A DNA stretch of 64,000 nucleotides, taken from IMG/VR virus record IMGVR_UViG_3300045988_177154, positions 128,001-192,000 of that record; one strand, 5' to 3'. Positions 1 through 64,000 of the stretch are shown one piece after another. The position numbers and the translations under genes were made by a program. The stretch is from a virus. The notes beneath the pieces were generated by a model. It worked only from the letters and a program-made list of their open reading frames with translations, made no database searches and was not told the DNA's origin. Positions within the stretch are counted from its first letter, which is position 1, and every line of letters begins with the position of its first letter.

Positions 1-2
1 TT

Positions 3-581
3 GTTTTTTGCTCACAATATCCTGTATTTGAGAAAAGTTTAAATTCTCTATTCACAAATAGTGCTTTGATTGTAGCAGTTTTAGGATTTATACTACAAAA
101 CACAATCAAGAATATTATAGCAGGCTTAATGCTTTTATCTGCTGAAACTTTTAAAATTGGGGATAGAATAAGAATGCCCGCTCAAGATATTACTGGAACA
201 ATAGAAGAAATGACTTTAAGACATACAACTTTAAAACTTGTTACTAATGAAAGAGCAATTATTCCTAACTCAATTATGAATGATTCTATAATAGTAAACA
301 ATGATATAAAAGAGTCAATAACAAGCTACCCTATATCTCTCCAAGTTAAAATTGATAAAGATATAAGCCTTGCTAAACAAATATTAGAAGAAGCAATAGA
401 AGCTAATCAAAATCTATTAAATAAAGAAAATTCAAAAGTGACTATATCTCATGTAACTGAAACAATAGTAGAATTGAAAGCTCTTATATGGACCAAGGAT
501 ATTGAAACAAGCTTTGAAGAATTATCTAATTTAAAATTAGAAGTTATCAAAAAATTTCAAGAAAATAACTTATATGACTAA
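3..581 (+). CDS. MscS-family mechanosensitive channel, C-terminal part (5' end outside window)
   Basis: Frame is open from base 3 with no stop before the TTG at 66. NIIAGLMLL..FKIGDRI..G.IEEM.LR.T.L...N...IPNS resembles the MscS pore helix plus beta domain. Confidence 0.7.
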   Translation, partial: VFCSQYPVFEKSLNSLFTNSALIVAVLGFILQNTIKNIIAGLMLLSAETFKIGDRIRMPAQDITGTIEEMTLRHTTLKLVTNERAIIPNSIMNDSIIVNNDIKESITSYPISLQVKIDKDISLAKQILEEAIEANQNLLNKENSKVTISHVTETIVELKALIWTKDIETSFEELSNLKLEVIKKFQENNLYD

Positions 582-587
582 TAAAAA

Positions 588-604
588 GGAATAATATAAC
601 TATG
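588..604 (+). promoter_or_regulatory. Conserved promoter-like box GGAATAATATAACTAT (copy a)
   Basis: Matches the box repeated at 28939, 29981, 38191 and 46400. It sits just after the MscS stop and is followed by ~140 nt without an ORF and then a strong terminator. Confidence 0.45.
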
Positions 605-631
605 AATATAATTTTTATATTCAATAAGTAA

Positions 632-692
632 TTTTGGAGATTCCGAGCCTCACTGGAAGTTTTATATTTTGGAGATTCCGTGCCTTACTGGA
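632..692 (+). repeat. Tandem direct repeat, two 26-nt units with a 35-nt period
   Basis: TTTTGGAGATTCCGAGCCTCACTGGA (632-657) and TTTTGGAGATTCCGTGCCTTACTGGA (667-692) differ at 2 positions. Confidence 0.85.
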
Positions 693-721
693 GATAAATA
701 TGCCTGAGCCAGGTAATACAG

Positions 722-753
722 AATAACTTAGGAGTAATCCTAAGTTATTTTTT
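722..753 (+). terminator. Rho-independent terminator
   Basis: AATAACTTAGGA / TCCTAAGTTATT stem with a GTAA loop, followed by a T-run. Confidence 0.8.
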
Positions 754-835
754 AGCATTCAAATACTATTATAAAACAAAAACGTTTTTATAATTTGTCT
801 TATAATAGTTTAGCTCTTAGAGTATCAAGGAAGTA

Positions 836-850
836 GAATAATATAACTAG
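836..850 (+). promoter_or_regulatory. Box-like promoter element GAATAATATAACTAG upstream of pflB (copy b)
   Basis: Partial match to the GGAATAATATAACTATAAG box, about 65 nt upstream of the pflB ATG. GATATAAT follows at 853-860. Confidence 0.4.
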
Positions 851-915
851 ATATGATATAATAAACGAAAAGGGTTACATTTTTGGTAACTCAAAAGAAA
901 ACGAGGTGCTTTTTA

Positions 916-3216
916 ATGAAAAAAGTTATTGATGAAGCAATTTATAGTAAAGCTTGGGAAGGCTTTAAAGGAAATGCTTGGAAAGAATCGACTAGTGTTG
1001 CTAAATTCGTCCAAGATAATTATACTCCATATGATGGTGATAAAAGTTTCCTAGAAGAAGCAACAGAACGAACTTTACATATTAAACATATTATGGACTC
1101 AACTAGAGCCGAATATGAAAAAACAAGATTTCCGATGGATACTCGTCCAACTTCTATTGCTGATATTCCAGCAGGCTATATTGACAAAGAAAATGAACTT
1201 ATCTATGGACTTCAAAATGATGAATTATTCAAATTGAATTTTATGCCAAAAGGTGGTTTAAGAACAGCTGAAACCGCATTGAAAGAACACGGCTTTGAAC
1301 CCGACCCAGTTGTTCACGATTTCTACTCTAAGAATGTTGTTACAGTTAATGACGGTATCTTTAAAGCATATACACAAGACATTAGACGAGCTCGTCATTC
1401 TCACTTAATTAGTGGTTTGCCAGATGCTTATTCTCGTGGTCGTATTATTGGTGTTTATGCTAGATTGGCTCTATATGGAGCAGAATACCTAAAAGAAGAA
1501 AAGAATAGAGATTGGCAAGCAATTACTTCAACTGATGATGAATCAATCAGATTAAAAGAAGAAATCTTTAACCAATATAAAGCTCTTGATGAAATTATTA
1601 GATTAGGAGATTTGTATGGTGTTGATGTTCGTAGACCAGCATTTGATACTAAAGAAGCTATTCAATGGACTAATATTGCTTTCATGGCTGCTTGTCGTGT
1701 AATCAATGGGGCTGCTACTTCTATCGGACGCTTACCAATTGTTCTTGATGTATTTGCTGAACGTGACTTAGAACGTGGAACTTATACTGAAAAAGAAATT
1801 CAAGAGTTTGTTGATGATTTTGTAATCAAATTAAGAACAGTTAAATTTGCAAGACAAAAAGCATTTGATGAAATCTATTCAGGTGACCCAACATTTATCA
1901 CAATCTCAATGGGTGGTATGGGTAACGATGGCCGTCATAGAGTTACTAAAATGGACTATCGTTTCTTACACACTTTAGATAATATTGGAAATGCACCAGA
2001 ACCAAACTTAACTGTTCTTTGGACTGATAGATTACCTTATAACTTTAGACACTATTGTATGGAAATGAGTCACAAACACTCTTCAATCCAATACGAAGGT
2101 GTTACAACAATGGCTAAAGATGGATACGGTGAAATGAGCTGTATCTCATGTTGTGTATCTCCACTTGACCCAGAAAATGAAGAATGCCATGCAAATATTC
2201 AATACTTCGGAGCTCGTATTAACGTATTGAAAGCATTACTTACTGGATTAAATGGTGGCTATGATGATGTTCACCGTGATTACAAAGTATTTGATGTAAC
2301 AGAACCAATCACCTCTGAATATTTAGATTTTGATGAAGTATTAGACAACTTTGACAAAGCTTTAGAATGGACTACTAAGAATTATGTTGATGCTTTAAAT
2401 ATTATCCATTATATGACAGATAAATATAATTATGAAGCTGCTCAAATGGCATTGCTACCATCTAAGATTGGAATTAACATGGGATTTGGTATTTGTGGAT
2501 TTGCTAATTTAGTAGATTCATTATGTGCTATTAAATATGCTAAAGTTAAAACAATTCGTGATGAAAATGGCTATATTTATGATTATGAAGTTGAGGGTGA
2601 GTTCCCACGTTATGGTGAAGATGACCCACGCTCAAATGAAATGGCAGAATGGTTGTTAGAAACTTATTACCACAAACTTGCTAAACATAAATTGTATAAG
2701 AATGCTCGTGCTACAGTATCTATCCTTACAATTACTTCAAACGTAGCATATTCTAAACAAACTGGTAATTCACCTGTTCACAAAGGTATTTATCTAAATG
2801 AAGATGGTTCAGTAAATTACTCTAAAGTAGAGTTCTTCTCACCAGGTGCTAACCCATCTAACAAAGCAAAAGGTGGATGGCTACAAAATCTAAACTCATT
2901 ATCAAAACTTGATTTCAAATATGCTAATGACGGTATTTCATTAACAACGCAAGTTGCTCCTAAAGCATTAGGTAAAACTTATGAAGAACAAGTTGATAAC
3001 TTAGTAAGTATTCTTGATGGTTATTTTGAAAAAGGTGGTCAACACGTTAACTTAAACGTAATGCAACTTGAAGATGTTTACGAAAAGATTATGAGTGGTG
3101 AAGATGTCATAGTGAGAATCAGCGGATACTGCGTAAATACAAAATATTTAACTAAAGAACAAAAAACAGAATTAACTCAACGTGTATTCCATGAAATTTT
3201 AAATGGAGTAGAATAA
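916..3216 (+). CDS. pflB: Pyruvate formate-lyase (formate C-acetyltransferase), glycyl-radical enzyme
   Basis: ATG at 916 preceded by a GAGG RBS (the track start at 883 is TTG). Motifs: [20 protein letters not shown], adjacent active-site cysteines in CISCCVSP, C-terminal glycyl-radical motif VRISGY. Confidence 0.9.
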
Positions 3217-3223
3217 AAAAATT

Positions 3224-3255
3224 AGAGAGCATAGATTAAATTATGCTCTCTTTTT
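3224..3255 (+). terminator. Rho-independent terminator of pflB
   Basis: AGAGAGCAT / ATGCTCTCT stem followed by TTTTT. Confidence 0.8.
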
Positions 3256-3375
3256 AGCGTCAGTTTAAGCAACGCTAAACTGTTTTATTGAAAACATGAA
3301 GAATGAATCGAAAGTTATGCTAAGCTGTTTTAGAGCGCTGTTAGTGACAGTGTAGCAATGTCTAAAACAAAATTG
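3256..3375. repeat. IGR-120 intergenic repeat, copy R1 (divergent, forward-like)
   Basis: Contains two TAAGCTGTTTTA-type words (ACGCTAAACTGTTTTATTG and TGCTAAGCTGTTTTAG) and TAGTGACAG, which resembles the TAGTGACGATATAAC end of other copies. Confidence 0.6.
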
Positions 3376-3458
3376 GAATAAAATATTTTTTGATTTACTT
3401 TTTTGAAAGATTTTGTTACAATAGATGAAATAAAAATAAAAAAGAAAAGAGATTCTAT

Positions 3459-4025
3459 ATGATAGATTCAAAACTATTAAAACCTCGTAGTGGCACTAAC
3501 AAGTGCAAGTTATTTATTAAAGGTGACTGGAATGATGCTGATTATATTACAGAAGATACCTCTTTGACTATTGACCAACTGAAAGAACTATTGCCCTATT
3601 TTAGTATTTTGTTGGATTTATTCAAATTTGACAATAATTATAGACGCAAAACTCGTGATTACAGAATAGATATTAGAGATGAGTTTAATAGTGCTTTAGC
3701 TTTTTATCTTGGCTACAATAAGAACTTCTACCCACAACTTTTAGAGTTAAAGAAAAATAAAGAAATCCTTTCAGATAGACTAATTGATTTAGATGAAGAT
3801 AATTTTGAAGATGTGTATTATACAGTACTTCTGAATATTAAGGACTTTAGTTATGACGAATTTTTGCCTTATTATGAAGGTTGGGGCATTCATAACATTG
3901 TGGATATGTATATTGATTACAAAGGTAATAAATATGATGTGTTACCAGGCAAATCATTAGAAGCTTTTGCAGAACTTATGGATATGGAGTATGACAACTT
4001 CTCTTGGAGCCATGAAGATGAATAA
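3459..4025 (+). CDS. Hypothetical protein
   Basis: 188-aa ORF with ATG start and a weak purine-rich RBS. Its 3' end overlaps the start of the following HTH gene. Confidence 0.6.
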   Translation: MIDSKLLKPRSGTNKCKLFIKGDWNDADYITEDTSLTIDQLKELLPYFSILLDLFKFDNNYRRKTRDYRIDIRDEFNSALAFYLGYNKNFYPQLLELKKNKEILSDRLIDLDEDNFEDVYYTVLLNIKDFSYDEFLPYYEGWGIHNIVDMYIDYKGNKYDVLPGKSLEAFAELMDMEYDNFSWSHEDE

Positions 4026-4353
4026 AGAAATAGGAAATCGAATAAAAACAATGAGAGAAAATGCTTCATTAACTCAAGATGAAGTTGCTAAATATCTTGG
4101 TATAAGCAAAGATAAATATGCTGGAATAGAATTAGGAATATTTACACCAACGTTAGTAATTCTAAATCAATTATCTAAGCTCTTTAAAGTTTCGGTAGAA
4201 ACACTAACAGAAAATAGTAAAGAATCAAATTATGCTGATTTTAATATAACAAAAGAAACAAAAGATAAACTTGATATGATTGACTTATTTTATGCTAACA
4301 AAAATTTATATAAAAAATTGATTTATCAGAAGCAAGGAAAAGGAGTAAACTAA
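4012..4353 (+). CDS. XRE-family helix-turn-helix transcriptional regulator
   Basis: IGNRIKTMRENASLTQDEVAKYLGISKDKYAGIELG is a typical Cro/C1 HTH. ATG at 4012 or 4018 preferred over the track start at 3967. Confidence 0.7.
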   Translation: MKMNKEIGNRIKTMRENASLTQDEVAKYLGISKDKYAGIELGIFTPTLVILNQLSKLFKVSVETLTENSKESNYADFNITKETKDKLDMIDLFYANKNLYKKLIYQKQGKGVN

Positions 4354-4371
4354 AACATTTACTCCTTTTTC
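4338..4371 (+). terminator. Rho-independent terminator
   Basis: AGGAGTAAA / TTTACTCCT stem spanning the stop codon, followed by a T-run. Confidence 0.7.
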
Positions 4372-4495
4372 TTAGTGTTAAAATAAGCAACTCTAAGCTG
4401 TTTTATTGAATGGTCGATACATTTATAGAAAATCAGTTTTGACTGTATTACTGTTTCACTAGTGACGATATAACGACATTCAAAATCAGTTTCAG
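4372..4495 (+). repeat. IGR-120 intergenic repeat, copy R2 (forward)
   Basis: CTCTAAGCTGTTTTATTG, a degenerate palindrome GTCGATACATTTATAGA, AAAATCAGTTTT, CACTAGTGACGATATAACG, CAAAATCAGTTT. Confidence 0.85.
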
Positions 4496-4526
4496 TATAT
4501 AGAAAAAGAGAGCAAATTGCTCTCTT

Positions 4527-5699
4527 TTATTTTGTCAGTGATTCAATAAATTCTTTTTTAGATTTTCCTTGGCAAGCAAGTTTTTTAGATTGCAAAATCA
4601 GTTCACCAAATTCTTTTGATGGTTTAAATCCAAGTTGAATTAACTCTTGACCTGTAATGAATTGTGTTGAAATTATTTCTTGACTCACTTTAAACATAGA
4701 AGTCAATAATTTAATTTCAAATGTTGGCAAACCTAGCTTAATACCTTGAACAAGAATTGAGAATAAAGCAAATTCTTTAAATTTGATTTGCTCTGTTTTG
4801 AAAACAAATTCTCCAACTGTTTTTGAATCTTTAATAAATGATGAAGTAACTTCAGCCAAGAATTTGAATGATTTAATCATTTCAACAATTTCTGTTTGAT
4901 TTGTGATTGTTAATTCAGAACTTTCAAAGATGAAAGCAATAACAATTTCTGTTACTTTCTCTGGGCATAATTCCTTTGTAGCTTGAGTTAATTTATCAAT
5001 CAATTCAAGTTTTAAAGATGTTGGGAAGAAATCTGTAAGCACTCCCATTTTTTCTAATTTCTTAAAGAATACAGATGGTTTTTCTGATTTAGTAATTGCT
5101 TTGTGAGTTTCTTCAAAAATTCGTTCCATTGGAAGAATAGAGCAATCAAGAGTTTTAGAAATTTCAATTGTTTCAGGTGCAATTTCAAATCCAAAGCGAG
5201 AAGCAAATTGAGCTGCACGAAATACTCGTAATGAATCTTCAGCAAATTTTTCAGTACAATGTCTAATGACACCAGTTTCTAAATCTTTCATTCCACCAAA
5301 GAAGTCAAGAATTTTACCTGTTTGTGTGTCTTTCATTAGAGCGTTGATTGTAAAATCTCGGCGTTCAGCAGCTTTTGCTTCACCAATAAATGGGTCAACA
5401 ACAATTTCAAAGTCAGTATGTTTTTCTCCAATTTGTTTTTCTGTACGAGGGAAACTAAAGTCGAAATCAGTTCCGTCCATGAAAGCTTTGTAAACGCCAA
5501 ATGACTTGCCCACAAAGTCAATTTTAATACCAAGAGATTTAGCAACAGAAATAAAATCATCTTCTGTAATAAAATGAATTTCAATGTCAATGTCTTTGTT
5601 AGTTTTGCCTAACACTTCATCTCGGACACAACCACCTACATAATAAGTTTTTGCTCCCTTTTCTGATAATTTTTTAAGTAGTGTTTTTAATTTAGTCAT
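4527..5699 (-). CDS. cca: CCA-adding enzyme (tRNA nucleotidyltransferase, class II)
   Basis: YYVGGCVRDEVLGK..KDIDIE head motif and RRDFTINAL motif of the PolyA-polymerase/CCA family. 390 aa. Confidence 0.85.
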   Translation of the reverse strand: MTKLKTLLKKLSEKGAKTYYVGGCVRDEVLGKTNKDIDIEIHFITEDDFISVAKSLGIKIDFVGKSFGVYKAFMDGTDFDFSFPRTEKQIGEKHTDFEIVVDPFIGEAKAAERRDFTINALMKDTQTGKILDFFGGMKDLETGVIRHCTEKFAEDSLRVFRAAQFASRFGFEIAPETIEISKTLDCSILPMERIFEETHKAITKSEKPSVFFKKLEKMGVLTDFFPTSLKLELIDKLTQATKELCPEKVTEIVIAFIFESSELTITNQTEIVEMIKSFKFLAEVTSSFIKDSKTVGEFVFKTEQIKFKEFALFSILVQGIKLGLPTFEIKLLTSMFKVSQEIISTQFITGQELIQLGFKPSKEFGELILQSKKLACQGKSKKEFIESLTK

Positions 5700-5730
5700 A
5701 AGTTTTTCCTCTTTCGTTTTCTATATTTAT

Positions 5731-5759
5731 ATGATACAACAAAAATTTCACTTTGTCAA
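5731..5759 (-). promoter_or_regulatory. Sigma-70-type promoter for cca
   Basis: On the minus strand: TTGACA, 17-nt spacer, TATCAT. Confidence 0.6.
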
Positions 5760-5776
5760 CAATAAAATAAAAAATA

Positions 5777-5805
5777 TTTACATTTTTAAAATTTTTTGTT
5801 ATAAT
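5777..5805 (+). promoter_or_regulatory. Sigma-70-type promoter for the Thg1-like operon
   Basis: TTTACA, 17-nt spacer, TATAAT. Divergent from the cca promoter. Confidence 0.6.
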
Positions 5806-5868
5806 GAATTTGTTCTCAAAAGGTGCTTAAAAAATTTGAATAAAATAAAATAAATTGGAGAACACAAA

Positions 5869-6663
5869 ATGAAAACACAAGATGTTATTGGAAACAAATA
5901 TAAAGCCTTGGAAAAGGAATATAGAGCAAAATTTGAAAGCAATAAATATTTAATTCTTAGATTAGATGGTAAAGCTTTCCACTCATTCACAAAAGGAATG
6001 AAAAAGCCATTTGATGAAAGATTATATGAAATCTTCAAAGAAACTTTGAAATACTTATGTGAAAATGTCGATGGCGTGAAAATTGGCTATTATCAATCAG
6101 ACGAAATCTCTTTGGTCTTATTTAATGATAGCCCTAAAATCAATAAACAATATTGGTTTGATAACAAAGTAGAAAAAATCCTTACTATTGCTACATCAAT
6201 CTGTACTGCTAAATTTAATTCTGAATATAACAAATTCGGACAATTTGGAGCTAAAGAGTTTGGCTTCTTCGATGCAAGAGGATTTGTAGTAGATACACTT
6301 GATGAAGTACAAGAATATTTAGAATGGAGAGTTAATGACTCTGTTAAAAATTCTGTTTATTTATATGCTTTTGATAAAGTGAAAGATAATAGCAATCCTA
6401 CTAAAGCTTTGATGAATATGTCTGTTAAAGAAAAGATTGATTTGTTAAAGAATGAATATGGAGTAGATTATTACAACTTTGAATCAAAATATAGAAAAGG
6501 AATTTTTTACTCTAAAGAGTATACTACATTCGTAGTTAAAAAAGAACAATACCCACAACATTTGAAAGAAGATAAGATTGTCACTAGAAGAAAATTCAAA
6601 TTACATGAAACTTTTGATAATGTTGCAGATATTGTTGACCATTTTAGAACGAAAGGTGAATAA
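5869..6663 (+). CDS. Thg1-like protein (tRNA-His guanylyltransferase family 3'-5' nucleotidyltransferase)
   Basis: LILRLDGKAFHSFTKGMKKPFDERL and YQSDEISLVL match the Thg1/TLP palm-domain motifs. Confidence 0.75.
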   Translation: MKTQDVIGNKYKALEKEYRAKFESNKYLILRLDGKAFHSFTKGMKKPFDERLYEIFKETLKYLCENVDGVKIGYYQSDEISLVLFNDSPKINKQYWFDNKVEKILTIATSICTAKFNSEYNKFGQFGAKEFGFFDARGFVVDTLDEVQEYLEWRVNDSVKNSVYLYAFDKVKDNSNPTKALMNMSVKEKIDLLKNEYGVDYYNFESKYRKGIFYSKEYTTFVVKKEQYPQHLKEDKIVTRRKFKLHETFDNVADIVDHFRTKGE

Positions 6664-6665
6664 TT

Positions 6666-7421
6666 ATGAGTAATAATCAGATTATTACTAGTTATAATAA
6701 AATTGCTTTTTTAGGTGACTTGCATGGAAATACAAATAATGCTTATAAGTTAATTGATTACATTATGGAACAAGATAATCCCGATTTGTTAATTCAAGTT
6801 GGAGATATGGGAGTAATGGGGGAGCTGTTTGAAAAATACCTAAATAAGCTAAATAAAAAATTGGAATCTTATAATATAGAGCTTTGGTTTATTGACGGCA
6901 ATCATGAGAATTTCAATTGGTTACTAAACAAAGTTAAAAATCCTCATGGACTCAATTCTATTACTTCTAAAATTAAATATATTCCTAGAGGAACAATGCT
7001 AACACTAGGAAAGAAAAACTTTTATTTTTGTGGTGGAGCCTTCTCTATTGATAAATTCATGAGAACTATTTATAAGAGTTGGTGGCCACAAGAAACTTTA
7101 TCCAAAGAAGAAACTGAAGAGCTAATCAATTATTACAATGAGAATTATAGTAATTATAAAATTGACTATTTTATCTCACATGATACTCCATTGTTTGACC
7201 ATTATCAAGATGATTCTATCTTTAGGAGTCAGGCAGATTTTTATGAAGATTACTTCCATAAGATGAATTTAAGTAAATTGTATGAACTAACTAAAGCTCC
7301 AAAAATTATTCATGGGCATTATCATACTTATAATAAATTTGAAAAAGATGGTATTGAAAATATTACTCTTAATTGTGATAGCTCTCCATTTGAAGAACAA
7401 TATATTATTGTGGAAGTGTAA
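6666..7421 (+). CDS. Calcineurin-like metallophosphoesterase
   Basis: Motif series IAFLGDLHGN, VGDMG, GNHEN, ISHDTP, IHGHYH. Starts 3 nt after the Thg1-like stop. Confidence 0.75.
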   Translation: MSNNQIITSYNKIAFLGDLHGNTNNAYKLIDYIMEQDNPDLLIQVGDMGVMGELFEKYLNKLNKKLESYNIELWFIDGNHENFNWLLNKVKNPHGLNSITSKIKYIPRGTMLTLGKKNFYFCGGAFSIDKFMRTIYKSWWPQETLSKEETEELINYYNENYSNYKIDYFISHDTPLFDHYQDDSIFRSQADFYEDYFHKMNLSKLYELTKAPKIIHGHYHTYNKFEKDGIENITLNCDSSPFEEQYIIVEV

Positions 7422-7488
7422 CTCAGAGTTGACTTTTTATTGATTTTATGATAGAATGGAAGAAAATAAATTTTAAAAGGGTGAAGAA

Positions 7489-8496
7489 ATGACAATAGAT
7501 AAAAAAGCTTTAGAATATAGAAATGAAGCAATTCAACTAAGAGAAGAATATGAACAAAGAGCTAAAGAATTAAAGAATTTAGATAATACAACAAAAGAAT
7601 GGTTTGATGGAATTGATGAAAATAGAAGATTTTTCTTTAAAGCTCTTTTGCCTGAATACAAATTCTTAAGTTATCTGAATGATGAACAATTAGCGAAATT
7701 TACTGAACATCGTATGGGTAAACCAAGAAAAGAAAATCCTAATTATAACTTTCACCCAGAGATTACTGACTATAACAGAAGTAATTGCTTAAATCTTATG
7801 AGTGCTATTTCAGGTAAAACAATTGAACAAATTATTAAAGTTAGAGATAAACTTGAAAATATGACTGAATTAGAAGCTTATCGCTATATTATGGAACGTA
7901 TTCCATTACGAACTGATAAGCCAATTGTTGCTTTGGATTTAGAAGCCGCTTCACCTAGTCTTCGGGATATGAATAATAAATTTGACTTTGGTCCTCGTAC
8001 AGAAATTATTGAAGTTGGTTATATTAAAGTTTGGCCTGATGGTAAAGTTAAGAAATTCTCTAAATTATTTGGTGTAGACCCAAATTTACTTAAAACTAAT
8101 GGAACTGGTAGAGAAGATATTCACAATATTTCCCCGAACGACATTAAAGATTTACCTAGATTTGTTGATGATTTAGAAGCTCAAAAAGAAATCTATAATG
8201 ATTTGAAAGATTCTATTTTATTGGCTCATAATGCTCGTTATGAAAAGGGGCAACTATCTCATTCATTGAGGGGCTTTAATAAACTTATGAAAGAGAATAG
8301 ATTAGAAGTTATTGATACAATGCACTTATCTCAATTCTTTATGCCTCAAAATGAAAATAATACTAACGAAGCTTTTGTTACTAATACTGGTGGAAAATAT
8401 GAAGAAGCTCATAGAGCCTTTGCTGATGCACTAATGTCATTAAATGCTTTTATGAGATATTTTAAAAAACCAGAAATTAAAATCAAAAAGGATTAG
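7489..8496 (+). CDS. DEDD(h) 3'-5' exonuclease (DnaQ/RNase T-like) with an unknown ~140-aa N-terminal domain
   Basis: ExoI IVALDLEAAS, ExoII LLAHNARYEKGQL, ExoIII HRAFADAL. Confidence 0.7.
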   Translation: MTIDKKALEYRNEAIQLREEYEQRAKELKNLDNTTKEWFDGIDENRRFFFKALLPEYKFLSYLNDEQLAKFTEHRMGKPRKENPNYNFHPEITDYNRSNCLNLMSAISGKTIEQIIKVRDKLENMTELEAYRYIMERIPLRTDKPIVALDLEAASPSLRDMNNKFDFGPRTEIIEVGYIKVWPDGKVKKFSKLFGVDPNLLKTNGTGREDIHNISPNDIKDLPRFVDDLEAQKEIYNDLKDSILLAHNARYEKGQLSHSLRGFNKLMKENRLEVIDTMHLSQFFMPQNENNTNEAFVTNTGGKYEEAHRAFADALMSLNAFMRYFKKPEIKIKKD

Positions 8497-8498
8497 TT

Positions 8499-8993
8499 AT
8501 GAACAAAAGAAAAATTATTGCCATATGGGCAGAAGATGAAAATGGCTTAATTGGTAAAGACAATGGTTTACCATGGAAAAAGCCCGAAGATTTAAAACAT
8601 TTTAAAGAAACAACTATCAATAAAACAATTGTAATGGGTAGTAAGACTTTTGAAGGTCTTGGAAAGAAAACACTTCCTAACAGAACTACAATTATCCTTA
8701 CTAGAGATTTAAATTATGAGGCTAACGGAGCGATTGTTTGTAATTCTATTGATGAAGTTTTAAATAGTACAAATGATAATTTGTATATTGTTGGTGGGAA
8801 AGAAGTTTATAAATCTTTCTTTCCTTACCTTACTGATTTAATTAAAACTGAAATTAAAGGAACTTATGAGGGCGATACTTATATTGATAATACGTTTAAT
8901 TATCTACAATTTAAGCTAGACTCAATTAAACAGCTTTCTGATGATGTGCTTGTAAAATATTTCAAGAGGGTATCTGATGAAGATTATCAATAA
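8499..8993 (+). CDS. folA: Dihydrofolate reductase
   Basis: IAIWAEDENGLIGKDNGLPWK, DLKHFKETT, IVMGSKTFE, LPNRTTIILTR, YIVGG. Confidence 0.85.
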   Translation: MNKRKIIAIWAEDENGLIGKDNGLPWKKPEDLKHFKETTINKTIVMGSKTFEGLGKKTLPNRTTIILTRDLNYEANGAIVCNSIDEVLNSTNDNLYIVGGKEVYKSFFPYLTDLIKTEIKGTYEGDTYIDNTFNYLQFKLDSIKQLSDDVLVKYFKRVSDEDYQ

Positions 8994-9411
8994 AGATATA
9001 ACAACTCTCAAAAAAGGCATTTTACTTCAACAAGTCAATTGTCAAAATACAATGGGCTCTGGAGTAGCAAAAGCTATTTATTTAAAATGGCCTATCGTCA
9101 AGAAAGAATACCACAAATTTTCTCAAAACAAAACCCCTAATGATTTGCTTGGTCTAATCCAAGAAATAAAAATCAATGAAGATTTATTAGTAGTAAATTC
9201 CTTTACTCAATTAACTTATGGAAGAACTGGAAAACATACCAATGAAGATTTACTAATCAAAAATATTAAAGAAATTGCTAATAAATATAGCAATCAAACA
9301 ATAGTTATTCCTTACTTAATTGGGTGTGGATTAGGTGGTGGAAATTGGGATTACATTTTTAAAAATATAAAAAATATAAACAATCTTTTAATCTGTAAAT
9401 ATGAGGGATAA
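8977..9411 (+). CDS. Macro domain protein (ADP-ribose binding/hydrolase)
   Basis: LLQQVNCQNTMGSGVAKAI and GCGLGGGNW resemble macro-domain phosphate-binding loops. Overlaps the folA 3' end by 17 nt. Confidence 0.65.
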   Translation: MKIINKDITTLKKGILLQQVNCQNTMGSGVAKAIYLKWPIVKKEYHKFSQNKTPNDLLGLIQEIKINEDLLVVNSFTQLTYGRTGKHTNEDLLIKNIKEIANKYSNQTIVIPYLIGCGLGGGNWDYIFKNIKNINNLLICKYEG

Positions 9412-9413
9412 TT

Positions 9414-9773
9414 ATGAAAGACTTGAAATTAAATGTCAAAGAATCACGTTACAAAGGCTTTAAAGTAGGACAAGGAGTACAATTTACTTATTTCACAAAA
9501 GATGATTTAGAAGTTATTAGAGTAGCATTTCTAACTTTAGGAAATGTCCGAACTAAATTCCAACGTGTTATTAAAAAGAAACCAGAGTTAGAAAAAGGTT
9601 TGGAAGAGCTTAAACATATTATCTATAAACGAACTAACTTTGTGCCAAGTGATAAGAACGATAAAGAATTTTTAGATTGGTGCAATAACATTGTCAAAGA
9701 AGGCTCAGTTGATTATTATAAAACATTGTTAAACAAAACTAAGAAAGAATTAGAAGAAGAAAAAGGAGAATAA
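9414..9773 (+). CDS. Hypothetical protein
   Basis: 119-aa ORF with a GAGGG RBS. Tightly packed in the operon. Confidence 0.65.
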   Translation: MKDLKLNVKESRYKGFKVGQGVQFTYFTKDDLEVIRVAFLTLGNVRTKFQRVIKKKPELEKGLEELKHIIYKRTNFVPSDKNDKEFLDWCNNIVKEGSVDYYKTLLNKTKKELEEEKGE

Positions 9774-9775
9774 AT

Positions 9776-10267
9776 ATGACTACAATTAAAGAAAAAATTA
9801 CAGCTATGACAAAAGAAGCATTACTTGCTAATAAAGCTGCTTCAATGGATGGAGTAAAAGGAACTCCTAAAGAAAAAGAATTAAAAGAAGCAATTAAACC
9901 AAAACTTACTACATTACGTTCAATTGAAGCTGCTATTCACAATAAAGAAATTGAGAAAAAAGCTAAATTAACTGAAGATGAAATTGTTGGTGTGCTTAAA
10001 TCTGCTCAAAAAGTTCGTCTTGCAGAAAAAGAAGCTTTAGCAAATGCTGGAAGAGATACAGAAAAACTTGATGTTCAATTAGCAATTATCGAAACTCTAT
10101 TACCAGCTCAAATGTCTTATGATGAAGTTGTAGCAAAAGTAAAAGAAATTATTGCTAACGCAGAAGTAAAAGACCGTAAACTTATCGGAATTGCACAAAA
10201 AGAACTTAAAGGTAAGGCAGACGGAAAACTTATTACTCAAATTGTGAATGAGGAATTAAATAAATGA
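9776..10267 (+). CDS. GatB/YqeY-domain protein
   Basis: Helical K/E/A-rich sequence with LKGKADGKLI..IV near the C-terminus, as in YqeY and the GatB tail domain. AGGAG RBS. Confidence 0.7.
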   Translation: MTTIKEKITAMTKEALLANKAASMDGVKGTPKEKELKEAIKPKLTTLRSIEAAIHNKEIEKKAKLTEDEIVGVLKSAQKVRLAEKEALANAGRDTEKLDVQLAIIETLLPAQMSYDEVVAKVKEIIANAEVKDRKLIGIAQKELKGKADGKLITQIVNEELNK

Positions 10268-10863
10268 ATCCAGCTATATTAGCAGCTAATAAGAAACAAG
10301 GTAGAGGAAAATTTGACTTCACAAATTTTCTTCTCCTATTTTCAATCTTATTCATTATTACACGAGTATTCTTTTGGGGTACTTATAAAGTAGAAGGTCA
10401 TTCAATGGACCCTACTCTCAAAGGTGGAAATTACTTAGTATCAATAAATTATTTCACACCTGAAAGGGGCGATTTAGTAACAGCTAAAGAAGATGATAGA
10501 GTTATCATAAAAAGAATTATAGGCTTACCAAATGATACTATTGAATTTAAAAACGATAAACTATATATAAATGAAGTAGAACAAGATGAGTCTTACTTAA
10601 ATACTTTTAAAGAAGCATTTACTAAAGACAGACTTCATGAAATATATTCTTACAACGAGAACTATCAAATAAGAGCTGCACAAATGACACATTTTACTCT
10701 TGATAATGAGGGTAGAAGTGAATTTAAAATTACTCTAAAAGACAATGAATATTATCTATTAGGCGATAATCGACCAGTTTCAAAAGATAGTAGAGAAGTA
10801 GGGGCTTTTACTAGAAATCAAATTAATGGAAAAGTTATCATTAAAAACATTAACCCATTTTAA
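10264..10863 (+). CDS. lepB: Signal peptidase I
   Basis: N-terminal TM helix. Catalytic Ser box EGHSMDPTL, GDLV, Lys box IKRIIGLPNDTIE, YYLLGDNRPVSKDSR. Confidence 0.85.
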   Translation: MNPAILAANKKQGRGKFDFTNFLLLFSILFIITRVFFWGTYKVEGHSMDPTLKGGNYLVSINYFTPERGDLVTAKEDDRVIIKRIIGLPNDTIEFKNDKLYINEVEQDESYLNTFKEAFTKDRLHEIYSYNENYQIRAAQMTHFTLDNEGRSEFKITLKDNEYYLLGDNRPVSKDSREVGAFTRNQINGKVIIKNINPF

Positions 10864-10870
10864 AGTTGAA

Positions 10871-10898
10871 AACGGTTGAAAAACCGTTTTTCTTTTTT
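10871..10898 (+). terminator. Rho-independent terminator
   Basis: AACGGTT / AACCGTT stem followed by a T-run. Confidence 0.7.
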
Positions 10899-10941
10899 GA
10901 TATGATTATTGTAAACAAAAATAAAAAAGGAGACTTTTGCT

Positions 10942-11193
10942 ATGACAAATTTAGTAGAAATAGCAAGAGCTTGGAGAGATAAACAACTAACTAAAGATGA
11001 ATTACTACAACATCTAAAACGAGTTAAAATATATAGACCAAATACAGATAGAGATAGCTCAGAAGAGCTTATCTACTTCATTGGGGATAAAAATAGTTTA
11101 TTTGAAGTCGAAGAATATATTTTCCCATTAGAAGAAGATAAACCCTCTTTTAACGAGTTTCAAACTTTGGTTAATTCTTCAAGTATCGCATAA
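10942..11193 (+). CDS. Hypothetical protein
   Basis: 83-aa ORF with an AGGAG RBS. Followed by the hairpin GCCGGATTACGATTCGGC and a T-run. Confidence 0.6.
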   Translation: MTNLVEIARAWRDKQLTKDELLQHLKRVKIYRPNTDRDSSEELIYFIGDKNSLFEVEEYIFPLEEDKPSFNEFQTLVNSSSIA

Positions 11194-11292
11194 CAGAGTA
11201 AAGCCGGATTACGATTCGGCTTTTTCACGTTTGCAAAATACTCCATTTTTTGATAGAATATATTATAAAACAAAAAGAAAGAGGTGAACTAT

Positions 11293-11823
11293 ATGAACTT
11301 AGAAATGCTTATTACTTTTTCAATTATCTTCTTTCTGAATTTGATTACTTCAGCATTAAGCCAATTGAAATATGTACTTGCTAATAAATCAAAGAGTTGG
11401 GAAATGTACGCTCTTATTGGAATTGATACTCTATTCTATTTGTGGTCTTTAAAATTAGTTATGAAAGATACATCACTTTGGGGTGTAGTTGTTCTAACAA
11501 TTGGTAAATTATTAGGTATTACATTAGCTAACTTTATTGAAGATAAACTAATCAGAAAAATCTACCTTTATCAAATTTATTTATCAGATTATGAATTTGT
11601 TTTAGATTTAGAAAAAGCAGCTCATGAAAATAATATTTCAGTTACTACAGTAAAAGGTCACTCAAATGGCATTGAGCGATTCATTATTTCTGCTCATTTA
11701 ACTTCAAAACAAGCAAAATGGTTATTTACTTACTTAAAAGAGCATGGAATTAAAGACCCGACAGCAGATGCTTTTGAATTATCAAAGACTTTTGGAAATA
11801 TTAAGAATAGATTAGATTTTTAA
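11293..11823 (+). CDS. Membrane protein, possibly UPF0316/DUF2179-like
   Basis: ATG at 11293 with an AAGAGG RBS (the track GTG at 11284 sits too close to it). Three predicted TM helices followed by a soluble C-terminal domain. The family assignment is from memory only. Confidence 0.4.
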   Translation: MNLEMLITFSIIFFLNLITSALSQLKYVLANKSKSWEMYALIGIDTLFYLWSLKLVMKDTSLWGVVVLTIGKLLGITLANFIEDKLIRKIYLYQIYLSDYEFVLDLEKAAHENNISVTTVKGHSNGIERFIISAHLTSKQAKWLFTYLKEHGIKDPTADAFELSKTFGNIKNRLDF

Positions 11824-11842
11824 AAATATTTTTAAATAGTTG

Positions 11843-11871
11843 TTGACAATTTTGGTAAAATCGTATATAAT
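11843..11871 (+). promoter_or_regulatory. Sigma-70-type promoter
   Basis: TTGACA, 17-nt spacer, TATAAT. Confidence 0.7.
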
Positions 11872-11901
11872 AGACTCATAAAAAGAAATGAGGATAAAAA
11901 T

Positions 11902-12015
11902 ATGTTTTACATTTTGCTAATTTCAATTCTACCAATTGCTTATGCTATGTGTTCAGAAGTTGATGAAAAAGTATTGCTTGAAAATGGTGTTATGCCATAT
12001 AAAAAGGGGAAATAA
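11902..12015 (+). CDS. Micro-ORF, 37-aa hydrophobic peptide (below the ORF-track cutoff)
   Basis: MFYILLISILPIAYAMCSEVDEKVLLENGVMPYKKGK. GAGGA RBS 7 nt upstream. Its stop lies 1 nt before the next ATG. Confidence 0.45.
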   Translation: MFYILLISILPIAYAMCSEVDEKVLLENGVMPYKKGK

Positions 12016-12016
12016 T

Positions 12017-12232
12017 ATGGTAAATGAAATTCTATTAGAAGTTATCAAAGAAGAACTTGCAGAAAAAGGACAAGTTAAAATTGTCAAAGGTTCAAAAGTA
12101 TTTGTAATGAAAGATTTACTCTATGTGGGGGCTCGTGATGATTACCAATTATCAGAGCAACCATTTGCACAAGACAAAGTTTGGCTTAAAGATTTCCAAA
12201 AGAATTGGGATTTTGACGCTATTGCTATTTAA
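12017..12232 (+). CDS. Hypothetical protein
   Basis: ATG at 12017 with a GGGGAAA RBS. The track TTG start at 11936 would overlap the micro-ORF. Confidence 0.55.
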   Translation: MVNEILLEVIKEELAEKGQVKIVKGSKVFVMKDLLYVGARDDYQLSEQPFAQDKVWLKDFQKNWDFDAIAI

Positions 12233-12265
12233 AACTTATCATTTTTGATAAGTTTTTTATTTTTG

Positions 12266-12294
12266 TTGACAAATTTCATTCCTTATTGTATAAT
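12266..12294 (+). promoter_or_regulatory. Sigma-70-type promoter
   Basis: TTGACA, 17-nt spacer, TATAAT. Confidence 0.7.
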
Positions 12295-12324
12295 AAATAT
12301 ATAAGAACAAAAGGAGCATGAAGA

Positions 12325-13179
12325 ATGACAGCATTAACAGAATTAAAAGAAATTGTAAATATTGAAAGTTTGCAATCAGCATATTATCAAGATAAATTCA
12401 AGCTTAATCTTGAAGAAACTTTAAATCTGCTAGATAAACTTGAAATTGAACAAATGATTAAGGAATTAACTTTCTATGGAAAGGGCTTTAAAATTATTGT
12501 TATCTCTAATGATGAAGATTACACTTATTTTGAATATGTATCTACAAAAGCTCCCAAAGTTAAAACAGAATATACTCCACTCTCATTATGGAAATCTGAT
12601 TTGACTTATTCAAATGAATTTAAAACTTCTGTACCATTTAAAACTCAAAAAATGCTTAAAGAGGAAGAAGAGTTAAGAATTAAGGAAGAAGCAGATGCTA
12701 AAGAAAGACAAGAAAAAGAATTAAATGAAGTAAAAGAAAACATTACTACATGGAAAGAAGAAATTGAAAGAGATTGTACTCCAATTACAGATATTACTTC
12801 TTTTACAATGATTGACCACAAAAGAAATCGTTTTAGTGCTTATCTTGTTGTTCCATATTTGCCAAAGAATTATATGTACAGAATTTCTGATGAAAACTTT
12901 TTGACTGAGAAAGAACGCTATGCTTTTGATTGGATTGGATATGGAACAATTGAAGATGGTAAGTTACAACTTGTAGGTAAGGGTATGGCTTATGTTACTA
13001 AAGCTTATAATGACATTTATCAAAATGCAGTTGAAGAATTATTAAAGAAGCAGTTAATTATTCCTATTCTTGGTATCTCACCTAAGCGTTTGCGTTTGAC
13101 TGGATTTGAAATAAGTGAATGCTCTACTAAGGAATACATTAACATAGTTTTACCAGATATTAAGAATTATTATAAGTAA
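12325..13179 (+). CDS. Hypothetical protein with a central E/K-rich coiled-coil segment
   Basis: 284-aa ORF with an AGGAG RBS. Confidence 0.65.
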   Translation: MTALTELKEIVNIESLQSAYYQDKFKLNLEETLNLLDKLEIEQMIKELTFYGKGFKIIVISNDEDYTYFEYVSTKAPKVKTEYTPLSLWKSDLTYSNEFKTSVPFKTQKMLKEEEELRIKEEADAKERQEKELNEVKENITTWKEEIERDCTPITDITSFTMIDHKRNRFSAYLVVPYLPKNYMYRISDENFLTEKERYAFDWIGYGTIEDGKLQLVGKGMAYVTKAYNDIYQNAVEELLKKQLIIPILGISPKRLRLTGFEISECSTKEYINIVLPDIKNYYK

Positions 13180-13200
13180 GAAAATGAAAGGGAAATAAAA

Positions 13201-13413
13201 ATGAATAAATTTGTTGAGATTATTATTTGGAAACAAGGTTATGATGAACAAGTAATCATCAATGTTGATGATATTGCTAGGCTGAGTGAGGGACCAAATA
13301 TTCTCACACTAAAAACACCCTTTGCAGATGGGAGTTTTGATAGAAGTATATCCTCTGAAACTGCTGATAAACTAAGGAAAATATTAAATATAGAAACAAT
13401 TGATGCTATGTAA
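13201..13413 (+). CDS. Hypothetical protein
   Basis: 70-aa ORF with an AAGGGA RBS. Confidence 0.55.
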   Translation: MNKFVEIIIWKQGYDEQVIINVDDIARLSEGPNILTLKTPFADGSFDRSISSETADKLRKILNIETIDAM

Positions 13414-13467
13414 AATCACTTTTTGAATAATGAAAATGAAAGAGTTATGAAAATAACTCTTTTTTTG

Positions 13468-13496
13468 TTGACTTTTTTAGAAAATTTTAATACAAT
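13468..13496 (+). promoter_or_regulatory. Sigma-70-type promoter
   Basis: TTGACT, 17-nt spacer, TACAAT, immediately after a terminator hairpin (AAGAGTTAT / ATAACTCTT). Confidence 0.65.
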
Positions 13497-13586
13497 GAAT
13501 ATAGGTAAATATATATAAATTAAGTGACAGTTAATTATTATATATTTTTAGATATAAAATATAAAAAAGAGAGGTTAGCAAAAGAA

Positions 13587-14039
13587 ATGACAACTGTATT
13601 ATCCAAGCTCATTTTCAAAAATGAATATGTAGTAATACTTAAAAATGACGAAGCAATTGGTGTAGATAAAGTTTCAGGCTTCGCAGGCAAAGTTATTATT
13701 TTGAAAAATGGTAGTAAATACAATGAAGATACTCTAACAAGTAGGACTGATGAAACTAGAATTGTACCATATTATACTTTGACTGCTCATAGAACTCTAT
13801 CTGCTTGGGAAAAAGAAAATAAAATCAAGAAATTTAGACATAGAGTTTTATTTAAATTATTTAAAGAATTTGCTTTGCGATTTACATTTGATACTTGTTC
13901 GCAACTGACACAAGAAAAATCAAAATTAACTCCAATTAAATACGTCATTACTCCACTTGAGCTTGAACAGACTGTCAGTGAAAAAGTTGCTGAGCTCTAT
14001 AAAGGAGAATATTATGACCGTGAACCCGTACAAAATTGA
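13587..14039 (+). CDS. Hypothetical protein
   Basis: ATG at 13587 with an AGAGAGG RBS, preferred over the track start at 13524. Confidence 0.6.
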   Translation: MTTVLSKLIFKNEYVVILKNDEAIGVDKVSGFAGKVIILKNGSKYNEDTLTSRTDETRIVPYYTLTAHRTLSAWEKENKIKKFRHRVLFKLFKEFALRFTFDTCSQLTQEKSKLTPIKYVITPLELEQTVSEKVAELYKGEYYDREPVQN

Positions 14040-14202
14040 GTATCAAAATTTACTCAAAGAATTAGCAGAGGATAGAGATGAATCCTTAAAAGTGCTAGAG
14101 GAAGGAGTTGATTCCGAAACACATATAGAACTTAAAAAAGAAGTTTATGTTTTGAATAGCATAGTAGCAAGAATGGAAAGTTTTTTGAGGGAAGAACCGT
14201 GA
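14014..14202 (+). CDS. Hypothetical protein (small, helical)
   Basis: ATG at 14014 with an AAGGAG RBS. Overlaps the neighbouring genes at both ends. Confidence 0.55.
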   Translation: MTVNPYKIEYQNLLKELAEDRDESLKVLEEGVDSETHIELKKEVYVLNSIVARMESFLREEP

Positions 14203-14543
14203 AAATATTTTTGGACGATTTAAGACCAGTACCAGATGAATTTGATTTAGTATTTAGAAGCGGTAAAGCATTACTGAAATACTTAAAAGAAAATCCTAAT
14301 CAACATTATGAGTTAATCTCATTTGACCATGATTTAGGAGAAAACACTTTAACTGGCTATGATGTAGTAAAAGAAATTGTAGATGATTTAGACATTAACT
14401 TTACTTTTGATAGATTTCAATTTCACACTGCCAATGTAGTTGGATTTAGGAATATGTATTATTACTTAGTAAATGCTCAAATTTATGATTTATTCCCACC
14501 TGGTATTATAGATAAAAATTTAAAGACTTACACAAGTGTATAA
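14199..14543 (+). CDS. Receiver-like domain protein, resembles the cyclic-phosphate-processing receiver (cREC) family
   Basis: MKIFLDDLRPVPDEF...ELISFDHDLGE..LTGYDVVKEIV matches my memory of the cREC pattern (LDD.R.P, S.DHDLG, TGYDV). GTG start overlaps the upstream stop. Confidence 0.45.
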   Translation: MKIFLDDLRPVPDEFDLVFRSGKALLKYLKENPNQHYELISFDHDLGENTLTGYDVVKEIVDDLDINFTFDRFQFHTANVVGFRNMYYYLVNAQIYDLFPPGIIDKNLKTYTSV

Positions 14544-14655
14544 CTGATTTTGAGGGTTGTTATATCGTCATATAAGCAACGCTAAAACAGTTAAAACTGA
14601 TTTTCGATAAATGTATCGAAAGTCTACAAAAGCAGCTTAAAACAGCTTAAAATTA
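14544..14655 (-). repeat. IGR-120 intergenic repeat, copy R3 (reverse)
   Basis: CTGATTTTGAGGGTTGTTATATCGTCATATAAGCAACGC, palindrome TCGATAAATGTATCGA, AAAAGCAGCTTAAAACAGCTTAAAA. Reverse complement of the R6/R7 arrangement. Confidence 0.85.
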
Positions 14656-14718
14656 CATTAGCAAATTTGCCAAAAAACTATATAAAGGAATAAAATTAGA
14701 AAGACAAAAGGCAACAAA

Positions 14719-15345
14719 ATGACTACGTTTAAAGAACTTACTAAAAAATATAACTGTACAGCAAAATGTCAATCACTTTTAGAGCGACTTGATATGGTAG
14801 AAGAAAAATTTGAGCAATTCAGTAACAAACATCAAATTGATGAACACTATGGATTAGACTTTGACTTTCTTTATGGGGACTTTACTTGGAAACCTAAATT
14901 AACTCAAAAACGCACTATTCAAGAGCATTTAGTAACTAATCACGAATTGATTGAAGAATTGAAAAATCTCTCTGATGAAGATTTTATTAAAGTGATGTCT
15001 ACTATGGAAAGTGATTTGCTAAAAGCATTTGCTTATCACATTGTTAATATTACTGGCCTGGCTATTTATTACAATTGCTTATTCAAAATAGACCAATTAA
15101 GAAATGTTAACCAAGACTTTAAAGAAACGATAAATTACAAGGACGAAGATATTACTATTTCAAAAACATATGATTACTTTGTTATGAATTACAAAGATTA
15201 TTTATGTATTCATTATTTTAAAAATGATAGAATGTTTTCATTTTCAAATCCAAGCCTCAAAACTAATGAGATTGAATGTCTTAAAGATTTTGAAGAGCAG
15301 GTTGAAAAAGATGTGGAGTTCTTGATTGAATTTTTGAATAGTTAA
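14719..15345 (+). CDS. Family C paralogue 1 (short form), hypothetical
   Basis: N-terminus MTTFKELTKKY and C-terminus VEFLIEFLNS are shared with the 15426 and 17219 products. Confidence 0.65.
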   Translation: MTTFKELTKKYNCTAKCQSLLERLDMVEEKFEQFSNKHQIDEHYGLDFDFLYGDFTWKPKLTQKRTIQEHLVTNHELIEELKNLSDEDFIKVMSTMESDLLKAFAYHIVNITGLAIYYNCLFKIDQLRNVNQDFKETINYKDEDITISKTYDYFVMNYKDYLCIHYFKNDRMFSFSNPSLKTNEIECLKDFEEQVEKDVEFLIEFLNS

Positions 15346-15371
15346 AGATAGCACTTTATGTGCTATTTTTA
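15344..15371 (+). terminator. Rho-independent terminator (duplicated with family C)
   Basis: ATAGCAC / GTGCTAT stem followed by a T-run. Near-identical to the terminator at 16715. Confidence 0.7.
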
Positions 15372-15425
15372 GTTACTTTTTCAGAAAAAATATTATATAA
15401 TACAATAAAGAAAAGGAGTAAAAAT

Positions 15426-16715
15426 ATGACTACATTTACAGAATTACTTAGAGAAGCAAAAGATGAACCAAAAATAAAGATTAAAGAGCGGCCAATAAAT
15501 TTAGACTTACAAAAGACTATTGATTCATTAAATAAAATGTTTAATGAAAATTGGACTCCATTATTTGATGAAAATAAAGAATATGAATTATGGGATAAGT
15601 ATAATTCTCACATTTATTTTGGCAAAGATTATAAATATGTATTACTAGCAGGCAAAACACCAATCAACAAAGTTGAATTATTACCTGTAAATTGGCTTTT
15701 TATTAAGAAATTTCCTTACTCAACAAAGATTTTATATGTTATTGTTTTAAGAGAATTGGTACAACAAAAATTGAGTGCAAAATTTAGTGAAGCTATCTCA
15801 GTCTCTGGTTTAGCTGAAATCTTTGATGATGTACAAGATTTAGATTATTTAATAAAGAGCATGAATAATGTTTTAGGTGAGAATACACTTATTGAAAAAG
15901 ATAATAGTATTAAATTCAAAAATGAAATAATTTCAGTACCTAACTTACAACTAATGAAAGATTGTTATAATGTTAAAAATGAAGAGCTTTTTGATGCCAT
16001 TACTTCAAAACATTATGAAGAAATAAATTTAGATTTATTTAATATGCTCAATACACATGAGAAGATTTATCCTACTCTTATTAAATTACTTAACAAATTG
16101 AAAACTCTATATCTTGATGAAGTACACACTTATTACAAAGATGAATGTATTAAATATGCTGAAGCTGAATTTGAAATACTTTGTGAGGATTATTCTATCA
16201 ATCCAAACCATTATGTTTTATGTCCAGTTATCTTTAAGAATAAATTAACTTGGGATATAAGGTCTAAAAATAGACTTAAGCTTCCTACTTTTTATCTATT
16301 GAATCATTGGAGCACTCATAAAGCTATGAAATCAATTTCTGAATCTGCTTTTCGTGAAAGCTTGGGTTCTATGGTAAAACCTATTGAAGATGAAGCTCTG
16401 CGTTTAGAATGTAATTCTACAGTTGATAAGATTGTTAATGAATCATTAAAACCAATTAAGAAGCTTAATTTATCAATGAGAGATTTAGATAATGAAATTG
16501 ATTTTAACAGTTGTAAAATAAATGTAAAGACCAAAGACGGCAAACTTACTCTAAAATACAAAGACTATACTTTCCATGTACCTTATTACTCTCCAAATAG
16601 TGTTCACACTTATTTTGAAAAAGAAAATGGAATTGAAGATAATAAAATTTGGGCAAAAACAAAAGAAGATATTCAAACAGTTGCTGATTTGTTCATTGAA
16701 TTTTTAAATAGTTAA
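15426..16715 (+). CDS. Family C paralogue 2, hypothetical
   Basis: ATG at 15426 with an AGGAG RBS (the track GTG at 15360 lies inside the terminator). Motifs MTTFTELLREAK, NENWTPLFDENKEYELW, C-terminal LFIEFLNS. Confidence 0.7.
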   Translation: MTTFTELLREAKDEPKIKIKERPINLDLQKTIDSLNKMFNENWTPLFDENKEYELWDKYNSHIYFGKDYKYVLLAGKTPINKVELLPVNWLFIKKFPYSTKILYVIVLRELVQQKLSAKFSEAISVSGLAEIFDDVQDLDYLIKSMNNVLGENTLIEKDNSIKFKNEIISVPNLQLMKDCYNVKNEELFDAITSKHYEEINLDLFNMLNTHEKIYPTLIKLLNKLKTLYLDEVHTYYKDECIKYAEAEFEILCEDYSINPNHYVLCPVIFKNKLTWDIRSKNRLKLPTFYLLNHWSTHKAMKSISESAFRESLGSMVKPIEDEALRLECNSTVDKIVNESLKPIKKLNLSMRDLDNEIDFNSCKINVKTKDGKLTLKYKDYTFHVPYYSPNSVHTYFEKENGIEDNKIWAKTKEDIQTVADLFIEFLNS

Positions 16716-16748
16716 AAGATAGCACAAATTTGTGCTATTTTTTATTTT
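16715..16748 (+). terminator. Rho-independent terminator (duplicated with family C)
   Basis: ATAGCACA / TGTGCTAT stem followed by a T-run. Confidence 0.7.
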
Positions 16749-16752
16749 TCTA

Positions 16753-16781
16753 TTGACAAACTAAAAATTATATAATATAAT
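16753..16781 (+). promoter_or_regulatory. Sigma-70-type promoter
   Basis: TTGACA, 17-nt spacer, TATAAT, followed by ATAATAGAC as at 35741. Confidence 0.7.
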
Positions 16782-16810
16782 AGACTTATACAATGAAAGG
16801 AAGATAAAAA

Positions 16811-17176
16811 ATGGAAAGATTACATAGAACTATTTACTTAATCGAAGAAAACCCACTTGTAAAAAGCTTTGGAAACGTTGAAGATGTTTTGAAAAGTATT
16901 TATGGTGGGCGAAAAGTTAAAACAATTACAACAAAAAGAACTGATAAGAATTTTGATTTTGGCCATGGTGGAAGAAATCAATCTTATTATCTAACAGACC
17001 AAGAAACTCGCACATACGAAATTGCTGTTACTCCAACTGATAATTATATTATTAAAGTAACAGGTTACAATCTTCAAACTTGTGACCGTCATTTTAAGGT
17101 GGACGAATTTGAAGTACTTGGTATGTCAATAGTTAAAGTGTTAAAACGTTCAATGAAAACTGCTGGAATCGTTTAA
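16811..17176 (+). CDS. Hypothetical protein
   Basis: 121-aa ORF with an AAGGAAG RBS and its own promoter. Confidence 0.6.
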   Translation: MERLHRTIYLIEENPLVKSFGNVEDVLKSIYGGRKVKTITTKRTDKNFDFGHGGRNQSYYLTDQETRTYEIAVTPTDNYIIKVTGYNLQTCDRHFKVDEFEVLGMSIVKVLKRSMKTAGIV

Positions 17177-17218
17177 AACATTACTTAATTAAATTTTAAA
17201 AATAGAAAGAATAAAGAA

Positions 17219-18562
17219 ATGAAAACATTAAAAGAACAACAAGTAACATCACTATCAGAATTGCTAAAAAATGCTAAAAAAGCAGAACAAACAGTTGAAC
17301 AAGATAATAATAAAGAAACTGCTGTTGACAGAGCAGCTAAAAATCTCAACTCATTGTTTAAAAAATATTGGACGCCCTTGTTTGATGAAAATAAAGAATA
17401 TCCAATGTGGAATGATGGTATCTTAATTTATTTTGGACAAGGAATGAACGATTATTTCAGGGTTAAACAAACTTCTATTAACAAAATAGTACTTGTTAAA
17501 TGCCCTGCAAGTAACAGAGTGACTTACCCAGATACAATAGCTAAATCTTACAATAAAATTCTTTTGATGATTATTACTCTTCATATGTACAAAGACTTTA
17601 AAAAGGAAGTTGATTTTTGTGAAATTCTCAAAGAGAGAAATATTAGGCATGCTATCAACAGTTTTCAAGATTTAATTGACCTAATTGGATTTGTTTCTTA
17701 TGAAACACTTAATGAAAATCATAAAAACAATACTATTGAAATTAAAAATTATAAGATTAAAATTTCTCCAACATTAGACTTCGCTAAGAATTATTATTAT
17801 AAATTATATTCTAGTAATATAAAGAATATTCGACAATATGTGAATGAAAATAGTGATTTTTCTGAAATTCTATTTGAGCGTTTAATGACTCACCAAGATA
17901 ATTTTGCAGAACTTAAAGAAACTATTAACCAGTTAGTTCAAGTTTATTCAGAAATGTGTGATATGCTTTTACCAAAATCAGATATTCAACAAATTAAAAA
18001 ACAATTTGATGTTCTCTGTAAAAAATATGATTTAGATAGCAATAATTATCGTGTTGCAGTAACTAACTGGCATAATTATAAATTTATCTTTTCTGTTGCA
18101 GAACGAGGTAAATGGGAATATGGAACTTTTGAGGAATACTTAAAAAATAATTCTAATTACCGTACTTTAAAAGCTAAAGAAAAAGGGAATACTACTTTTG
18201 ATTATCAAGATTTAGAAAACAAAATCAAAGCTCAAGCTTTTGAAAATTATGCAAAAGAATTTGCTCAAAAATTTTACGAAAAAAATAAATCTGAAATAGA
18301 AGAGCTTAAAAAAGTAAAATTTCTTCATAAGAGAAATTTAAAATTCAAAAATGAAGAACTCAGCATTTTTATTAACCAAGAATACTCTAGACTTCAAATT
18401 ACTTATAACAATTTTAAATTTTATAGAGTTGCTGGTAATATATACAATTTTACAATTGACTCTTTCACTGTTCATGATAAAATAATGGAATTATCATTTG
18501 AGGAAATTCAAAAACGCTTAGAATCTTCTGCTGAAGTAATTGAGAAATTTATAAATAGTTAA
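17219..18562 (+). CDS. Family C paralogue 3, hypothetical
   Basis: SELLKNAKK, KKYWTPLFDENKEYPMW and C-terminal VIEKFINS align with the 15426 product. Confidence 0.7.
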   Translation: MKTLKEQQVTSLSELLKNAKKAEQTVEQDNNKETAVDRAAKNLNSLFKKYWTPLFDENKEYPMWNDGILIYFGQGMNDYFRVKQTSINKIVLVKCPASNRVTYPDTIAKSYNKILLMIITLHMYKDFKKEVDFCEILKERNIRHAINSFQDLIDLIGFVSYETLNENHKNNTIEIKNYKIKISPTLDFAKNYYYKLYSSNIKNIRQYVNENSDFSEILFERLMTHQDNFAELKETINQLVQVYSEMCDMLLPKSDIQQIKKQFDVLCKKYDLDSNNYRVAVTNWHNYKFIFSVAERGKWEYGTFEEYLKNNSNYRTLKAKEKGNTTFDYQDLENKIKAQAFENYAKEFAQKFYEKNKSEIEELKKVKFLHKRNLKFKNEELSIFINQEYSRLQITYNNFKFYRVAGNIYNFTIDSFTVHDKIMELSFEEIQKRLESSAEVIEKFINS

Positions 18563-18577
18563 AAGGAAAGATAAATC

Positions 18578-19399
18578 ATGAACAGAACTATAAAAGATTG
18601 TGTTTATGGCCTTGCTGTTGGGGACGCTTTAGGAGTCCCCTTTGAATTTAGGCCTAGAGATTCATTTAATGCAACAACTATGACTTCAGGTGGTGTTTGG
18701 AACCAACCTATTGGAACTTGGTCAGATGATACTAGTATGACCATTGCTACTTGTGATGCTCTTAAAGAAAACAATAAAAAGATTGATTTAAAAGCAATTC
18801 AACGAAACTTTGTTATTTGGAAAGACTACGATTCTTATACAGCTCATAACAATACTTTTGATGTGGGCAATACAACTTCACAAGCTTTAGATAGAAGAGT
18901 TGGATTGGACGATTTATATTCTAATGGTAATGGAAGTCTAATGAGAATTGCTCCTTTAATATTTGTTGATTGTACAGATGAAGAAATTGCTCAAGTAAGT
19001 GCTATTACTCATGCTCATCAATACTCAATCGAAGCTTGTATCTTATATGTGAAAATAGGTAAAGAACTACTTAAAGGAAAAGATTTAAAGACAATACTAG
19101 ATGAATTAGATTGCTCAGACACTTTTGCCAGATTAAACAATCTCAAAAATTTAGATAGGGACTCTATCCAATCTGGTGGTTATGTTGTTCATACCTTGGA
19201 AGCTTCCTTATGGTGCATTTTAAACACTGCTACATACAGTAGTGCTGTGCTCACTGCAGTTAATCTTGGTGATGATACAGATACAACGGCTGCTGTTACA
19301 GGCGCTCTAGCTGGACTTATTTACGGGTACGAATCAATACCAAAAGAATGGATTGACACTTTAGCCAACAAAGAGTTAATTGATTCTTGCTTGTTTTAA
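18578..19399 (+). CDS. ADP-ribosylglycohydrolase (ARH/DraG family)
   Basis: CVYGLAVGDALGVPFEF, GTWSDDTSM and GDDTDTTAAVTGALAGLIYG are the metal-binding motifs of the family. Confidence 0.8.
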   Translation: MNRTIKDCVYGLAVGDALGVPFEFRPRDSFNATTMTSGGVWNQPIGTWSDDTSMTIATCDALKENNKKIDLKAIQRNFVIWKDYDSYTAHNNTFDVGNTTSQALDRRVGLDDLYSNGNGSLMRIAPLIFVDCTDEEIAQVSAITHAHQYSIEACILYVKIGKELLKGKDLKTILDELDCSDTFARLNNLKNLDRDSIQSGGYVVHTLEASLWCILNTATYSSAVLTAVNLGDDTDTTAAVTGALAGLIYGYESIPKEWIDTLANKELIDSCLF

Positions 19400-19404
19400 A
19401 CAAA

Positions 19405-19444
19405 AAGAAAAAGATTTAGCACTATCTATGCTAAATCTTTTTTA
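19405..19444. terminator. Bidirectional rho-independent terminator
   Basis: AAGATTTAGC / GCTAAATCTT stem flanked by an A-run and a T-run, between convergent genes. Confidence 0.75.
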
Positions 19445-19849
19445 AGTAAATTCTATTAAATTTATTTTATAAGCAAGTTCTACAACTAATTGTTGCCCTA
19501 ATGACAATTCATTAAACTTCTTATCTTCCATTTTTTCAAGTTCATTTTTATATTTTGCTCTAATTTCTAACTTTCTTATTTCTTTTTCATATTCTGCTCT
19601 GTTACTAACTTGTTCAGCAACAATTTCTTTTACTTCATCTGAAATTGTGATTTTAACTTCATTATCTAGCAATCCATAAGCATAGCAAAACTTAATCAAT
19701 TCTTTTTCATCTTTAATAATGAAATGCTTTCTTTTATATCCTTTGGGTAATTTATCAAAATTGCTTATAGGGAACTTGTCATTCCTTGAATTTGCCCAAC
19801 GTGGAACAAGTCTACTTTGTCTTTTTAAATAACTTTCTTTATAATTCAT
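19442..19849 (-). CDS. Hypothetical protein
   Basis: 135-aa ORF on the minus strand with an AAGAAAGAGAG RBS. Confidence 0.6.
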   Translation of the reverse strand: MNYKESYLKRQSRLVPRWANSRNDKFPISNFDKLPKGYKRKHFIIKDEKELIKFCYAYGLLDNEVKITISDEVKEIVAEQVSNRAEYEKEIRKLEIRAKYKNELEKMEDKKFNELSLGQQLVVELAYKINLIEFT

Positions 19850-19920
19850 TTTACAAACTCTCTTTCTTATGTTACAATAGATATGTATAAATTATTATTC
19901 TAAAAATAAGAGGTATAAAC

Positions 19921-20187
19921 ATGACTATTTTAATTATCGGAATTGCTGTATTAGTAGGTATTTTCATTTTGGGCTATCTTTATAAAAATAGAAAAAAGAA
20001 TGAATCCAGCCAAGATAATCTTGAAGATTTTTCATTCACACCAGGTGTAGAATTAACTACTAATGTGAAGAAAAAATCTGAATTGACTCCAATGGAAAAA
20101 TCTACAGCTATTAAAACTTTGGAGAAATTGGGGTATAACAAAGCAGAAATCATTGGCTTGCTAGGAGAAGAAGTTTATGACAATTAA
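19921..20187 (+). CDS. Small membrane-anchored protein
   Basis: N-terminal TM helix ILIIGIAVLVGIFILGYL followed by a KNRKK stop-transfer sequence. AAGAGG RBS. Confidence 0.6.
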   Translation: MTILIIGIAVLVGIFILGYLYKNRKKNESSQDNLEDFSFTPGVELTTNVKKKSELTPMEKSTAIKTLEKLGYNKAEIIGLLGEEVYDN

Positions 20188-21439
20188 AATCGGCTTAATC
20201 CAAGGTAATGGAAAGGATTTAGTTGGTGGCGGTTCAATTCAATTAGAGTATAATCTATGGGCTGACTCACAAAATGACATTGAATTAACGAATTTTGTAG
20301 CAGTACCAAATGATGAAAAAACTAATTTCTATAATGAAAAAGAAATTTCAGGTAGAACATTAAAAAATGTAGTTGAATTTAATAATTCTTCACCAAATAC
20401 AATCTTTGACAACATGGATAAGTTGATTGTGCTAACTTATCCTTTTGCTGATTCTTTGGAAAATAAAGAAGAAACAGCTAATTGGTATAAAAACACTTTA
20501 AAACAATTTAAATCTAATAAAGATAAATGGCTAGGCGTTATTTGTTATGACTACAAAAAAGAAGTTGTTTTGAATAATCTTGGAGCACTTCATGTGGAGT
20601 TATATGAAATGGCTGACAAGATTTGGGTAAATAACAAATCAAATCCATTAGTTAATTATTTACTTGAAAATAGTAAAGTAACAATGAACCAATTTCATTT
20701 TACTTGCCCACAATTCATGAATGAAACCAAATTGGAATGGAAAAATCCTAAAGATAAAAAAATGAATTGGCTTTATTATCAAGGAAGAGCATTAGCTTGG
20801 AAAGGTTGGGATGCTTTACCTCATTTATCTCAATATTTAAAAGATTATTACTTAATCTTTAATGGAATGGGTACTATTAAAGGAGAATTTGACTCAATCT
20901 TTACAACAAGTTATGTTGAAGCAACTTATGATGTTAACTTAGCTGATAAAGACCGCATGGAATTTAATGCTATGTATGAGAAATACTTTGTAAGAAAAGA
21001 GAAAGAAACTTCAAAAGTTGAAATGTATGGTTTTTATGACCCGAAAACTGCTAATGAAATAACTTCTACTGCTGGATTTGCTATGTATTATACAATCTTA
21101 AATCCAGACCACAATTTCTTCCCCGAATACGCTCTTATTGATGCGATTAGAAATGGTACTGTTGTTATCTTGCCAAGTTGGTATTTCGACCCAGATAATT
21201 TTCTTGAACTTAGTGATTCGTTAAATAAATATACTAAAACTAGAATTATTAACGGAACACCTGAAGAAACAGGTTTCTTAACTTATGATTACAAGAACAA
21301 TGATTACTGGCAACTGCAACAAAAACTTGATGAATTACGTTCTAATCCTAATCTATATGAGCAATATAGAGAAAGAGCTTATAATTACATGATTAAAGAA
21401 CATGGAGCCAATAAGAAAATTAGAGAGTTTTTGAAGTAG
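20177..21439 (+). CDS. Hypothetical protein, possibly a GT-B-type glycosyltransferase
   Basis: 420 aa. C-terminal FFPEYALIDAIRNGTVVILP loosely resembles the E-x7-E region of GT4 enzymes. This is weak, by-eye evidence. Confidence 0.35.
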   Translation: MTIKIGLIQGNGKDLVGGGSIQLEYNLWADSQNDIELTNFVAVPNDEKTNFYNEKEISGRTLKNVVEFNNSSPNTIFDNMDKLIVLTYPFADSLENKEETANWYKNTLKQFKSNKDKWLGVICYDYKKEVVLNNLGALHVELYEMADKIWVNNKSNPLVNYLLENSKVTMNQFHFTCPQFMNETKLEWKNPKDKKMNWLYYQGRALAWKGWDALPHLSQYLKDYYLIFNGMGTIKGEFDSIFTTSYVEATYDVNLADKDRMEFNAMYEKYFVRKEKETSKVEMYGFYDPKTANEITSTAGFAMYYTILNPDHNFFPEYALIDAIRNGTVVILPSWYFDPDNFLELSDSLNKYTKTRIINGTPEETGFLTYDYKNNDYWQLQQKLDELRSNPNLYEQYRERAYNYMIKEHGANKKIREFLK

Positions 21440-21454
21440 AAAGGAACTAATATA

Positions 21455-22330
21455 GTGGAAATAAATACAAAAACAGAATTATTAAGAGAAATTGAAGCAT
21501 TTACTAAAGCTCTTTATGAATATAGAAATATTGGCCCACTAATAATTTCTGAAAAAGAATATAATCCTTATTATGTTGAGAATGGTTATTTGAAACGAGC
21601 TGATTATAGTGGTGTTATTCTTGATGAAAATGCTTTCCTGGCTTTTTATGCAGTATTTTTTGATTCAATCAAATTAGATTCTAATGCAGGGAAAGTTTCT
21701 GATAGTGATTACTTCAATACTCTTTATTTTAAATATAAAGCAAAATATGAAAAAGAATCAAGTAATTTAGACCCATTTATGCAGATTGTCAGAAGTAATC
21801 AAGAAGATAAAAATAAATCAGTTGAAGATGAAGAAGCATATAGTGCAGTTGAAGGTTTTTTAGACCTTGTACTTAGACGAAAAATTCGTAAAAACATCAA
21901 ATCCAAAACTTCAAAAGATAAATCTCTGGCTCAAATAGTAAAAAAGGAAGATGATAACAAAGATTACAGGACAATAAGTTTTGTGGTAAGTTCTTTGTTA
22001 TCTTTCTCAACTGTAGTTTTGTGGACGTTTACTGGCTTTAATCCAATGACTGTAGCTTTTATCATTGTTATTGTTTTATGTTTATCCTCTTATACTATCT
22101 CTTGTTTTACTGTAAATAAATTAAGTAAATCAGAAAAAGAAGAATTAAAACAACTACCTAAAGATTTTAAAAAATATATCCTTGGTGATTACACTACTTT
22201 TAACGAAGAATTTTTCTCATATCAAATCTCAAGTTATATTGATAGTTTCTTCAAAGATAGTGTAGTTTACCATTATGTAAAAGAAAAATATACAAAAATA
22301 GAAAGTGGAAACAGTATTACAAATGAATAA
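21455..22330 (+). CDS. Array A paralogue 1 (two-TM membrane protein), hypothetical
   Basis: GTG start with an AAAGGA RBS. ELLREIEAFTKAL, FLAFYAVFFDSIKL, DYFNTLYFKY, two TM helices, C-terminal YHYVKEKYTKIE. Confidence 0.7.
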   Translation: MEINTKTELLREIEAFTKALYEYRNIGPLIISEKEYNPYYVENGYLKRADYSGVILDENAFLAFYAVFFDSIKLDSNAGKVSDSDYFNTLYFKYKAKYEKESSNLDPFMQIVRSNQEDKNKSVEDEEAYSAVEGFLDLVLRRKIRKNIKSKTSKDKSLAQIVKKEDDNKDYRTISFVVSSLLSFSTVVLWTFTGFNPMTVAFIIVIVLCLSSYTISCFTVNKLSKSEKEELKQLPKDFKKYILGDYTTFNEEFFSYQISSYIDSFFKDSVVYHYVKEKYTKIESGNSITNE

Positions 22331-23180
22331 AAGAGAATTACTTTACGAAATTGATAAGTTTGATGAAGCATTACAAACTCATAAATACACTGAAGAGTTG
22401 ATTCCAATAGACAAGTATTATCCTTACAAGCTAGATGAAAGAGTTCTTGTAAGAAGTGATTTTGAAAGCAGTATCTGGGTTGAGGATTCATTCCTTATGT
22501 TTTATCAAACATTTTTTGATAAAATCAAGCTGAATGAAAATGCTCAACAAGTATCAAAGAGTAAATATTTTAATACGCTTTATCATGATTATCTTAAAGA
22601 AATAAAACAAGATACGTTTTTACAGTCACTTGGCGAAAACAAAAAGAATAAAAATGAAGCTCAGCCACTTGTAATTTTAAACTTCTTTTCCAATTTGCTT
22701 ATGTACAAAGGTCATGAAATTCAAGAAAAGTTAAAAAGTAAAGCTTCTCCTAAAAAACAATTGTTCAAAGTGATAAGTAGAAAGTATAATTATGAGGAAA
22801 CTATGCAACTAATTGGAATGATTGATGTTGCAATGTTAATAGCAATTTTTCTAACAATGTTAGTAAACATTGCTAATAAAGATAATTTTCTTGAATGGCT
22901 AGTACCAGTAACATTTATGGCTGTTATTCCTATAAATTTAGGGCTCCTTATATATTGGTTTACACATAAAACAACTAAAGAGGAAAATAACGAATTAAAA
23001 GACTTACCTGCTAATTTTAAATCATATGTTCACGGTGGGTTAATAATAACTAGTGAAGATTTCTTCAGTCCTATTACTTTTGATTATCTCGATTCATTCT
23101 TTAATGATAGTGAAGTTTATTTGTACTTGAAAAAGAAATACACCAAAATTGAAAGAAAGGATAATATAGCAAATGAATAA
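22323..23180 (+). CDS. Array A paralogue 2
   Basis: The ATG at 22323 overlaps the upstream stop in the junction ATGAATAA. ELLYEIDKFDEAL, FLMFYQTFFDKIKL, KYFNTLYHDY, YLYLKKKYTKIE. Confidence 0.7.
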   Translation: MNKRELLYEIDKFDEALQTHKYTEELIPIDKYYPYKLDERVLVRSDFESSIWVEDSFLMFYQTFFDKIKLNENAQQVSKSKYFNTLYHDYLKEIKQDTFLQSLGENKKNKNEAQPLVILNFFSNLLMYKGHEIQEKLKSKASPKKQLFKVISRKYNYEETMQLIGMIDVAMLIAIFLTMLVNIANKDNFLEWLVPVTFMAVIPINLGLLIYWFTHKTTKEENNELKDLPANFKSYVHGGLIITSEDFFSPITFDYLDSFFNDSEVYLYLKKKYTKIERKDNIANE

Positions 23181-24012
23181 GAATGAATTGATTAGCGAAA
23201 TATATGAATTTGAAAAAGAATTAGCACGAAATTATGATAGGAAATTATCCACTAGAGATAAATTCTCACCTTATTTTATAAATAAAGGCGTATTAGTTAG
23301 ACAAGTGTTTGATGGCCATGAAAATGTAGAAATAAATGCTAGAGATTTAAAAACAACTGAAGAGTTAATAACTTTTTATGAGAATTTCTTTAAATTAGTA
23401 GATAATGTGTATGAGAACACCTATAAATCATTAAAGGATAATTGTCAAAACTCAGATAGTAAATATTTCAACAAATTATCGTGCTTCTTAGCAGGCGGTT
23501 ATGACTCTTTTGAGAGAATCTATAACAATCATAACTCAGGTCAGACAGACTCATTATCTTTCATATTCAAAAAAAGATTTCAAAATGATTTTATTTATGA
23601 AGTAGATATAAAAGGGAAGACTTTGAGTAATTGGTATAAATTTGAATATAATAAATATTTTATAGCGTTTATGGGCGGTCTCATAGGTTTTATTGTGACT
23701 GGATTTTTCTATTTCTTATTTAATAATTTGATTGGAACATTAGTTTCAGGTGGTGTCTTTTCTTTTATTGTTGCTTTTGACATTATAAAAGCACAATACA
23801 CACTTAGAACCCATCATATAACTAAAATTGAAGAAGAGTTCTTTAGTAAAATTCATGACATATCTTCACAAGAACTTCTTAAATATATTAAACTTTGCAA
23901 ATACGAAAAGTATTTCAATGATTATTTTAAAGGTGATGTTCTGTATGAAGAATTAAAACGAAGATATAATATTAGCACTACTAATTCTGAAAATGAAATT
24001 GTAAATGGTTAG
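23173..24012 (+). CDS. Array A paralogue 3
   Basis: Same ATGAATAA overlap junction. ELISEIYEFEKEL, ITFYENFF, KYFNKL, two TM helices, LYEELKRRYNI. Confidence 0.7.
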   Translation: MNKNELISEIYEFEKELARNYDRKLSTRDKFSPYFINKGVLVRQVFDGHENVEINARDLKTTEELITFYENFFKLVDNVYENTYKSLKDNCQNSDSKYFNKLSCFLAGGYDSFERIYNNHNSGQTDSLSFIFKKRFQNDFIYEVDIKGKTLSNWYKFEYNKYFIAFMGGLIGFIVTGFFYFLFNNLIGTLVSGGVFSFIVAFDIIKAQYTLRTHHITKIEEEFFSKIHDISSQELLKYIKLCKYEKYFNDYFKGDVLYEELKRRYNISTTNSENEIVNG

Positions 24013-24018
24013 AACTTA

Positions 24019-24047
24019 TTGACTTTATTTCAGCTTTAATATATAAT
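24019..24047 (+). promoter_or_regulatory. Sigma-70-type promoter
   Basis: TTGACT, 17-nt spacer, TATAAT. Confidence 0.65.
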
Positions 24048-24090
24048 ATAAACTATAGAAGTTAACAAGAAAGTAGGATTAAGGTGTTAA

Positions 24091-24891
24091 ATGAATAAAA
24101 GTGAATTGATTCATGAAATATATGAATTTGATAAAGAATTAACAGATTATGGACTGAAGAAAGAAATTAAATTACATAACAATTATTATTTGTGCTTTGG
24201 AACGTTACACCGTAAAATTGGTAATAATACAATCTTTGTTTCAGATTTGACCACATATAATAAAGAAAAAGAATTGTTAGCTTTTTATGAAACTTTTTTC
24301 CATGATTTAGATACATTAGATGAATACCGTGATGGAAGTTCTTACTTTGAGAAAGTGCTCAATTATATCAAAAGGAAAACATCTTATGATAAATTTGAAT
24401 TAGTTCATTCTGGCTTTGATAGTAGAAATGATTACAATAGCATTGAGTATCACTTCCAAGATAGCTACAATAAAGAATTTTTACCAGAAAGCAAAACTCA
24501 AAAAGAGGCATTAGAAAATAGACACAAATTATTCAAATTATACAATATTCTCTATTGGTCAGTTCTTGCAATTTTTGTTGCTTCGTGCGTTGTAGTAATC
24601 ACTTTTCTTTTTGGAAATATAAATGTTTTCTACAATCCATTCTTTACATTACTATTGATTTTGGGGATTTCATTGAAAATTTCTAGCAATCATGTCTATG
24701 AAAAGGTTGAAAAATATAGAACTATAGCTGACGATATAACTTATAAAATTGGAGATTTTGCAAAATTAAATCAAAGAGATTATTATAAAGACATTTATCA
24801 ATTCTATAAAGATGATTTATTCTTCAAAGAACTTCAAAAACAATATAATATAACTACAACACCAACAGGTAATCAAATCATAGGAGATTAA
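24091..24891 (+). CDS. Array A paralogue 4
   Basis: ELIHEIYEFDKEL, LAFYETFF, SYFEKVL, two TM helices, FFKELQKQYNI. Confidence 0.7.
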   Translation: MNKSELIHEIYEFDKELTDYGLKKEIKLHNNYYLCFGTLHRKIGNNTIFVSDLTTYNKEKELLAFYETFFHDLDTLDEYRDGSSYFEKVLNYIKRKTSYDKFELVHSGFDSRNDYNSIEYHFQDSYNKEFLPESKTQKEALENRHKLFKLYNILYWSVLAIFVASCVVVITFLFGNINVFYNPFFTLLLILGISLKISSNHVYEKVEKYRTIADDITYKIGDFAKLNQRDYYKDIYQFYKDDLFFKELQKQYNITTTPTGNQIIGD

Positions 24892-24893
24892 AA

Positions 24894-25946
24894 ATGAACA
24901 GAACTTTAAAAAACACATACAAAAATAAAAAAGTATTTATTACTGGTATTACTGGGTTTAAAGGAAGTTGGCTTGCACTACTATTACATAGATTAGGAGC
25001 TGAAGTTAAGGGCCTTGGATTAGAACAATCAGAGAAAAATACTATTTTCTATAAAGGCGAAATTGAAAAAATTGCTAAGGTTTATATTCAAGACTTACGA
25101 GAAGAATTTTCAGATGAGTTAATTTCTGACATTCAAGAAGCAGATTATATTTTCCATTTAGCTGCACAACCAATCGTATCAGAAGGCTATCGTGACCCTT
25201 ATGGAACATTTAATACAAATGTTATGGGTACTGTTAAAATGCTAGAACTTGTTAAAAATTCTACTCATGAAGTGTCTTTTCTTAGCGTAGCAAGTGACCG
25301 AGTTTATGCTTCAGTTCCACACCCTCATGTTGAAACAGATTCAATGGCTGGATTTGAACCTTATTCATTATCTAAAGTATTTGATAATATGCTTGTAGAT
25401 ATGTATAGCCAAATGGACGGTGTGTCTGATAAAGTTAAATTTATTAACGCTCGTGCTTCAAATGTGCTTGGTGGCGGAGATAAAGGAATTAACCGTATTG
25501 TAACTTCAATTATGGATGCTGTTGAAAAAGGCGAAACACTCAAACTTAGAAACCCAGCATTTGTTCGTCCTTATCTTTATGTGTTAGATTGTCTTTCACA
25601 ATACTTGATTATTGCTTCTTATGGAACATATAATGCTTACAATATTGGTGCAGGTGAACATACAAGTGTTTCTGTACAAGAGCTTGTGGAGTCATTTATC
25701 AAACAAAGCTATCACAATTTGAAATGGAATAATACTGGAGAGCAATTTGGATTTGAAGGTAATACATTACTTGTAAATACTGACAGATTCCACAATGAGT
25801 TCCCTAAAGTAAATTCTGTATGTGATACTATTGATGATGTTGTTAATCGTATCTTGCTAATCAATAATGAATCAGACAAAGAACTTGCTAAACAAAAAGC
25901 AAATACTCTTATTGATGAAGCAATCTCTGTATATAATGAGTTTTAA
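24894..25946 (+). CDS. NAD-dependent sugar-nucleotide 4,6-dehydratase, CDP-glucose 4,6-dehydratase-like (SDR family)
   Basis: KKVFITGITGFKGSWLALLL Rossmann motif typical of RfbG-type enzymes. YSLSK catalytic Y-x3-K. Confidence 0.65.
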   Translation: MNRTLKNTYKNKKVFITGITGFKGSWLALLLHRLGAEVKGLGLEQSEKNTIFYKGEIEKIAKVYIQDLREEFSDELISDIQEADYIFHLAAQPIVSEGYRDPYGTFNTNVMGTVKMLELVKNSTHEVSFLSVASDRVYASVPHPHVETDSMAGFEPYSLSKVFDNMLVDMYSQMDGVSDKVKFINARASNVLGGGDKGINRIVTSIMDAVEKGETLKLRNPAFVRPYLYVLDCLSQYLIIASYGTYNAYNIGAGEHTSVSVQELVESFIKQSYHNLKWNNTGEQFGFEGNTLLVNTDRFHNEFPKVNSVCDTIDDVVNRILLINNESDKELAKQKANTLIDEAISVYNEF

Positions 25947-25958
25947 GGTATATTAACT

Positions 25959-26321
25959 ATGGATAAAATTTTAATTGAAATTTATAATTGTTATGGTAGT
26001 GATTGTAAAATTACTAAAAAAGTAAAAAGTTTGGTTATTGATTCTATTGAAGAACTTAAAAGTGGATTGGAATCTATTGGATATGATTGGATTTTAGAAG
26101 AAGTTTATAATGACTATGATTGGCTTGATGTTGACGAAAAAAGTGATTATGAGGACTTCATTAAAGGCAATACTTCATTTCTTTTAATAGAATGTGATGG
26201 TGATTGGGACGACCCGTTAGGTTGTAAATTAGTCCGTTACTCTTATGATGAAAAGATGAAAGAGCTTGATGAAGCTTATAAAACTCAAAAAGATGAAATA
26301 AATTTATTGTTTAGGGGTTGA
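25959..26321 (+). CDS. Array D paralogue 1 (small acidic protein)
   Basis: MDKILIEIYNCYG..., VIDSIEEL, D/E-rich, KDEINLLFRG C-terminus. Confidence 0.6.
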   Translation: MDKILIEIYNCYGSDCKITKKVKSLVIDSIEELKSGLESIGYDWILEEVYNDYDWLDVDEKSDYEDFIKGNTSFLLIECDGDWDDPLGCKLVRYSYDEKMKELDEAYKTQKDEINLLFRG

Positions 26322-26377
26322 CAGTTCATTAAATATTTGATATAATAAATTCATCAAATGAAAAGGTGGATTTAAAA

Positions 26378-26704
26378 ATGAAAAAATATTTAATTGAAAT
26401 TGCAGACGTAGTTTGTTATGATGAAGAAACAGAAATTGATAGTTTTGCTGTAAACTCACTTGAAGAAGTTGAAGCAGAATTATTAAAACGTGATTTGGAA
26501 TATATTTACCGTTACGGTAAAAAATCAGATTTACAAAAATTCATTAACGGGGAAACTACTGTTGCAACATTCCCTAAAAAACGTAATAGTGATGTATCTG
26601 AATTTTATTCAATTACTTGCTATTCCTACCAAGAGAAATTAGAAGAACTTGAACGAATATTCCAATTCGGAAAAGACAAATTAAACAAATTATTTGAAAT
26701 TTAA
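26378..26704 (+). CDS. Array D paralogue 2 (small acidic protein)
   Basis: ATG at 26378 with an AAGGTGG RBS. MKKYLIEIADVV, AVNSLEEVE, FINGETTVATFP, KDKLNKLFEI. Confidence 0.6.
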   Translation: MKKYLIEIADVVCYDEETEIDSFAVNSLEEVEAELLKRDLEYIYRYGKKSDLQKFINGETTVATFPKKRNSDVSEFYSITCYSYQEKLEELERIFQFGKDKLNKLFEI

Positions 26705-26727
26705 ATTATAAGAAAGGCTGTTTAAAT

Positions 26728-27051
26728 ATGGAAAAATATCTGATTGAAATTTTTGGAATCTATGGTAAAGGTGACGCTGATAAAGAAGTAGAAAGCTTTG
26801 TTATAAATTCCATTGATGAACTTGAAGAAACTATGGAAGGTTATGAATGGCTTTGTAGTGATGGCGGTAAATCTGATTACCAAAGATTCGTTAAAGGAGA
26901 AATCACAACTGCCACATTCCCTCACTATGGTGATTGGGACGAACCTGACGACTATGAAATTGTTCGAACTTCATACAAAGAAAAACTAGAACAAATTGAA
27001 AAAGAGTACAAAGATAAAAAAGAAGAATTGAATAAACGCTTTGGAAACTAA
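26728..27051 (+). CDS. Array D paralogue 3 (small acidic protein)
   Basis: MEKYLIEIFGIYG, VINSIDELE, FVKGEITTATFP, KEELNKRFGN. Confidence 0.6.
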   Translation: MEKYLIEIFGIYGKGDADKEVESFVINSIDELEETMEGYEWLCSDGGKSDYQRFVKGEITTATFPHYGDWDEPDDYEIVRTSYKEKLEQIEKEYKDKKEELNKRFGN

Positions 27052-27131
27052 AGGAAGAAAGATAAAACTTTCTTCCCTTTCTTTTGATTGATATATAAAT
27101 AAAAATTTTAAAATAAAAGAGGCTTTTTACT

Positions 27132-27830
27132 ATGAAAACTTTTGATTTTAAAGGGAACGCAATCACAAATAATTATACTTTAAGTGATTACTTCTCTACC
27201 ATCTATACTAAGATGTTTATTGGCTTGATTATTACAGCCTTAGTATCTTATATGCTTCCATTAGCATTGCCAGGATTGTTTGTTACAATCGTACACAATT
27301 ATAAAATCGTAGCAATACTTTCATTATTTGTTGAATTAGGAGTAATATTCTATATTGCAAAAGCTATGAAAGATAATACTAAGAATTTGACTCCATGGTT
27401 CTATTTCTATTCATTCGTGAATGGAATTACAATGAGTGTTATCTTAGCATTTTCTAATCCAGTTACAGTAGCTGTTACTTTCTTAATTACTGCAGTTCTA
27501 TTTGGAACACTTGCTTTCATTGGAAGAACAACTAAGAAAGATTTATCTGGTATTGGTAAATTTGCTATTGCAACATTGCTTGGTTTAATCATTGCTACAT
27601 TAGTTAATATTTTCTTACATAATACTATGTTAGATTATATTATTACTTATCTTGGTGTAATTGTTTTCTCTGCTTTGATTGCTTATGACAATCAAAAAAT
27701 TCAAAAAGGATTTGCAAGAGTAAATCAAGATAATTATAATAATGTTACTACTTGGCATGCTCTTGATTTATACCTAGACTTTATCAACCTATTCTTATAC
27801 ATTTTAAGAATTTTGGGCAAAAACAAATAA
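27132..27830 (+). CDS. Bax inhibitor-1/YccA-family membrane protein
   Basis: Seven-TM-like profile. FSALIAYDNQKI and LDLYLDFINLFLYILRILG resemble the conserved C-terminal BI-1 motifs. Confidence 0.75.
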   Translation: MKTFDFKGNAITNNYTLSDYFSTIYTKMFIGLIITALVSYMLPLALPGLFVTIVHNYKIVAILSLFVELGVIFYIAKAMKDNTKNLTPWFYFYSFVNGITMSVILAFSNPVTVAVTFLITAVLFGTLAFIGRTTKKDLSGIGKFAIATLLGLIIATLVNIFLHNTMLDYIITYLGVIVFSALIAYDNQKIQKGFARVNQDNYNNVTTWHALDLYLDFINLFLYILRILGKNK

Positions 27831-27942
27831 ACTGCAGTCTGAGCTGTTTTATCAATGGTTAGGGTTAACTATCAAAAATAACTCCAAACTGTTGCTAAAA
27901 CAGCTTTTCAGCGTTTAGCAACAATACTAATAACGATATACA
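27830..27942 (+). repeat. IGR-120 intergenic repeat, copy R4 (forward, divergent)
   Basis: ACTGCAGTCTGAGCTGTTTTATCAATGG, AAACTGTTGCTAAAACAGC, CTAATAACGATATAC. Ends about 30 nt before the next start codon. Confidence 0.7.
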
Positions 27943-27970
27943 AAATAAAAATTTCAAAGAGGTATTTTTA

Positions 27971-28909
27971 ATGAGTCAAATGCACATTGGAAGTAGAGGT
28001 GTGCCTATGAAATGTGTGGCACAACCAGGCAAATGCCCGAAAGCACCAGGTATTGGGCACTTTGAGAAAGTGGAACAAGCTCAAGAATTTGCAGACCGCT
28101 TAAACGAATTAGAAGCGAACGGGTTTACTTATAAAGATGTTCCAAAAGAAGATATTAGCAAGCTTGATAATGCACAACTAATCCTTGTTCAAAAGGAATT
28201 GAATGCTCACAAATCGGAATATGAAGATTACAAGCAACGTATCAAATGGCGTAAGGAAGTTAGGTCAAAAGCCCAACGTGAAATGAAATCTATTATTGAT
28301 GATAATAATAGTCAAATTGCAAGAGTAGTACAAGCTAATAATTTAACTGCACAAGCTCGTAGAGCATGGAAAAATGCAGAGGGTGAAGAAAGAAAAGCTG
28401 CTTATACTCAATATAAAGAAGCATTAGCAAATAGTAATGCTATCTATCAAGAAGCAAGTGAAATCACAAAAACTAATCAAGAAAATTTTGCTAAATTAGT
28501 AGATAAGAAAGAGAAAGCAGAAACAGAGCTACAAGAATTTATGGAAGCAAGAGCTGTTCAATCAAGTGAAAAGAATTATGCTATTAACGTAGATGCTGAA
28601 GTAGATAAACGTGAAATGGAGAAAATTGAAGGCTCAGTGGAATCGTCTAAAGAGGAAGCTCCTAAAAGTAGCCAAAGTAGCAGAGTGCTTAATGAGAAAC
28701 AAATGAAATTAGTAAGCAGATTGCTAGAAACAGCAGGGCTTGACAAAAAATTAGCAAAAGGATTACAAGAAAATTCTACAAAAGATGCTCCATTACACAA
28801 TCGAGCTGGAAAACATATTGGTCATGAATATGTTTACGAAATGCCAGATTATACTGCAGTCATTCAAGTAGATAAGAAAAATACTATCCAAGATTTCATG
28901 TACTATTAA
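27971..28909 (+). CDS. CKN-module protein 1: N-terminal Cys/His module plus a long K/E/Q-rich coiled coil
   Basis: MSQMHIGSRGVPMKCVAQPGKCPKAPGIGHFEKVEQAQEFADRLNE aligns with the N-termini of the 33658, 53826 and 45319(-) products. Confidence 0.75.
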   Translation: MSQMHIGSRGVPMKCVAQPGKCPKAPGIGHFEKVEQAQEFADRLNELEANGFTYKDVPKEDISKLDNAQLILVQKELNAHKSEYEDYKQRIKWRKEVRSKAQREMKSIIDDNNSQIARVVQANNLTAQARRAWKNAEGEERKAAYTQYKEALANSNAIYQEASEITKTNQENFAKLVDKKEKAETELQEFMEARAVQSSEKNYAINVDAEVDKREMEKIEGSVESSKEEAPKSSQSSRVLNEKQMKLVSRLLETAGLDKKLAKGLQENSTKDAPLHNRAGKHIGHEYVYEMPDYTAVIQVDKKNTIQDFMYY

Positions 28910-28938
28910 AAGAGGTGTTTTCACCTCTTTTATTTTTT
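28908..28938 (+). terminator. Rho-independent terminator
   Basis: AGAGGTG / CACCTCT stem followed by a T-run. Confidence 0.75.
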
Positions 28939-28957
28939 GGAATAATATAACTATAAG
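28939..28957 (+). promoter_or_regulatory. Conserved box GGAATAATATAACTATAAG (copy c)
   Basis: Exact 19-mer, directly after a terminator T-run and about 70 nt upstream of the SPFH gene. Confidence 0.55.
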
Positions 28958-29028
28958 AGTTGAAAAAGATATTTAAACTCATTAAATCATGCTTAAGAAA
29001 TTAAGCTATATTAAAGGAGAAAAAGATT

Positions 29029-29925
29029 ATGCCCTTTTTTATAATTTTTTTAATTATTGCTATTGCAGTACTTGCATTTTTCTTCTCAACTTACTACATT
29101 GTACCACAAGGAAGTGTAGCAATTGTTGAAAGATTAGGTAAATACCACAAAACTTCAACAGCTGGTTTACATTTCTGTTTGCCTTTAGGAATTGATAAAG
29201 TTGCTATTAAATTACCACTTCGTATGCAACAAGAAGAAATGGCAGTAGAAACAAAAACTAAAGATAATGTGTTCGTAGTTATGGCTATTGCTACACAATA
29301 CAGAGTTTCAGAAAATAATGTAACAGATGCTTTCTATAAATTGCTTCGTCCTAAAGCACAAATTCAATCTTACATTGAAGATGCTTTAAGAAACGCTGTT
29401 CCAAAATTAACTCTTGATGAACTTTTTGAAAAGAAAGATGAAATCGCTCTTGAAGTTCAAAAACAAGTTGCTGAAGAAATGTCAACATACGGTTACATAA
29501 TTGTTAAAACACTTATTACAAGAGTTGAACCTGACGCTGAAGTTAAACAATCAATGAACGAAATCAACGCAGCTCAACGTAAAAGAATGGCTGCTCAAGA
29601 ATTAGCAGAAGCAGATAAAATTAAAATTGTTACTGCAGCTGAAGCAGAAGCAGAAAAAGATAGATTACATGGTGTTGGTATTGCGAACCAACGTAAAGCT
29701 ATTGTTGATGGTTTAGCAGAATCTGTAAAAGAATTAAAAGACTCTAATATGCAATTAACTGAAGAATCAATTATGAGTATTCTATTAGTCAACCAATACT
29801 TAGACAGTTTAAATAATTTTGCCAAAGGAAATAACAGTACTATCTTCTTACCTTCAAATCCTACTGGAATTGAAGATATTAGAACTCAAATGCTAAGTGC
29901 ATTAGCAACAGATAAAAATAAATAA
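29029..29925 (+). CDS. SPFH/band-7 (stomatin/prohibitin-like) membrane protein
   Basis: N-terminal TM helix. YIVPQGSVAIVERLGKYHKT..GLHF and an A/E-rich coiled-coil tail are typical of the SPFH domain. Confidence 0.8.
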   Translation: MPFFIIFLIIAIAVLAFFFSTYYIVPQGSVAIVERLGKYHKTSTAGLHFCLPLGIDKVAIKLPLRMQQEEMAVETKTKDNVFVVMAIATQYRVSENNVTDAFYKLLRPKAQIQSYIEDALRNAVPKLTLDELFEKKDEIALEVQKQVAEEMSTYGYIIVKTLITRVEPDAEVKQSMNEINAAQRKRMAAQELAEADKIKIVTAAEAEAEKDRLHGVGIANQRKAIVDGLAESVKELKDSNMQLTEESIMSILLVNQYLDSLNNFAKGNNSTIFLPSNPTGIEDIRTQMLSALATDKNK

Positions 29926-29980
29926 AATTTTAGAAAAAGCACAAAAAATTGTGCTTTTTTCTTAGTTTAGCTTAGAAAGT

Positions 29981-29999
29981 GGAATAATATATAATAAAG
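29981..29999 (+). promoter_or_regulatory. Conserved box variant GGAATAATATATAATAAAG (copy d)
   Basis: Follows the terminator hairpin AAAGCACAAAAAATTGTGCTTTT. Lies 27 nt upstream of the HNH gene start. Confidence 0.5.
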
Positions 30000-30025
30000 A
30001 ACTCAAAATAGAAAGAATTGGTAAT

Positions 30026-30985
30026 ATGAAAAATTATAAATTATTCCAACAATTAACTGAAGAACAAAAGACTAAATATGTAGTAACTTCAAAATCTACG
30101 GACAATTATCCACATTTGTATAGTCCATCAAATTCTTCTTCACAATCAAGATATTTCTCTGAACGTATTGAAGGTGGGATGGGTGCAACTTTAAAAAGGG
30201 ATATTTGCCGTTATGCTATTTTCTTAACTCGAGGAAAATGTGCTTATTGTGGAGATACACTTATCAATTTAAAAAATGGTGAGAAATATGGAAGTAAAGA
30301 TTTGAATTGGGACCATATTAAACCAGCTTCAAAATGTAACATTCTAACTTATGGAAATGTATTGCTTTCATGTTCCGATTGTAACATTAAGAAAAGTGAT
30401 AAAGATACATTAACTTGGTTCAAAGAACAATTAGACAATGATGAGTTCCCTAATGCTTTGTTTACTTATAAAGAATTTGAAACTCTATTAAAACAAGAAT
30501 TTGAACAATATGCAAAAGATTATCCTTGGGCTAAATTAGTCAACTCAGACTACTTCCACAGCCCAAAAAACAATGATGAAAGAGATTTGACTCTTATAGC
30601 AATTCTTCAAGGAATGGGAATTTCCATTTTCCCTCCAATTTCTGTAAACAATTACAGGTGTTCAGCTGTCTTTAAGAATGAGCTTAATATTTTAATTGAA
30701 AAAGTTCCAGAGATTGCCAAACCTGAAAATTTCAAACTTGCAGAAAGATATTTCTTCAACAATTTTGGATATACTGAAACATTTCTGAAAGAAGATTTAA
30801 TCGACTCATTATTAGATTATAATAATTTTATTTTTGCATTTGAAGTGTTTCTTTCAAATCTTAATCAACACACTTATTCTAAAGTAAAAAAATTTGCTGA
30901 AACTATTATCGAATATTACTTCAAAAAAGATTATAAATTTCCAAGTTATAAAAAACGAATTATTTATTTGAAAGACATTGATTAA
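30026..30985 (+). CDS. HNH endonuclease-domain protein with a ~190-aa C-terminal extension
   Basis: CAYCGDTL...LNWDHIKPASK...NVLLSCSDCNIKKSDK matches the HNH/CCHH pattern. Confidence 0.75.
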   Translation: MKNYKLFQQLTEEQKTKYVVTSKSTDNYPHLYSPSNSSSQSRYFSERIEGGMGATLKRDICRYAIFLTRGKCAYCGDTLINLKNGEKYGSKDLNWDHIKPASKCNILTYGNVLLSCSDCNIKKSDKDTLTWFKEQLDNDEFPNALFTYKEFETLLKQEFEQYAKDYPWAKLVNSDYFHSPKNNDERDLTLIAILQGMGISIFPPISVNNYRCSAVFKNELNILIEKVPEIAKPENFKLAERYFFNNFGYTETFLKEDLIDSLLDYNNFIFAFEVFLSNLNQHTYSKVKKFAETIIEYYFKKDYKFPSYKKRIIYLKDID

Positions 30986-31018
30986 GAGTACTTATATAAG
31001 TGCTCTTTTCTCTTTTAT

Positions 31019-31047
31019 TTGACTATTTAAGAAAAATATTGTATAAT
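31019..31047 (+). promoter_or_regulatory. Sigma-70-type promoter
   Basis: TTGACT, 17-nt spacer, TATAAT. Confidence 0.65.
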
Positions 31048-31076
31048 AACTTAAATAACCTTTAGAAAGGGTAACA

Positions 31077-31430
31077 ATGGACGATAAAAACATTTTACTT
31101 ATAGAGATTATAAGTACTTTATTCGTGGCTAAACTCGTTGAACAAAAAATGTTAAATAGAACAGAGATTAAAGATTCATTTGAAGCTTTAGTTGATTATC
31201 AAAATGAATTATATGGAGCAGATTATGAAATTATATTAGATGAAAAAGATTGCTCGTTAAATCTACATTCATATTTAGATAGCATTAAAATCACTGCTAG
31301 ACTCATCAACCAGTTAATTCCCTTAACTCAAAAAGAAGAAGATAAGCACTTCCTTAGACAAATTAAATGGAATTTTGCTGACGAAGTTAAGTTTATTAAA
31401 AGCACCTTAAAAAATCAATTGGGTGAATAA
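31077..31430 (+). CDS. Hypothetical protein
   Basis: 117-aa ORF with an AAAGGG RBS. Confidence 0.6.
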   Translation: MDDKNILLIEIISTLFVAKLVEQKMLNRTEIKDSFEALVDYQNELYGADYEIILDEKDCSLNLHSYLDSIKITARLINQLIPLTQKEEDKHFLRQIKWNFADEVKFIKSTLKNQLGE

Positions 31431-31548
31431 CGCTAAATCAGTTTAAGGGTTGTTATATCGTCATATAAGCAACGCTAAAACAGTTAAAATTAACTTTCGA
31501 TACATTTATCGACTTTGAAGTAAAACAGCTCAAAACAGCTTAAACTTA
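31431..31548 (-). repeat. IGR-120 intergenic repeat, copy R5 (reverse)
   Basis: GGGTTGTTATATCGTCATATAAGCAACGCTAAAACAG is shared with R3. Palindrome TCGATACATTTATCGA, then AAAACAGCTCAAAACAGCTTAAAC. Confidence 0.85.
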
Positions 31549-31566
31549 AATAGAAAAGAGAATAAA

Positions 31567-32292
31567 ATGAAAAAACAAATTGCAGCCTTTTTTGACATTG
31601 ACGGAACAATTTATAGAGACTCATTAGTAACAGAGCTTTATAAAAAATTGCTTAAATATGAAATCATTCCACAAGAGGAATATATTAAACAAGTTAAAGA
31701 ACCATTAACTGCTTGGAAAAATCGCCAAGTTAGTTATGAAGATTATTTAGAAGCACTTACTGAAAACTTCTCAACAACAATTAAAGGATTAACTAAGGCT
31801 CAGATTGATTTTGTTACTGACCAAGTAATGAAATTAAGCTCAGATAAAGTTTATACTTATACTCGTGATAAAATCAATAATCATAAAGAACAAGGACATA
31901 TGGTTATCTTTATTTCAGGTTCGCCAGATTTTATTGTATCACGCATGGGAGAAAAATATAATGCTGATTTGGCAATTGGCTCTGGTTATGAATTTAAGAA
32001 AGATTTATTTACTGGAAAGATTAAACCAATGTGGACTTCACGAGCAAAAAATAAAAAAATCAATGAACTTGTTGAAGAATATAATATTGATTTAGAAAAT
32101 AGCTTTGCTTATGGAGATACAAACGGAGATACTTTAATGCTTTCTAAAGTTGGAAATCCTATTGCTATCAATCCTAATAAAGAATTGCTTGCTAATATTA
32201 TGAAATTGAAAGATAATAGTCATTATAAAATTATTGTTGAACGTAAAGACTCAATTTACAATTTAACACCAGATATGCTAAAAGATATTTAA
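31567..32292 (+). CDS. HAD-superfamily hydrolase, subfamily IB (SerB-like)
   Basis: Motif I AAFFDIDGTIY, motif IV YGDTNGDTLML, helical cap between them. Confidence 0.7.
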   Translation: MKKQIAAFFDIDGTIYRDSLVTELYKKLLKYEIIPQEEYIKQVKEPLTAWKNRQVSYEDYLEALTENFSTTIKGLTKAQIDFVTDQVMKLSSDKVYTYTRDKINNHKEQGHMVIFISGSPDFIVSRMGEKYNADLAIGSGYEFKKDLFTGKIKPMWTSRAKNKKINELVEEYNIDLENSFAYGDTNGDTLMLSKVGNPIAINPNKELLANIMKLKDNSHYKIIVERKDSIYNLTPDMLKDI

Positions 32293-32318
32293 TTTAAAAA
32301 CTATAAGGAGCTAATCTT

Positions 32319-32657
32319 ATGACTCAATCATTTGACATGAAACATTTTGTACAAGATGTTTTTACTTATATAACAGGCAATCCTAAAATTCTTTCAATTC
32401 TTATCTCACTTGTTTTCTTGTTTATCTTGTATGTGATTATTAAGAAATTTATTAGGAAGCTTTCATCTGCTGTAAAATATTACTTTTATAGCTCAATTGG
32501 GCTATCATCTGTCAATATTTTAACTACAATCCTATCTTACTTTACAATTACATTACCATTTGGAATTAGTAGCATTTTACTTAACTCTGGTAGTTTAATT
32601 ACTCTATTGATTGGATTATGGAAAATGAAAAAGGAGCTTGAACAACTTGGCATTTAA
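32319..32657 (+). CDS. Small membrane protein
   Basis: 112 aa with three hydrophobic helices. AGGAG RBS. Confidence 0.6.
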   Translation: MTQSFDMKHFVQDVFTYITGNPKILSILISLVFLFILYVIIKKFIRKLSSAVKYYFYSSIGLSSVNILTTILSYFTITLPFGISSILLNSGSLITLLIGLWKMKKELEQLGI

Positions 32658-33252
32658 TCTTGACTTATTCTATGAAGAAATACTAAATAAAGAGTCAGTT
32701 AACTTTTATATTTATGTAGAAGATATGAAGTCAGGTATTAACTTAACAAAATCAATGCCGACTCTTACTGCCCTCTTAAATTGGGATTACAATTGTATTC
32801 TTGATTTACAAAACGATTATCAATCTGGCTTGTATGAAGATAATAGAGTTTTTGAAATGGTTCATAATGAAGTCTTTGAAATTGTCAATTTTGATGAAAT
32901 TGAAGAAAATAGAGCTATTATTAACAATTTAACTCAAGAAGATTATGAGAATGGTTATTCTTGGATTGATGAAAATAATATTATCTTATTAGCAAGTTCT
33001 AAATGTGAAGATAATGAACTAGATTTTAAAGAATATGCTAAAGATAGAAGAAAGGAATTGAGCATAGCTATTTATACTTTAATTACTATATTTGTAGCTG
33101 TTTCAATTATTTATGGTGTGTTTGTTTTTAATCTAGGAAGTCTATCTTCAATGATTATTTTTGGCTTAATTTATTTAATCATTTCTTACTTTGTGTTTTT
33201 AAAAATAAAAGAGCCAATTGATTTAAAAAAGAAATTAAAAAATGGATTATAG
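32638..33252 (+). CDS. Hypothetical protein with two C-terminal TM helices (start uncertain)
   Basis: The track start is a TTG too close to the AGGAG at 32630. The next in-frame ATG is 30 codons downstream. Confidence 0.5.
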   Translation: MNNLAFNLDLFYEEILNKESVNFYIYVEDMKSGINLTKSMPTLTALLNWDYNCILDLQNDYQSGLYEDNRVFEMVHNEVFEIVNFDEIEENRAIINNLTQEDYENGYSWIDENNIILLASSKCEDNELDFKEYAKDRRKELSIAIYTLITIFVAVSIIYGVFVFNLGSLSSMIIFGLIYLIISYFVFLKIKEPIDLKKKLKNGL

Positions 33253-33349
33253 AAAAGAACTTAATCTAAAAATAATAACTTTGTATTGAAAACAATTTAA
33301 AAATTTGTTATAATAGTAAAAATGAACTCAATAGAAAGGAGATGAAAAT

Positions 33350-33559
33350 ATGAACTTCGATTTTGCAAAACCAAATCTTGATGATAAAGTACTTAAATAT
33401 GTTTCCATGGCAGAATCTATTGCCAAAATGGGTAAAAACTATGACAAAGACTCTATCATTAAGGAACTAAAGGATACTAAGGACTATAAGAATAATACTC
33501 TTACAGACTTGGATATTGAAAAAATTGTAGAAATTCTAAAAGATAGAAAAATCTTTTAA
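33350..33559 (+). CDS. Hypothetical protein
   Basis: 69-aa ORF with an AGGAG RBS and a downstream terminator (AAAAGAACTAAATTTTAGTTCTTTT). Confidence 0.55.
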   Translation: MNFDFAKPNLDDKVLKYVSMAESIAKMGKNYDKDSIIKELKDTKDYKNNTLTDLDIEKIVEILKDRKIF

Positions 33560-33657
33560 TAGCCTAAATAAAAGAACTAAATTTTAGTTCTTTTATTTTT
33601 TATCCTACCGGTTTGATATAACTTCTTAAATAAAACAATAAAGGATAGGATAGATAA

Positions 33658-34320
33658 ATGAGTAAAAAATACCACATTTCAAAAAATGGAATACCTGCAG
33701 TGTGTCATGCTCAACCGGGTAAATGCCCTATAGGTGGTAATGATGTTCACTTTGATTCTGTTGAAAAAGCTCAAGAATATGCAGATTATCAAAATCATTT
33801 CGAAGCACTGACTGAAAATCTTAATGCGACAGATACCCCGTCTGACCCTATGTATGACATTGTTAGGACAGATAGAGCACAATTAAATCTAAATATGAAA
33901 GGCTCTCAAGTTTATGTTGATACTGTTGATAATGTATTAAGTACAACTTCTGAACCAGATGGCGGAAGTACTTATAATCCTTATGTAAAAACTTCTCCAC
34001 AAGTTGGCTTCTGTTATTCACCTTATCCAGAGCGTTCAGTAGAATTTAGTTCTGTTGATGATTTGACATTAAGCACTTATGACGAATATTGTGAGCAAAA
34101 CAAAGACTTACTTAGTAAAGATAATCATTATGTAGGAACATGGCATGACCCAGCTACAGGTAAAATTTATCTTGATGTATCTATAAATACTATGGATGCT
34201 AAAGAAGCAAGAAAACAATGTGAAGATAATGACCAAATCGCTTACTTTGATTTACAAGATTTTACTTCTGTAACAGTTAATCAAAACGCTACAAGTGGTC
34301 AATCACCTCAAAAAGAATAA
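33658..34320 (+). CDS. CKN-module protein 2: N-terminal Cys/His module plus a ~170-aa globular domain of unknown function
   Basis: MSKKYHISKNGIPAVCHAQPGKCPIGGNDVHFDSVEKAQEYADYQN. The C-terminal domain contains GTWHDPATGKIYLDVS. Confidence 0.75.
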   Translation: MSKKYHISKNGIPAVCHAQPGKCPIGGNDVHFDSVEKAQEYADYQNHFEALTENLNATDTPSDPMYDIVRTDRAQLNLNMKGSQVYVDTVDNVLSTTSEPDGGSTYNPYVKTSPQVGFCYSPYPERSVEFSSVDDLTLSTYDEYCEQNKDLLSKDNHYVGTWHDPATGKIYLDVSINTMDAKEARKQCEDNDQIAYFDLQDFTSVTVNQNATSGQSPQKE

Positions 34321-34329
34321 ACTTTTCTA

Positions 34330-34358
34330 TTGACAAGTATTATTTCTTGTTGTATAAT
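34330..34358 (+). promoter_or_regulatory. Sigma-70-type promoter
   Basis: TTGACA, 17-nt spacer, TATAAT, followed by ATAACTATAAA, which matches the downstream half of the conserved box. Confidence 0.7.
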
Positions 34359-34399
34359 ATAACTATAAAAACAATAAAGAAGAAAAGAGAATAATAGAT

Positions 34400-34648
34400 A
34401 TGAAACAAGAAATCCAAACACAATTACTTAATTTGTCAGAAGAAAAACAAAAAGAACTATATGAACTTACTGTTGCTGTAAGAACTCAATTGGCAAAAGA
34501 AAACAAAAATAAAAAATTGAGCTTAACTTATATGAATCTAAAAAACAAACGTAATGAGTTCATTAGAATCAATATGCCTAATATTGAACGAATTGACCGT
34601 GTGGTAGTTGGAACAATTTGGGCTACACTTTACAATAAATTTTATTAA
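34400..34648 (+). CDS. Hypothetical protein
   Basis: 82-aa ORF with its own promoter. Confidence 0.55.
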   Translation: MKQEIQTQLLNLSEEKQKELYELTVAVRTQLAKENKNKKLSLTYMNLKNKRNEFIRINMPNIERIDRVVVGTIWATLYNKFY

Positions 34649-34702
34649 AAAAGCTTTTTAACACAAAGCTTTTTTATTTTAAATAAAAAGGAGTAATATT
34701 AT

Positions 34703-35554
34703 ATGACTTTGCTAGACGGGAAAGCAGTTGCTAAAAAAATTCAAGAAGAATTAAAAGAAAAAATTAAAAATGAACCACGTAAACCAATCTTAACAGTTAT
34801 TATGGTTGAATCTGAAAAATCAGGCCCTAGTCAAATCTATGTAAGAAATAAAATCAAAGCTGCTGAAGAAGTAGGAATTGATGTTAGCGTTATTAACATT
34901 CCTAAAACAGTTGAAGAAGATGATTTGATTAAATTTATCGGTGCGTATAATGAACGTTTATATTTAACAGATGGGCTTATTGTTCAATTACCATTACCCG
35001 ACCATATTAACGAACATAAAGTTTTAAATTCTATTAGTCCTCGTTTAGATGTAGATGGCTTTCATGCCCAAAATGCTGGATTAACTCTTGCTGGTAAAGA
35101 TTGTATGAAACCTTGTACTGCTTATGGAATTATGCGATTATTAGAAGCTTATAACATTGATGTTACTGGAAAGAAAGTAAAAATTATTAACAGAAGTATG
35201 ATTGTTGGAAAACCACTTGCTTCATTGATGTTAAATAAAAATGCAACTGTTACTGTACTTCATAGTAAAAGTCTAAATATTAAAAAAGAATGTAGAACTG
35301 CTGACATTATTGTTACTGGAGTTGGTATTCCAAACTTTATTAAAGAAGATTACATTAAAAAGGGAGCAATTGTTGTTGATGTTTCAATCAATCGTGTTTA
35401 TGATGGCTTTGTTTCTAAAATTTGTGGTGATGTAGATTTTGAAAATGTAGCTCCTAAAACTTCATATATTACACCTGTACCTGGTGGAGTTGGCCCAATG
35501 ACTATTGCTATGCTCATGGAGCAAACTTACCAAGCTTATCTCAATAATAAATAA
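34703..35554 (+). CDS. folD: Bifunctional methylene-THF dehydrogenase / methenyl-THF cyclohydrolase
   Basis: LLDGKAVAKKIQEEL, SQIYVRNKIKAAEEVGI, VQLPLP, DVDGFH, PCTAYGIM, VINRSMIVGKPL, TPVPGGVGPMTIAMLM. Confidence 0.9.
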   Translation: MTLLDGKAVAKKIQEELKEKIKNEPRKPILTVIMVESEKSGPSQIYVRNKIKAAEEVGIDVSVINIPKTVEEDDLIKFIGAYNERLYLTDGLIVQLPLPDHINEHKVLNSISPRLDVDGFHAQNAGLTLAGKDCMKPCTAYGIMRLLEAYNIDVTGKKVKIINRSMIVGKPLASLMLNKNATVTVLHSKSLNIKKECRTADIIVTGVGIPNFIKEDYIKKGAIVVDVSINRVYDGFVSKICGDVDFENVAPKTSYITPVPGGVGPMTIAMLMEQTYQAYLNNK

Positions 35555-35583
35555 GAAATGCTTTAATTAGCATTTCTTATTTT
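35553..35583 (+). terminator. Rho-independent terminator of folD
   Basis: AAGAAATGC / GCATTTCTT stem followed by a T-run. Confidence 0.75.
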
Positions 35584-35692
35584 AAGCGATTTTAAGCAGT
35601 TTTTCTTTAAAGTCGATACATTTATCGAAATCACGATTTTAGGATTTTACTGTATTACTAATGACGATATAACAACCCTCAAAATCAGTTTT
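35580..35692 (+). repeat. IGR-120 intergenic repeat, copy R6 (forward)
   Basis: TTTTAAGCGATTTTAAGCAG, GTCGATACATTTATCGA, TACTAATGACGATATAACAACCCTCAAAATCAGTTT. Confidence 0.85.
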
Positions 35693-35717
35693 ATAAAAAA
35701 TATTTTTAACATTTTTA

Positions 35718-35746
35718 TTGACATTAGTCTAGTTATATAATATAAT
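35718..35746 (+). promoter_or_regulatory. Sigma-70-type promoter of the telA-like operon
   Basis: TTGACA, 17-nt spacer, TATAAT, followed by ATAATAGAC. Confidence 0.7.
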
Positions 35747-35779
35747 AGACACAAATATAAAAAAGAAAGTAGGACTACT

Positions 35780-36943
35780 ATGAATACTAAAGAGAAAGAA
35801 ACATTAGCATCGAATACAGAACTTGCTAAAGAAGTATTAGCAACTCAAATGCTAAATACAAACGTAGAAGAGCTTGATTATTCATTAGCGGCACTTAAAG
35901 AACAAGACCGTGTTAAAGCTGTTCAAATTATGAAAGACCTTGATGAAAATAATTACTCATCATTGGATAATTTTGGGCAAGATGTTTATGATAAAGTAAA
36001 CGTTAATGCTAACAATGTTCTTTCAAATGTTAGAGGTAAAGATATTTCCAACTTAGGTTTAGACCTAGACACATTGCTTGAGAAAGTTAACAGTATCTCA
36101 CCTAAAGATATTAACAAAGCTGACCCTAGCAAAGCATTGTTCAAAGATATTTTTGGTTTTGCTCGCCGACACTTGTATCGCCTGAAAAATCATTATAGCT
36201 CATTGGATAGTCAAGTAGATACAATTGCAGAAAGCTTAGAATTATCTGTTGCAGAATTGCAAAATGACAATCGTACTTATGAAGCTCTTAAAGAACAAGC
36301 AAAACAAACATTTGAAGAATTGAATGCTTATATTGCAGCTGGAGAAGCTAAAGTCCTTGAATTAGGTCATACAATTGATGAAACCAATAAATCTATTGAA
36401 AATGATAACACTTCTAATAAGATGAGTTTGACTACACAAACGACTTCTCTTGTAAATTATCAAACACGACTACGCAAAAAGACTCAAGATATGCGTAACT
36501 TACAATTCTATCTTGCGTTTATTCAATACCCATCAATCAGCCAATTGCAATCTGATAATGAATTGGTAATCAATAATATTCGTGATACAATTCAAAACGG
36601 ATTACCTATCTACAAAACTAACTTGACAACAATTCTTGGAGCACTACGTACTCGTAAAGCTATTGAACAAACAAAAGCTGTTCGTGAAGTTATCAATAAA
36701 CAAATTTCTCTTGCTGTAGATATGGTTCAAAAGAACGCCGAAGATATTTCAAAATCTGCTATGGAAACAACTATTGATACACAAGTAATTATTGACGCTG
36801 CTCGTAAAATGCAAGAAACTCATGAAAAACTATCTGCTGTTCGTAATGAAGCAGTCAAGGCATTTGATGAACAATCTAAGGCTTTGGAAGAAGCAACAAA
36901 TAAAATTAACAATCATTTGAAAATCGTTGGAGGAGCTAAATAA
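35780..36943 (+). CDS. TelA-like toxic-anion-resistance family protein
   Basis: 387-aa all-helical protein. Its length and layout (LDNFGQD early, long helical repeats) match my memory of TelA/YceH. No strict motif was checked. Confidence 0.55.
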   Translation: MNTKEKETLASNTELAKEVLATQMLNTNVEELDYSLAALKEQDRVKAVQIMKDLDENNYSSLDNFGQDVYDKVNVNANNVLSNVRGKDISNLGLDLDTLLEKVNSISPKDINKADPSKALFKDIFGFARRHLYRLKNHYSSLDSQVDTIAESLELSVAELQNDNRTYEALKEQAKQTFEELNAYIAAGEAKVLELGHTIDETNKSIENDNTSNKMSLTTQTTSLVNYQTRLRKKTQDMRNLQFYLAFIQYPSISQLQSDNELVINNIRDTIQNGLPIYKTNLTTILGALRTRKAIEQTKAVREVINKQISLAVDMVQKNAEDISKSAMETTIDTQVIIDAARKMQETHEKLSAVRNEAVKAFDEQSKALEEATNKINNHLKIVGGAK

Positions 36944-36945
36944 AA

Positions 36946-37812
36946 ATGGGAATGAATGATGTATTGACTTTGAATCTTGAAAATAAGAAGTATTATTGTT
37001 TTTATTGGAATAACCATCTTTATCAGATGAAAGATTTGAAGTCAATCTTCGGCCCCCAATTAACAACTTCTATTTTCTATGATTTAATTAACAATGATAA
37101 TGAAGAGGCTGCAGTAATTGTAGAAGAAGATACTATCAATTACTCAGTTCTTGACATTGAATCGTCTATTTTAGATTTCTTACCTAATGGAAAACAAACT
37201 TTAATTTACGAAGCTATGGCTAATGATGAATTAGAAGATTATGACAAACAACTAATCTATACTAATCATTTTAAATGTTTCAACTCCTTTGATTTGATTA
37301 AAGCAATGGTGGAAGTAAATGATAGTTATTTTAATTTCATGCTTGATGATTATATTAACAATCATGGAGCTTTCTTCCCTATTGAAATTTACTTCAATAA
37401 TGATAATAAAGAAATAACAATTAAAAATCCATTTCAAATTAACTCTTCAATTGAAGAAACTTTAAAACTAAAAGAAGATTTGAGTAATTTCTATATTGAA
37501 GAAAATCATCTTGGTAAAGAAATTGACGAATACCAAAAATATAAATCAACACAATTGCCTAATAAAGGTATTATCCAATTAACTGAATTTGTCTTAAATA
37601 CAGAAAAAGAAAACTCTGTTTTTGATTATGAAAATCTATTCTATAAACAATTGCCGTCATTGGTGTTGCTAAGAAGTCGTGATTCTTTAGAAACAAATAT
37701 TACTGCTTATCAAGCTGAAACAAAAATTTGCTTGGAATTTGCTAAAAAAATTTATGAAAGCATTTCAAGAGAACTAAAATATATTAAACTTATTCAAGAG
37801 AGGTATTTGTGA
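36946..37812 (+). CDS. Hypothetical protein (telA-like operon gene 2)
   Basis: 288-aa ORF starting 3 nt after the telA-like stop. GGAGGAG RBS. Confidence 0.65.
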   Translation: MGMNDVLTLNLENKKYYCFYWNNHLYQMKDLKSIFGPQLTTSIFYDLINNDNEEAAVIVEEDTINYSVLDIESSILDFLPNGKQTLIYEAMANDELEDYDKQLIYTNHFKCFNSFDLIKAMVEVNDSYFNFMLDDYINNHGAFFPIEIYFNNDNKEITIKNPFQINSSIEETLKLKEDLSNFYIEENHLGKEIDEYQKYKSTQLPNKGIIQLTEFVLNTEKENSVFDYENLFYKQLPSLVLLRSRDSLETNITAYQAETKICLEFAKKIYESISRELKYIKLIQERYL

Positions 37813-38156
37813 TGTTTGAATTTTTCTCAGCGCTTTTTTCTCAAAGAAATACAATCAAGGAAGATAAGCAAACTAATAAAGAATTTGTTAAAAGAAAAAG
37901 AGAAGTATTATCTATTCTAAAGGATTTAGATGATATTGATTTGAATTTTGCTTCAAGAGCACGATTAGATATAGAAAAACTAGAAAAAATTCTAAAAGAT
38001 AATGAAGCTATAATTGAACTATCATTTGGAAATTTATTAGAAGAAGCTCTAACAACTTTAGATTTGATTGAAAATAAAGCTATTGAAATTAAAACTACTA
38101 ATAAAACAATGACAGATGATTATGTAATTCAAAGAGCTATTCAAAATTTAAAATAA
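37812..38156 (+). CDS. Hypothetical protein (telA-like operon gene 3)
   Basis: The ATG overlaps the upstream TGA (TGATG). GAGAGG RBS. Confidence 0.6.
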   Translation: MFEFFSALFSQRNTIKEDKQTNKEFVKRKREVLSILKDLDDIDLNFASRARLDIEKLEKILKDNEAIIELSFGNLLEEALTTLDLIENKAIEIKTTNKTMTDDYVIQRAIQNLK

Positions 38157-38161
38157 AAATG

Positions 38162-38190
38162 AGTGAACTGATAAAGTTCACTATTTTTTT
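38162..38190 (+). terminator. Rho-independent terminator
   Basis: AGTGAACT / AGTTCACT stem followed by a T-run. Confidence 0.75.
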
Positions 38191-38209
38191 GGAATAATAT
38201 AACTATAAG
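38191..38209 (+). promoter_or_regulatory. Conserved box GGAATAATATAACTATAAG (copy e)
   Basis: Exact 19-mer directly after the terminator T-run. Confidence 0.55.
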
Positions 38210-38252
38210 GATTGATATTCCTATCAAATCTATAAAAAGAGGTTATATAATC

Positions 38253-38633
38253 ATGTTTAAAAAAGGTTTAATTTTAGCCACTGTATTAGGTGGTGTTGTT
38301 GCTGTAACTACTGCTAAATATCTTAAAGAGAAATTTGAAGAAGCAGAGGCAGAAAAAGAAACTATTATTGGTTACAGATTTTCAGTAGAAAGCAAATCAG
38401 AAAATTCTATTGCTTATAAAGAAGTTGAGTCTTATGATGTAGATTCTTTATACAAAGCAGTAGAAGAAGCTGTCGCAGAGGGTTACATTTCTGAATTTGA
38501 ATTTATTACTGAATCTGGTTCTTATGATAACGTTGATTCTATTTTGGTTTATGATAATGAAGATACACCATCTCATTTACATTTCTACCAAGATGGTGAA
38601 GATTTAGTTATCGAAGCTCATATTAGAGCCTAA
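38253..38633 (+). CDS. Membrane-anchored acidic protein
   Basis: N-terminal TM helix GLILATVLGGVVAVTTA followed by an E/D-rich soluble domain. Confidence 0.6.
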   Translation: MFKKGLILATVLGGVVAVTTAKYLKEKFEEAEAEKETIIGYRFSVESKSENSIAYKEVESYDVDSLYKAVEEAVAEGYISEFEFITESGSYDNVDSILVYDNEDTPSHLHFYQDGEDLVIEAHIRA

Positions 38634-38697
38634 TCTATAAAGAGTACTTTTACGGTACTCTTATTTTAATCTAAAAATAAAGGAGTAAAATTAAAAT

Positions 38698-38931
38698 ATG
38701 GCTATCACTGTATATGGAAAACAAAATTGTAAACAATGTGAATTTACTAAGAAATTTCTTGATTCAAAACACGCAAGCTTCGTTTATGAAGATTTAACTA
38801 ATGACATTGACAAACAAATTGCTTTGAAAGAAAAGTACAATGTTGAGAAAATGTCTTTACCATTTGTTGTTACTGACACTGCTACTTGGTCAGGTTTCCA
38901 ACCAGACAAATTAGCAAAAGCAATTAAATAA
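38698..38931 (+). CDS. nrdH: NrdH-like glutaredoxin/thioredoxin-fold protein
   Basis: 77 aa. ITVYGKQNCKQCEFTKKFL carries a CxxC site near the N-terminus. SLPFVV and WSGF as in NrdH. Confidence 0.65.
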   Translation: MAITVYGKQNCKQCEFTKKFLDSKHASFVYEDLTNDIDKQIALKEKYNVEKMSLPFVVTDTATWSGFQPDKLAKAIK

Positions 38932-38974
38932 AAAATAAAAGTACAACTTGTCTAGTATAAGTTGTACTTTTTTA

Positions 38975-39003
38975 TTGACTTTGGCTCTATTTTATTATAT
39001 AAT
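38975..39003 (+). promoter_or_regulatory. Sigma-70-type promoter
   Basis: TTGACT, 17-nt spacer, TATAAT, after the terminator hairpin GTACAACTT...AAGTTGTAC. Confidence 0.65.
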
Positions 39004-39047
39004 CTATTTGTAATTGAAAAAAGATTATTTAAGAAAGGAAAAATAAT

Positions 39048-39260
39048 ATGACACGTGGTATGGTTATTAAATGGAGTGATGATGAAATCGAGTTCGGAGA
39101 ATGGACTCAGGAAAACAATTTGGAAACCTTTGTTGCTGAAACAGAATTGGGGACTTTGAGAGTTCCGATTGACCCAAGTACTGAATATTATGATGATGAA
39201 ACTGGTCGAACTTACTTTGAAGCAACTGGGAAAGAATATAAAACAGTCGTATTGTTTTAG
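39048..39260 (+). CDS. Hypothetical protein
   Basis: 70-aa ORF with a GAAAGGA RBS. Confidence 0.55.
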   Translation: MTRGMVIKWSDDEIEFGEWTQENNLETFVAETELGTLRVPIDPSTEYYDDETGRTYFEATGKEYKTVVLF

Positions 39261-39270
39261 GTATTAGAAT

Positions 39271-39516
39271 GTGAGAAAAATTTCAGATTTTACAGGCATT
39301 ATTATTGGAAAGTTGAAGGTGATTGCTAAAACTAAAGAGAAAGATAAATACGGTTATTTTCTTTATGATTGTGAATGTGAATGTGGCAAAGTAGTTCAAC
39401 GAAATGCTCGCTCAATTGCTCAATCAATTAAAAAACAAACCCATGCAAGTTGCCCCGATTGTAAAAATCAAAGACAATCAGATTTACTTGTAGAAAGACA
39501 CAAAAAACAAAAGTGA
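39271..39516 (+). CDS. Small Cys-rich (zinc-ribbon-like) protein
   Basis: GTG start with a weak RBS. CECECGK...CPDC forms two Cys pairs. Confidence 0.45.
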   Translation: MRKISDFTGIIIGKLKVIAKTKEKDKYGYFLYDCECECGKVVQRNARSIAQSIKKQTHASCPDCKNQRQSDLLVERHKKQK

Positions 39517-39557
39517 TATACTACACTAATATAATATAATAAGGAGGTTTTTGAATC

Positions 39558-39770
39558 ATGAAAAAATCAAAAACTAACAGAAAACTTGACGGCGTATTGG
39601 GTGGTATTGCTGAATATTGTAACGTTGACCCAACACTATTACGTTTAGGCTATTTCGTATTCGGTTGTTTCTACCCTGGATTAGCACTTATAATGTATGT
39701 TGGAGCAAGTATTATCATGTCTAACGCCGATAATAATTCTGAAACAGATAATACTGAAAATAAAGAATAG
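39558..39770 (+). CDS. PspC-domain membrane protein
   Basis: KLDGVLGGIAEYCNVDPTLLRLGYFVF followed by one TM helix. Confidence 0.75.
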   Translation: MKKSKTNRKLDGVLGGIAEYCNVDPTLLRLGYFVFGCFYPGLALIMYVGASIIMSNADNNSETDNTENKE

Positions 39771-39782
39771 AAAGAAGAAACT

Positions 39783-40874
39783 ATGACAACAATTTATAAT
39801 ATTGATTATTTGAACACTCTTTCAAAGCTAGAACTTTGGAATTTAGCCAAAAAAAATTCTAAATTTAAAGTATCAAGCATGGAAAGCTCATTGCAAATGC
39901 CACATAATACTGCTAGAGTTGCAACAACGAAATTTGAAACATCAAAGTATGACGAAAAAATCAAGAAATATCTTATTGATTTTTTATCTACTCAAACTGA
40001 TTCAGATTTGAATTTAGAAGAACTTTTTAAAGAAGCTAATAAATATCAAAAAATCACAAACAAACAAATTGCTGAAGAATTGGGTTGTGATGTAACTACT
40101 GTTTCTGCTTCTAAAACGGGTAAATCAAAAGGAAAAAATGCTTATCTGATTAAAGAATATTTAGAAAATATTATCAATCAATACAAATTATTAGATGAAG
40201 CAATCCAACAAGATTCAATTCAAGAAAAGGAACAAGAAACTATGACTGAAGAAACACTTACTGATACTAAAGAAATGAAAACTTATGATGAATTTCTAAA
40301 CTTTATCAACACTCAAAAAGAACTTCCTATTGTTAAGAAAGCTTTAGATGAAACTCTTTCTACGAACCAAAACCTTGAGAAAATCTTGGCTAAAGAAGAA
40401 TTTATTACTATCAAAACTGCTCAAGAACTTAATGAAAAAATCTTTGCTAATGAATATACAGAAGCAGAAATCCTTGATTTTGAAAATCAATATTACGGAG
40501 CTGCTAATGGCGATTCATTGAAAGATAAAATTAAATCTTTTGTAGAAAAACATAATCTATCTCTTGAAACCGCTCTTAAATTGCTACAAATTTCAGAAGA
40601 AGATTATAAGAGGATGCTAGAAGGTGCTGATAAAGTTTCTAACAAAGCTGCTGACAAAATCTATAAAGCAATCACTGCTTTTGAAGAAGTTTATAAATCA
40701 GAAAAAACTCAAGATACTATCAACAATACAAAGAATACTTTTGTAACAGGTTTCGCTATTGCTTCAGCAAAAAGTCAAACATTCCTTAATAAAGGATTAA
40801 ATAAATTTGCTGACTTCTTGAATAAGAGCGCTGATAAAATCAAAAATTCAAATTCTGAAAATAAGGAAGATTGA
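39783..40874 (+). CDS. Hypothetical protein with a possible HTH segment
   Basis: 363 aa. NKQIAEELGCDVTTVSASKTG looks HTH-like. The rest is helical and E/K-rich. Confidence 0.55.
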   Translation: MTTIYNIDYLNTLSKLELWNLAKKNSKFKVSSMESSLQMPHNTARVATTKFETSKYDEKIKKYLIDFLSTQTDSDLNLEELFKEANKYQKITNKQIAEELGCDVTTVSASKTGKSKGKNAYLIKEYLENIINQYKLLDEAIQQDSIQEKEQETMTEETLTDTKEMKTYDEFLNFINTQKELPIVKKALDETLSTNQNLEKILAKEEFITIKTAQELNEKIFANEYTEAEILDFENQYYGAANGDSLKDKIKSFVEKHNLSLETALKLLQISEEDYKRMLEGADKVSNKAADKIYKAITAFEEVYKSEKTQDTINNTKNTFVTGFAIASAKSQTFLNKGLNKFADFLNKSADKIKNSNSENKED

Positions 40875-40880
40875 TTTATA

Positions 40881-40994
40881 ATGAAAAAACTTATACCCGT
40901 TGTGTTACTTGTATTACTTCTTTCTGGGTGCACGGCTAAAACTTATAAAATCGCCCCAGGGGATAAATACGAAACACACTTAGCTAAAGAATAA
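40881..40994 (+). CDS. Micro-lipoprotein, 37 aa (below the ORF-track cutoff)
   Basis: MKKLIPVVLLVLLLSGCTAK has a signal peptide and an LSGC lipobox. Starts 7 nt after the upstream stop. Confidence 0.5.
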   Translation: MKKLIPVVLLVLLLSGCTAKTYKIAPGDKYETHLAKE

Positions 40995-41058
40995 TACAAT
41001 CATTTTTTGACTTAAATAAAGAAAAAGTGAAAATTTATTAAAAATTTTCACTTTTTTG

Positions 41059-41087
41059 TTGACAAAAAATAATTTATATGTTACCAT
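41059..41087 (+). promoter_or_regulatory. Sigma-70-type promoter of the surface-protein gene
   Basis: TTGACA, 17-nt spacer, TACCAT, after the terminator hairpin AGTGAAAATTT...AAATTTTCACT. Confidence 0.6.
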
Positions 41088-41146
41088 GAAAATAAATTAT
41101 TAGAAAAATTACGAAAATTACAGAAAAAGAAAGGTAAATCTAATAT

Positions 41147-43762
41147 ATGAAAAAACAAACTATTATTGCCGGAGCTGCTATTCTGGCCTCAACTACTGGA
41201 ACAACTGCATTCGCAGAGGAAGTTAACCCAACTACTCCTCCTACTGAAATTGTAGCCACAACTACAACTGATACAGTAACAACAACTAATAATGTAGCTA
41301 AACCTGTTGAAACAACAGAAGCTACTACTACAACAGAAAATGCTACTCCTATCGAGAAAGCAGAAAAACAAGTAGGAGAAACTGGCAAAGCAGTTACTGA
41401 CGCTGAAAATTCTGCTAAAGAAACTTTCGAAAAAGAAACTCAAGATAAATCTGCTTATGACAAAGCAACAAATGAAGCAAAAAAAGCTCAAGGTGATGTT
41501 GATAAAACAAAAGAAGATTTAACTAATTCTAAAAATAAATTAGCAGAAGATGAATCAAAAGCTCCTCAATTAGAGAAAAAACTTGCTAATGCTAATAAAT
41601 CTGTAACAGATACAGAAAAAGAAATTTCTGATACAAAAAATGATTTGGCAGCTGCTAAAGAAAATCAATCTAATGAAGAAGCTAAAATCCAACCACAAGT
41701 TAATGCTTTGAAGAAAGCTACTACTGACAAAAAGAATGCTCAAGATAAAGTAGATACTATCAAACAAGATTTGAAAACTAATCAAGCAAATGAAGCTACT
41801 TTAACTGGCGAAATCAATGATTTAACTGCTGCTAAAGAAGTTGCTAACAAAGAAGTAACTTCTACAGGCAATGCTTTGGAAAATGCTAAAAAAGCTGACC
41901 AAACTCGTGCTAATAATATTGCTTCACAAAAAACAATTGTAGCACAAGATACAACAGACAAAAATAATTCTATCGCAACAGAAAAAGCAAAAACTGCTGA
42001 AAAAGAAAAATTAGCTACTGATTTGGATTCTGCTAAGAAAGCATTAGCAGACAATTTGGAAATTCCATTAACAGATGCTTATATTTCTGCTCTTAAAGCT
42101 TATAAACAAAACAAAACAACTGCTAACAGTGACGCTGTAAATAAAATTGCTCAAGAAATTCTAAAATCAAAACAAGTTAAAGCTGCAATGGAATTGCTTA
42201 AAGAAAGTGATACACGTGCTGTTGACCCATCTAATCTTACAACTGAACAATTAAAAGAATTGAATATCCGTATGGCTCAATTTATTGAAGATGTACGTAC
42301 TAAATTCGGTACATTCTCTCCAACTATGGTTCGTGTAAGTGAAGAATCAGTAAACCTATCTAAACTTATCGGTGAAACATATAAAAATGCTATTCGTAAA
42401 GCTGCTGGTAATACAAATCCTACTGTATGGAACGCAGCTGAATTAGGCCACTTGAAGAGTAGCGAAACTGTTGGTGCTAACTTAACAAAAGCTGGTTATA
42501 ACACTACAGCTGCTCCAATTCGTATGGAAACACTTGCTTATTCACCTGAAACAGATATGACAACAATGGGTGAACTAAAAGCTGAAGTTTACAACAGCAT
42601 GATTCGTTGGTTGTATGATGATGAATTGAGTGATTGGGGCCATGCTCTTATCCAATCTGGTTTAGTTTGGAACTACAAGAAAACTGAATTACAAACTTTC
42701 GTAGTTCAAGACGGAAGCTACGTGTTGATTGGTGCTGATGAAACAAGCTTGAAAGAGCAAGATAGCAAATTGAAAACTAAAGAGTATGACATTCCAACAA
42801 CAGATTTCAATGCAGCTAACGCTCGTGTAACTACTCTTGAAAAACAAATCGAAACAAACAAAGCTGAATTGGCTCAAGCTACTAAGAATGTAAAAGCTAC
42901 AACTCAAAAACTTGAAGATTCAACAAATGAATTGAAACGTTTAGAAGCAGTTGAGATTCTTACACCAAAAGCTCAAGAAGCTTATGACAATGCAGTTGCT
43001 AAACATACTGATTTATCTAACCAATTAACAGACAAGAAAAATACTCTTGCTACTGTTCAAGCTAAGATTAAAGAATTAAACATTGCTCTTCCACAAGCTG
43101 AAACTGCTTTAGAAAATGCTACAAAAGTTTACGATAATGCTAAATCTGAATATGATAAAGTAAGTGCTGATGTAGAAAAAGCAAAAGCAGAAGTGAAGCG
43201 TATTGAAAATCAATTAGAAACACTTAATGCTAAATTAAAAGACAACAAAGCAAATGTTGCTTCTACTCAAGAAGAAATTGCTAACAACAACAAAGAAATT
43301 GAAACACTAACAAATTCAATTAAAGAACTTGAAAAACAACTTAAAGAGCAAGAAAAAACACTTGAAGAAAAAGTTAAAGTTCAAAAAGAAAAAGAAGCAA
43401 TTTACTTGAAAGCTAAAGAAGCTGCTGATAAAGAACGTGCTAAAATTGCTGAACTTAAAGCAAAACACGAAGAAGCGGTTTCTAAATTAGAAGCATTGAA
43501 AGAAGAACAAGCTCGTAAAGAACAAGAAAAGGCTCGTGAAGAACAACGACAAAGAGAGCTTGAAGATTACAACCGTGCTATTGATGAAGTATTGTATGGA
43601 ACAAATGCTACAACAAATACAACAACTCCTAACAAATCTAAAAACACATTGCCGGTAACTAACACTTCTAATGAATCAATCTATATTGTTTTTGGGGCTG
43701 CTATTCTTGCCTTCCTTGCTGGACTTGGTTTATACTTCAAAAAGAAAAACAAAAAAGACTAA
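41147..43762 (+). CDS. Cell-wall-anchored coiled-coil surface protein, PrgA/Sec10 surface-exclusion-like
   Basis: Signal peptide MKKQTIIAGAAILASTTGTTAFA. Long K/E/A/T coiled coils flank a central globular domain (..SDWGHALIQ..). C-terminus has LPVTN, a hydrophobic helix and a KKKNKKD tail (sortase-type sorting signal with N in place of G). Confidence 0.55.
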   Translation: MKKQTIIAGAAILASTTGTTAFAEEVNPTTPPTEIVATTTTDTVTTTNNVAKPVETTEATTTTENATPIEKAEKQVGETGKAVTDAENSAKETFEKETQDKSAYDKATNEAKKAQGDVDKTKEDLTNSKNKLAEDESKAPQLEKKLANANKSVTDTEKEISDTKNDLAAAKENQSNEEAKIQPQVNALKKATTDKKNAQDKVDTIKQDLKTNQANEATLTGEINDLTAAKEVANKEVTSTGNALENAKKADQTRANNIASQKTIVAQDTTDKNNSIATEKAKTAEKEKLATDLDSAKKALADNLEIPLTDAYISALKAYKQNKTTANSDAVNKIAQEILKSKQVKAAMELLKESDTRAVDPSNLTTEQLKELNIRMAQFIEDVRTKFGTFSPTMVRVSEESVNLSKLIGETYKNAIRKAAGNTNPTVWNAAELGHLKSSETVGANLTKAGYNTTAAPIRMETLAYSPETDMTTMGELKAEVYNSMIRWLYDDELSDWGHALIQSGLVWNYKKTELQTFVVQDGSYVLIGADETSLKEQDSKLKTKEYDIPTTDFNAANARVTTLEKQIETNKAELAQATKNVKATTQKLEDSTNELKRLEAVEILTPKAQEAYDNAVAKHTDLSNQLTDKKNTLATVQAKIKELNIALPQAETALENATKVYDNAKSEYDKVSADVEKAKAEVKRIENQLETLNAKLKDNKANVASTQEEIANNNKEIETLTNSIKELEKQLKEQEKTLEEKVKVQKEKEAIYLKAKEAADKERAKIAELKAKHEEAVSKLEALKEEQARKEQEKAREEQRQRELEDYNRAIDEVLYGTNATTNTTTPNKSKNTLPVTNTSNESIYIVFGAAILAFLAGLGLYFKKKNKKD

Positions 43763-43763
43763 C

Positions 43764-43797
43764 AAAAAGAGCTATCTAAGATAGCTCTTTTCTTTTT
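43764..43797 (+). terminator. Rho-independent terminator
   Basis: AGAGCTATC / GATAGCTCT stem followed by a T-run. Confidence 0.8.
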
Positions 43798-43798
43798 G

Positions 43799-43922
43799 TT
43801 TTAAGCGATTTTAAGCGACTCTAAGCTGTTTTTATTATAAGTCGATACATTTATCGAAAATCAGTTTTTACAGTCATAGCGTTTCACTAGTGACGATATA
43901 ACGATATTCAAAATCAGTTTGA
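43799..43922 (+). repeat. IGR-120 intergenic repeat, copy R7 (forward, most complete)
   Basis: TTTTAAGCGATTTTAAGCGACTCTAAGCTGTTTTT, GTCGATACATTTATCGA, AAAATCAGTTTTT, CACTAGTGACGATATAACG, CAAAATCAGTTT. Confidence 0.9.
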
Positions 43923-43962
43923 GAACATTATTCCAACCGAAAGTTTTTAATTCTATTCTTAT

Positions 43963-43991
43963 TTGACAAATCTCTAAAAATATTATACAAT
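43963..43991 (+). promoter_or_regulatory. Sigma-70-type promoter
   Basis: TTGACA, 17-nt spacer, TACAAT. Confidence 0.65.
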
Positions 43992-44021
43992 AGTAATATA
44001 AAGCGAAAGGTGATTAAATAT

Positions 44022-44651
44022 ATGACTTTAAAAGATTTAACTAGGCAAGAACTTTTACAAATTTACTATAATGAAGCTTTAGAATTGCTATTCAATCAAG
44101 AAAAGATAACAAAAGAATGGCTTACAAAAATAAAAGAAAAATTCAAATTAGAAAGTTTTCGATTAGGAGTTTGCTTCGACAAGGACAATCCCACAATCAT
44201 TGAAGAAATTTCTGTTATTGATAGCATTACTCATAAATCACGTTATTTTTGGAGCTCTTATAATGAATTAGGGCATTATGAAGATGTTCATTGTTCAGAA
44301 TATACGGGTAATGATAGAGTAGTTATTAAAAAGATTATAGAACTTTCTAAAGCGAACAAAATTTATACAATGAATTGCTATGATGAAGATTATTTGTTAA
44401 ATTCAGAAACGTATAAGAAATTAAGTAGTCATTTCTTTAAAAACTTGGATTATCGTTTATGGCAACATAATAGAGATAATTACAAAATAGAAAATTTAAA
44501 AGATTTACATAAACTAAAAGATTATACTGTTCTTATTACTGATGGGTTAATCTCTTTAAAACACAAAACAGACGATTTTAAAATTGAAATTATTACAGTT
44601 TCTAAACCTGTTGATTACAAGGAAGAGTGGAAAGAAGAAAGAGAATACTGA
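44022..44651 (+). CDS. Hypothetical protein
   Basis: ATG at 44022 (the track GTG at 44010 overlaps the AAAGGTG RBS). Confidence 0.6.
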   Translation: MTLKDLTRQELLQIYYNEALELLFNQEKITKEWLTKIKEKFKLESFRLGVCFDKDNPTIIEEISVIDSITHKSRYFWSSYNELGHYEDVHCSEYTGNDRVVIKKIIELSKANKIYTMNCYDEDYLLNSETYKKLSSHFFKNLDYRLWQHNRDNYKIENLKDLHKLKDYTVLITDGLISLKHKTDDFKIEIITVSKPVDYKEEWKEEREY

Positions 44652-45292
44652 TGAAACAAGAAAAATATTTAACTGAAACATTAGCAAAATTTTGGGAAAA
44701 GCTTTCCTTACCAAGTTCTATCATTACAAGTTATTCTGAAATTGAAATACCCTTTAATTGGGGGAGTTTCTATTATAGAGCTAATACTGGGGAAACTAGA
44801 ATCCATTACAAAAAGAAAATCAATAAATGGAGTTATAGTGGATTACAAAATTCAAATCTTTGTAATATGATTATTTATAACAGCGAATACAAAAGATTGC
44901 CTAATAGAGTAGTAAAAGAACTAACAGAAGCGATGAACAATAACTTAGAAGAGCTGTTAATTGATTCTGCTTTTAAAAATAAAAATATGCTATCATTTGT
45001 AACTCACCCTCTTATCCTAGAATTTAATAAAATTAGTCAGAAGCTTATTGCACTTAATCAAGATGAAAAAGTCATTTGGCTTGATAAATACAATTTTGCT
45101 ATGATTAAGAATTTAGATGATGAATATAAAATTTACTATAAGAGCTTAACTTTCACTTTTTATATTTCAATTCCAAAAGATGAAAGACAAAGACCTCATA
45201 TTGAAGAATTTACTTATGATGAAAATAAAATGATTTATCCTACTGTTAAAGAATACATGAAACGACTAAGTGCTGAATTGGATAAAAAATAA
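44651..45292 (+). CDS. Hypothetical protein
   Basis: The ATG at 44651 overlaps the upstream TGA (TGATG), indicating translational coupling. Confidence 0.6.
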   Translation: MKQEKYLTETLAKFWEKLSLPSSIITSYSEIEIPFNWGSFYYRANTGETRIHYKKKINKWSYSGLQNSNLCNMIIYNSEYKRLPNRVVKELTEAMNNNLEELLIDSAFKNKNMLSFVTHPLILEFNKISQKLIALNQDEKVIWLDKYNFAMIKNLDDEYKIYYKSLTFTFYISIPKDERQRPHIEEFTYDENKMIYPTVKEYMKRLSAELDKK

Positions 45293-45318
45293 AAGAGAGT
45301 GAAAAATCACTCTCTTTT

Positions 45319-46164
45319 TTAAGTCCTAATTGTTAAACGAATGCTATCGCCTCTATCATTAAATTTAGAGAACTCATCGTATCTACCTGCATCTTTAAGA
45401 GCTTTTGTATCTACAATATTTTTCGTATATTCTGGCACATATGAAAGTGTTGCAGTACCAACTTTAATTTCATCAACACCTGCTTCTTTCATGTTTTCCA
45501 TAATTTCATTTCGCATTTGTTTTTCTAATTCTTTAGTTTGTTTTAAAGTATCTTCAAATTGTTTTAATTGGCGTAGAGCTTCTCTAGTTTCGTCATTGAT
45601 TTGAGCATTACCATCTTCATCAACACTTAAATTAAAGTTAATTGACTCACCTGATGGCATAACCATACGTTCCTCAAAGCGAATAGCTCTAGCATCTTTT
45701 TCAACATCTAATGAAGTATGCTCTCTCACATTTACTTCTTTTGAATATTGTTCATAAAGACCACTTTCTTTTAATCTTTCTGTATCTACACCAAGAACAG
45801 GTTTACCCTCAATAAATGAGATGCTTCCCACTTCATCTTTGATAGATTTCACATTTAACTCTTTCATAGAGTTAAGGATTTGATTTCTAGCGTTTTCTTT
45901 AATATTATCTAAACGCTTCATAACAATACGCAAGTTATTAAGTTTAACAACTGCTAATTCTGTTTCTTTATCAACTTGAACCCAATTACCACTTCTTGCA
46001 ATTCCAAATGATTGAGCACTTTGTAATTGTTCGTTTAAATCATCAGCAATCGCCATGCCTTCATCAATTGTATTGAAATGGTCAGAAATTGCTCCGTAAG
46101 GGCATGCTTTAGTAGCTCTACATCGCTTTGGTGTTCCGTCTTTTCCAATATGATACTTAGCCAT
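45319..46164 (-). CDS. CKN-module protein 3: N-terminal Cys/His module plus two tandem ~85-aa modules (Gp157-like by eye)
   Basis: MAKYHIGKDGTPKRCRATKACPYGAISDHFNTIDEGMAIADDLNE. The internal duplication is NQILNSMKELNVKSIK..VGSISFIEGK..VDTERLKESGLYEQYSK versus NEIMENMKEAGVDEIK..GTATLSYVPE..VDTKALKDAGRYDEFSK. Confidence 0.7.
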   Translation of the reverse strand: MAKYHIGKDGTPKRCRATKACPYGAISDHFNTIDEGMAIADDLNEQLQSAQSFGIARSGNWVQVDKETELAVVKLNNLRIVMKRLDNIKENARNQILNSMKELNVKSIKDEVGSISFIEGKPVLGVDTERLKESGLYEQYSKEVNVREHTSLDVEKDARAIRFEERMVMPSGESINFNLSVDEDGNAQINDETREALRQLKQFEDTLKQTKELEKQMRNEIMENMKEAGVDEIKVGTATLSYVPEYTKNIVDTKALKDAGRYDEFSKFNDRGDSIRLTIRT

Positions 46165-46349
46165 TATTCCACCTCATCTTCGTCTAAGTCAATAACTAAA
46201 TCGTCAATAACTAACCTTTTAAGATTATTAGCTTTCATGAAGAAAATTAGTTTTTCTCTTAATACAATCATACTTTCTGCTTGTTTATCTAATTTAGCTT
46301 GGTTATTTTCTAACTTCTCTAAATTAGAGTTAATTTCTGCTTTATTCAT
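46164..46349 (-). CDS. Small coiled-coil protein, translationally coupled to CKN protein 3
   Basis: 61 aa. Its TAA overlaps the downstream ATG (TAATG on the minus strand). Acidic tail DLDEDEVE. Confidence 0.55.
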   Translation of the reverse strand: MNKAEINSNLEKLENNQAKLDKQAESMIVLREKLIFFMKANNLKRLVIDDLVIDLDEDEVE

Positions 46350-46399
46350 TAGGCTTACTCCTTTTTTATTTTCTATATCACTTAGTTGTTGCTAGAAAA

Positions 46400-46418
46400 G
46401 GAATAATATAACTATAAG
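46400..46418 (+). promoter_or_regulatory. Conserved box GGAATAATATAACTATAAG (copy f)
   Basis: Exact 19-mer 25 nt upstream of the ATG at 46443, in a divergent intergenic region. Confidence 0.55.
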
Positions 46419-46442
46419 AAGATTTTTAAAAAGAGGTTCAAG

Positions 46443-46922
46443 ATGAACAAAAAATACTATGAAATTCAAGATTTTAGTATCTTTAATAAAGACAAAATCA
46501 AAGAAGTTATTTTTGAAGTAGCAGGTATTAAAATTGAAACTTCATTTAGTCGTGATGAAATTGAAAATATTTATGCTCAAGGATATGTATGTAAACAAGG
46601 CTTTGAAGATTTAGACATTGTATTAGAGCCTGAATATAGAATAGTCGATTTAATTTTTGTAGCTAGAAAAGATTTCTCAATGATACCAAATGAGGAATTA
46701 GAATGGATGGTTACTAAATTTGAAGCTAATGAAGATTATCTAATGACTGTTAAGTTAATAAATGATGAAGTTTACACTTTCCAAATCAGCACTCCACAAA
46801 TGAAGAGTATTAAATCTTTACATTGTATTACTCTCACTGATACAAGTGGTGGGAAACGATTTGTAGCTGAAGCTCGAAAGGGTAATTATGATACTTCACA
46901 AATGGAAGTTAAATTTGTTTAA
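46443..46922 (+). CDS. Hypothetical protein
   Basis: 159-aa ORF with an AAGAGG RBS. Terminator AAAGGAGTT...AACTCCTTTTTT follows. Confidence 0.6.
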   Translation: MNKKYYEIQDFSIFNKDKIKEVIFEVAGIKIETSFSRDEIENIYAQGYVCKQGFEDLDIVLEPEYRIVDLIFVARKDFSMIPNEELEWMVTKFEANEDYLMTVKLINDEVYTFQISTPQMKSIKSLHCITLTDTSGGKRFVAEARKGNYDTSQMEVKFV

Positions 46923-46990
46923 AAAGGAGTTGTTAAAACTCCTTTTTTGTTGTATAATATGACTATCACAAAAAAGAAAAGAGAAAATTT

Positions 46991-47275
46991 ATGAAGCGAG
47001 TATGGAAATCAAATATCCAACCATGCCCATGGAGTCCTACCGGAACAATTGATGTGGGCCAAAAAGTTAATATTGAAGTAGAAGAAGTAAAACGTGTAGT
47101 TCTAACTGAAAATGATTTACACTTTTATCCAACACAAGAGCAATTGAAAACTATTGAATTTGTTGCTCCTAAAGAAGTTTATGATAAATTATTCCACGCT
47201 TATTACAATTTGCGTGAAATCACAAAAAGTGGAAGAGTTAAAGATAGCAAGCTAATGCTTAAATGCTTAGATTAG
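46991..47275 (+). CDS. Hypothetical protein
   Basis: 94-aa ORF. Confidence 0.55.
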   Translation: MKRVWKSNIQPCPWSPTGTIDVGQKVNIEVEEVKRVVLTENDLHFYPTQEQLKTIEFVAPKEVYDKLFHAYYNLREITKSGRVKDSKLMLKCLD

Positions 47276-47285
47276 GAGTAGAAGA

Positions 47286-48092
47286 ATGGAAAACTATTCA
47301 AGTAACAAAGATATATACATTAAAAGAATGAATCAAACGGCTAAATCTAAATTTGCTGTTGTTGAGCCTTATTTATCAAAAGGTATGAAAATTCTTGATT
47401 TTGGCTCAGGTATTTCACCTGAATTTATTTCAGATGTAGACTCATCTGGTGCTGAATATTATGCTTATGATATTTCTAAAACAGTTCAAACAGAATTGGC
47501 AAGTATGGGTGTAAATGTTATCACACAAGAAGATTTAACTAATAAAAAAGTAAAATTTGATGTTATTTATCTATCTAGTGTATTCCATGAAATCATCAGT
47601 TATCTAAATCGTCAAGAACGAACAGAAACAATTGCTATGATTATTAACAATTTAAAATCTGGCGGTTATCTAGTAATTCGTGACTGGGCTAATCCCAATA
47701 ATGACAGCAACTTCAAAATTCAAACTGTTTCTAAACAGGCTGAAGAAGAAATGAATATTTGGATTAAAGAGCTCAAAAAAAATTCTATCATTGATAACGA
47801 TTGTCATAAGCTTGTGGATGGCTCAATTTTAACAAGTTGTACAAATGCTTATGAAATCATTTTCCATACTGTATGGGGCTTAAAATCATTAAGCCGTGAA
47901 TCAAAAGAACAATATAATGTTGAAGAAAGCATTGAGAAATGGATTTATAACCCTTGGGAAAAAGAGTTAAAGCTCCAAACTGTTTATTATGAAACTGATG
48001 AAACTTATTTACCTCATTTACAAAAATACTTTAAATCAGATGAAGTTCCATTTGAAACTAAATCAATTCATATTTTCCAAAAAAATAAATAA
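47286..48092 (+). CDS. Class I SAM-dependent methyltransferase
   Basis: Motif I MKILDFGSGISPE, acidic loop YAYDIS, DVIYLSSVFHEI, GGYLVIRD. Confidence 0.7.
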   Translation: MENYSSNKDIYIKRMNQTAKSKFAVVEPYLSKGMKILDFGSGISPEFISDVDSSGAEYYAYDISKTVQTELASMGVNVITQEDLTNKKVKFDVIYLSSVFHEIISYLNRQERTETIAMIINNLKSGGYLVIRDWANPNNDSNFKIQTVSKQAEEEMNIWIKELKKNSIIDNDCHKLVDGSILTSCTNAYEIIFHTVWGLKSLSRESKEQYNVEESIEKWIYNPWEKELKLQTVYYETDETYLPHLQKYFKSDEVPFETKSIHIFQKNK

Positions 48093-48098
48093 AATCTA

Positions 48099-48127
48099 TT
48101 GACTTTAATTTTTGATTATGATAGAAT
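48099..48127 (+). promoter_or_regulatory. Sigma-70-type promoter of the first RNA cluster
   Basis: TTGACT, 17-nt spacer, TAGAAT. No ORF with an RBS follows. Confidence 0.6.
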
Positions 48128-48151
48128 AACTATTGTAAGATAGTTTAAGCA

Positions 48152-48277
48152 TTTGTCAGAACAAGACTTCAAATCCGTACTTGCACCACTACGTACAAAG
48201 CAATCATAAGACCAGTTCATAAGAGTGGATATGAACTACTAAAAGACAGAATGTTAGTTCGATTCTGACAAAAGACT
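48152..48277 (+). ncRNA. tRNA-like element E1 (unresolved, no complete cloverleaf)
   Basis: Canonical T-arm GTTAG-TTCGATT-CTGAC at 48253-48269 with no matching 5' acceptor strand. Instead a perfect 10-bp long-range stem TTTGTCAGAA (48152-61) / TTCTGACAAA (48263-72). Shares GAATGT.GTTCGATTC and TTC.AAATCC blocks with E2. Confidence 0.25.
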
Positions 48278-48379
48278 TGTTAATATTTCTTATCATTTGG
48301 CTTAAAGAAGTTTTACAAGGTGACGATGGTTTGGTTCTGAAAAGGCAAAAGGGTTACAATGCCGTTTCTTTTTATTTTT

Positions 48380-48453
48380 GGACCATTAGCTCAATTGGTC
48401 AGAGCACCCGGCTCATAACCGGATGGTTGCAGGTTCGAACCCTGCATGGTCCA
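48380..48453 (+). tRNA. tRNA with CAT anticodon (elongator Met, or Ile2 if lysidinylated)
   Basis: Hand-folded cloverleaf: acceptor GGACCAT/ATGGTCC, D-arm GCTC-AATTGGTCA-GAGC, anticodon loop CTCATAA, T-arm GCAGG-TTCGAAC-CCTGC. No encoded CCA. Confidence 0.85.
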
Positions 48454-48588
48454 TTCCTAGTTTGGCATATAGTCGACTATGCTAATATTGGTAGGGCCCG
48501 TTAGTGACCCCATATTGAGTTCTAAATCCAGTAACGTAACGGACGATAGTTCTGAATATGAATGTAGGTTCGATTCCTATCTAGGAAA
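48454..48588 (+). ncRNA. tRNA-like element E2, ~134 nt (too long for a canonical tRNA)
   Basis: Starts directly after the Met tRNA. Perfect 7-bp acceptor-type stem TTCCTAG/CTAGGAA, canonical T-arm GTAGG-TTCGATT-CCTAT, 6-bp D-like stem GGCATA/TATGCT. About 78 nt lie where a 17-nt anticodon arm plus variable loop belongs, and I could not fold a clean anticodon arm. Confidence 0.3.
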
Positions 48589-48617
48589 TAAAAATTTAAA
48601 TTTTTTAAATTTTTCTA

Positions 48618-48647
48618 TTGACTTTGCTTAAAATTGTGATATAATAA
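48618..48647 (+). promoter_or_regulatory. Sigma-70-type promoter of the second RNA cluster
   Basis: TTGACT, 18-nt spacer including a TG, TATAAT. Confidence 0.6.
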
Positions 48648-48693
48648 TATTATCGGATATGACAAAAGCATCTAAATGATGCTCCTTTCTTAT

Positions 48694-48767
48694 GGCCTGC
48701 TAGCTCAATTGGATAGAGCACACGCCTTCTAAGCGTGCGGTTATAGGTTCGAATCCTATGTGGGCCA
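48694..48767 (+). tRNA. tRNA-Arg (TCT)
   Basis: Acceptor GGCCTGC/GTGGGCC, D-arm GCTC-AATTGGATA-GAGC, anticodon arm CACGC-CTTCTAA-GCGTG, T-arm ATAGG-TTCGAAT-CCTAT. No encoded CCA. Confidence 0.85.
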
Positions 48768-49144
48768 TTACTTAGACTCGGACAGCTATCTCATTTAATA
48801 TAGGAAAAATACATTAAAGATACAGTCACCAATTTTTTAAAACAATTTTAAAACGAATTTACGAGTCTAGAATTTAGGAACGAACAGCAATCCTTTTCTA
48901 AACAACTATTAAAGCTAAATAATAATTTGAAATGAAAAAGAGAGTTCCTAGTTTGATTTAAGGGGTTTCTTGTGAAGTTAAATTAGTTCAAAACTAATAA
49001 CTCCTATAAAGCGGGGCCTTTGATTTCCCCCGCTTGAAAATCACTAAAAATAAATGCTCCTAAGAATTTATTTTTTGTTTTTTTCGTTTCTTTTCATTTC
49101 ATTCCGCTTGGGTAATACTTCCTCCTGTTACCCAAGTACATTAT

Positions 49145-49215
49145 TACGGGTTAGTGAAAAGGTATCACATAGGGCTCATTACCCTAAATTGGGGGTTCGA
49201 ATCCCTCGCCCGCAA
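49145..49215 (+). tRNA. Atypical tRNA with CAT anticodon (initiator-like anticodon stem)
   Basis: Acceptor TACGGGT/GCCCGCA with an A2xC71 mismatch. D-arm GTGA-AAAGGTA-TCAC. Anticodon arm TAGGG-CTCATTA-CCCTA has three G:C pairs next to the loop and T at position 37. T-arm GGGGG-TTCGAAT-CCCTC. Confidence 0.6.
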
Positions 49216-49240
49216 TTTCCATTGGCTACCACCGACAAAA

Positions 49241-49294
49241 AGCTCACTAATTCCAATCATAAAGATTGAAAATTAGTGAGCTTGGTGTTTTTTA
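49241..49294 (+). terminator. Rho-independent terminator of the RNA cluster
   Basis: 12-bp stem AGCTCACTAATT / AATTAGTGAGCT followed by a T-run. Confidence 0.8.
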
Positions 49295-49317
49295 TAAACA
49301 TGAAAGAAGGTTAATAA

Positions 49318-50424
49318 ATGAAATATAGTTACTCATACTATAATGAAGAAGATTTTGATACTTATGTTAAACAATTTGATAATTATTCTTTGCTTCAAAG
49401 TAGAGAATGGGGTGCAGTAAAAAGCCCTATATGGAAAAATAAAAAAGTTTTATTCTATGAAAATGAAAAAGTAGTAGGAACTGCCCTAATTCTTATTAGA
49501 GAAATTGCTTTTCATAAAAACTTTATCTACATTCCTTATGGGCCGCTTTTTGATTATTCTAATAAAGAATTATTTAACTTTGTAACAGAAAGCTTAAAGA
49601 AAATTGCTAAAGAAAATAAAGCAATTTTTGTAAAAGTAGTTCCACCTGTATTTGATGATAATTCTATTAGTGTCGATTTCAAAATTAACGGTTGGGTAGA
49701 AAATGTTACTGAAAAATCTTTTGATTCTATTCAACCAAAATTAAATGCTGTAATTAAAGATTTCAAAATGAGTAAAAGAATGAAACAAGAAAGACGAACA
49801 ACAGAAAATAAAAATGTACATTCTGTTTATTCTATTGACACTGAAGCTTCTTTTGAAACATTATTACATGATTTTTATTCTTTGACTAAATTAACTGAAA
49901 AAAGACAAGGTATTAAATTAAGAAATAAAGATTATTTCAGACAATTACTATATAGATACCCAAATTCATTCATTACTGTTTCTTATATTGATAAGGAAAA
50001 ACAAATTGCTAAATTAAATGAAGAATATAATAAATCAAATAGTGAAAAAGCTAAACAAGAATTAGAAAAACTTAAACATAATCAAGCTAAAAACATTCCG
50101 ATTTCAGGCACTCTTACTGTAATTTATGGAGATACGGCAGAATTACTCTATGCGGGATTTGACGATAATTTCAAATCATATAATTCTGCTTCTTATTCTT
50201 GGAGTAATTCTATTATGAAAGCTTTTGAGCTTAATCCTAATCTTAAATATGTAAATTTAGGTGGAGTAGAAAATGATGGGCACTTGCTAAACTTTAAAAA
50301 GAAATTCCACCCAGAGATTAGAACTTCTTGTAATGAATTTGATTTACCAATTAGTCCTTTATACTATTTATTCAAATTTGCTCTAAAACATAAGAAACTT
50401 ATTCTCAAATTTATCAAAAAATAA
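49318..50424 (+). CDS. FemAB/MurM-family aminoacyl-tRNA-dependent peptidoglycan peptidyltransferase
   Basis: LLQSREWGAVK, YIPYGPLFDYS, AIFVKVVPP, a coiled-coil insert (EKQIAKLNEEYNKSNSEKAKQELEKLK), then GTLTVIYGDTAELLYAGFDD and YVNLGGV. This is the FemABX layout. Confidence 0.7.
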   Translation: MKYSYSYYNEEDFDTYVKQFDNYSLLQSREWGAVKSPIWKNKKVLFYENEKVVGTALILIREIAFHKNFIYIPYGPLFDYSNKELFNFVTESLKKIAKENKAIFVKVVPPVFDDNSISVDFKINGWVENVTEKSFDSIQPKLNAVIKDFKMSKRMKQERRTTENKNVHSVYSIDTEASFETLLHDFYSLTKLTEKRQGIKLRNKDYFRQLLYRYPNSFITVSYIDKEKQIAKLNEEYNKSNSEKAKQELEKLKHNQAKNIPISGTLTVIYGDTAELLYAGFDDNFKSYNSASYSWSNSIMKAFELNPNLKYVNLGGVENDGHLLNFKKKFHPEIRTSCNEFDLPISPLYYLFKFALKHKKLILKFIKK

Positions 50425-50563
50425 AATTACTTGATATAATATATAAAGAGGGGTTAACTACTACTCTTCTTTATATATTGATTGTCAATAAATTTAATCT
50501 TAATGGTTGCAAAATAAATTTATTTTTGATACAATATTTAAAATGATATTTTATAAACTTTTT

Positions 50564-50652
50564 GGAGAGGTACTCAAGTCTGGTTAAGAGGACGGTTTGC
50601 TAAGCCGTTAGGTCGTTAATTCGGCGCGTGGGTTCGAATCCCATCCTCTCCA
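50564..50652 (+). tRNA. tRNA-Ser (GCT), type II with a long variable arm
   Basis: Acceptor GGAGAGG/CCTCTCC, anticodon arm ACGGT-TTGCTAA-GCCGT, 19-nt variable arm, T-arm GTGGG-TTCGAAT-CCCAT. Discriminator is A. No encoded CCA. Confidence 0.85.
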
Positions 50653-50696
50653 TATTTTATACATTAAAAAACTTTCAATAAGAAAGGAGCATAACT

Positions 50697-52611
<1,915 letters not shown>

Positions 52612-52640
52612 GAAAGCAGATTTATTGCTTTCCTTTCTTT

Positions 52641-52750
52641 GCATAAAACGCAGTTTAGGACAGCTAGAGAACAGCTAATAAAATCATATACAAACTAACA
52701 TAAGTATTGCTCAAACAGCTTAGGAACAAACTACTGCTGTCTGAGTGCAA
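52641..52750. repeat. IGR-120 intergenic repeat, copy R8 (degenerate, mixed orientation)
   Basis: CAAACAGCTTAGG (reverse word) followed by ACTGCTGTCTGAG (the forward start seen in R4 and R10). Follows the rmlB terminator. Confidence 0.5.
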
Positions 52751-52771
52751 AATAGAAAGGGTTTTTAACTT

Positions 52772-53812
52772 ATGAATGAAGTAATTATACCAATCACACC
52801 AATTATGAAATTAAAAGCTTTTAATCAAGCAACTTTTATGAAAAATAGAAGTGGTAATAAAATCCAACAATACGGAAAAGATTATAGTAATTCAAGTGAG
52901 GAACAATCTTTTAATAATACCATTGTTGGTGAATTAGGAGAATTAGCTTTTAGAGAATATTTGAAAGATAATAATTTATATTACACTGATGATGAAAGAG
53001 AGTTAATTAACAAAGGGCATGATTACAATTCCCCTACCAAAAAATCTGATATGGGTGATTTCTTTTGTAGTAAAACTCAAGAAAGCATAGATTTAAAAAC
53101 AAACCATCTTTCATCAGGTAAGAATATTCTGATTAAGAAATGGGTACATGAATGGCGACCTATTGATTTCTATGTAAGTCTTTCAATTTATCCATTAAAT
53201 AGCTGTAAGTCAGAGTTTGATTTAAACAAAGTTACTCATGCAGTAATTCATGGTTATGTTTCAGGTGAGGAGTTTATGAAGAATGGGACTCAAATTACTG
53301 CTAAAGGATTTGGCTATCCTAGATATAAATTAAGACCTTTTTCAGAGTTATTCCCTAGATTTTATAAAACAAATGAATTACCAGTAACAAAAGAACAAAA
53401 GACTATTACTTTAGATGAATATAAAGAGCTTAACAAGCAAGAAAATATTGTAAATATATTCTTTACAGATAGTGTTCAATCTATTACTCATTGGGATATG
53501 AAATATGTATTAGACGAGCAACAAAGATTAGAAATTACTGTTTATAAGAATATAAAGCATTATGATAGGCACAAAAAGATAAAAATAAACAATAGAAATA
53601 TTTTTTGTACTATTATAAATAAAGATAATACTATTGATGTACAAATGTTAATTAGAGCTTTGCGAAGAACTTCTGCTATGGCTGAATTAAACGGGTACAA
53701 ATTAGTTATTCCTTGGTACAAATTAAAAGAAATTGTAGACCCTTATGACTTAGAATTAGTCGATTATTACTTGAAAGATTTTTCATGGATAAAGGTTGAT
53801 ATAGAGAACTAA
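52772..53812 (+). CDS. Hypothetical protein with a possible N-terminal PD-(D/E)xK nuclease fold
   Basis: GELGELAFREYL...MGDFF...QESIDLKT could supply E / D / (D/E)xK residues. By-eye evidence only. Confidence 0.35.
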   Translation: MNEVIIPITPIMKLKAFNQATFMKNRSGNKIQQYGKDYSNSSEEQSFNNTIVGELGELAFREYLKDNNLYYTDDERELINKGHDYNSPTKKSDMGDFFCSKTQESIDLKTNHLSSGKNILIKKWVHEWRPIDFYVSLSIYPLNSCKSEFDLNKVTHAVIHGYVSGEEFMKNGTQITAKGFGYPRYKLRPFSELFPRFYKTNELPVTKEQKTITLDEYKELNKQENIVNIFFTDSVQSITHWDMKYVLDEQQRLEITVYKNIKHYDRHKKIKINNRNIFCTIINKDNTIDVQMLIRALRRTSAMAELNGYKLVIPWYKLKEIVDPYDLELVDYYLKDFSWIKVDIEN

Positions 53813-53825
53813 AAAGGAGTAAACA

Positions 53826-54635
53826 ATGGCTTATCATGTATCATCTAAAGGAATTTTGACTGTATGTAAAGCCCAACCAGGTAAATGCCCATTGGGTGGT
53901 AAACATTTTGAAAATGAATCCGCGGGAATGGAATACTTAGACAATCTAAATAACAAAGAAAGCTTAATCGAAAAATTCAAAAATGCTCCAACACCAGGTG
54001 CTAGAATAAGATTAAGAAAAGAAATTAGATTATTAAATCAAGCATTAGGCTTAGAAGATGATGCCGATATTCCAGCTCCTCAACCGTCAAAAGAACAACT
54101 AGAAAGAGAAAGACGAATTAAGGAAAGAGAAATAGAAGAAGCTAAAAAAGAAAAAGAAATGGCCGAGAACTTAAAAGAATTTGAAAATAAAGAGTTCTTA
54201 TCTATTCCAAAAAATATAGAAAATTTAAGAAGTAATTATTTATTTAAAGAAAATTATTTCTCTCGTCAAGCTATGTATAAATCAACTTATAGGGGCGAAC
54301 AGAGTAGAGAAAATAGAGACCATAATACAGGTACTGCTATGTATGGCCAAGGAAGATACTCTACTACAAATAGAAAATACGCTTCAAAATTTGGAGAAGT
54401 CAGAACCGTTGATTATGAAGAAATGCCATCTAAACCTCTATCATTCAAAAATGCGACTGCTTTTGAAATGTTTGAACAAGAACTTGCAAGAGAACATAAC
54501 ATAGATAAAAGGCATATGTACCGTAATCAAGATTTATCAGAAATTATTAAAAAGATGGGCTATAATGGAGTAACAATTGGGCCTAAATCGGATATGGTTA
54601 TTGTTTCTTATGAGACTAAAATGAAAAATACTTAA
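53826..54635 (+). CDS. CKN-module protein 4: N-terminal Cys/His module, E/K-rich linker, C-terminal domain with a possible R-S-E ADP-ribosyltransferase-like pattern
   Basis: MAYHVSSKGILTVCKAQPGKCPLGGKHFENE. The C-terminal domain has TYRG, RYSTTN and FEQE in the order expected for R / STS / ExE, but the R-to-S spacing is short. Confidence 0.6.
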   Translation: MAYHVSSKGILTVCKAQPGKCPLGGKHFENESAGMEYLDNLNNKESLIEKFKNAPTPGARIRLRKEIRLLNQALGLEDDADIPAPQPSKEQLERERRIKEREIEEAKKEKEMAENLKEFENKEFLSIPKNIENLRSNYLFKENYFSRQAMYKSTYRGEQSRENRDHNTGTAMYGQGRYSTTNRKYASKFGEVRTVDYEEMPSKPLSFKNATAFEMFEQELAREHNIDKRHMYRNQDLSEIIKKMGYNGVTIGPKSDMVIVSYETKMKNT

Positions 54636-54689
54636 ATATAAATTAAAAGTTATTTAGCTTATCCTAAATAACTTTTTTATATTTAGAAA

Positions 54690-54790
54690 GGAGTCTAAGC
54701 TGTTTTATATATAGGCAATAAAAACTATCATATATTACCGTAAACTGTCTTAGCTGCTGTTTTAACAACAGCTAATATGATTTTAAAGTA
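54690..54790 (+). repeat. IGR-120 intergenic repeat, copy R9 (forward, divergent)
   Basis: GTCTAAGCTGTTTTAT, AAACTGTCTTAGCTGCTGTTTTAACAACAGC. Confidence 0.6.
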
Positions 54791-54890
54791 ACACCTTATC
54801 TTTATTAAATATTGATAGTTTAACTATAATATAAAAACCTAAAATAAAAGAATAATATAAATAAAAGAAGAAATTTAAAAGGAGTACAAA

Positions 54891-55835
54891 TTGGATAATA
54901 AATATGATGTAATTATTATTGGTGGTGGCCCTGCTGGATTAAGTGCGGCTTTATACACTTCTAGAGCTAATTTAAAAGTTCTTGTTATTGAAAAGAATAT
55001 AATTGCTTCTCAATTGTACGAAACAGAACATATTGATAATTACTTAGGTAGTGTTTCCACAAAAGCGGCCGAATTAGCAGACAAAATGAGAGAAGATGGT
55101 GCTAAATTCGGAGCAGAATTAAAAGAATTTGAAAATGTAACTAAAATTAGTAAAGAAAATAATTTATATAAAGTAGAAACAACTGAAACTTATGACGAAA
55201 GTGTTCAAAACACTTATTATGCAAAAGCTGTTCTATTAGCAACAGGTACAGAACATAATCATTTAATTCTTGAGCAACATGATGAGTTATTAGGCATGGG
55301 AATTAGTTATTGTGCTACTTGTGATGGTGCTTTCTATGCTGGTAAGAATACAGCAGTAATTGGTGGCGGAGATAGTGCAATGGAATCAGCATTATTACTA
55401 TCTGAATTTGCTAATAAAGTTTATCTTTTAATTAGAGATAAAGTTAGAGCAAAATCACATTTACTTAAAATGGTTGAAGAAACAGAAAATATTGAAATTA
55501 TATATAATGAAGTAACAGAGCTTATTAGTGAAAACAATACTTTAAAAGCTGTTAAACTAAAAGATAATACGATTCTTGAAGTATCAGGTTTATTCCCTGC
55601 AATTGGAGCAAGCCCTAATACTAATTATATTGATTCTCTATATTTAAACAATGTTGAGAAATTCAATGATTATCTATTACCTGTTACCACCCATAACTTA
55701 TTAACGTATCATAATGGTAATGGATTGTTTATTGCTGGAGACTTGAAAAATCCAAAATATAGACAAGTTGCTATTGCAGTAGGAGAGGGGGCTTATGCAG
55801 CTTTAGAAATCTATGATTATCTAAAAGGAGTATAA
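54891..55835 (+). CDS. trxB: Thioredoxin reductase
   Basis: TTG start 7 nt after AGGAG. FAD motif DVIIIGGGPAGLSAALY, redox-active CATCDG, NADPH motif AVIGGGDSAMESA. Confidence 0.85.
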   Translation: MDNKYDVIIIGGGPAGLSAALYTSRANLKVLVIEKNIIASQLYETEHIDNYLGSVSTKAAELADKMREDGAKFGAELKEFENVTKISKENNLYKVETTETYDESVQNTYYAKAVLLATGTEHNHLILEQHDELLGMGISYCATCDGAFYAGKNTAVIGGGDSAMESALLLSEFANKVYLLIRDKVRAKSHLLKMVEETENIEIIYNEVTELISENNTLKAVKLKDNTILEVSGLFPAIGASPNTNYIDSLYLNNVEKFNDYLLPVTTHNLLTYHNGNGLFIAGDLKNPKYRQVAIAVGEGAYAALEIYDYLKGV

Positions 55836-55840
55836 GCTTC

Positions 55841-56323
55841 ATGAATGGAATTGTTAAAAATGAATATACTGAAATTCAAAAGTATTTTGATGATTACTAT
55901 AAAGAACAATTAGAAAAATATGAAGAGTTGAAGTATTATGATAATTACTTATTTACGAACATTGAGGACGAACCAATTTATTGGGGATTTGGTATTATTG
56001 TTCTAATATTAGTTAGTATAATAGCTGACAAGTCTCAATATGAATTTTGGAACTATGTGTTTTTTGCAGTTTTAGGAATTTTTATTTTATTCACAATTTT
56101 AATATTCTTCAAAGCTGTATTTTGGAATTATGAGTTTAAAAAATCTAAAAAGACTTTCTTTAAACATTATTATAAATCTAAAAATATTAGAACAGTAACA
56201 AGATATTTAGGTGTTAATAAATCAGATTTGCTTTTTAATGAAGATTATATTATAATCGGTCTTAATATTAAAGATGAAAAACAACTAAATAAACTAGAAA
56301 GAGAACTTAAAAATGGAAAATAA
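55841..56323 (+). CDS. Array B paralogue 1 (two-TM membrane protein), hypothetical
   Basis: Starts 5 nt after the trxB stop. NEYTEIQKYFDDYYKEQLEKYEE, two TM helices, C-terminal KQLNKLERELKNGK. Confidence 0.65.
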   Translation: MNGIVKNEYTEIQKYFDDYYKEQLEKYEELKYYDNYLFTNIEDEPIYWGFGIIVLILVSIIADKSQYEFWNYVFFAVLGIFILFTILIFFKAVFWNYEFKKSKKTFFKHYYKSKNIRTVTRYLGVNKSDLLFNEDYIIIGLNIKDEKQLNKLERELKNGK

Positions 56324-56873
56324 TTTAGTAGAACTTAAATACGATAAAGTAAATGAATATTTTGAGAATTTCAAGAAGAAATATACAAGTAATTATGAAG
56401 AAAACAAAACAAAAGGCTATCGTACTGTAATTCCTTATCGTATGTTAATCAGTCCCACTATTATGAGTGTAATTAGTATCGTTGTTGCTTATGTAACAAA
56501 TACTATATTATCAGATTTACCAAAAATAAACTCGAATGATACAGCTGGGGCAATATATAGTATATATGAAGTTTTAGTATCATGGATATTTCCAGTAATG
56601 ATTCTTACTTCATTATCTCACCTTTTAGTAACTTTTGTTAGAATGGGGTTCAATTCTTATGACGTACCTATTTCTTACAAAAAAATAGACTACTATAATA
56701 AAATCAAAACAAGAATGTTAAATGAGATACAAACAGATTTAAACACTCCAATTACAGAGAATATGCTTATTTTAGATGCAAATGGGTTGATTGTTGCTCC
56801 TAATCTAAGTAATAATGAAAACAAAAAGATTTTTGGAGAAATAGAAAGGAATCTTAAAACAAGTGAAAAATGA
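56313..56873 (+). CDS. Array B paralogue 2
   Basis: Overlaps the upstream gene by 11 nt. NNLVELKYDKVNEYFENFKKKY, TM helices, ITENMLILDANGLIVAPNLSNNENKKIFGEIERNLK. Confidence 0.7.
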   Translation: MENNLVELKYDKVNEYFENFKKKYTSNYEENKTKGYRTVIPYRMLISPTIMSVISIVVAYVTNTILSDLPKINSNDTAGAIYSIYEVLVSWIFPVMILTSLSHLLVTFVRMGFNSYDVPISYKKIDYYNKIKTRMLNEIQTDLNTPITENMLILDANGLIVAPNLSNNENKKIFGEIERNLKTSEK

Positions 56874-57432
56874 TTTAGTAGAACTAAAACTTGATAGAAT
56901 TGACCGCTATTTTGAAAAATTTAAAACAAAATATAAACTTCATTATGAACTTAATAAAACAAATAAGACACATTTGGTATTACCTTATCAGAAGTTAATA
57001 ATGCCTGTAATATTTATTTTTATTGGTATTATTACTTTTCTTATGACTCGTGTTATATATTGGCAAATAAGCAATTTTTCATCTAGCATGACATTATCAA
57101 GTTTTAATGAAGCTGCAATGTTGCTCATAAATATTTTATCTATTGTTTTATTGGGTGTACTCTCACTTTTGATTGTGACTCATCTTATTGACTTTTTTAA
57201 AAATATTCATAAAGAAACTATTGAATATACGAAAAAAGAATACTACAACAAAATTAAATCTATTATGATTGAGCAAATCCAATCAGAATTAAGTAATCTA
57301 ATTACTGAAGATATGCTTACATTTGATTTAGATGGGTTAATTATAGCTCCAAACTTAAATACTAATGAAAATATAAAGTTATTTAAAGAAATAGAAAGGG
57401 ATTTAAAGTTAAATGAGCAACAATCTCATTGA
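56863..57432 (+). CDS. Array B paralogue 3
   Basis: GTG start overlapping the upstream gene by 11 nt. NDLVELKLDRIDRYFEKFKTKY, ITEDMLTFDLDGLIIAPNLNTNENIKLFKEIERDLK. Confidence 0.7.
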   Translation: MKNDLVELKLDRIDRYFEKFKTKYKLHYELNKTNKTHLVLPYQKLIMPVIFIFIGIITFLMTRVIYWQISNFSSSMTLSSFNEAAMLLINILSIVLLGVLSLLIVTHLIDFFKNIHKETIEYTKKEYYNKIKSIMIEQIQSELSNLITEDMLTFDLDGLIIAPNLNTNENIKLFKEIERDLKLNEQQSH

Positions 57433-57997
57433 GCTCAAATATGATAGAGTCAAAGGATTCTTTGATGAAATGATAGCTAAATATGAAGTTGAGTATCAAA
57501 ATAATAAAACAACAACTGAAAAAATATATGTTAGTAATGTTAGAAGAGTATTAGAGTCTATCCTAATTATTTTTATTATGATTGCTTTTTGTGGGGGGCT
57601 AATTTGGTTCATAAAGAGTGGCTCCAATTACACTAAGACTGAATTTACAGATAAATTTATTAAGGTAATAGATGAAGATGTAATTCCATTATTAGCACCA
57701 TTTGTTGGTATTATTTTTGTTGGTTTGATAAATATTAAACTAATGAAAGTCATTCTTGGAATAAGGCCTAACAATGAAACAAGAACAATAACAAAAACTC
57801 TATCAAAAAAGAAATATTTCACCAAAATCAAAGCAGATATGCTCTATTACGTTAGATACAATTTAAGTTATTCCATTACAGAAAATATGCTTATCTTTGA
57901 TAAATATGGTATGATAATTGGGCCCGACTTAAGTACTAATGAAAACAAGAAAATATTTGGCGAAGTAGAGCATAAATTGGAGCAAAAGAATGAATAA
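57413..57997 (+). CDS. Array B paralogue 4
   Basis: Overlaps the upstream gene by 20 nt. NNLIELKYDRVKGFFDEMIAKY, ITENMLIFDKYGMIIGPDLSTNENKKIFGEVEHKLE. Confidence 0.7.
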   Translation: MSNNLIELKYDRVKGFFDEMIAKYEVEYQNNKTTTEKIYVSNVRRVLESILIIFIMIAFCGGLIWFIKSGSNYTKTEFTDKFIKVIDEDVIPLLAPFVGIIFVGLINIKLMKVILGIRPNNETRTITKTLSKKKYFTKIKADMLYYVRYNLSYSITENMLIFDKYGMIIGPDLSTNENKKIFGEVEHKLEQKNE

Positions 57998-58508
57998 TAT
58001 AGTAGAATTTGGTTACCCTAATTTAGATAACTACTTTAAGGATTTGTTAGAAATCCAAAAGAAAAAATATGAAGTAAAAAAAGAGAAATGGCAAAATCAT
58101 TTTAAGGAATTTTTCTCTAAAGCTATTCCAGTTGTAATAAGCATGATTATTGTTTCAATCTTAAATCATTTAATAACTTTAGATTATCCTAATGCTGTTA
58201 AATTGATTCTTGTTATAGGTGATGTTATATCAGCTATTTATGTTTTTGTGAATGGTTTTGTTTTCCTATTTCATCTTCCATTATTCTTTATTTCTTCATA
58301 TGTTGTATTTAAAGAGATAGCAAATTACAAAAGCTATAACGAACGAGAAACACTTAGAACAATTAAAGATGATTTAGATGTTTATTTAAATAGCTCAAAC
58401 GTTATTATCAATTCTAAGGGCTTCATAACCGATTTAAAACGTGATGATAAAGAGCTCTGTCAAAAAATAGAAGAACATTTAAAAACAAACAAAAAAGAAG
58501 TTATTTAG
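57990..58508 (+). CDS. Array B paralogue 5 (divergent)
   Basis: Overlaps the upstream gene in the junction ATGAATAA. NNIVEFGYPNLDNYFKDLLEIQKKKY, TM helices, KELCQKIEEHLK. Confidence 0.65.
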   Translation: MNNIVEFGYPNLDNYFKDLLEIQKKKYEVKKEKWQNHFKEFFSKAIPVVISMIIVSILNHLITLDYPNAVKLILVIGDVISAIYVFVNGFVFLFHLPLFFISSYVVFKEIANYKSYNERETLRTIKDDLDVYLNSSNVIINSKGFITDLKRDDKELCQKIEEHLKTNKKEVI

Positions 58509-58530
58509 CTTTTGCTAAATGACTTTTTTA

Positions 58531-58645
58531 ATAACGCTTACTGCTGTTTTAAGCTGTTTTTATGAAGAGTCGATATATTTATCAAAAATAGATTTTTACT
58601 GTTTTAGCGTCTTACTAGTGACGATATAACATATACTAAAATGAA
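58531..58645 (+). repeat. IGR-120 intergenic repeat, copy R10 (forward)
   Basis: CTTACTGCTGTTTTAAGCTGTTTTTAT, GTCGATATATTTATCAA, TTACTAGTGACGATATAAC. Ends about 30 nt before the next start codon. Confidence 0.85.
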
Positions 58646-58673
58646 TTAGAGCAAATTAAAAGAGAGGTATAAA

Positions 58674-59024
58674 ATGCCATTGCCAAAAAGAAATCCAAAA
58701 TTACCTGATTTAGAAGAAATGAATCAAGGTGAAATCAATATTAGAGAAACTGAACGCTGGAAAAAATTATATATGAGATTGATTGATTCCAAAAAAGCAA
58801 TGAGAGGCTCTGCTAAAGATAAAGAAGAAACGTATAAACAGATGATTGATAAATTATATGGTGAACCACCTGTAGAGCAAAGTAATATTATGGGTGGAGT
58901 TCATTCATTTATGAATCCTAACTTCAAATATACTAATGATGATGAGGACCCCGAAACTCAACGTTTAATTGCAGAAGCAAGAGCAAAACGAATTGAAAGA
59001 GAAATAGCAGAAGGCTTACGATAA
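58674..59024 (+). CDS. Hypothetical protein
   Basis: 116-aa ORF with an AGAGAGG RBS. Confidence 0.6.
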   Translation: MPLPKRNPKLPDLEEMNQGEINIRETERWKKLYMRLIDSKKAMRGSAKDKEETYKQMIDKLYGEPPVEQSNIMGGVHSFMNPNFKYTNDDEDPETQRLIAEARAKRIEREIAEGLR

Positions 59025-59039
59025 TAGGAGAGATTACAA

Positions 59040-59831
59040 ATGACTAAAACAAATATTTTATCTATGGAAACTCCTAGTGATGTAAATGCTAAACTAATGG
59101 AAGTAACAGAAAATTTCCTAAAGAATGATAGGCATTACTTTGGAATAGCAGCTGCTTCATTACAGAATCAATTAGACGACCCGAAATACAAACAATTCAA
59201 TCCAAATATTAAACTTATCAATGCTGGTATTGATGGTGAAAAGAAAACTTCACAAATACTTAGAGAATGGATTGCAGATAAACCTGATTGTATTTTGATT
59301 GATAGCATTTCTTTACCAATTGAAGAAAAAATGGAGCCAGAAATTGATGGTGAAGAGGGACAACTAGACTTAGGTGATACAGACCATTTACTTATTATTG
59401 GCTCAACACTTGTTATCATTGACTCAAAGAACTGGAAATCAAAAGCTTCTTATAAGTTCAATGATGATGGTTCAATCCTACGCTCAGGAAAAGAGTTCCC
59501 TGGTAATAGACCAAGAATAAATCAAGCTCGTTACTTATGGGAAAAATATTATAGTAATACAACAATTGCAGATATTGAAGCTTTTGTTTGTATCTCGGCT
59601 GACGGAAATACATTCATTCAACGAGACCGAAATTGGTGGAAATTTGGGTATAAATTAGTAAATCAAGAAACACTGATTTACTTCTTAGATAAGTTATATT
59701 CTCAAATTTCAGATAAAGGATATGTAAGACCTGAATTAGTAGCAAAAGCTCTAAAAGGATTAACTAAACCTTATAATAAATATAAAGAGAAATTCGGTAA
59801 TGTGTACAACTTAGCAACTGCTAAAAAATAA
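59040..59831 (+). CDS. NERD (nuclease-related domain) protein
   Basis: GEKKTSQILREWI...CILIDSISLP...DTDHLLIIGSTLVIIDSKNW matches the NERD layout (GE..., D.D-H-hydrophobic strand, .E/D.K). Confidence 0.6.
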   Translation: MTKTNILSMETPSDVNAKLMEVTENFLKNDRHYFGIAAASLQNQLDDPKYKQFNPNIKLINAGIDGEKKTSQILREWIADKPDCILIDSISLPIEEKMEPEIDGEEGQLDLGDTDHLLIIGSTLVIIDSKNWKSKASYKFNDDGSILRSGKEFPGNRPRINQARYLWEKYYSNTTIADIEAFVCISADGNTFIQRDRNWWKFGYKLVNQETLIYFLDKLYSQISDKGYVRPELVAKALKGLTKPYNKYKEKFGNVYNLATAKK

Positions 59832-59846
59832 GAATAGTCAAATTGA

Positions 59847-60236
59847 CTATTCTTTTTCTTTTTCTTGAGTTTTCTTAATGAAATCAATAGCATGATAGAG
59901 AATTTCCATAGGTGAGCCACATAAAGCCCCTAGATTATAGACAATTCCATTTTCAAAGCAATAATCTTCATCAATGACTTCCCTTAATTCAATAAGCAAA
60001 TTCTCAAATTCTTTACTTTTAAATTCTGAGGGAATATCTTCTCGAGCACTGTACAAAAATTCTTTTTCCTCAATAGGATAAACTCTATCACCGTTAATTT
60101 CTAAAAGATTTGCTTTTGTATCTGGGTAAAAGCCAATTAAAAACGTACCATCTTTTGTTTCTTTTATAACAGCACCTTCAATAGCAACACGTTGTCCTTT
60201 TTTAAGATTTTTCTTGTAAATATAAGGATATACCAT
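59847..60236 (-). CDS. Hypothetical protein
   Basis: 129-aa ORF with a GAGG RBS. Convergent with the NERD gene. Confidence 0.6.
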   Translation of the reverse strand: MVYPYIYKKNLKKGQRVAIEGAVIKETKDGTFLIGFYPDTKANLLEINGDRVYPIEEKEFLYSAREDIPSEFKSKEFENLLIELREVIDEDYCFENGIVYNLGALCGSPMEILYHAIDFIKKTQEKEKE

Positions 60237-60253
60237 AAATTACCTCAAATTTT

Positions 60254-61063
60254 CTATTTTGATAACAAATATTCCAAGCCACCTTTAAGTTGATTCAATT
60301 TAAGTTTTTTACTTAATTTAGTAACAACTAATTCACGAGTAGCATTTCGTCCGAATGAAAAGATTTTATTTTTATTGTAAAATACGTTATCATCTTCAAT
60401 ATAATAATCTTTATCTTTTTCTGCTTTTACTTGATAATCAGATAGAATTTTGTTAAGTTCTGAAGCACTAGGATTCTTTTTGTTATCCCAAATAATAGTT
60501 TCATCACTGAACCAAAAGATAAAATCACCTACAGAAACAGAGTTAATAGCATACCTCCCCAATATGATTGTACCTTCTTCCTTTTGAAGTCGATTTAACA
60601 AAATGTATCTAGCCACTATTCCATTCATAACTTCTTCAATTAAACAAGTGCCAAAGTTCATATTAAGATTTTCTAATTTTTCATAATTCCAATGAGCAGT
60701 AAAATCATCATAACAATTTGAATAAGTAAAGATTCTTAAATGACTCTCTATATCGTCTTTCATGAATTTTTTATAGCCTTTATTTTCTTTATTAAAGTAT
60801 CTAATTCCAATATTTGCTATTTCTGCCAAATCTTTAATAGGCGACACTTCGTATTTTTCAACTAATTCAGACAACCAATCAGTTTGTTTGAAATGGTAGT
60901 CCCAATAACCATAATCTCTATTAGTCATTCTGATAAGTGTTTTAAAATCTTCATTCTTTTGAGTGATTTCTCTATATTCAATTGCTTTCTTAGCTTCTTC
61001 TTCTGATTTGTAGTATCGCCCAGCAACTTTATACACTACTTCTTTTTCGATTTTATAATCCAT
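60254..61063 (-). CDS. Hypothetical protein
   Basis: 269-aa ORF with an AAGAGAG RBS. A minus-strand TTGACA-17-TAAAAT promoter lies in the 61064-61195 gap. Confidence 0.6.
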   Translation of the reverse strand: MDYKIEKEVVYKVAGRYYKSEEEAKKAIEYREITQKNEDFKTLIRMTNRDYGYWDYHFKQTDWLSELVEKYEVSPIKDLAEIANIGIRYFNKENKGYKKFMKDDIESHLRIFTYSNCYDDFTAHWNYEKLENLNMNFGTCLIEEVMNGIVARYILLNRLQKEEGTIILGRYAINSVSVGDFIFWFSDETIIWDNKKNPSASELNKILSDYQVKAEKDKDYYIEDDNVFYNKNKIFSFGRNATRELVVTKLSKKLKLNQLKGGLEYLLSK

Positions 61064-61195
61064 ATTTAAAACTCTCTTTCATTTTTTGGTTATTCTATTT
61101 TACAAAAAAAATTCTATTTTGTCAACAAAAAGTTAAAAAACAGTTAATTTTGATATGAAAAACAAATAAACAATACTATTTAAAGGAGTTATTAG

Positions 61196-62899
61196 ATGAA
61201 TTTACTTATTCAGTCTATTCTTCTAATTCTGCTTTATTTCATCTCAGTCCCATTCAGTTTTTGGTTTAAAGACTGGATTGCTTATCAAATTAGAAAGAAA
61301 AGAAGAAATAATAGGCAGAATAAACAACCTACTGAAGAATTAACTTATAAACAAAAAATTAAACGTGAAAAGAAATTCGCTTTAAAAGAAGCCAGTAATA
61401 AGAATGTAATTAGACTAATCTATGTATTAACTATTCTTATCGGCCCAATTGTTGCTATAAAAACACTCCTTTGGGGAGCTGTTTTATCATTTTTTATCCC
61501 GTATGTATTTATTGGAATTGTTCATAATATGATAAGTGCAGAATTAGCTGCTAGAGATAAACTTATATCTCGTATGCTTGATTTCAAACGTTCTAAAATG
61601 GGCTTAATTGACAACAAAGCAAATATAATGGATTATACTGAAGAATTTATTATTTTAGAAAATGACCCAGAAGATAAGAAACCATCTAAAATTAGATTGT
61701 TTTTACCAGTTAACTTCGACCCGTTACAAGCTAATACTTTTCTATCAGATTTTTCTACACAATTCGGTAGAGGTCGTCCATTTGAAATTGATTACGAAGA
61801 TAAAGAATACCCAGGTTGGGATACGGATAAAGGTGTAGCAACTATCTCATTACAAGCTCCACTTCCTACTATGGCTAAATGGGATAAACATTATTTAGAA
61901 GACCCAATAGTTCAATGGAGTTTTATTCCACTAGGATTATCTTCTAGGGGTGGACTTCCAATTAAAAATCCCGAAACTGGTGAAATTGAACACGTTGTAG
62001 GATTTGACTTAGACGGAACTCAAAAGAAATATTGTGATAAAAATGGTATTCATATTGGTGCCGATATTATCGCTTCACCCATGACTCTTATTGCAGGTGT
62101 TACAGGTGGTGGAAAATCTGTTGCTCAATGGAATATTATGAACTCATGTTTAGCTAGACCAGATAAATGGTTGTTATTTGGTATAGATATGAAGAAAGTG
62201 GAACTTAGCCAACTTAGACAATATGGTGTTGCTGTTGGAACTACTATGGAAGATGCTTGCGACATTTCTTGCTTCGTTCAAAAAGTCATGATGGATAGAT
62301 ATGAACTTATGGAAAGACTCGGTATCAATAACTGGGAAGATATTCCGAAAGAATATGACGGCCCAGCAATTCTATTGCTTGTTGACGAGGCTGGGGAACT
62401 ACTTGCTGAAATCAAAGGTAAAGATGAAATTTCAAAAGCTAATCAAGAATACCAAGATAAAATTAGAGCCGCTTTTGAAAGTATTGCTCGTCTTGGTCGT
62501 GCAGCTCGTGTATTCTTAGTTTGTGCAGCACAAAGACCATCATCAGATGTTATCCCTATGCAAGTTCGACAAAATATGAGTAATAAATTAGCTGCAGGTT
62601 CATTACCAGCAACTATTTCTCAAATGTTGTTTGAAAATAACGAAGGCCAAAAAGTTAAAGGTAATCCTAAAGGTAGAATTGGATTAAAAGTTCACTCAAG
62701 TGATGTTATTCATGCTCAAGGATTTTACTCTCCAACTGATTGGATTGACGGTTATATTAAAGAAAAAGGCTGGCCTAAGAAACTTTATGAAAACTCATCA
62801 TTTGTCAATGAGTTAAATGAAAGTAAAGAAGCTAATGCTTCTAATGCTGAAGAAGCTATGTCAGAAGAAGATTTTGACTTATTAGAGTCAGTTAAATAA
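61196..62899 (+). CDS. FtsK/SpoIIIE-family DNA-translocase ATPase with N-terminal TM helices (conjugative coupling-protein-like)
   Basis: Two or three N-terminal TM helices. Walker A AGVTGGGKS, Walker B ILLLVDEAGEL, VFLVCAAQRPS. Confidence 0.75.
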   Translation: MNLLIQSILLILLYFISVPFSFWFKDWIAYQIRKKRRNNRQNKQPTEELTYKQKIKREKKFALKEASNKNVIRLIYVLTILIGPIVAIKTLLWGAVLSFFIPYVFIGIVHNMISAELAARDKLISRMLDFKRSKMGLIDNKANIMDYTEEFIILENDPEDKKPSKIRLFLPVNFDPLQANTFLSDFSTQFGRGRPFEIDYEDKEYPGWDTDKGVATISLQAPLPTMAKWDKHYLEDPIVQWSFIPLGLSSRGGLPIKNPETGEIEHVVGFDLDGTQKKYCDKNGIHIGADIIASPMTLIAGVTGGGKSVAQWNIMNSCLARPDKWLLFGIDMKKVELSQLRQYGVAVGTTMEDACDISCFVQKVMMDRYELMERLGINNWEDIPKEYDGPAILLLVDEAGELLAEIKGKDEISKANQEYQDKIRAAFESIARLGRAARVFLVCAAQRPSSDVIPMQVRQNMSNKLAAGSLPATISQMLFENNEGQKVKGNPKGRIGLKVHSSDVIHAQGFYSPTDWIDGYIKEKGWPKKLYENSSFVNELNESKEANASNAEEAMSEEDFDLLESVK

Positions 62900-62934
62900 A
62901 AAAAAGAAAGTTGCTATTTAAAATAGCAACTTTT

Positions 62935-63342
62935 TTAAAGCATTTGTTCCAATTGAGCTAATCTTGATTTTAACTCTTTGATTGTGTTGTTTATATCTCT
63001 TTTTAGAGACTTGTTATATGTTTCATAACTTCTATAAGTAGTATCTTTGTATAAAATTCTGATTTCGGGTAATGAATTTACTTCTGTTGAAAAATTCAAA
63101 CTTTCTCTAGGATTAAGCGGGGAAAATCTAAATTTAAATTCTGTATAAGAATTAAGTATCTCATCTTGAATATAAAAGTTTATTGAAACAAACTTTCCAT
63201 TCAAGAAGCTACTTGAAAAACCAGATTTATCAATCTTTTTAGAGTAATTATCAAATATTCTTTGAATTTTTGTTCTATTAAGCTTTGATTTTGATTGCCA
63301 AAATTTTTCAGATGTTAATTTTTCAATTGTTTTTAAATCCAT
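62935..63342 (-). CDS. Hypothetical protein
   Basis: 135-aa ORF with an AAGGGG RBS. Starts 1 nt after the upstream gene's stop. Confidence 0.55.
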   Translation of the reverse strand: MDLKTIEKLTSEKFWQSKSKLNRTKIQRIFDNYSKKIDKSGFSSSFLNGKFVSINFYIQDEILNSYTEFKFRFSPLNPRESLNFSTEVNSLPEIRILYKDTTYRSYETYNKSLKRDINNTIKELKSRLAQLEQML

Positions 63343-63343
63343 T

Positions 63344-64000
63344 TTAAAACCCCTTAATCATTTTAAGCATTCTTTCTGAATCAGATAATCCTAAAAGAAA
63401 CACAGAATATTTATATTTTTCTGCTTCTTCTAATGAGTCCCATAATTCAGAATTTGTAAAACTAATCTTGTTTAGAGTTAAATCTATGAAATTTTTATCC
63501 TCTTTGCTAGCTCCAGCACCAAAAGAATACATTAAATCTAAATCATATTTTCCAGTTAAATATTTCAAAGCATTTTCTTTTGTTACAAATTTAGGAACTA
63601 CATAAAGTTTGTTATCTTGTACAAAACAATTCCAATCTTTATATAAAAACGGTTTCAGCAATCTCAATACCATTATTTCTTGGTGTTCTTTTACTTCAGC
63701 ATAGTAATAGTACCCTTTTAATTCAAAATCAGATTTGAATAATGACGAGCAATTGTATAACAATGATTCAACATCTGATAAATCTATTTTATCAAATTCT
63801 TTTTGAATTATCGCTTGCCAATTTCCATCCTCAACAAGTCCTTTATGTAGAATTGCTAATCCATTAGATAAAATAGCATGTTCAAACATCGAATAAAAAG
63901 TAATTCGTTTGAACTCTTCTAAAGACCTAGAAGTAATTGGAATGATTGTAATTACTTCATTTAGCGATTTTAAATAATCAAGCGATTGCTTTGTCATATA
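63344..64000 (-). CDS. Hypothetical protein, possibly an HAD-IIB-like hydrolase. The N-terminus may lie outside the window.
   Basis: ITIIPITSRSLEEF and FGAGASKEDKNFID resemble HAD motifs II and IV, but no DxD motif I is present after the ATG at 63997. The true start may therefore be beyond base 64000. Confidence 0.35.
   Translation of the reverse strand, partial: YMTKQSLDYLKSLNEVITIIPITSRSLEEFKRITFYSMFEHAILSNGLAILHKGLVEDGNWQAIIQKEFDKIDLSDVESLLYNCSSLFKSDFELKGYYYYAEVKEHQEIMVLRLLKPFLYKDWNCFVQDNKLYVVPKFVTKENALKYLTGKYDLDLMYSFGAGASKEDKNFIDLTLNKISFTNSELWDSLEEAEKYKYSVFLLGLSDSERMLKMIKGF

Follow-up and report, generated by a model that had tools for sequence, protein, structure and literature searches.

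An intergenic repeat of ~115 bp is built from blocks that we show to be near-constant at ~27 fixed loci, regardless of orientation or transcriptional context, and from fast-changing inter-block segments (6–10 nt) that are swapped between copies. Among the genomes and collections searched, it is private to a giant oral plasmid-like element, probably the "Inocle" of oral Streptococcus. The window we analysed, a 64-kb stretch of DNA, is part of this element, which spans 260–385 kb at 25–31% GC and comes from oral metagenomes. Since the five blocks are kept nearly unchanged, a protein docking site is probable. Going by sequence, we tentatively read the repeat as a composite DNA site of the REP/BIME or BOX kind, specific to this element, at which one or more element-encoded proteins would dock.

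Architecture and membership of the repeat family

Two or three TTAAGC words, phased at 10 bp, open the repeat, and five blocks come after them at intervals of ~23 bp (Table 1); the block spacing and the 10-bp phasing of the T-tracts are apparent values, read off the consensus. Its termini carry imperfect inverted words, CTCTAAGCTG-TTTT and AAAATCAGTTTGAGC, and a variant palindrome, TTGATGGTTTTATCGA, occurs at five or more loci. The blocks named in the original prediction were correct: TTTAAGC/TAAGCTGTTTT words, a 6-N4-6 palindrome, two AAAATCAGTTT words and TAGTGACGATATAAC, within which the conserved part is CGATATAAC.

Table 1. Block consensuses, repeat loci and blocks of the reference copy in the window
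Feature	Position	Strand	Sequence or status	Basis
Block A			CTAAGCTGTTTT	consensus
Block B			GTCGATACATTTATCGAAA (6-N4-6 palindrome)	consensus
Block C			TTTTAACTGTTTTAGCG	consensus
Block D			TGACGATATAAC	consensus
Block E			AAAATCAGTTT	consensus
R1	3256..3368	+	decayed member	nhmmer E=1.6e-8 over 3245-3372
R2	4374..4494	+	full copy	nhmmer E=6e-36 over 4361-4511
R3	14540..14660	-	full copy	nhmmer E=2e-34 over 14530-14669
R4	27831..27953	+	distant subfamily	main HMM E~0.5, subfamily HMM 6e-24
R5	31432..31550	-	full copy	nhmmer E=5e-32 over 31430-31556
R6	35577..35691	+	full copy	nhmmer E=1e-29 over 35566-35698
R7	43803..43922	+	reference copy	nhmmer E=7e-37 over 43790-43931
R7 TTAAGC words	43799-43831	+		word search
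R7 block A	43821-43832	+	CTAAGCTGTTTT	pattern/word positions
R7 block B palindrome	43842-43857	+		pattern/word positions
R7 block C	43865-43881	+		pattern/word positions
R7 block D	43891-43902	+	TGACGATATAAC	pattern/word positions
R7 block E	43910-43923	+	AAAATCAGTTTGAG	pattern/word positions
R8	52641..52770		unsupported	nhmmer E=14
R9	54687..54814	+	distant subfamily	main HMM E~0.5, subfamily HMM 4e-28
R10	58531..58650	+	full copy	nhmmer E=6e-30 over 58524-58667

A de novo repeat search of the window recovered the family as several direct and inverted pairs, and a two-block pattern, TCGATANATNTATC-N30-45-TGACGATATAAC, matched five times in the window and never in 100 shuffles. Together with profile HMM grading (nhmmer) of the ten listed loci, this establishes that the intergenic repeats are a true family, with members in both orientations. 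Six of the ten proposed copies were strong, one was decayed (R1) and two were distant (R4, R9); the tenth, R8, was spurious, unsupported at E=14 and holding only an 11-nt word on the opposite strand (AACAGCTTAGG, found by word search, which is the block A word reverse-complemented). R1 keeps blocks A and C, with its palindrome lost and block D degraded to TAGTGACAGTGTAGC; its orthologue in a divergent lineage (L118 4925-5067) has decayed less. R4 and R9 are mutually related and have CTRAGCTGTTTT-N37-ACTGT in common with the main family. All that R4 keeps is CTGAGCTGTTTT-N37-ACTGT, plus an inverted repeat of its own, GTTGCTAAA...TTTAGCAAC. The subfamily HMM placed orthologues of R4 at L044 4876 and L084 4582, and one of R9 in L080. 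In R5 the palindrome loop is flipped (TCGATAAATGTATCGA), and the palindrome of R10 is TCGATATATTTATCAA.

Every copy is intergenic, as had been claimed. R1 lies after the terminator of a PFL-like gene and before the orf188/HTH operon's promoter, R2 in the convergent spacer of an HTH gene and a CCA-adding enzyme gene, R6 between a folD-like terminator and the consensus promoter of the TelA operon (TTGACA-17-TATAAT at 35718-35746, promoter scan), and R7 after the terminator of an LPXTG protein gene. The XRE-type HTH gene (3967-4353), which is adjacent, encodes a candidate binding protein by position only. That most copies follow a terminator was right for some of them, but R3, directly after the stop codon of a cREC_REC-domain gene, and R5, within an operon with a terminator or promoter on neither side, adjoin the upstream stop codon with no terminator between. 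R10 ends 24 nt from the ATG at 58674, its 3' end merging into the ribosome-binding region.

Distribution and conservation

IMG/VR yielded 69 + 82 repeat loci and metagenomes at least 120, on contigs of 260–385 kb. Genomes of 281–315 kb carry at least 19–20 loci each (about 20–28 copies per element), and orthologous loci number about 27 in all across genomes. The two-block pattern had no match in a scan of 185,579 species genomes, and the 19-mer palindrome block gave only 19 scattered matches, none on records named Streptococcus; these results exclude a generic BOX/RUP-type MITE of the host chromosome, the case named beforehand as refuting. BLAST returned no match in plasmid and phage collections, a literature motif search likewise gave none, and the paper describing Inocles does not mention this repeat (PMC12340149).

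Between orthologues, the mismatch rate was ~0 in the blocks, ~15% in unique flanks and 30–45% in the 6–10-nt inter-block segments; 348–387 ortholog pairs were colinear on both flanks. When copies were retrieved through blocks C and D only, block B was exact in 89/129 and block A in ~115/129. R3 and its L118 orthologue have identical blocks and differ only in segments s1–s3, and the R1 and R3 sites are occupied even in a lineage ~77–80% identical in DNA. R6 and R7 are colinear in both related genomes (G7339 and G7220). Different loci have segment alleles in common, and these are shuffled at orthologous loci, which indicates that copies have probably undergone gene conversion. Relative to flanking genes, 13 loci are reverse, 9 forward and 5 convergent. 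Copies occur both inside and between operons, and neither their orientation nor their geometry relative to genes is fixed.

A proposed protein-docking site and its rivals

On our tentative reading, the repeat would be an intergenic element interspersed through its replicon and specific to it: a composite site of ~115 bp in double-stranded DNA, whose blocks would be the words recognised by one or more sequence-specific DNA-binding proteins that the plasmid-like element encodes. A dimer might sit on the palindrome, for instance, with partners on the flanking words. Binding words for such a protein had been among the roles first proposed, and they fit the conservation pattern better than an RNA does. 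The role for the replicon would be orientation-independent and architectural or organisational (compaction, partition or supercoil management), as for REP/BIMEs, and would be favoured over a promoter, operator or RNA role. Breakage or stalling at the sites, repaired from other copies, could generate the mosaic gene conversion. The decay of some copies (R1, R4, R8/R9-type) is a pattern also expected of a selfish repeat, the imperfect inverted terminal words are compatible with a transposon origin, and gene conversion, coupled to selection for copying at the level of the element, could look like purifying selection.

The main rival, which we consider somewhat unlikely, is a non-autonomous MITE-like mobile element or relic that spread early in the history of the replicon family, with the blocks as transposase or recombinase binding sites and no function for the host replicon. 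It would account for dispersed intergenic copies in both orientations, imperfect terminal inverted words, internal sub-repeats, and subfamilies and decayed copies (R1, R4/R9, the variant palindrome). The replicon is also rich in IS elements, in its sequence as in the published description (PMC12340149), and presence varies by lineage: R2 has orthologues in G7339 and G7220 and no copy at its site in L118, a copy at L118 1814-1943 is missing from the window, and G7339 has a different terminator in place of R9 and its terminator. Against this reading, we found neither a target-site duplication nor a clean empty site, the adjoining terminator or genes also differ where a copy is missing, and the repeat resembles no end of the TnpB IS elements that we examined; the MITE-like label was left with only imperfect terminal inverted words. 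Copy-to-copy identity is only ~70%, yet the same loci are occupied in genomes diverged by 10–20%, and thus there has been no recent movement. Moreover, internal blocks, and not termini alone, are conserved while neutral flanks diverge.

We regard a regulatory cassette as unlikely. Blocks C-D-E would form an outward non-canonical promoter, for instance for the element's own sigma factor, or the palindrome would be the operator of an XRE-type repressor for the downstream gene. At three forward loci (R10 and loci 12 and 20) the repeat stops 19–30 nt short of a start codon and no other promoter is present, and R1 is immediately 5' of the HTH operon's promoter. The ATATAAC of block D recurs in a second promoter-like motif, GGAATAATATAACTATAAG, which stands upstream of genes at six places in the window; an RpoS-like sigma factor is also reported for Inocles (PMC12340149). 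Half of the loci, however, are oriented opposite to their flanking genes, whose functions are unrelated; the spacing to the following promoter or start codon varies, and many loci have their own downstream consensus sigma-70 promoter. No sigma-70-like site lies inside the repeat, and none was predicted in R4 or R10, which had been suggested to supply a promoter or operator. Nor do copies hold the fixed geometry of a promoter or operator, occurring as they do in both orientations, within and between operons.

The original prediction also had the copies bracketing multi-gene modules; that they are site-specific or homologous recombination boundaries, where modules are inserted, deleted or shuffled, we judge improbable. 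Some copies do have breakpoints exactly at their 5' end or within ~25 nt: in G7220, inverted copies flank an additional segment that separates the PFL-like gene from R1, a gene indel of 745 bp adjoins the 5' end of R3, and a TnpB IS in G7339 lies ~20 nt from that of R5. Genes are locally permuted around loci 6, 8 and 25, and one-sided flank sharing favours the 3' flank (136 vs 58). In an unbiased 64-kb synteny comparison with G7339 and G7220, however, breaks fell mostly elsewhere. Only four repeat sites (R1, R3, R5, R9) coincided with any of ~21 breakpoints, about the chance expectation for ~10/85 intergenic regions, while both genomes are colinear with the window at R2, R6, R7 and R10. Duplicated promoter sequence, not the repeat, borders the best-resolved module insertion (L036), and copies have no linked recombinase.

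A single-strand initiation or origin-like signal (ssoA/ssi type), priming the complementary strand during replication or after conjugative transfer, is very improbable. The ssoA origins of rolling-circle plasmids are non-coding, about 120–150 nt long and found on Gram-positive plasmids (PMC6395029, PMC8860593). The repeat resembles them in its ~120-nt length, its hairpin and the TAGCGT of block C, their CS-6 hexamer (PMC6395029, PMC8860593), and VirB4/VirD4 are reported on the replicon (PMC12340149). Unlike them, it lacks the RSB motif (TTTATGCCGAGAAAA) and extensive conserved secondary structure, and occurs as ~25 copies on a theta-type giant replicon, split between the two strands of a single replichore-like stretch (5 to 2 across the window). 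Its ssDNA folding z-scores were insignificant except for one allele, folds being mostly no better than those of shuffles.

The least credible reading, a structured non-coding RNA or small-RNA gene, is already largely refuted: in-operon copies must be transcribed and the variant palindrome still pairs through G-T wobbles on the forward strand, but Rfam gave no match even at E<=10, the proposed covariance check with RNAalifold on 64 non-redundant copies found only a 6-bp hairpin and 0 compensatory pairs, MI couplings were short-range haplotypes rather than base pairs, a flank-complementarity test gave p=0.46, and copies lie in both orientations relative to transcription, most of them in the terminator–promoter interval.

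Comparison with known systems

REP/BIMEs of enterobacteria are interspersed and extragenic, often 3' of transcription units or between convergent genes, in either orientation, and on the usual view serve as docking sites for proteins (gyrase, IHF, Pol I) and encode nothing. REP units are strong palindromes of 35–40 bp, clustered, in hundreds per chromosome and with a cognate RAYT transposase. Our repeat shares with them extragenic dispersal in either orientation, a palindromic unit and a mosaic of conserved motifs and variable linkers. It differs in being one unit of ~115 bp, whose palindrome has arms of just 6 bp, in about 20–28 copies restricted to one extrachromosomal replicon family, with no RAYT-like gene seen.

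Pneumococcal BOX (and RUP/SPRITE) elements, probably from the same host genus, are likewise modular, intergenic, ~100–200 bp long, in both orientations and open to co-transcription with neighbouring genes. BOX and RUP lie on the chromosome in ~100 or more copies, with predicted stable folds, and RUP has IS630-type ends, whereas the two-block pattern of our repeat occurs in 0/185,579 species genomes and the repeat has no conserved fold. MITEs such as Correia elements and bcr1 match it in size, intergenic dispersal, subfamilies, decayed copies and inverted end words; our repeat departs from them in its low mutual identity, fixed positions and conserved internal blocks, and has no clear terminal inverted repeats, target duplications or empty sites.

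Dispersed operators of mobile replicons, namely KorB OB sites of IncP-1 plasmids and the stoperators of cluster A mycobacteriophages, are 13–17 bp long and have a known binding protein, stoperators being oriented with transcription. The repeat differs from both as a 115-bp composite of five different blocks with no orientation rule. It resembles them in having ~10–30 intergenic copies on one replicon and not in the host, and in an operator-like palindromic core, where protein binding is putative.

A composite repeat of blocks and linkers

Repeat finding in the window recovered IGR-120, an intergenic element of about 115 bp, as direct repeats (D1, D5, D11) and inverted repeats (I1-I6) of 110-124 nt with 70-85% identity. 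A two-block pattern, TCGATANATNTATC-N30-45-TGACGATATAAC, matched the window five times versus none in 100 dinucleotide shuffles. The original prediction placed copies at ten loci (R1-R10), all of which we graded with a profile built from the copies (Table). Six stood as full copies and R1 as a decayed one; R4 and R9 are distant relatives, retaining CTRAGCTGTTTT and ACTGT at the 37-nt spacing of the main family, and R8 was lost from the list. The word AGCTGTTTT occurred 11 times in the 64 kb, ten of them inside R loci. The hairpins before R9 and R10, terminator-like by eye, share homology (34 nt, 82%), and a terminator ending in ...ATAGCTCTTTTTCTTTTTGT is common to several forward copies at other loci. 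The repeated unit of some subfamilies seems to extend into the upstream terminator.

The consensus alternates near-invariant blocks (A-E) with variable linkers (s1-s4), the block centres lying about 23 bp apart as read from that consensus. Its left end carries a variable number (2-3) of TTAAGC(G/T) words in 10-bp phase. Each spacer holds one unit and each element a single 6-N4-6 palindrome, whose 4-nt loop is found both ways round, CATT and AATG; loop flipping occurs at DNA palindromes. Because the AAAATCAGTTT word is present twice per unit, and blocks A and C are versions of a single word, TAA[G]CTGTTTT, an internal duplication may lie behind the unit. By inspection, stop codons run throughout all six reading frames.

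Table. Features of the repeat, its loci and their surroundings. Positions refer to the window unless a contig is named; G7339 and G7220 are two related genomes.
Feature	Position	Description	Evidence or comparison
Block A		CTAAGCTGTTTT	consensus
Linker s1	between A and B	~9 nt, variable	
Block B		GTCGATACATTTATCGAAA	6-N4-6 palindrome
Linker s2	between B and C	~6 nt	
Block C		TTTTAACTGTTTTAGCG	consensus
Linker s3	between C and D	~9 nt	
Block D		TGACGATATAAC	consensus
Linker s4	between D and E	~8 nt	
Block E		AAAATCAGTTT(GAGC)	consensus
R2, R3 (rev), R5 (rev), R6, R7, R10		full copies	profile E from 1e-29 to 7e-37
R1		decayed copy	profile E=1.6e-8
R4, R9		missed by main profile, E~0.5	mutually homologous, orthologues in other genomes
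R8		11-nt word only, opposite strand	profile E=14
R1 junction	5' end	breakpoint	extra G7220 segment bracketed by inverted copies
R3 junction	5' end	breakpoint	745-bp gene indel, both related genomes
R5 junction	L084 8028-9532	TnpB IS ~20 nt away	one genome (G7339)
R9 junction		terminator and repeat replaced	
Hairpin before R9	54645-54678		
Hairpin before R10	58494-58527		
(T/A)GGAATAATATAACTATAAG motif	589, 836, 28940, 38192, 46401, 54850	all + strand	
Near-consensus sigma-70 promoters	12279, 16735, 24016, 34330-34374, 35700-35749, 38957-39006, 46943, 5727/61093	TTGACA-17-TATAAT	
orf188/HTH pair	3459-4353		
XRE HTH gene	3967-4353	candidate binder	by position only
HTH-like match	39783-40874	weak match, candidate binder	by position only
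tRNA-related cluster	4527-8496	CCA-adding enzyme, Thg1-like protein, metallophosphatase, RNase T-like exonuclease	
Second tRNA-related cluster	48379-50653	tRNA-Met, -Arg, -Met, -Ser	beside FemAB-family gene
Paralogue array	55841-58508	five ORFs of ~170-190 aa, ~550-bp period	no family
Paralogue array	21455-24891	three or four ORFs of ~280 aa	no family
Paralogue array	14719-18562	ORFs of 208, 451 and 447 aa	no family
Tandem 21-bp units	L118 2280-2403	six TTTTTCAGTATTTTTGGTTAC-like units, upstream of PFL-like gene	no tandem array seen at the matching window site
TnpB-type IS	L084 8028-9532, L117 19577-21002, L001 18860-20077	polymorphic between genomes	

Distribution across genomes and the replicon that carries the repeat

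Two independent pattern scans of IMG/VR yielded 69 loci in one case and 82 in the other, with about 58 of the second set on contigs of this family, and one scan of metagenomes yielded at least 120. Unique flanks sorted 118 copies into 28 groups, 27 with usable flanks. One 315-kb genome has at least 20 loci and one 281-kb genome at least 19, roughly one copy per 12-15 kb, and 348-387 copy pairs from different genomes have both flanks in common. In the divergent lineage L118 (DNA about 77-80% identical, GC 25%, RNase T protein 66% identical), copies occupy the R1 site, the R3 site and one more, with no copy at the R2 site.

The two-block pattern had no match among 185,579 species (one genome each); by the refuting condition set with the original prediction, the repeat is thus no generic MITE of host chromosomes. 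The block B 19-mer gave 19 scattered single matches, with no Streptococcus-named record among them; a sensitive blastn search of plasmid and phage collections with the consensus returned no match, and a literature motif search only chance matches to an 11-mer. Two distant RNase T homologues (P0009, P0012) lie on unrelated contigs with GC of 41% and 62% and without the repeat. Within the reach of these searches, the family has no earlier description.

The window has a GC content of 27-33% and nearly all its genes on one strand. They encode a PFL-like glycyl-radical enzyme, a CCA-adding enzyme, Thg1-like and RNase T-like proteins, DHFR, S26 signal peptidase, FemAB, an LPXTG protein, TelA and an FtsK-like ATPase, alongside four tRNAs and many ORFs without family. 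Window proteins were found on metagenome contigs of 0.2-1 Mb (e.g., an ENA scaffold of 324,805 bp), and repeat-bearing IMG/VR and metagenome contigs measure 260-385 kb; megablast of 25 kb against deposited phage and plasmid collections gave no match. In size, GC, IS load and sortase/LPXTG/S26 content the element is consistent with an Inocle, a circular plasmid-like element of 245-395 kb from oral Streptococcus described in 2025 (PMC12340149). The words 'intergenic' and 'promoter' do not appear in the main text of that paper, where 'repeat' is used three times, each for something else (PMC12340149). Inocles are reported from the saliva of most people and have so far not been kept in liquid culture. 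Two further features of the window are the concentration of tRNA-related functions in two clusters on a plasmid-like element and three tandem paralogue arrays, in which much of the length variation between related genomes sits.

Block conservation and gene conversion of the linkers

Unique flanks of orthologous copies differ by about 15%, and mismatch within the repeat is near 0 in the blocks versus up to 30-45% in s1, s3 and s4. R3 and its orthologue in a 20%-diverged lineage have all blocks identical and s1-s3 different. As a check for bias, we took 129 unique metagenome copies chosen through blocks C and D alone. Block B was exactly TCGATACATTTATCGA in 89 of these, the remainder being mostly a few recurrent variants (TTGATGGTTTTATCGA, TCGATATATTTATCGA and a flipped TCGATAAATGTATCGA), and block A was YTRAGCTGTTTT in about 115. 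Since A and B are kept in copies selected through C and D only, the conservation of the blocks does not stem from the way copies were collected.

The linkers draw on a limited set of alleles that recur across loci (for s3, TTGCTTATAT at eight loci and TTTCACTAGT at six) and are reshuffled among the orthologues of one locus, while the outermost, locus-specific ends stay put. Judged from the aligned copies, this recurrence and reshuffling is the signature of short-tract gene conversion, evidently active between the linkers of different copies, which would account for segment divergence above the neutral level. Were homogenisation alone at work, discrete invariant blocks would not stand next to diverse segments, which leads us to infer that the blocks are under selection.

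Blocks as candidate protein-docking words

IGR-120 is an element-specific, positionally stable, non-coding composite of blocks, the constraint on which is independent of orientation and transcriptional context. Our best reading, offered tentatively and by analogy with REP/BIME sequences, is that one or more proteins encoded by the element would recognise the blocks as words on double-stranded DNA, and that the sites would serve an orientation-independent organisational role. As in dispersed-operator or centromere-like systems, conserved words apparently under selection occur at many loci of one replicon. The genome offers positional candidates for a binder (Table). Among them is the XRE-type HTH gene, whose start is overlapped by orf188 (no family) and whose product is similar to antitoxin or RstR-type repressors. 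In three genomes R1 and R2, in direct orientation, lie on either side of these two genes, which might form a toxin-antitoxin-like or regulatory pair; the HTH protein is a candidate palindrome binder.

A more specific proposal, which we consider unlikely, is that the roughly 25 copies form a private 'address code', at which a DNA-processing or organising machine encoded by the element would dock or cut. This might be the element's own topoisomerase/gyrase or a ParB- or HUH-like protein, and it would keep the 300-kb replicon organised or segregated without dependence on the host chromosome. Frequent gene conversion between copies would follow from its activity and would explain why segments evolve faster than neutral flanks beside invariant blocks.

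Alternative explanations

The main rival, possible if doubtful, is an old MITE-like repeat maintained by conversion. The only inverted terminal words are imperfect (CTCTAAGCTG-TTTT versus reverse complement GCTCAAACTGATTTT, about 12/16 matching). No target-site duplication was found, and none of 387 ortholog pairs provided a clean empty site to set against a filled one. Where R2 (in L118) or R9 (in G7339) is missing, the neighbouring sequence has been replaced as well. Nor does the repeat resemble the ends of the TnpB elements compared (contigs L001 and L084), and the idea of an IS200/605 PATE or omega-RNA was dropped on this comparison. TnpB-type insertions are themselves polymorphic between genomes, and an IS607-like element (serine recombinase plus TnpB) splits a cREC_REC-domain gene in contig L117, not in L118.

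That the repeat is a regulatory cassette seems unlikely. Many copies follow the order terminator, repeat, promoter, gene, and three forward copies (R10 and loci 12 and 20) run directly into a ribosome-binding site; R5 and loci 8, 12, 14 and 24 lie inside operons with neither terminator nor promoter. Thirteen loci are oriented opposite to co-directional flanking genes, nine in the same direction, and five sit in convergent spacers with none in a divergent one, where neither convergent enrichment (p=0.07) nor divergent absence (p=0.19) is significant. No sigma-70-like site (-35/-10 with 16-18-nt spacing) and no intrinsic terminator (GC-rich hairpin plus T-run) was found within the repeat; terminators and consensus promoters adjoin it instead. 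With no such site and mixed orientation to genes, the suggestion in the original prediction that the repeat may supply a promoter was not supported, and the repeat has no fixed role as promoter, terminator or operator. A weak outward promoter could still act at R10-type loci, because block D has ATATAAC in common with the strongly conserved promoter-like motif GGAATAATATAACTATAAG.

All six window copies of (T/A)GGAATAATATAACTATAAG lie upstream of genes and in their orientation, 30-80 nt before the start codon, often directly after a terminator and without a -35 hexamer. The motif has the look of a separate class of promoter, which may be -10-only or serve a sigma factor of the element's own, and in other genomes it also lies downstream of several reverse-oriented repeat copies. 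The near-consensus sigma-70 promoters are set in repeated contexts of 35-60 nt (D8, D13, D14, D18, I7, I10), so promoter regions themselves constitute a repeat family. Likenesses of IGR-120 to known motifs (ComR-box, com-box, sigma-D -10, Cheo-box and phiX/pC194 nick sites) were dropped because the matching bases lie partly in variable segments or need indels.

It is improbable that the copies are recombination boundaries. Regions syntenic to the whole window, assembled from two related genomes (69 and 72 kb), showed about 21 breakpoints, of which just four fell at repeat sites (R1, R3, R5, R9), close to chance expectation for about 10 of 85 spacers as a rough estimate rather than a formal test; R2, R6, R7 and R10 are colinear in both genomes. 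The claim that the repeats bound gene modules thus found little support. What keeps the idea alive are the exact junctions at R1 and R3. Compared with window positions 3226-3256, G7220 (L067/L040) has an extra segment parting the PFL-like gene from the orf188/HTH operon. A reverse-oriented copy flanks this segment towards the PFL-like gene and R1 flanks it towards the operon, so that the two make an inverted pair; immediately before R1 comes the end of an LPXTG protein gene. The best-resolved insertion, a two-gene module in contig L036, has the repeat inside and duplicated promoter sequence, not the repeat, at its bounds.

A priming signal of the sso/ssi type is very improbable: the CS-6 hexamer of ssoA is present, but ssoA sets both RSB and CS-6 in an extensive, strand-specific hairpin, whereas the repeat lacks RSB, occurs on both strands and has ssDNA folding z-scores mostly of -0.2 to -1.7, with one allele combination alone beating shuffles.

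Least probable of all is an RNA, given no Rfam match, no compensatory pair across 64 non-redundant copies and a permutation test of the flanks at p=0.46. RNAalifold on six and then those 64 copies returned the 6-bp hairpin as the sole consensus structure. Changes break pairs in other predicted helices, and mutual information is restricted to neighbouring columns, that is, haplotypes. An extended hairpin (CTGCAA/TTGCAG, TGTAA/TTACA) that looked compensatory by eye was rejected on the permutation test, and a right-half hairpin, GTTGCTTATA/TATAACAAC, proved allele-specific only. Rfam gave only tRNAs at the gathering threshold and nothing meaningful at E<=10. The comparison of compensatory change with protein-binding words proposed at the outset thus fits the latter better, with conserved blocks and no compensatory pairs.

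Significance and relation to known repeat systems

As a conserved, replicon-specific non-coding sequence with about 25 copies per genome, IGR-120 is a concrete handle for finding proteins that act on the replicon. It is also a sensitive and specific sequence marker for these elements in short-read metagenomes, and its copies allow gene conversion between dispersed repeats to be measured in a natural setting; were it only a decaying MITE, it would matter chiefly as a marker and as something that breaks assemblies. The repeat opens a way into the biology of a recently discovered and so far uncultivable replicon, though nothing surprising in mechanism was revealed.

Integron attC sites have uniform orientation, RYYYAAC/GTTRRRY cores and a linked integrase, whereas IGR-120 copies are of mixed orientation; no core-site match was found by inspection and no integrase was seen near the copies. 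REP/BIME sequences resemble the repeat in being extragenic, at the ends of or within transcription units and in either orientation, but they are short strong palindromes clustered in alternating orientation, whereas IGR-120 comes as single units with one 6-N4-6 palindrome. REP/BIME sequences are also marked by gyrase or IHF binding and a cognate RAYT gene; no Y1-transposase domain turned up among the genes inspected on L001 and L117-L118. BOX elements are built of boxA-boxB-boxC modules in streptococcal chromosomes, from which the repeat is set apart by the absence of its two-block pattern from the 185,579 species genomes. In kind, the family joins the known bacterial interspersed intergenic repeats; unusual are its limitation to a giant extrachromosomal element, its architecture of blocks and hypervariable linkers, and its positional stability.

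Follow-up and report, generated by a model that had tools for sequence, protein, structure and literature searches.

The DNA analysed here, which we refer to as the window, is a 64-kb stretch of the genome of a ~325-kb jumbo siphophage with 29% GC and a Gram-positive host. A first-pass annotation had proposed that a gene cluster in this window serves as a toolkit for healing the tRNA acceptor stem at its 5' and 3' ends. We recovered its ORFs at the same positions, and the family assignments also held in Pfam and PHROG profile searches (Table 1).

Table 1 Features of the locus and the phage tRNA genes (window positions).
Feature	Position	Strand	Profile matches and remarks
Terminator-like hairpin with T-run	4504-4528		11-bp stem, palindromic; + strand scan
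cca, class II tRNA nucleotidyltransferase, 390 aa, without HD domain	4527-5699	-	PolyA_pol 6e-21; RNA-binding domain 1.2e-5; phrog_2244 7e-57
Divergent sigma-70-like promoter pair	5731-5805		within the 169-nt cca/TLP spacer
Thg1-like protein (TLP), bacterial TLP type, 264 aa	5869-6663	+	Thg1 6e-28; Thg1C 5e-7; phrog_4717 1.5e-59
Metallophosphoesterase (MPE), Dbr1-like catalytic domain, 251 aa	6666-7421	+	Metallophos 2e-13
DEDDh exonuclease, family-specific N-terminal helical domain, 335 aa	7489-8496	+	RNase_T 6e-11 (aa 147-321)
folA, dihydrofolate reductase (putative passenger)	8499-8993	+	DHFR_1 3e-45
DarG-like macro domain	8977-9411	+	phrog_335 7e-27; NCBIfam DarG 7e-7; PADLOC DarG 2.7e-8
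orf119	9414-9773	+	no family match
YqeY/GatB-tail domain protein	9776-10267	+	YqeY 1e-18; phrog_1460 6e-11
Type I signal peptidase (S26), last operon gene	10264-10863	+	Peptidase_S26 2e-37; 4-nt overlap with YqeY
Terminator-like hairpin	10868-10891	+	end of + strand operon, right after signal peptidase
Four tRNA genes: Met-CAU, Arg-UCU, initiator-like Met-CAU, Ser-GCU	48380-50652	+	without encoded CCA

The divergent promoter pair described earlier is indeed present in the spacer between cca and the TLP gene. The cca-side site (5759-5731, - strand) reads TTGACA-17-TATCAT, and the TLP-side site (5777-5805, + strand) reads TTTACA-17-TATAAT with an extended TG element ((TG)TTATAAT), each scoring 11/12. 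Promoter-like sites overall were not enriched (41 observed vs 39 expected); only three in the 7 kb scored 11/12, and two of the three form this pair. On the left, a hairpin overlaps the 3' end of cca, whose stop lies at 4527. On the right, the operon contains the genes listed in the first-pass annotation but does not end at YqeY as stated there: the signal peptidase follows, then a second hairpin, giving eight genes (TLP, MPE, exonuclease, folA, macro, orf119, YqeY and signal peptidase). Since folA, macro, YqeY and the signal peptidase run on to this terminator, the operon is a mixed one. The TLP and MPE genes are separated by 2 nt, not the 3 nt first reported, and overlap by 17 nt in one relative (L006). 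The order of cca divergent from TLP, MPE and exonuclease was preserved in relatives as low as 65-69% protein identity, among which the macro/orf119 slot is variable; orf119, missing or replaced in relatives L006-L008, gave no matches in Pfam, PHROG, NCBIfam and PADLOC profile searches.

The cca translation contains the motifs GGCVRD, DIDIE, RRDFTINA and EDSLRVFRA, and all NCBIfam equivalogs scored below their cut-offs against it. All four tRNA genes in the window lack an encoded CCA, as had been noted, with the discriminator A followed by TTC, TTA, TTT and TAT, and these tRNAs are obvious cca substrates.

The TLP is of the bacterial 5'-repair type. Its best PDB match was the Bacillus thuringiensis TLP (BtTLP, 4kgk; 5e-38), compared with 5e-14 for human Thg1. 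The catalytic carboxylates on which the healing idea depended are all intact, D33, D78 and E79 being invariant across an alignment of 18 diverse TLPs. BtTLP shares these carboxylates and the two-domain layout with the phage protein at ~40% identity, and bacterial TLPs are described in PMC3061083 and PMC3701042 as repairing 5'-truncated tRNA in vitro. Cellular TLPs neighbour polynucleotide kinase, macro and RNA ligase genes (PMC2904730), unlike this phage-encoded TLP, whose neighbours are cca and a metallophosphoesterase.

The MPE has a complete set of motifs (D18, H20, D47, N79, H80, H172, H218 and H220). By both profile and fold, its nearest solved relative is Dbr1 (PDB 4peh, 5k78): the profile matched the full Dbr1 catalytic domain at 3e-11, with the next best PDB match at 4e-4, and the top nine Foldseek matches of the AF2 model (pLDDT 94) were all Dbr1 (E ~1e-10, TMq 0.60-0.65), followed by the phosphodiesterases GpdQ and Rv0805. 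The MPE is not of the lambda-Pase/CthPnkp kind. Whereas Dbr1 has ~350-400 aa, a C-terminal DBR1 domain and a Cys in motif I (GCxHG), the shorter phage enzyme has neither that domain nor the Cys (GDLHG), and the likeness is no evidence for 2'-5' specificity.

The exonuclease, with conserved residues D150, E152, E252, H308 and D313, belongs to a rare family with only 18 homologues among 5.8 billion proteins. Structurally it comes closest to Cas2-DnaQ, Pol III epsilon, DinG and PolC, with RNase T after those, and its nearest relatives, the exonucleases DnaQ, PolC and DinG, have DNA as their substrate. The N-terminal domain was covered by no PDB or viral fold match except the identical BFVD entry. 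The macro domain fell below the Pfam cut-off (20.5 vs 22 bits); being DarG-like, it points to DNA ADP-ribosylation rather than to tRNA.

For the survey of recurrence, we used 79 IMG/VR TLP loci outside the clade, representing 46 lineages at 70% TLP identity. Within 10 kb of TLP, cca was found in 16 loci (8 lineages) and the same MPE family in seven (6 lineages), and in six of these seven the MPE is encoded on the TLP strand, 0.6-5.5 kb downstream. The internal control folA was equally close in only 2/79 loci, despite outnumbering cca in phages by a factor of more than three (folA 1,675, cca 487 and MPE 310 in 50,697 phage records); enrichment estimates from such counts are confounded, because TLP, cca, MPE and folA are all commoner in large phages. 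The exonuclease was near TLP in none of the 79 loci and YqeY in one. Therefore, the expected co-occurrence holds for TLP, cca and MPE as a recurrent linked set, but not for the five-gene toolkit. In an unrelated phage (L084), the cluster runs TLP - RlaP - cca(HD) - SIR2 - MPE, where RlaP is an RNA-repair nucleotidyltransferase. Brevundimonas phage Marchewka has 2.5 kb between TLP and cca, and mycobacteriophage Courthouse has an RNA ligase 1.2 kb from its MPE. On a 9-kb contig (L100), a cca-like gene (35% identity) is divergent from an exonuclease homologue (37%). That contig also carries a TROVE gene.

We propose, with middling confidence, that the core function of the locus is the upkeep of tRNA acceptor ends, in maturation as well as in repair. 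From a single divergent promoter region, cca would be transcribed leftward and the eight-gene operon rightward, with the TLP-MPE pair first and the exonuclease next. The cca product would supply the CCA that the phage's own tRNAs lack and restore clipped 3' tails, TLP would refill acceptor strands truncated at the 5' end, working 3'-5' with the 3' strand as template, and MPE would clear the way for the polymerases by taking off a blocking 2',3'-cyclic phosphate, 3'-phosphate or pyrophosphate. More speculatively, the exonuclease might shorten 3' trailers or remove added nucleotides, and YqeY might bind tRNA, while folA, the DarG-like macro, orf119 and the signal peptidase would be co-transcribed passengers with other roles. 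What survives of the both-ends toolkit is the intact bacterial-type TLP and its recurrent linkage to cca and MPE; the exonuclease, YqeY, macro, folA and signal peptidase speak against the remainder. The proposed function would include a counter-defence role, and in its favour, defences hitting tRNA 3' tails are known, including Cas12a3 (PMC12851939), AbiEii/MenT and FaRel2.

Parts of this idea have been published. For jumbo phages, Iyer, Anantharaman, Krishnan, Burroughs and Aravind (2021; PMC7824862) described CCA-adding enzymes as restoring tRNA 3' ends and Thg1 as restoring 5' ends, both serving to counter attacks by the host on tRNA. They also named macro, cRec and, occasionally, calcineurin-like phosphatases, and called Thg1 "only sporadically present". 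Hence the combination can only partly be called undescribed: they treated the repertoire as scattered, and reported neither an operon of TLP, phosphoesterase and DEDDh genes facing away from cca, nor a phosphoesterase of the Dbr1 kind, nor the TLP-cca and TLP-MPE linkage quantified here. Our results fit the published concept of phage tRNA repair, while the proposed toolkit only partly recurs in other phages. T4 Pnkp with Rnl1 (on PrrC-cleaved tRNA-Lys) and bacterial Pnkp-Hen1, where a binuclear metallophosphoesterase forms the healing module (PMC3675462), follow the order proposed here, in which a phosphoesterase heals the ends and a rebuilding enzyme comes next. However, their target is the anticodon loop, and they require a 5' kinase and a ligase, whereas here rebuilding would be nucleotide addition at both acceptor ends. 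Neither enzyme, nor RtcB, was found in the 64-kb window, which counts against tRNA-end maintenance. So do the Bacillus and Staphylococcus phage TLPs, near which cca, MPE and exonuclease are absent, and Lak-A1 and phiM7, where no TLP lies within 25 kb of cca. A further point against it is that Gram-positive hosts with CCA-less tRNA genes already possess their own cca.

It is also possible, if rather unlikely, that the genes form a loose early or auxiliary operon without a common pathway. TLP would then act independently and cca would only mature the CCA-less phage tRNAs; MPE would break down signalling nucleotides of the host or 2'-5' linked molecules, the exonuclease would serve in DNA proofreading or recombination, and the macro domain would reverse DarT-type DNA ADP-ribosylation. 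Clearly unrelated genes such as folA and the signal peptidase inside the operon, the DNA-exonuclease likeness of a family with one member fused to the YqaJ recombination nuclease, and the frequent occurrence of distant MPE homologues in neighbourhoods unrelated to tRNA all favour this explanation and weigh against tRNA-end maintenance. The DarG match of the macro domain, the GpdQ and Rv0805 neighbours of MPE and the abundance of NAD/ADP-ribose conflict genes in the window (e.g. cREC and ADP-ribosylglycohydrolase) point the same way. A loose operon accounts poorly, however, for TLP-cca and TLP-MPE linkage in several unrelated lineages, far above that of the commoner folA, for RlaP in the L084 cluster, or for the tight, conserved TLP-MPE spacing.

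A role of TLP in adding or restoring G-1 on phage or host tRNA-His, with incidental neighbours, is very unlikely. Phage TLPs are annotated as tRNA-His guanylyltransferase in databases, and bacterial TLPs are able to add G-1 opposite C73. But none of the four tRNAs in the window (64 kb of the ~325-kb genome) is tRNA-His, a tRNA-His beside TLP in another locus (L068) already encodes G-1 opposite C73, and the phage protein is of the TLP type, with a much better alignment to BtTLP than to eukaryotic Thg1 and a HINNLYN segment that is not conserved when aligned with human Thg1.

The initiator-like tRNA-Met(CAU) at 49145-49215 has an A2xC71 mismatch within the first three acceptor pairs. Infernal flagged this mismatch, and its conservation is 100% in two relatives whose flanks have diverged. 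In mitochondrial tRNA 5' editing, TLPs perform the repair step, and in Acanthamoeba and Dictyostelium they rebuild the first acceptor nucleotides from the 3' strand. Programmed editing of this kind, with a nuclease (MPE or another) removing nucleotides 1-2 before TLP rebuilds them, is nevertheless highly improbable here: unlike in amoebozoan mitochondria, a single tRNA is affected, at position 2, and with only this one of 96 unique tRNAs from all fetched loci mismatched at positions 1-3, there is no general editing signature across the TLP phage loci examined. The tRNA-Met(CAU) shows no sequence variation from which covariation could be read, and its frayed U1-A72/A2xC71 end may have a function of its own by imitating the unpaired 1:72 of bacterial initiator tRNA.

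TLP, the gene of a Thg1-like protein, cca and the gene of a Dbr1-like metallophosphoesterase (MPE) form a recurrent, loosely linked set among phages, and in the clade of the present phage this set is tightly packed. The locus was 100% identical to a metagenome contig of 324,989 bp in ENA (L009), and IMG/VR contigs of 262-315 kb were found to be its close relatives; the GC content was 28-31%. The DEDDh exonuclease (EXO) encoded in the locus was identical to UniProt A0A8S5RUU8, assigned to 'Siphoviridae sp. ctHip2'. A sortase, an LPXTG/MucBP protein, FemAB, an S26 signal peptidase and GH66 are encoded on the window and in the close relatives, which indicates a Gram-positive host. When the 5.7-kb region was compared by megablast with 50,697 phage records, no match was returned. 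The record MT835871.1 (42% GC), which held the best cca match in the phage database (52% identity), was rejected as a relative, as only cca was common to it and the window.

ORF calling reproduced all gene coordinates of the first-pass annotation, and its family assignments were confirmed with Pfam and PHROGs, except that the macro domain fell slightly short of the Pfam cut-off (20.5 against 22). The divergent promoter pair proposed there coincided with the two best promoter-like sites of 7 kb (11/12 each), placed back to back in a 169-nt spacer, promoter-like sites as a whole being at chance level. It had also been noted correctly that none of the four tRNAs in the window encodes CCA. Two points required correction. 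The gap between TLP and MPE is 2 nt and not 3 nt, and the operon, which had been taken to end at YqeY, extends via the overlapping signal peptidase gene (SPase) to a terminator-like hairpin; it therefore comprises TLP, MPE, EXO, folA, macro, orf119, YqeY and SPase. Its intergenic gaps range from -17 to +2 nt, with the exception of 67 nt ahead of EXO.

Coordinates of the features discussed, in the window or in loci retrieved for comparison
Feature	Sequence	Coordinates	Strand
cca	window	4527-5699	-
Divergent promoter-like pair	window	5731-5805	
TLP	window	5869-6663	+
MPE	window	6666-7421	+
EXO	window	7489-8496	+
folA	window	8499-8993	+
macro (DarG-like)	window	8977-9411	+
orf119	window	9414-9773	+
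YqeY	window	9776-10267	+
SPase	window	10264-10863	+
Terminator-like hairpin	window	10868-10891	
cREC_REC protein	window	14199-14543	
ADP-ribosylglycohydrolase	window	18578-19399	
Region with T-arm-like motif	window	48455-48580	
Hairpin upstream of initiator-like tRNA-Met	window	49108-49138	
tRNA-Met(CAU)	window	49145-49215	
FemAB-family gene	window	49318-50424	
IS607-like element	L005	5752-7709	
tRNA-His beside TLP	L029	4061-4146	
tRNA-His beside TLP	L068	4264-4338	
TLP-to-MPE run	L084	10001-15731	
Region with cca-like gene, EXO homologue, YkuD and TROVE	L100	1331-8945	

The TLP protein matched the Thg1 N-terminal palm domain at 97.7 bits (Pfam gathering score 29.2) and Thg1C at 30.5 (26.3). 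Its best match was the TLP of Bacillus thuringiensis (BtTLP, 4kgk; 5e-38), with human Thg1 at 5e-14, and the segment opposite HINNLYN of human Thg1 reads SVKNSVY. By sequence, we class the protein as of the TLP type and not as a eukaryotic tRNA-His-specific Thg1. Loss of the catalytic carboxylates had been named as a finding that would refute the proposed end-healing function; in the alignment all three were kept, D33 in RLDG and D78 and E79 in QSDE standing opposite D29, D76 and E77 of human Thg1, and they were invariant across 18 diverse TLPs. The translation of cca carries the class II motifs GGxVRD, DxD, RRD and EDxxR, with a PolyA_pol head domain (75.5 bits against a Pfam cut-off of 23) and an RNA-binding domain; an HD domain is absent. 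Among the NCBIfam equivalogs, the CCA families were best at 138 bits (cut-off 451), and PcnB also matched, at 106 bits. Since all scores fell under their cut-offs, the gene likely, but not certainly, encodes a CCA-adding enzyme.

The MPE protein has a binuclear metallophosphoesterase fold with a complete set of metal-ligand motifs. A profile built from 34 family members matched Dbr1 at 3e-11 along the entire catalytic domain, the second-best structure reaching 4e-4, and for the AF2 model (pLDDT 94) the top nine Foldseek hits were Dbr1 entries, with GpdQ, Rv0805 and Mre11 further down. However, Dbr1 has Cys in place of the first Asp of motif I, whereas the motif of MPE reads GDLHG, in which D18 does not vary across the alignment of the family, and MPE lacks the C-terminal DBR1 domain, ending at residue 251 with Metallophos as its only Pfam domain. 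We therefore regard it as Dbr1-like and not as a Dbr1. Lambda-Pase matched only at E ~0.05 and in motif I alone, and CthPnkp was not among the matches; the closest similarity of MPE is not to RNA 2',3' phosphatases of the lambda-Pase/CthPnkp type.

For the linkage of these genes outside the clade, 79 IMG/VR TLP loci, which represent 46 lineages when grouped at 70% TLP identity, were collected and their ORFs searched with HMMs. Within 10 kb of TLP, cca was present in 16/79 loci (8/46 lineages) and the same MPE family in 7/79 (6/46 lineages); six of these seven had it 0.6-5.5 kb downstream of TLP on the same strand. At the same distance, macro was found in 6/79 loci (3/46 lineages), folA in 2/79 and YqeY in 1/79. 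In the 50,697 phage records, cca occurs in 487, the MPE family in 310 and folA in 1,675, so that folA is more than three times commoner than cca yet eight times rarer beside TLP, which argues for a specific linkage, with the caveat that cca, MPE, folA and the others all favour large phages. In L084, an unrelated phage contig of ~120 kb, TLP, an RlaP nucleotidyltransferase, a cca with HD domain, SIR2 and the MPE family follow each other in one same-strand run.

TLP and cca are 2.5 kb apart in phage Marchewka and 13 kb apart in CcrC3; cca and MPE are 9 and 19 kb apart in Lak-A1 and phiM7, in neither of which a TLP was present within 25 kb, and in Courthouse MPE lies close to an RNA ligase and a DnaQ-like gene. 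There are also counter-examples: no cca, MPE or exonuclease was seen around the TLPs of Bacillus BM15 and Staphylococcus PMBT8, which are the best annotated in phages, and three distant MPE homologues stood in unrelated contexts with neither TLP nor cca nearby.

Within the phage clade, the order with cca divergent from TLP-MPE-EXO-folA through YqeY-SPase persists down to 65-69% identity of TLP, MPE and EXO, with the macro/orf119 slot swapped in some relatives. This conservation could be simple synteny. In one relative (L005), an IS607-like element is inserted between cca and TLP; it was considered as a carrier of repair genes and dismissed, as it holds only a MerR-HTH serine recombinase and a 450-aa ORF that matched nothing in Pfam. 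TnpB (OrfB_IS605) genes lie close to the locus in L007 and L009.

The family of the exonuclease is small, with 18 matches in 5.8 billion proteins, no tblastn match in the 50,697 deposited phage records and no occurrence within 10 kb of TLP in any of the 79 loci or 46 lineages. The protein combines a conserved N-terminal helical domain with a DEDDh core, in which D150, E152, H308 (the Exo III His) and D313 are conserved and the Asp of Exo II is replaced by E252. Its nearest relatives were Cas2-DnaQ, Pol III epsilon, DinG and PolC, with RNase T lower (Foldseek E ~1e-5), and one homologue is fused to YqaJ; EXO is not closer to RNA-processing DEDDh enzymes, such as the tRNA-end-trimming RNase T, than to DNA exonucleases. 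On the 9-kb contig L100, an EXO homologue (37% identity) is divergent from a cca-like gene (35%), in the company of a 659-aa unknown ORF, YkuD and a TROVE (Ro-like) protein. Most EXO homologues carry an additional Cys-rich N-terminal motif, FHIN..G....C.A....CP.GG...H (alignment A3, N-termini of P0246-P0258), probably a zinc ribbon, which the window EXO lacks. YqeY scored 68.2 bits in Pfam against a gathering score of 27.

The macro domain matched phrog_335 at 7e-27 and DarG at 7e-7 in NCBIfam and 2.7e-8 in PADLOC; PADLOC matched none of cca, TLP, MPE and YqeY to a defence system. The same window encodes two other NAD/ADP-ribose counter-defence candidates, a cREC_REC protein and an ADP-ribosylglycohydrolase, and a DarG-like macro domain fits with these conflict genes.

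The simplest reading is that TLP, cca and MPE have a predicted role in tRNA acceptor-end maintenance. EXO and YqeY, which the first-pass annotation had included in an end-healing toolkit, may also participate, on evidence that is thin and points partly toward DNA; folA and the signal peptidase gene are carried along as passengers. Jumbo phages have been described with CCA-adding enzymes and Thg1, listed as restorers of tRNA 3' and 5' ends, and calcineurin-like phosphatases were recorded in a few phages (Iyer et al. 2021, PMC7824862); bacterial Thg1 has been tied to polynucleotide kinase, macro and RNA ligase, with one caudovirus Thg1 noted (Anantharaman et al. 2010, PMC2904730). Relative to these two studies, the new elements are the tight operon, the Dbr1-like character of MPE and the measured linkage. 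Our search of the literature on phage TLPs, or on enzymes of phages that resemble Dbr1, yielded nothing specific. Phage TLPs, at present annotated by analogy only, are known from at least 164 deposited phage genomes and from several hundred metagenomic viral contigs; a repair role of the locus would provide them with a function. The locus offers a compact candidate set of cca, a TLP whose active site is intact and an MPE in tight linkage, and the TLP-cca and TLP-MPE linkages in unrelated phages are a guide to genes worth testing jointly.

A more specific proposal, which we consider rather improbable, is that TLP, the Dbr1-like MPE, cca and possibly the rare EXO make up a dedicated counter-defence module, in which MPE would have a new RNA-end specificity akin to Dbr1 chemistry. 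Such a module would repair acceptor ends clipped, extended or pyrophosphorylated by immunity systems such as Cas12a3, AbiEii/MenT and toxSAS. Several defence systems described recently act by disabling the tRNA 3' tail, which is cut by Cas12a3 (PMC12851939), lengthened by AbiEii/MenT and pyrophosphorylated by CapRel/FaRel2; the discovery of such tRNA-tail-targeting immunity makes the locus timely. To our knowledge, experiments have so far demonstrated no phage counter-measure based on acceptor-end repair.

Activity of TLP in 5' editing is possible but unlikely. One tRNA-Met(CAU) of the window is initiator-like, with a GGG/CCC anticodon stem, yet it combines U1-A72 with an A2xC71 acceptor mismatch and U37, and it is 100% identical in the relatives L094 and L095 despite diverging flanks. 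Among 96 unique tRNAs of the retrieved loci, this tRNA-Met of the clade is the only one with a mismatch at acceptor positions 1-3, and general 5' editing was rejected on that ground. T4-type tRNA repair relies on Pnkp and RNA ligase, whereas the genes called on the 64-kb window included no polynucleotide kinase, RNA ligase or RtcB Pfam family. A role of TLP in G-1 addition is unlikely from the one case examined, the tRNA-His beside TLP in L068, one of the other contigs, which already encodes G-1.

Several further observations concern the tRNA genes. In the tRNA-His genes beside TLPs in L068 and L029, two neighbouring U-U mismatches occupy the central part of the acceptor stem (positions 4-6). 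Between the other tRNA-Met and tRNA-Arg of the window, a region with a T-arm-like motif (GTAGGTTCGATTCCTAT), in which neither ARAGORN nor Rfam called a tRNA, may be a degenerate tRNA remnant. FemAB-family enzymes use aminoacyl-tRNA, and the FemAB-family gene of the window lies between the initiator-like tRNA and tRNA-Ser(GCU); a tRNA-flanked cell-wall cross-bridge enzyme is unusual for a phage. Directly upstream of the initiator-like tRNA-Met is a hairpin (CTTGGGTAA...TTACCCAAG). Its version in L094 (CTTAGACAA...TTGTCTAAG) has compensatory changes in both arms, suggestive of an RNA structure under conservation.

Follow-up and report, generated by a model that had tools for sequence, protein, structure and literature searches.

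What does a short, constant N-terminal head do when it is carried by proteins that are otherwise unrelated? The question is raised by four genes in a stretch of DNA of 64,000 nucleotides, here called the window, whose products begin alike and then diverge completely. The four open reading frames lie where the original prediction, made from the letters of the window, had placed them, and their translations agree with the strings that it gave. The genes (w1 to w4), the module that each carries, and one further gene included as context are as follows.

27971..28909, + strand: w1, 312 aa; module, long helical/charged region and, from about residue 216 on, a C-terminal tail that varies between strains
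27971..28111, + strand: module copy 1, w1 residues 1-47, MSQMHIGSRGVPMKCVAQPGKCPKAPGIGHFEKVEQAQEFADRLNEL (HMM E=8.6e-27)
33658..34320, + strand: w2, 220 aa; module and acidic globular body
33658..33801, + strand: module copy 2, w2 residues 1-48, MSKKYHISKNGIPAVCHAQPGKCPIGGNDVHFDSVEKAQEYADYQNHF (HMM E=5.3e-29; AF2 pLDDT 82)
53826..54635, + strand: w3, 269 aa; module, helical E/K linkers and conserved C-terminal domain (YRGE...GRYSTTN...KKMGY.G)
53826..53960, + strand: module copy 3, w3 residues 1-45, MAYHVSSKGILTVCKAQPGKCPLGGKHFENESAGMEYLDNLNNKE (HMM E=6.9e-26)
45319..46164, - strand: w4, 281 aa; module and two tandem Gp157/Gam-like units
46027..46164, - strand: module copy 4, w4 residues 1-46, MAKYHIGKDGTPKRCRATKACPYGAISDHFNTIDEGMAIADDLNEQ (HMM E=1.1e-24)
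61196..62899, + strand: single-domain FtsK/SpoIIIE ATPase, 567 aa, context only (PF01580 4.4e-14; phrog_1358 4.5e-35)

Alignment of the four N-termini with MAFFT gives 11 invariant columns (M1, H5, G10, C15, A17, C22, P23, H30, F31, D42 and N45). BLASTP against all open reading frames of the window links w1 with w2 at E = 5e-14, w2 with w3 at 4e-13, w1 with w3 at 3e-8, w1 with w4 at 1.5e-6, w2 with w4 at 4e-6 and w3 with w4 at about 4e-4 to 6e-4, all pairwise alignments lying within the first 44-76 residues; no copy beyond these four, weak ones included, was found in the window by a six-frame regex search and an HMM scan of all open reading frames. The likeness is not a chance one, since a six-sequence profile, searched exhaustively against 1.84 billion proteins, retrieves 2,355 cluster representatives at E<=1e-3, of which 429 reach E<=1e-10; proteins from metagenomes that bear the head thus number in the thousands. 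Of the 150 matches listed, about 146 have their best stretch beginning with residue 1.

The architecture first read from four proteins, one constant head on unrelated bodies, thus holds far beyond them: the C-terminal regions of 134 members fall into 70 unrelated BLAST components, with no fixed C-terminal partner, and the bodies span 49 to 473 aa with clearly different folds. Matches of bodies in Pfam, PHROGs and PADLOC are rare and mixed (Zn_ribbon_Top1, RNase_T/DEDDh, LysM, DUF7307). In BFVD, 10 proteins of 'Siphoviridae sp. ctHip2' carry the module head at probability 1.00, one of them being named 'Zeta toxin'. The module genes form a large multigene family: this element has at least 10 of them, and giant elements related to it have several in every 10-20 kb. 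The module itself has no match in Pfam, NCBIfam, PHROGs, PADLOC, PDB sequences (at E<=10) or PDB folds, which bears out the earlier statement that no family could be named for it; it is a previously undescribed N-terminal domain of about 47 residues.

The bodies of w1-w4 fall in four different BLAST components and differ in how far they can be recognised. That of w2 is acidic (pI 4.2, net charge -17), and the globular domain predicted for it is supported by a match of residues 100-211 to phrog_17808 and by tblastn matches to an 'internal virion protein' of Synechococcus phage S-CBP42 and to gp73 of Gordonia phage Keelan. The two tandem units of about 85-100 aa in w4 are likewise borne out, two stretches each matching phrog_6244 (2.6e-27) and Sipho_Gp157 (2e-4, below Pfam's cutoff), with further matches to the RecE-like phrog_434 and the Mu Gam-like phrog_253. 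In w3, the AF2 model places confident helices at residues 31-52, 57-73 and 89-121, the last agreeing with the proposed E/K linker helix; the 'ART-like' domain suggested for its C-terminus finds no match in Pfam, NCBIfam or the PDB, and that domain is modelled at pLDDT<50. Bodies also change between strains. Alleles of w1 have residues 1-215 in common and a tail that is absent (218-aa alleles), about 95 aa long (window) or about 120 aa long (P0014); an ortholog of w3 is cut by a 2-bp deletion into 79 and 157 aa in three assemblies, its downstream codons staying conserved; and an IS607-type insertion follows residue 82 of one module paralog. The bodies are unrelated in sequence and fold and are altered by tail swapping, splitting and IS insertion. 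The split allele suggests either a body that is able to persist without a covalently attached head or a decaying gene.

The head, by comparison, is strongly constrained. Across 134 diverse members the His, Cys, Ala, Cys, Pro and His of the motif are invariant, and G10, P12, G25, F31, A37, Q38 and D42 are conserved in at least 90%. The AF2 model of the module, calculated on 60 residues of w2 (100% identical to BFVD A0A8S5RW18 over these residues), reaches pLDDT 82 and has strands at 5-7 and 13-15 and a helix at 35-55, a fold reproduced in the full-length model of w3. In the predicted order, a beta-hairpin ([YF]-H-[IV]...G.P..C.A) leads into a loop resembling a knuckle (G.CP[LFY]GG), then into a short turn closed by H-F, and finally into an alpha-helix (EEAQ.YAD..N); the four putative ligands are spaced H-x9-C-x6-C-x5-8-H, one per element. 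With strand pairing at 5-15, 6-14 and 7-13, a register that is assumed, H6 and C16 (w2 numbering) would lie on one hairpin face, compatible with one metal site. The small zinc knuckle that had been proposed as a possibility is strengthened by this invariance and by the confidence with which the hairpin, loop and helix bearing the four residues are predicted, and from invariance and topology we infer that the four residues are probably the ligands of one structural zinc ion. Small structural zinc modules include zinc ribbons and knuckles (CPxCG), treble-clef fingers, the His-Cys box and beta-beta-alpha-Me fingers. The module shares with these its four invariant Cys/His, the 'CP.G' knuckle-like turn and a predicted hairpin-plus-helix topology of about 45 residues, but it differs in its ligand spacing and has no CxxC pairs.

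The reading that we favour, though tentatively, is that a new structural zinc mini-domain serves as the common docking handle of a multigene family that is diversifying in giant elements of Firmicutes. Tethering to a common partner is the most economical reading of the data. Such a portable head, acting through protein-protein contacts more probably than through nucleic-acid binding, would gather diverse accessory functions of the element on a single partner common to them all. The bodies that can be identified or are named include Gam/Gp157 units resembling nuclease inhibitors, a kinase resembling Zeta toxin, a DEDD exonuclease and a zinc ribbon of topoisomerase type, while the majority are not recognised. 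New members would be born by fusion of the head to new bodies.

The nature of the carrier bears on the alternatives. The record matched by the window is 'Siphoviridae sp. ctHip2', and relatives lie on oral metagenome contigs of 217-362 kb, on which the exact w2 protein is found together with polymorphic IS insertions. It encodes an LPXTG protein, FemAB, TelA, the FtsK/SpoIIIE ATPase, an S26 signal peptidase and four tRNAs, and the element has many genes for redox and stress functions, among them a thioredoxin-reductase-like oxidoreductase and an open reading frame (38698-38931), NrdH-like, whose ortholog in relatives is annotated as a glutaredoxin. The ATPase, 36-48% identical to open reading frames flanking a module-gene array in L007, is a candidate VirD4-like conjugative coupling protein of the element, with homologs on other contigs that bear the module. 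Inocles are giant extrachromosomal elements of oral Streptococcus of 293-395 kb and 24-32% GC that are reported to encode VirB4 and VirD4 and for which oxidative-stress functions are stressed (Kiguchi et al. 2025, PMC12340149). The carrier resembles them in size class, in its oral metagenome source (a relative occurs in saliva assembly BNJV01), in a window GC of 29% and in the LPXTG protein, signal peptidase, glutaredoxin, VirD4-like ATPase, tRNAs and IS insertions; its content also agrees with the 224 kb Streptococcus 'plasmid-like element' of Yahara et al. On these shared features it fits a plasmid-like element of oral Streptococcus of about 300-400 kb and of the Inocle type, rather than a demonstrated phage. 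In contrast to Inocles, the 64-kb window yielded no InoC marker (PF13814), its two open reading frames of about 450 aa lacking a Pfam match, and public records class the same DNA as virus ('Siphoviridae sp. ctHip2' in UniProt/BFVD; UViGs, of 281 and 315 kb, in IMG/VR). The Inocle paper makes no mention of the module, and 'zinc' occurs 0 times in its text (PMC12340149). RNR and ThyA genes, as typically found in large phages, also occur on some of the contigs that bear the module, so the family may extend beyond plasmids.

An unlikely alternative, if the least unlikely of those weighed here, is that the transfer or secretion machinery of the element, for example the FtsK/VirD4-like ATPase, recognises the head and exports polymorphic effectors with the DNA to recipient or neighbouring cells. 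A strictly N-terminal head on highly diverse bodies is also what led to the recognition of domains that mark or route polymorphic effectors, such as LXG (T7SSb), MIX/FIX/RIX (T6SS), PE/PPE (ESX) and the MuF-toxin fusions of temperate phages, and the module shares with these its many unrelated bodies, many paralogs per genome and C-terminal swaps between strains. Export would also suit the sibling named Zeta toxin, the Gam/Gp157-like nuclease-inhibitor units of w4, the ATPase homologs beside the L007 array and the VirB4 and VirD4 of Inocles. The module, however, has neither sequence nor fold kinship to the marker domains, is cysteine/histidine-based and only about 47 aa long, has no identified cognate secretion system or immunity genes, and is joined mostly to bodies that are not recognisable toxins. 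Known type IV secretion signals lie at the C-terminus or inside the protein, and the substrates are believed to be unfolded; we are aware of no folded zinc domain at the N-terminus that acts as such a signal, and one would be unprecedented. No T7SS components are seen in the window, whose FtsK protein contains just one ATPase domain, and the module genes are dispersed, with metabolic and stress genes as their neighbours and not a transfer locus; downstream of the four lie a Band_7 protein, an 82-aa open reading frame with FolD after it, an oxidoreductase and a convergent gene, immunity-like partners not being evident.

Packaging into a capsid recalls the T4 internal proteins, whose capsid-targeting sequence is a cleaved peptide of about 10-20 aa, and the polyvalent proteins of conjugative elements and phages, said to have been described by Iyer et al. 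in 2017 and reportedly very long multi-domain chains. The resemblance is that variable proteins of a mobile element, anti-host or accessory in function, have in common an N-terminal feature specific to the element, but the module is a predicted folded zinc domain rather than a short peptide, and its proteins match none of the Pfam LPD domains of polyvalent proteins. No capsid, terminase or tail family is seen in the window, which, with the VirD4-like ATPase and the published Inocle and plasmid-like descriptions, weakens a capsid reading. The suggested role of the module as a delivery, packaging or transfer tag is conceivable, but none of these findings shows it.

Slightly less probable is a nucleic-acid tether, in which a small zinc knuckle or hybrid-binding-like beta-beta-alpha head would anchor enzymes and inhibitors to the element's DNA, RNA or RNA-DNA hybrids, a role that the hybrid-binding domain (HBD) at the N-terminus plays in RNase H1. 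The module resembles the HBD (Cauli_VI) and DUF2188 handles in being an N-terminal hairpin-plus-helix of about 45 aa to which a linker and then a functional body are joined, and its pattern [YF]H[IV]KKDG.PG.C...HF.s.EEA presumably echoes their YAV..G..PGIY...KKF.t.EEA, with similar residues around 'G.PG' and 'F.t.EEA', which we take as a lead only. Aromatic and basic hairpin residues (Y/F5, K4, K9 and R/K17) are conserved, so that nucleic-acid contact is conceivable, and several recognisable bodies act on nucleic acids (the DEDD exonuclease, topoisomerase zinc ribbon and Gam/RecE-like units). Yet no Cauli_VI/HBD, DUF2188 or zinc-finger model in Pfam matches the module even at E<=10, Foldseek against the PDB returns no nucleic-acid-binding fold and nothing significant (best E 1.3, Kunitz inhibitors), and the sole DUF2188 match in BFVD stands at rank 17 with probability 0.14. 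The KK of the hybrid-binding site is replaced in the module by neutral or acidic residues, and the Cys/His site lies where the HBD has helix 1. The near-neutral pI of the module (median 6.3), whose helix is acidic, argues against a classical basic DNA-binding surface.

A head with no common partner, acting as a stabilising or oligomerising cap or a translation-start cassette that was inherited by descent while bodies diverged or were replaced, is more doubtful again; it would mean a shared head without shared function beyond folding or expression. Tandem paralog arrays fill the element, module genes form tandem arrays in a digester MAG, and some members, such as P0016, consist of little besides the head and repeated helices, all as this reading would expect. 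Divergence alone, however, cannot explain bodies of different folds and such different lengths, and no motif is common to the upstream DNA of the four genes. The polar helix face formed by the surface-type residues Q39, D43 and N46 (w2 numbering) is kept at 82-98% across clades 35-55% identical overall, a conservation not easily accounted for unless the face binds something.

A redox or zinc switch, by analogy with Hsp33 and the ZAS anti-sigma factors a Cys2His2 zinc-thiolate sensor that would set free or switch on the bodies when peroxide stress, typical of oral streptococcal communities, sets in, is very improbable, for although the Cys and His are invariant and the thioredoxin-reductase-like oxidoreductase, TelA, the glutaredoxin-annotated orthologs and the oxidative-stress emphasis of the Inocle paper would suit it, the motif is unlike that of ZAS (HxxxCxxC) and any Pfam model and most bodies show no link to stress responses.

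Two minor observations concern the genes themselves. The start of w4 abuts the end of a 61-aa open reading frame (46164-46349, - strand), and some family members contain partial repeats of the module's second half.

A short Cys/His domain of about 47 residues, here called the head, opens four proteins of the window, w1 to w4. The four open reading frames lie where the original prediction had put them, and their translations agree with the sequences first read:

27971-28909 (+), w1, followed 3' by a Band_7 protein
33658-34320 (+), w2, followed 3' by a conserved 82-aa open reading frame and then by FolD
45319-46164 (-), w4, with a convergent gene opposite
53826-54635 (+), w3, followed 3' by a pyridine-nucleotide oxidoreductase

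An alignment of the N-termini proposed to be common to these proteins needs three short indels and has 11 invariant columns, H5, C15, C22, and H30 (w1 numbering) among them. The similarity is significant, BLASTP searches of w1-w4 against all open reading frames of the window giving E values of 5e-14 to 4e-4 among the four, in alignments that all lie within the first 44-76 residues, and no other reading frame of the window coming near those scores. Exactly four copies of the head are present in the window, as counted by a six-frame pattern scan and an HMM scan. The head similarity is far beyond chance, and the observation is confirmed.

Outside the window, the profile search suggested at the outset was carried out exhaustively, with six heads as the query and 1.84 billion cluster representatives as the target, and returned 2,355 proteins at E<=1e-3, of which 429 reach E<=1e-10. 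The match begins at residue 1 in about 146 of the 150 matches listed, and the head-bearing proteins are 49 to 473 aa long. The His, Cys, Cys, and His first picked out in four sequences are invariant in all of 134 diverse members, as are an Ala after the first Cys and a Pro after the second; G10, P12, G25, F31, A37, Q38, and D42 are conserved in at least 90% of the same set. The consensus reads M-x-[KR]-[YF]-H-[IV]-x-K-x-G-x-P-x-x-C-x-A-x-x-G-x-C-P-[LFY]-G-G-x3-H-F-x-[ST]-x-E-E-A-Q-x-Y-A-D-K-x-N-E and is directly followed by [YFH]-G-[LI]-[LI]-P in many members. Two samples of ten clusters each contained only members from ENA, Logan, JGI/IMG, or MGnify metagenome assemblies, with no NCBI or UniRef entry and no functional name in either sample. 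A word-indexed homolog search with head profiles found only fragments of at most 100 aa, most of which resemble broken gene calls.

No family name had been found for the head by eye, and searches of Pfam, NCBIfam, PHROGs, PADLOC, and the PDB likewise yielded no model covering it. Pfam gave no match on the heads of w1-w4 and the 134 members, nor on ten isolated heads at E<=10; NCBIfam has no model on the head; PHROGs, run on w1-w4 and the 134 members, placed nothing there; PADLOC, run on the 134 members, also left the head unmatched and gave no systematic match to a defence system; and a PDB sequence profile search with the head returned nothing at E<=10. Consensus heads searched by tblastn against 50,697 phage and 72,556 plasmid records gave nothing at E<=1e-3, the single match at E<=10 (phage records only), in Salmonella phage smaug, being put down to chance, and Megablast of 20 kb of the window against the phage and plasmid collections found no match. 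A high-GC contig from the IMG/VR profile search (L023) was rejected as a false positive after translation. The head is absent from the text of the paper describing Inocles, giant extrachromosomal elements of oral Streptococcus (PMC12340149), and a literature search found no description of it. The head is a domain family new to the databases, in the familiar use of one head on many bodies, carried by newly recognised giant elements. The family would be an addition to the domain databases; it is real and widespread, has no annotation, and lends itself to experiment, but its function we infer.

The structure of the head was predicted with AlphaFold2 from residues 1-60 of w2 and a 132-sequence alignment, giving a mean pLDDT of 82. 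The model places strands at 5-7 and 13-15, followed by the C23-P24 loop, a short turn, a beta-bridge at F32, and a helix at 35-55 (w2 numbering, also used below), and the same elements appear again in an AlphaFold2 model of full-length w3. C23 lies in a knuckle-like CP.GG turn and H31 just ahead of the helix. If the strands pair 5-15, 6-14, and 7-13, an assumed register, H6 and C16 would lie on one face of the hairpin, and with the register so assumed the arrangement of H6, C16, C23, and H31 is compatible with one tetrahedral site. From the invariance of these four residues and the predicted topology we infer that the head binds zinc. With a median pI of 6.3 the module is close to neutral; its hairpin bears basic residues, its helix is acidic, and Q39, D43, and N46 form a conserved polar face on the helix. 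On this account the predicted surface appears to suit protein binding better than classical DNA binding, though it may also contact nucleic acid. Foldseek of the model against the PDB gave no significant match (best E 1.3); a Kunitz/BPTI fold, at E 1.3-2.0, was set aside as coincidence, only the hairpin-plus-helix topology being common to both. In several members (P0012, P0016, P0017, P0032, and P0038), the second half of the module alone ([SC]P[LF]G...F...EEAQ..AD..N..YG) is repeated one or two more times, lacking the first His and Cys, which points, from sequence, to the turn-plus-helix as a separate sub-unit. A few members, such as P0016, comprise little beyond these half-module repeats.

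Behind the head, the proteins diverge completely. The C-termini of w1-w4 fall in separate BLAST components, as expected from their original description as unrelated, and 134 C-terminal regions of the family fall into 70 components. Only a handful of bodies in the 134 members have any Pfam, PHROG, or PADLOC match, and these differ from one another: a topoisomerase-type zinc ribbon, an RNase_T/DEDDh exonuclease, LysM, and DUF7307. Toxin-like bodies are isolated cases, namely a sibling named 'Zeta toxin' in UniProt and matches to DEDD exonucleases or REase-like proteins. Within the window, w1 is largely helical and charged; the globular domain described for w2 is acidic and has distant relatives in two phages; and the tandem modules seen in w4 are two units related to phrog_6244, Siphovirus Gp157, RecE-like, and Mu Gam-like families. 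The linker rich in Glu and Lys proposed for w3 is present as long E/K-rich helices, but the ADP-ribosyltransferase-like (ART-like) domain proposed to follow it found no support in Pfam, NCBIfam, or the PDB, and the C-terminus of w3 is a conserved domain of unknown fold. A weak match to saporin (E=0.0065) was judged to be chance; the C-terminal domain has pLDDT<50 in AlphaFold2, making Foldseek on that region meaningless; and the only ADP-ribosylglycohydrolase of the window, considered as a partner of w3, is encoded 35 kb away (18578-19399).

A conserved N-terminal domain on many unrelated C-terminal ones likens the family to the LXG, MIX/RIX, MuF, and PE/PPE marker domains, and polyvalent proteins share its architecture; small zinc modules resemble the head in chemistry, provided that it binds zinc. 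Toxin-like matches are isolated among the bodies, most of which have no match at all, and no cognate small immunity gene is evident directly 3' of w1-w4, where the 82-aa reading frame after w2 could be the sole candidate among the downstream neighbours. Every test of membership by sequence and fold was negative, and the family belongs to none of LXG, MIX/RIX, PE/PPE, MuF, polyvalent proteins, or the known zinc modules. No promoter or operator motif common to the upstream regions of the four genes was seen by eye.

Comparison between strains indicates that the head family is undergoing remodelling at the present day. Alleles of w1 in related assemblies (P0014, P0015, and L013:4584-5240) have residues 1-215 in common and a variable tail: the stretch at 28615-28909 (residues ~216-312) is absent from 218-aa alleles, comprises about 95 aa in the window, and is replaced by an unrelated sequence of about 120 aa in P0014. 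A 2-bp deletion within the E/K linker breaks the w3 ortholog in two, leaving a head-only protein of 79 aa and, beginning at an internal Met, a body reading frame of 157 aa, and the codons downstream are still conserved; the split recurs in three independent assemblies (L001:10001-10805, L002, and L003). In another clade, a paralog is cut just after the head, following residue 82, by insertion of an IS607-type resolvase and TnpB (L022, module gene at 10001-10249, then the IS at 10397-12185). IS607/IS605-type units, consisting of a serine resolvase and TnpB, stand at differing sites between strains in L013, L015, L017, and L022, which are relatives of the window and of a second clade.

The DNA that carries w1-w4 has 29% GC, with nearly all genes on one strand, and includes the following features besides the four genes:

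66-581, MscS
883-3216, PFL-like glycyl radical enzyme
4527-5699 (-), CCA-adding enzyme
15360-18562, two tandem paralogs of ~450 aa
18578-19399, ADP-ribosylglycohydrolase
21455-24891, four tandem paralogs of ~270-290 aa with a weak DUF2207_C match, possibly membrane proteins
25959-27051, three tandem paralogs of ~110 aa
27132-27830, Bax1-I
29029-29925, Band_7/SPFH
34703-35554, FolD
35780-36943, TelA
39558-39770, PspC-like
41147-43762, 871-aa LPXTG cell-wall-anchored protein with a long coiled-coil-like region
48379-50653, four tRNA genes (Met, Arg-TCT, Met, Ser-GCT), interspersed with a FemAB-family gene at 49318-50424
56313-58508, four tandem paralogs of ~170-195 aa with overlapping starts and stops

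Also encoded are a Thg1-family protein, DHFR, a cREC_REC domain protein, an HNH endonuclease, a Pol III-type exonuclease, sugar-nucleotide enzymes, and an S26 signal peptidase. A single-domain FtsK/SpoIIIE ATPase is the only visible candidate for a secretion or packaging apparatus in the 64-kb window, and none of the scans of the window found a capsid, terminase, portal, or tail family. The PFL-like enzyme, the ADP-ribosylglycohydrolase, and FolD are auxiliary metabolic genes unusual for a plasmid; genes for membrane and envelope stress (Bax1-I, Band_7/SPFH, TelA, PspC-like, MscS) are concentrated around the module genes; and orthologs of the 871-aa LPXTG protein, 872-878 aa long, occur in all relatives.

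Contigs of 217-362 kb that are polymorphic for IS insertions encode the exact w2 protein, and on them the ortholog of the window reading frame 38698-38931 is annotated as glutaredoxin. Further copies of 281 and 315 kb are held in IMG/VR (L024/L025), and the saliva assembly BNJV01 (Yahara et al.) contains a relative. Over 60 modelled residues, w2 is 100% identical to BFVD entry A0A8S5RW18 of 'Siphoviridae sp. ctHip2', which has ten head-bearing proteins in BFVD (probability 1.00) of 220, 267, 312, 269, 396, 268, 281, 379, 346 ('Zeta toxin'), and 410 aa, those of 220, 312, 269, and 281 aa matching the four window proteins. As a sequence marker the head is compact, and the multigene family that it identifies accounts for several percent of the proteins of Inocle-type elements (at least 10 of roughly 300).

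Inocles are circular, IS-rich, plasmid-like elements of 293-395 kb from oral Streptococcus, which encode LPXTG proteins, sortase, S26 signal peptidase, NrdH, VirB4/VirD4, and tRNAs, and which are enriched in the cell fraction rather than in the virus-like-particle fraction (PMC12340149). They were first described in 2025 and have reportedly been detected in some three quarters of people, and most of their genes are without annotation. The window and its relatives resemble them in being IS-rich, in their LPXTG, S26 signal peptidase, NrdH-like, and VirD4-like proteins, in oral Streptococcus-like content, and in having no phage structural genes; the contigs of relatives, at 217-362 and 281-315 kb, may belong to circular replicons of about 300-400 kb. 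The window fits, too, the 224-kb Streptococcus 'phage (plasmid-like element)' without hallmark genes described by Yahara et al. The Inocle marker gene product InoC (about 454 aa, with the PF13814 replication-relaxation domain) had no match among the scanned reading frames of the window, those of 451 and 447 aa having no Pfam match; InoC may lie outside the 64 kb. For this reason, the assignment of the window to the Inocles, made on gene content, is probable rather than proven. The same DNA is filed as a virus in UniProt/BFVD ('Siphoviridae sp. ctHip2') and among the IMG/VR UViGs, a label that is likely a misclassification given the lack of any capsid, terminase, or tail family in the window and a content that fits plasmid-like Inocles. 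The finding also exposes a conflict in public records over whether the element is classed as a virus or a plasmid.

Given a strictly N-terminal, confidently folding Cys/His head, many paralogs per element, and unrelated, changeable bodies, the best explanation, held tentatively at a little under an even chance, is that the head docks many different bodies to one shared partner. The four invariant residues would hold a structural zinc, the conserved helix face together with the hairpin would form a binding surface, and from these two putative features it would follow that the surface brings many different bodies to one common partner. A delivery tag recognised by transfer machinery, one of the roles first proposed, is unlikely. 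In its capsid-packaging version it is weakened by the plasmid-like carrier, and in its conjugation version, which is possible, it faces the lack of evident immunity genes beside w1-w4 and of a transfer locus near the module genes. To our knowledge, a folded N-terminal zinc domain acting as a type IV signal is unprecedented. A nucleic-acid tether, also among the first proposals, is rather improbable. The head might instead do no more than stabilise or oligomerise the proteins, as a cap that has no partner common to the many bodies, which is slightly more doubtful again, and a redox or zinc switch at the Cys/His site is very improbable.

As the same 47 residues stand on some 70 or more unrelated bodies, one interaction experiment on the head could give a cellular address to hundreds of uncharacterised proteins, and would tell delivery of proteins by the elements from tethering to nucleic acid or regulation through a zinc site. 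The head might, as a rather improbable extension, be the signal for an unknown protein-delivery route of giant Gram-positive plasmid-like elements, in which an FtsK/VirD4-type ATPase or another element-encoded hub would read the folded zinc head, and diversified anti-defence and host-manipulating proteins would travel along with the DNA or be exported to neighbouring oral bacteria. If true, such a route would represent a new class of secretion or transfer signal and would provide a sequence marker listing the effector repertoire of Inocle-like elements straight from metagenomes.

The head family recurs in other giant Firmicutes elements from gut, farm-animal, and digester metagenomes. A second oral clade comprises contigs of up to 504 kb that encode YSIRK/G5 surface proteins, with two head genes in 20 kb, and a head-bearing contig of the MUNK18 metagenome assembly has Band_7, rubredoxin, and ThiF genes. 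At least 12 head genes, several of them in tandem, lie in the digester MAG 'Clostridiales bacterium AS08sgBPME_396', which also encodes DnaB, Pol III delta', a T2SSE ATPase, a pilin-like LRR protein, and homologs of the window FtsK ATPase. Three other module-bearing contigs encode the following:

L009:13124-14290 (-), TET-associated glycosyltransferase (DNA hypermodification)
L012:1254-2066, thymidylate synthase (ThyA)
L027:666-4665, class I ribonucleotide reductase with NrdI-like flavodoxin

On the evidence of the second oral clade, the digester MAG, and the other head-bearing contigs, the head family marks large self-replicating elements of low-GC Firmicutes generally. In the digester MAG (locus L007), two reading frames at 4906-5547 (-) and 11158-11955 (-) match residues 400-566 and 308-404, respectively, of the window FtsK/SpoIIIE ATPase and flank a 5.6-kb stretch with three module genes (7492-10699); the pair may represent one ATPase gene that has been split, or else two paralogs.
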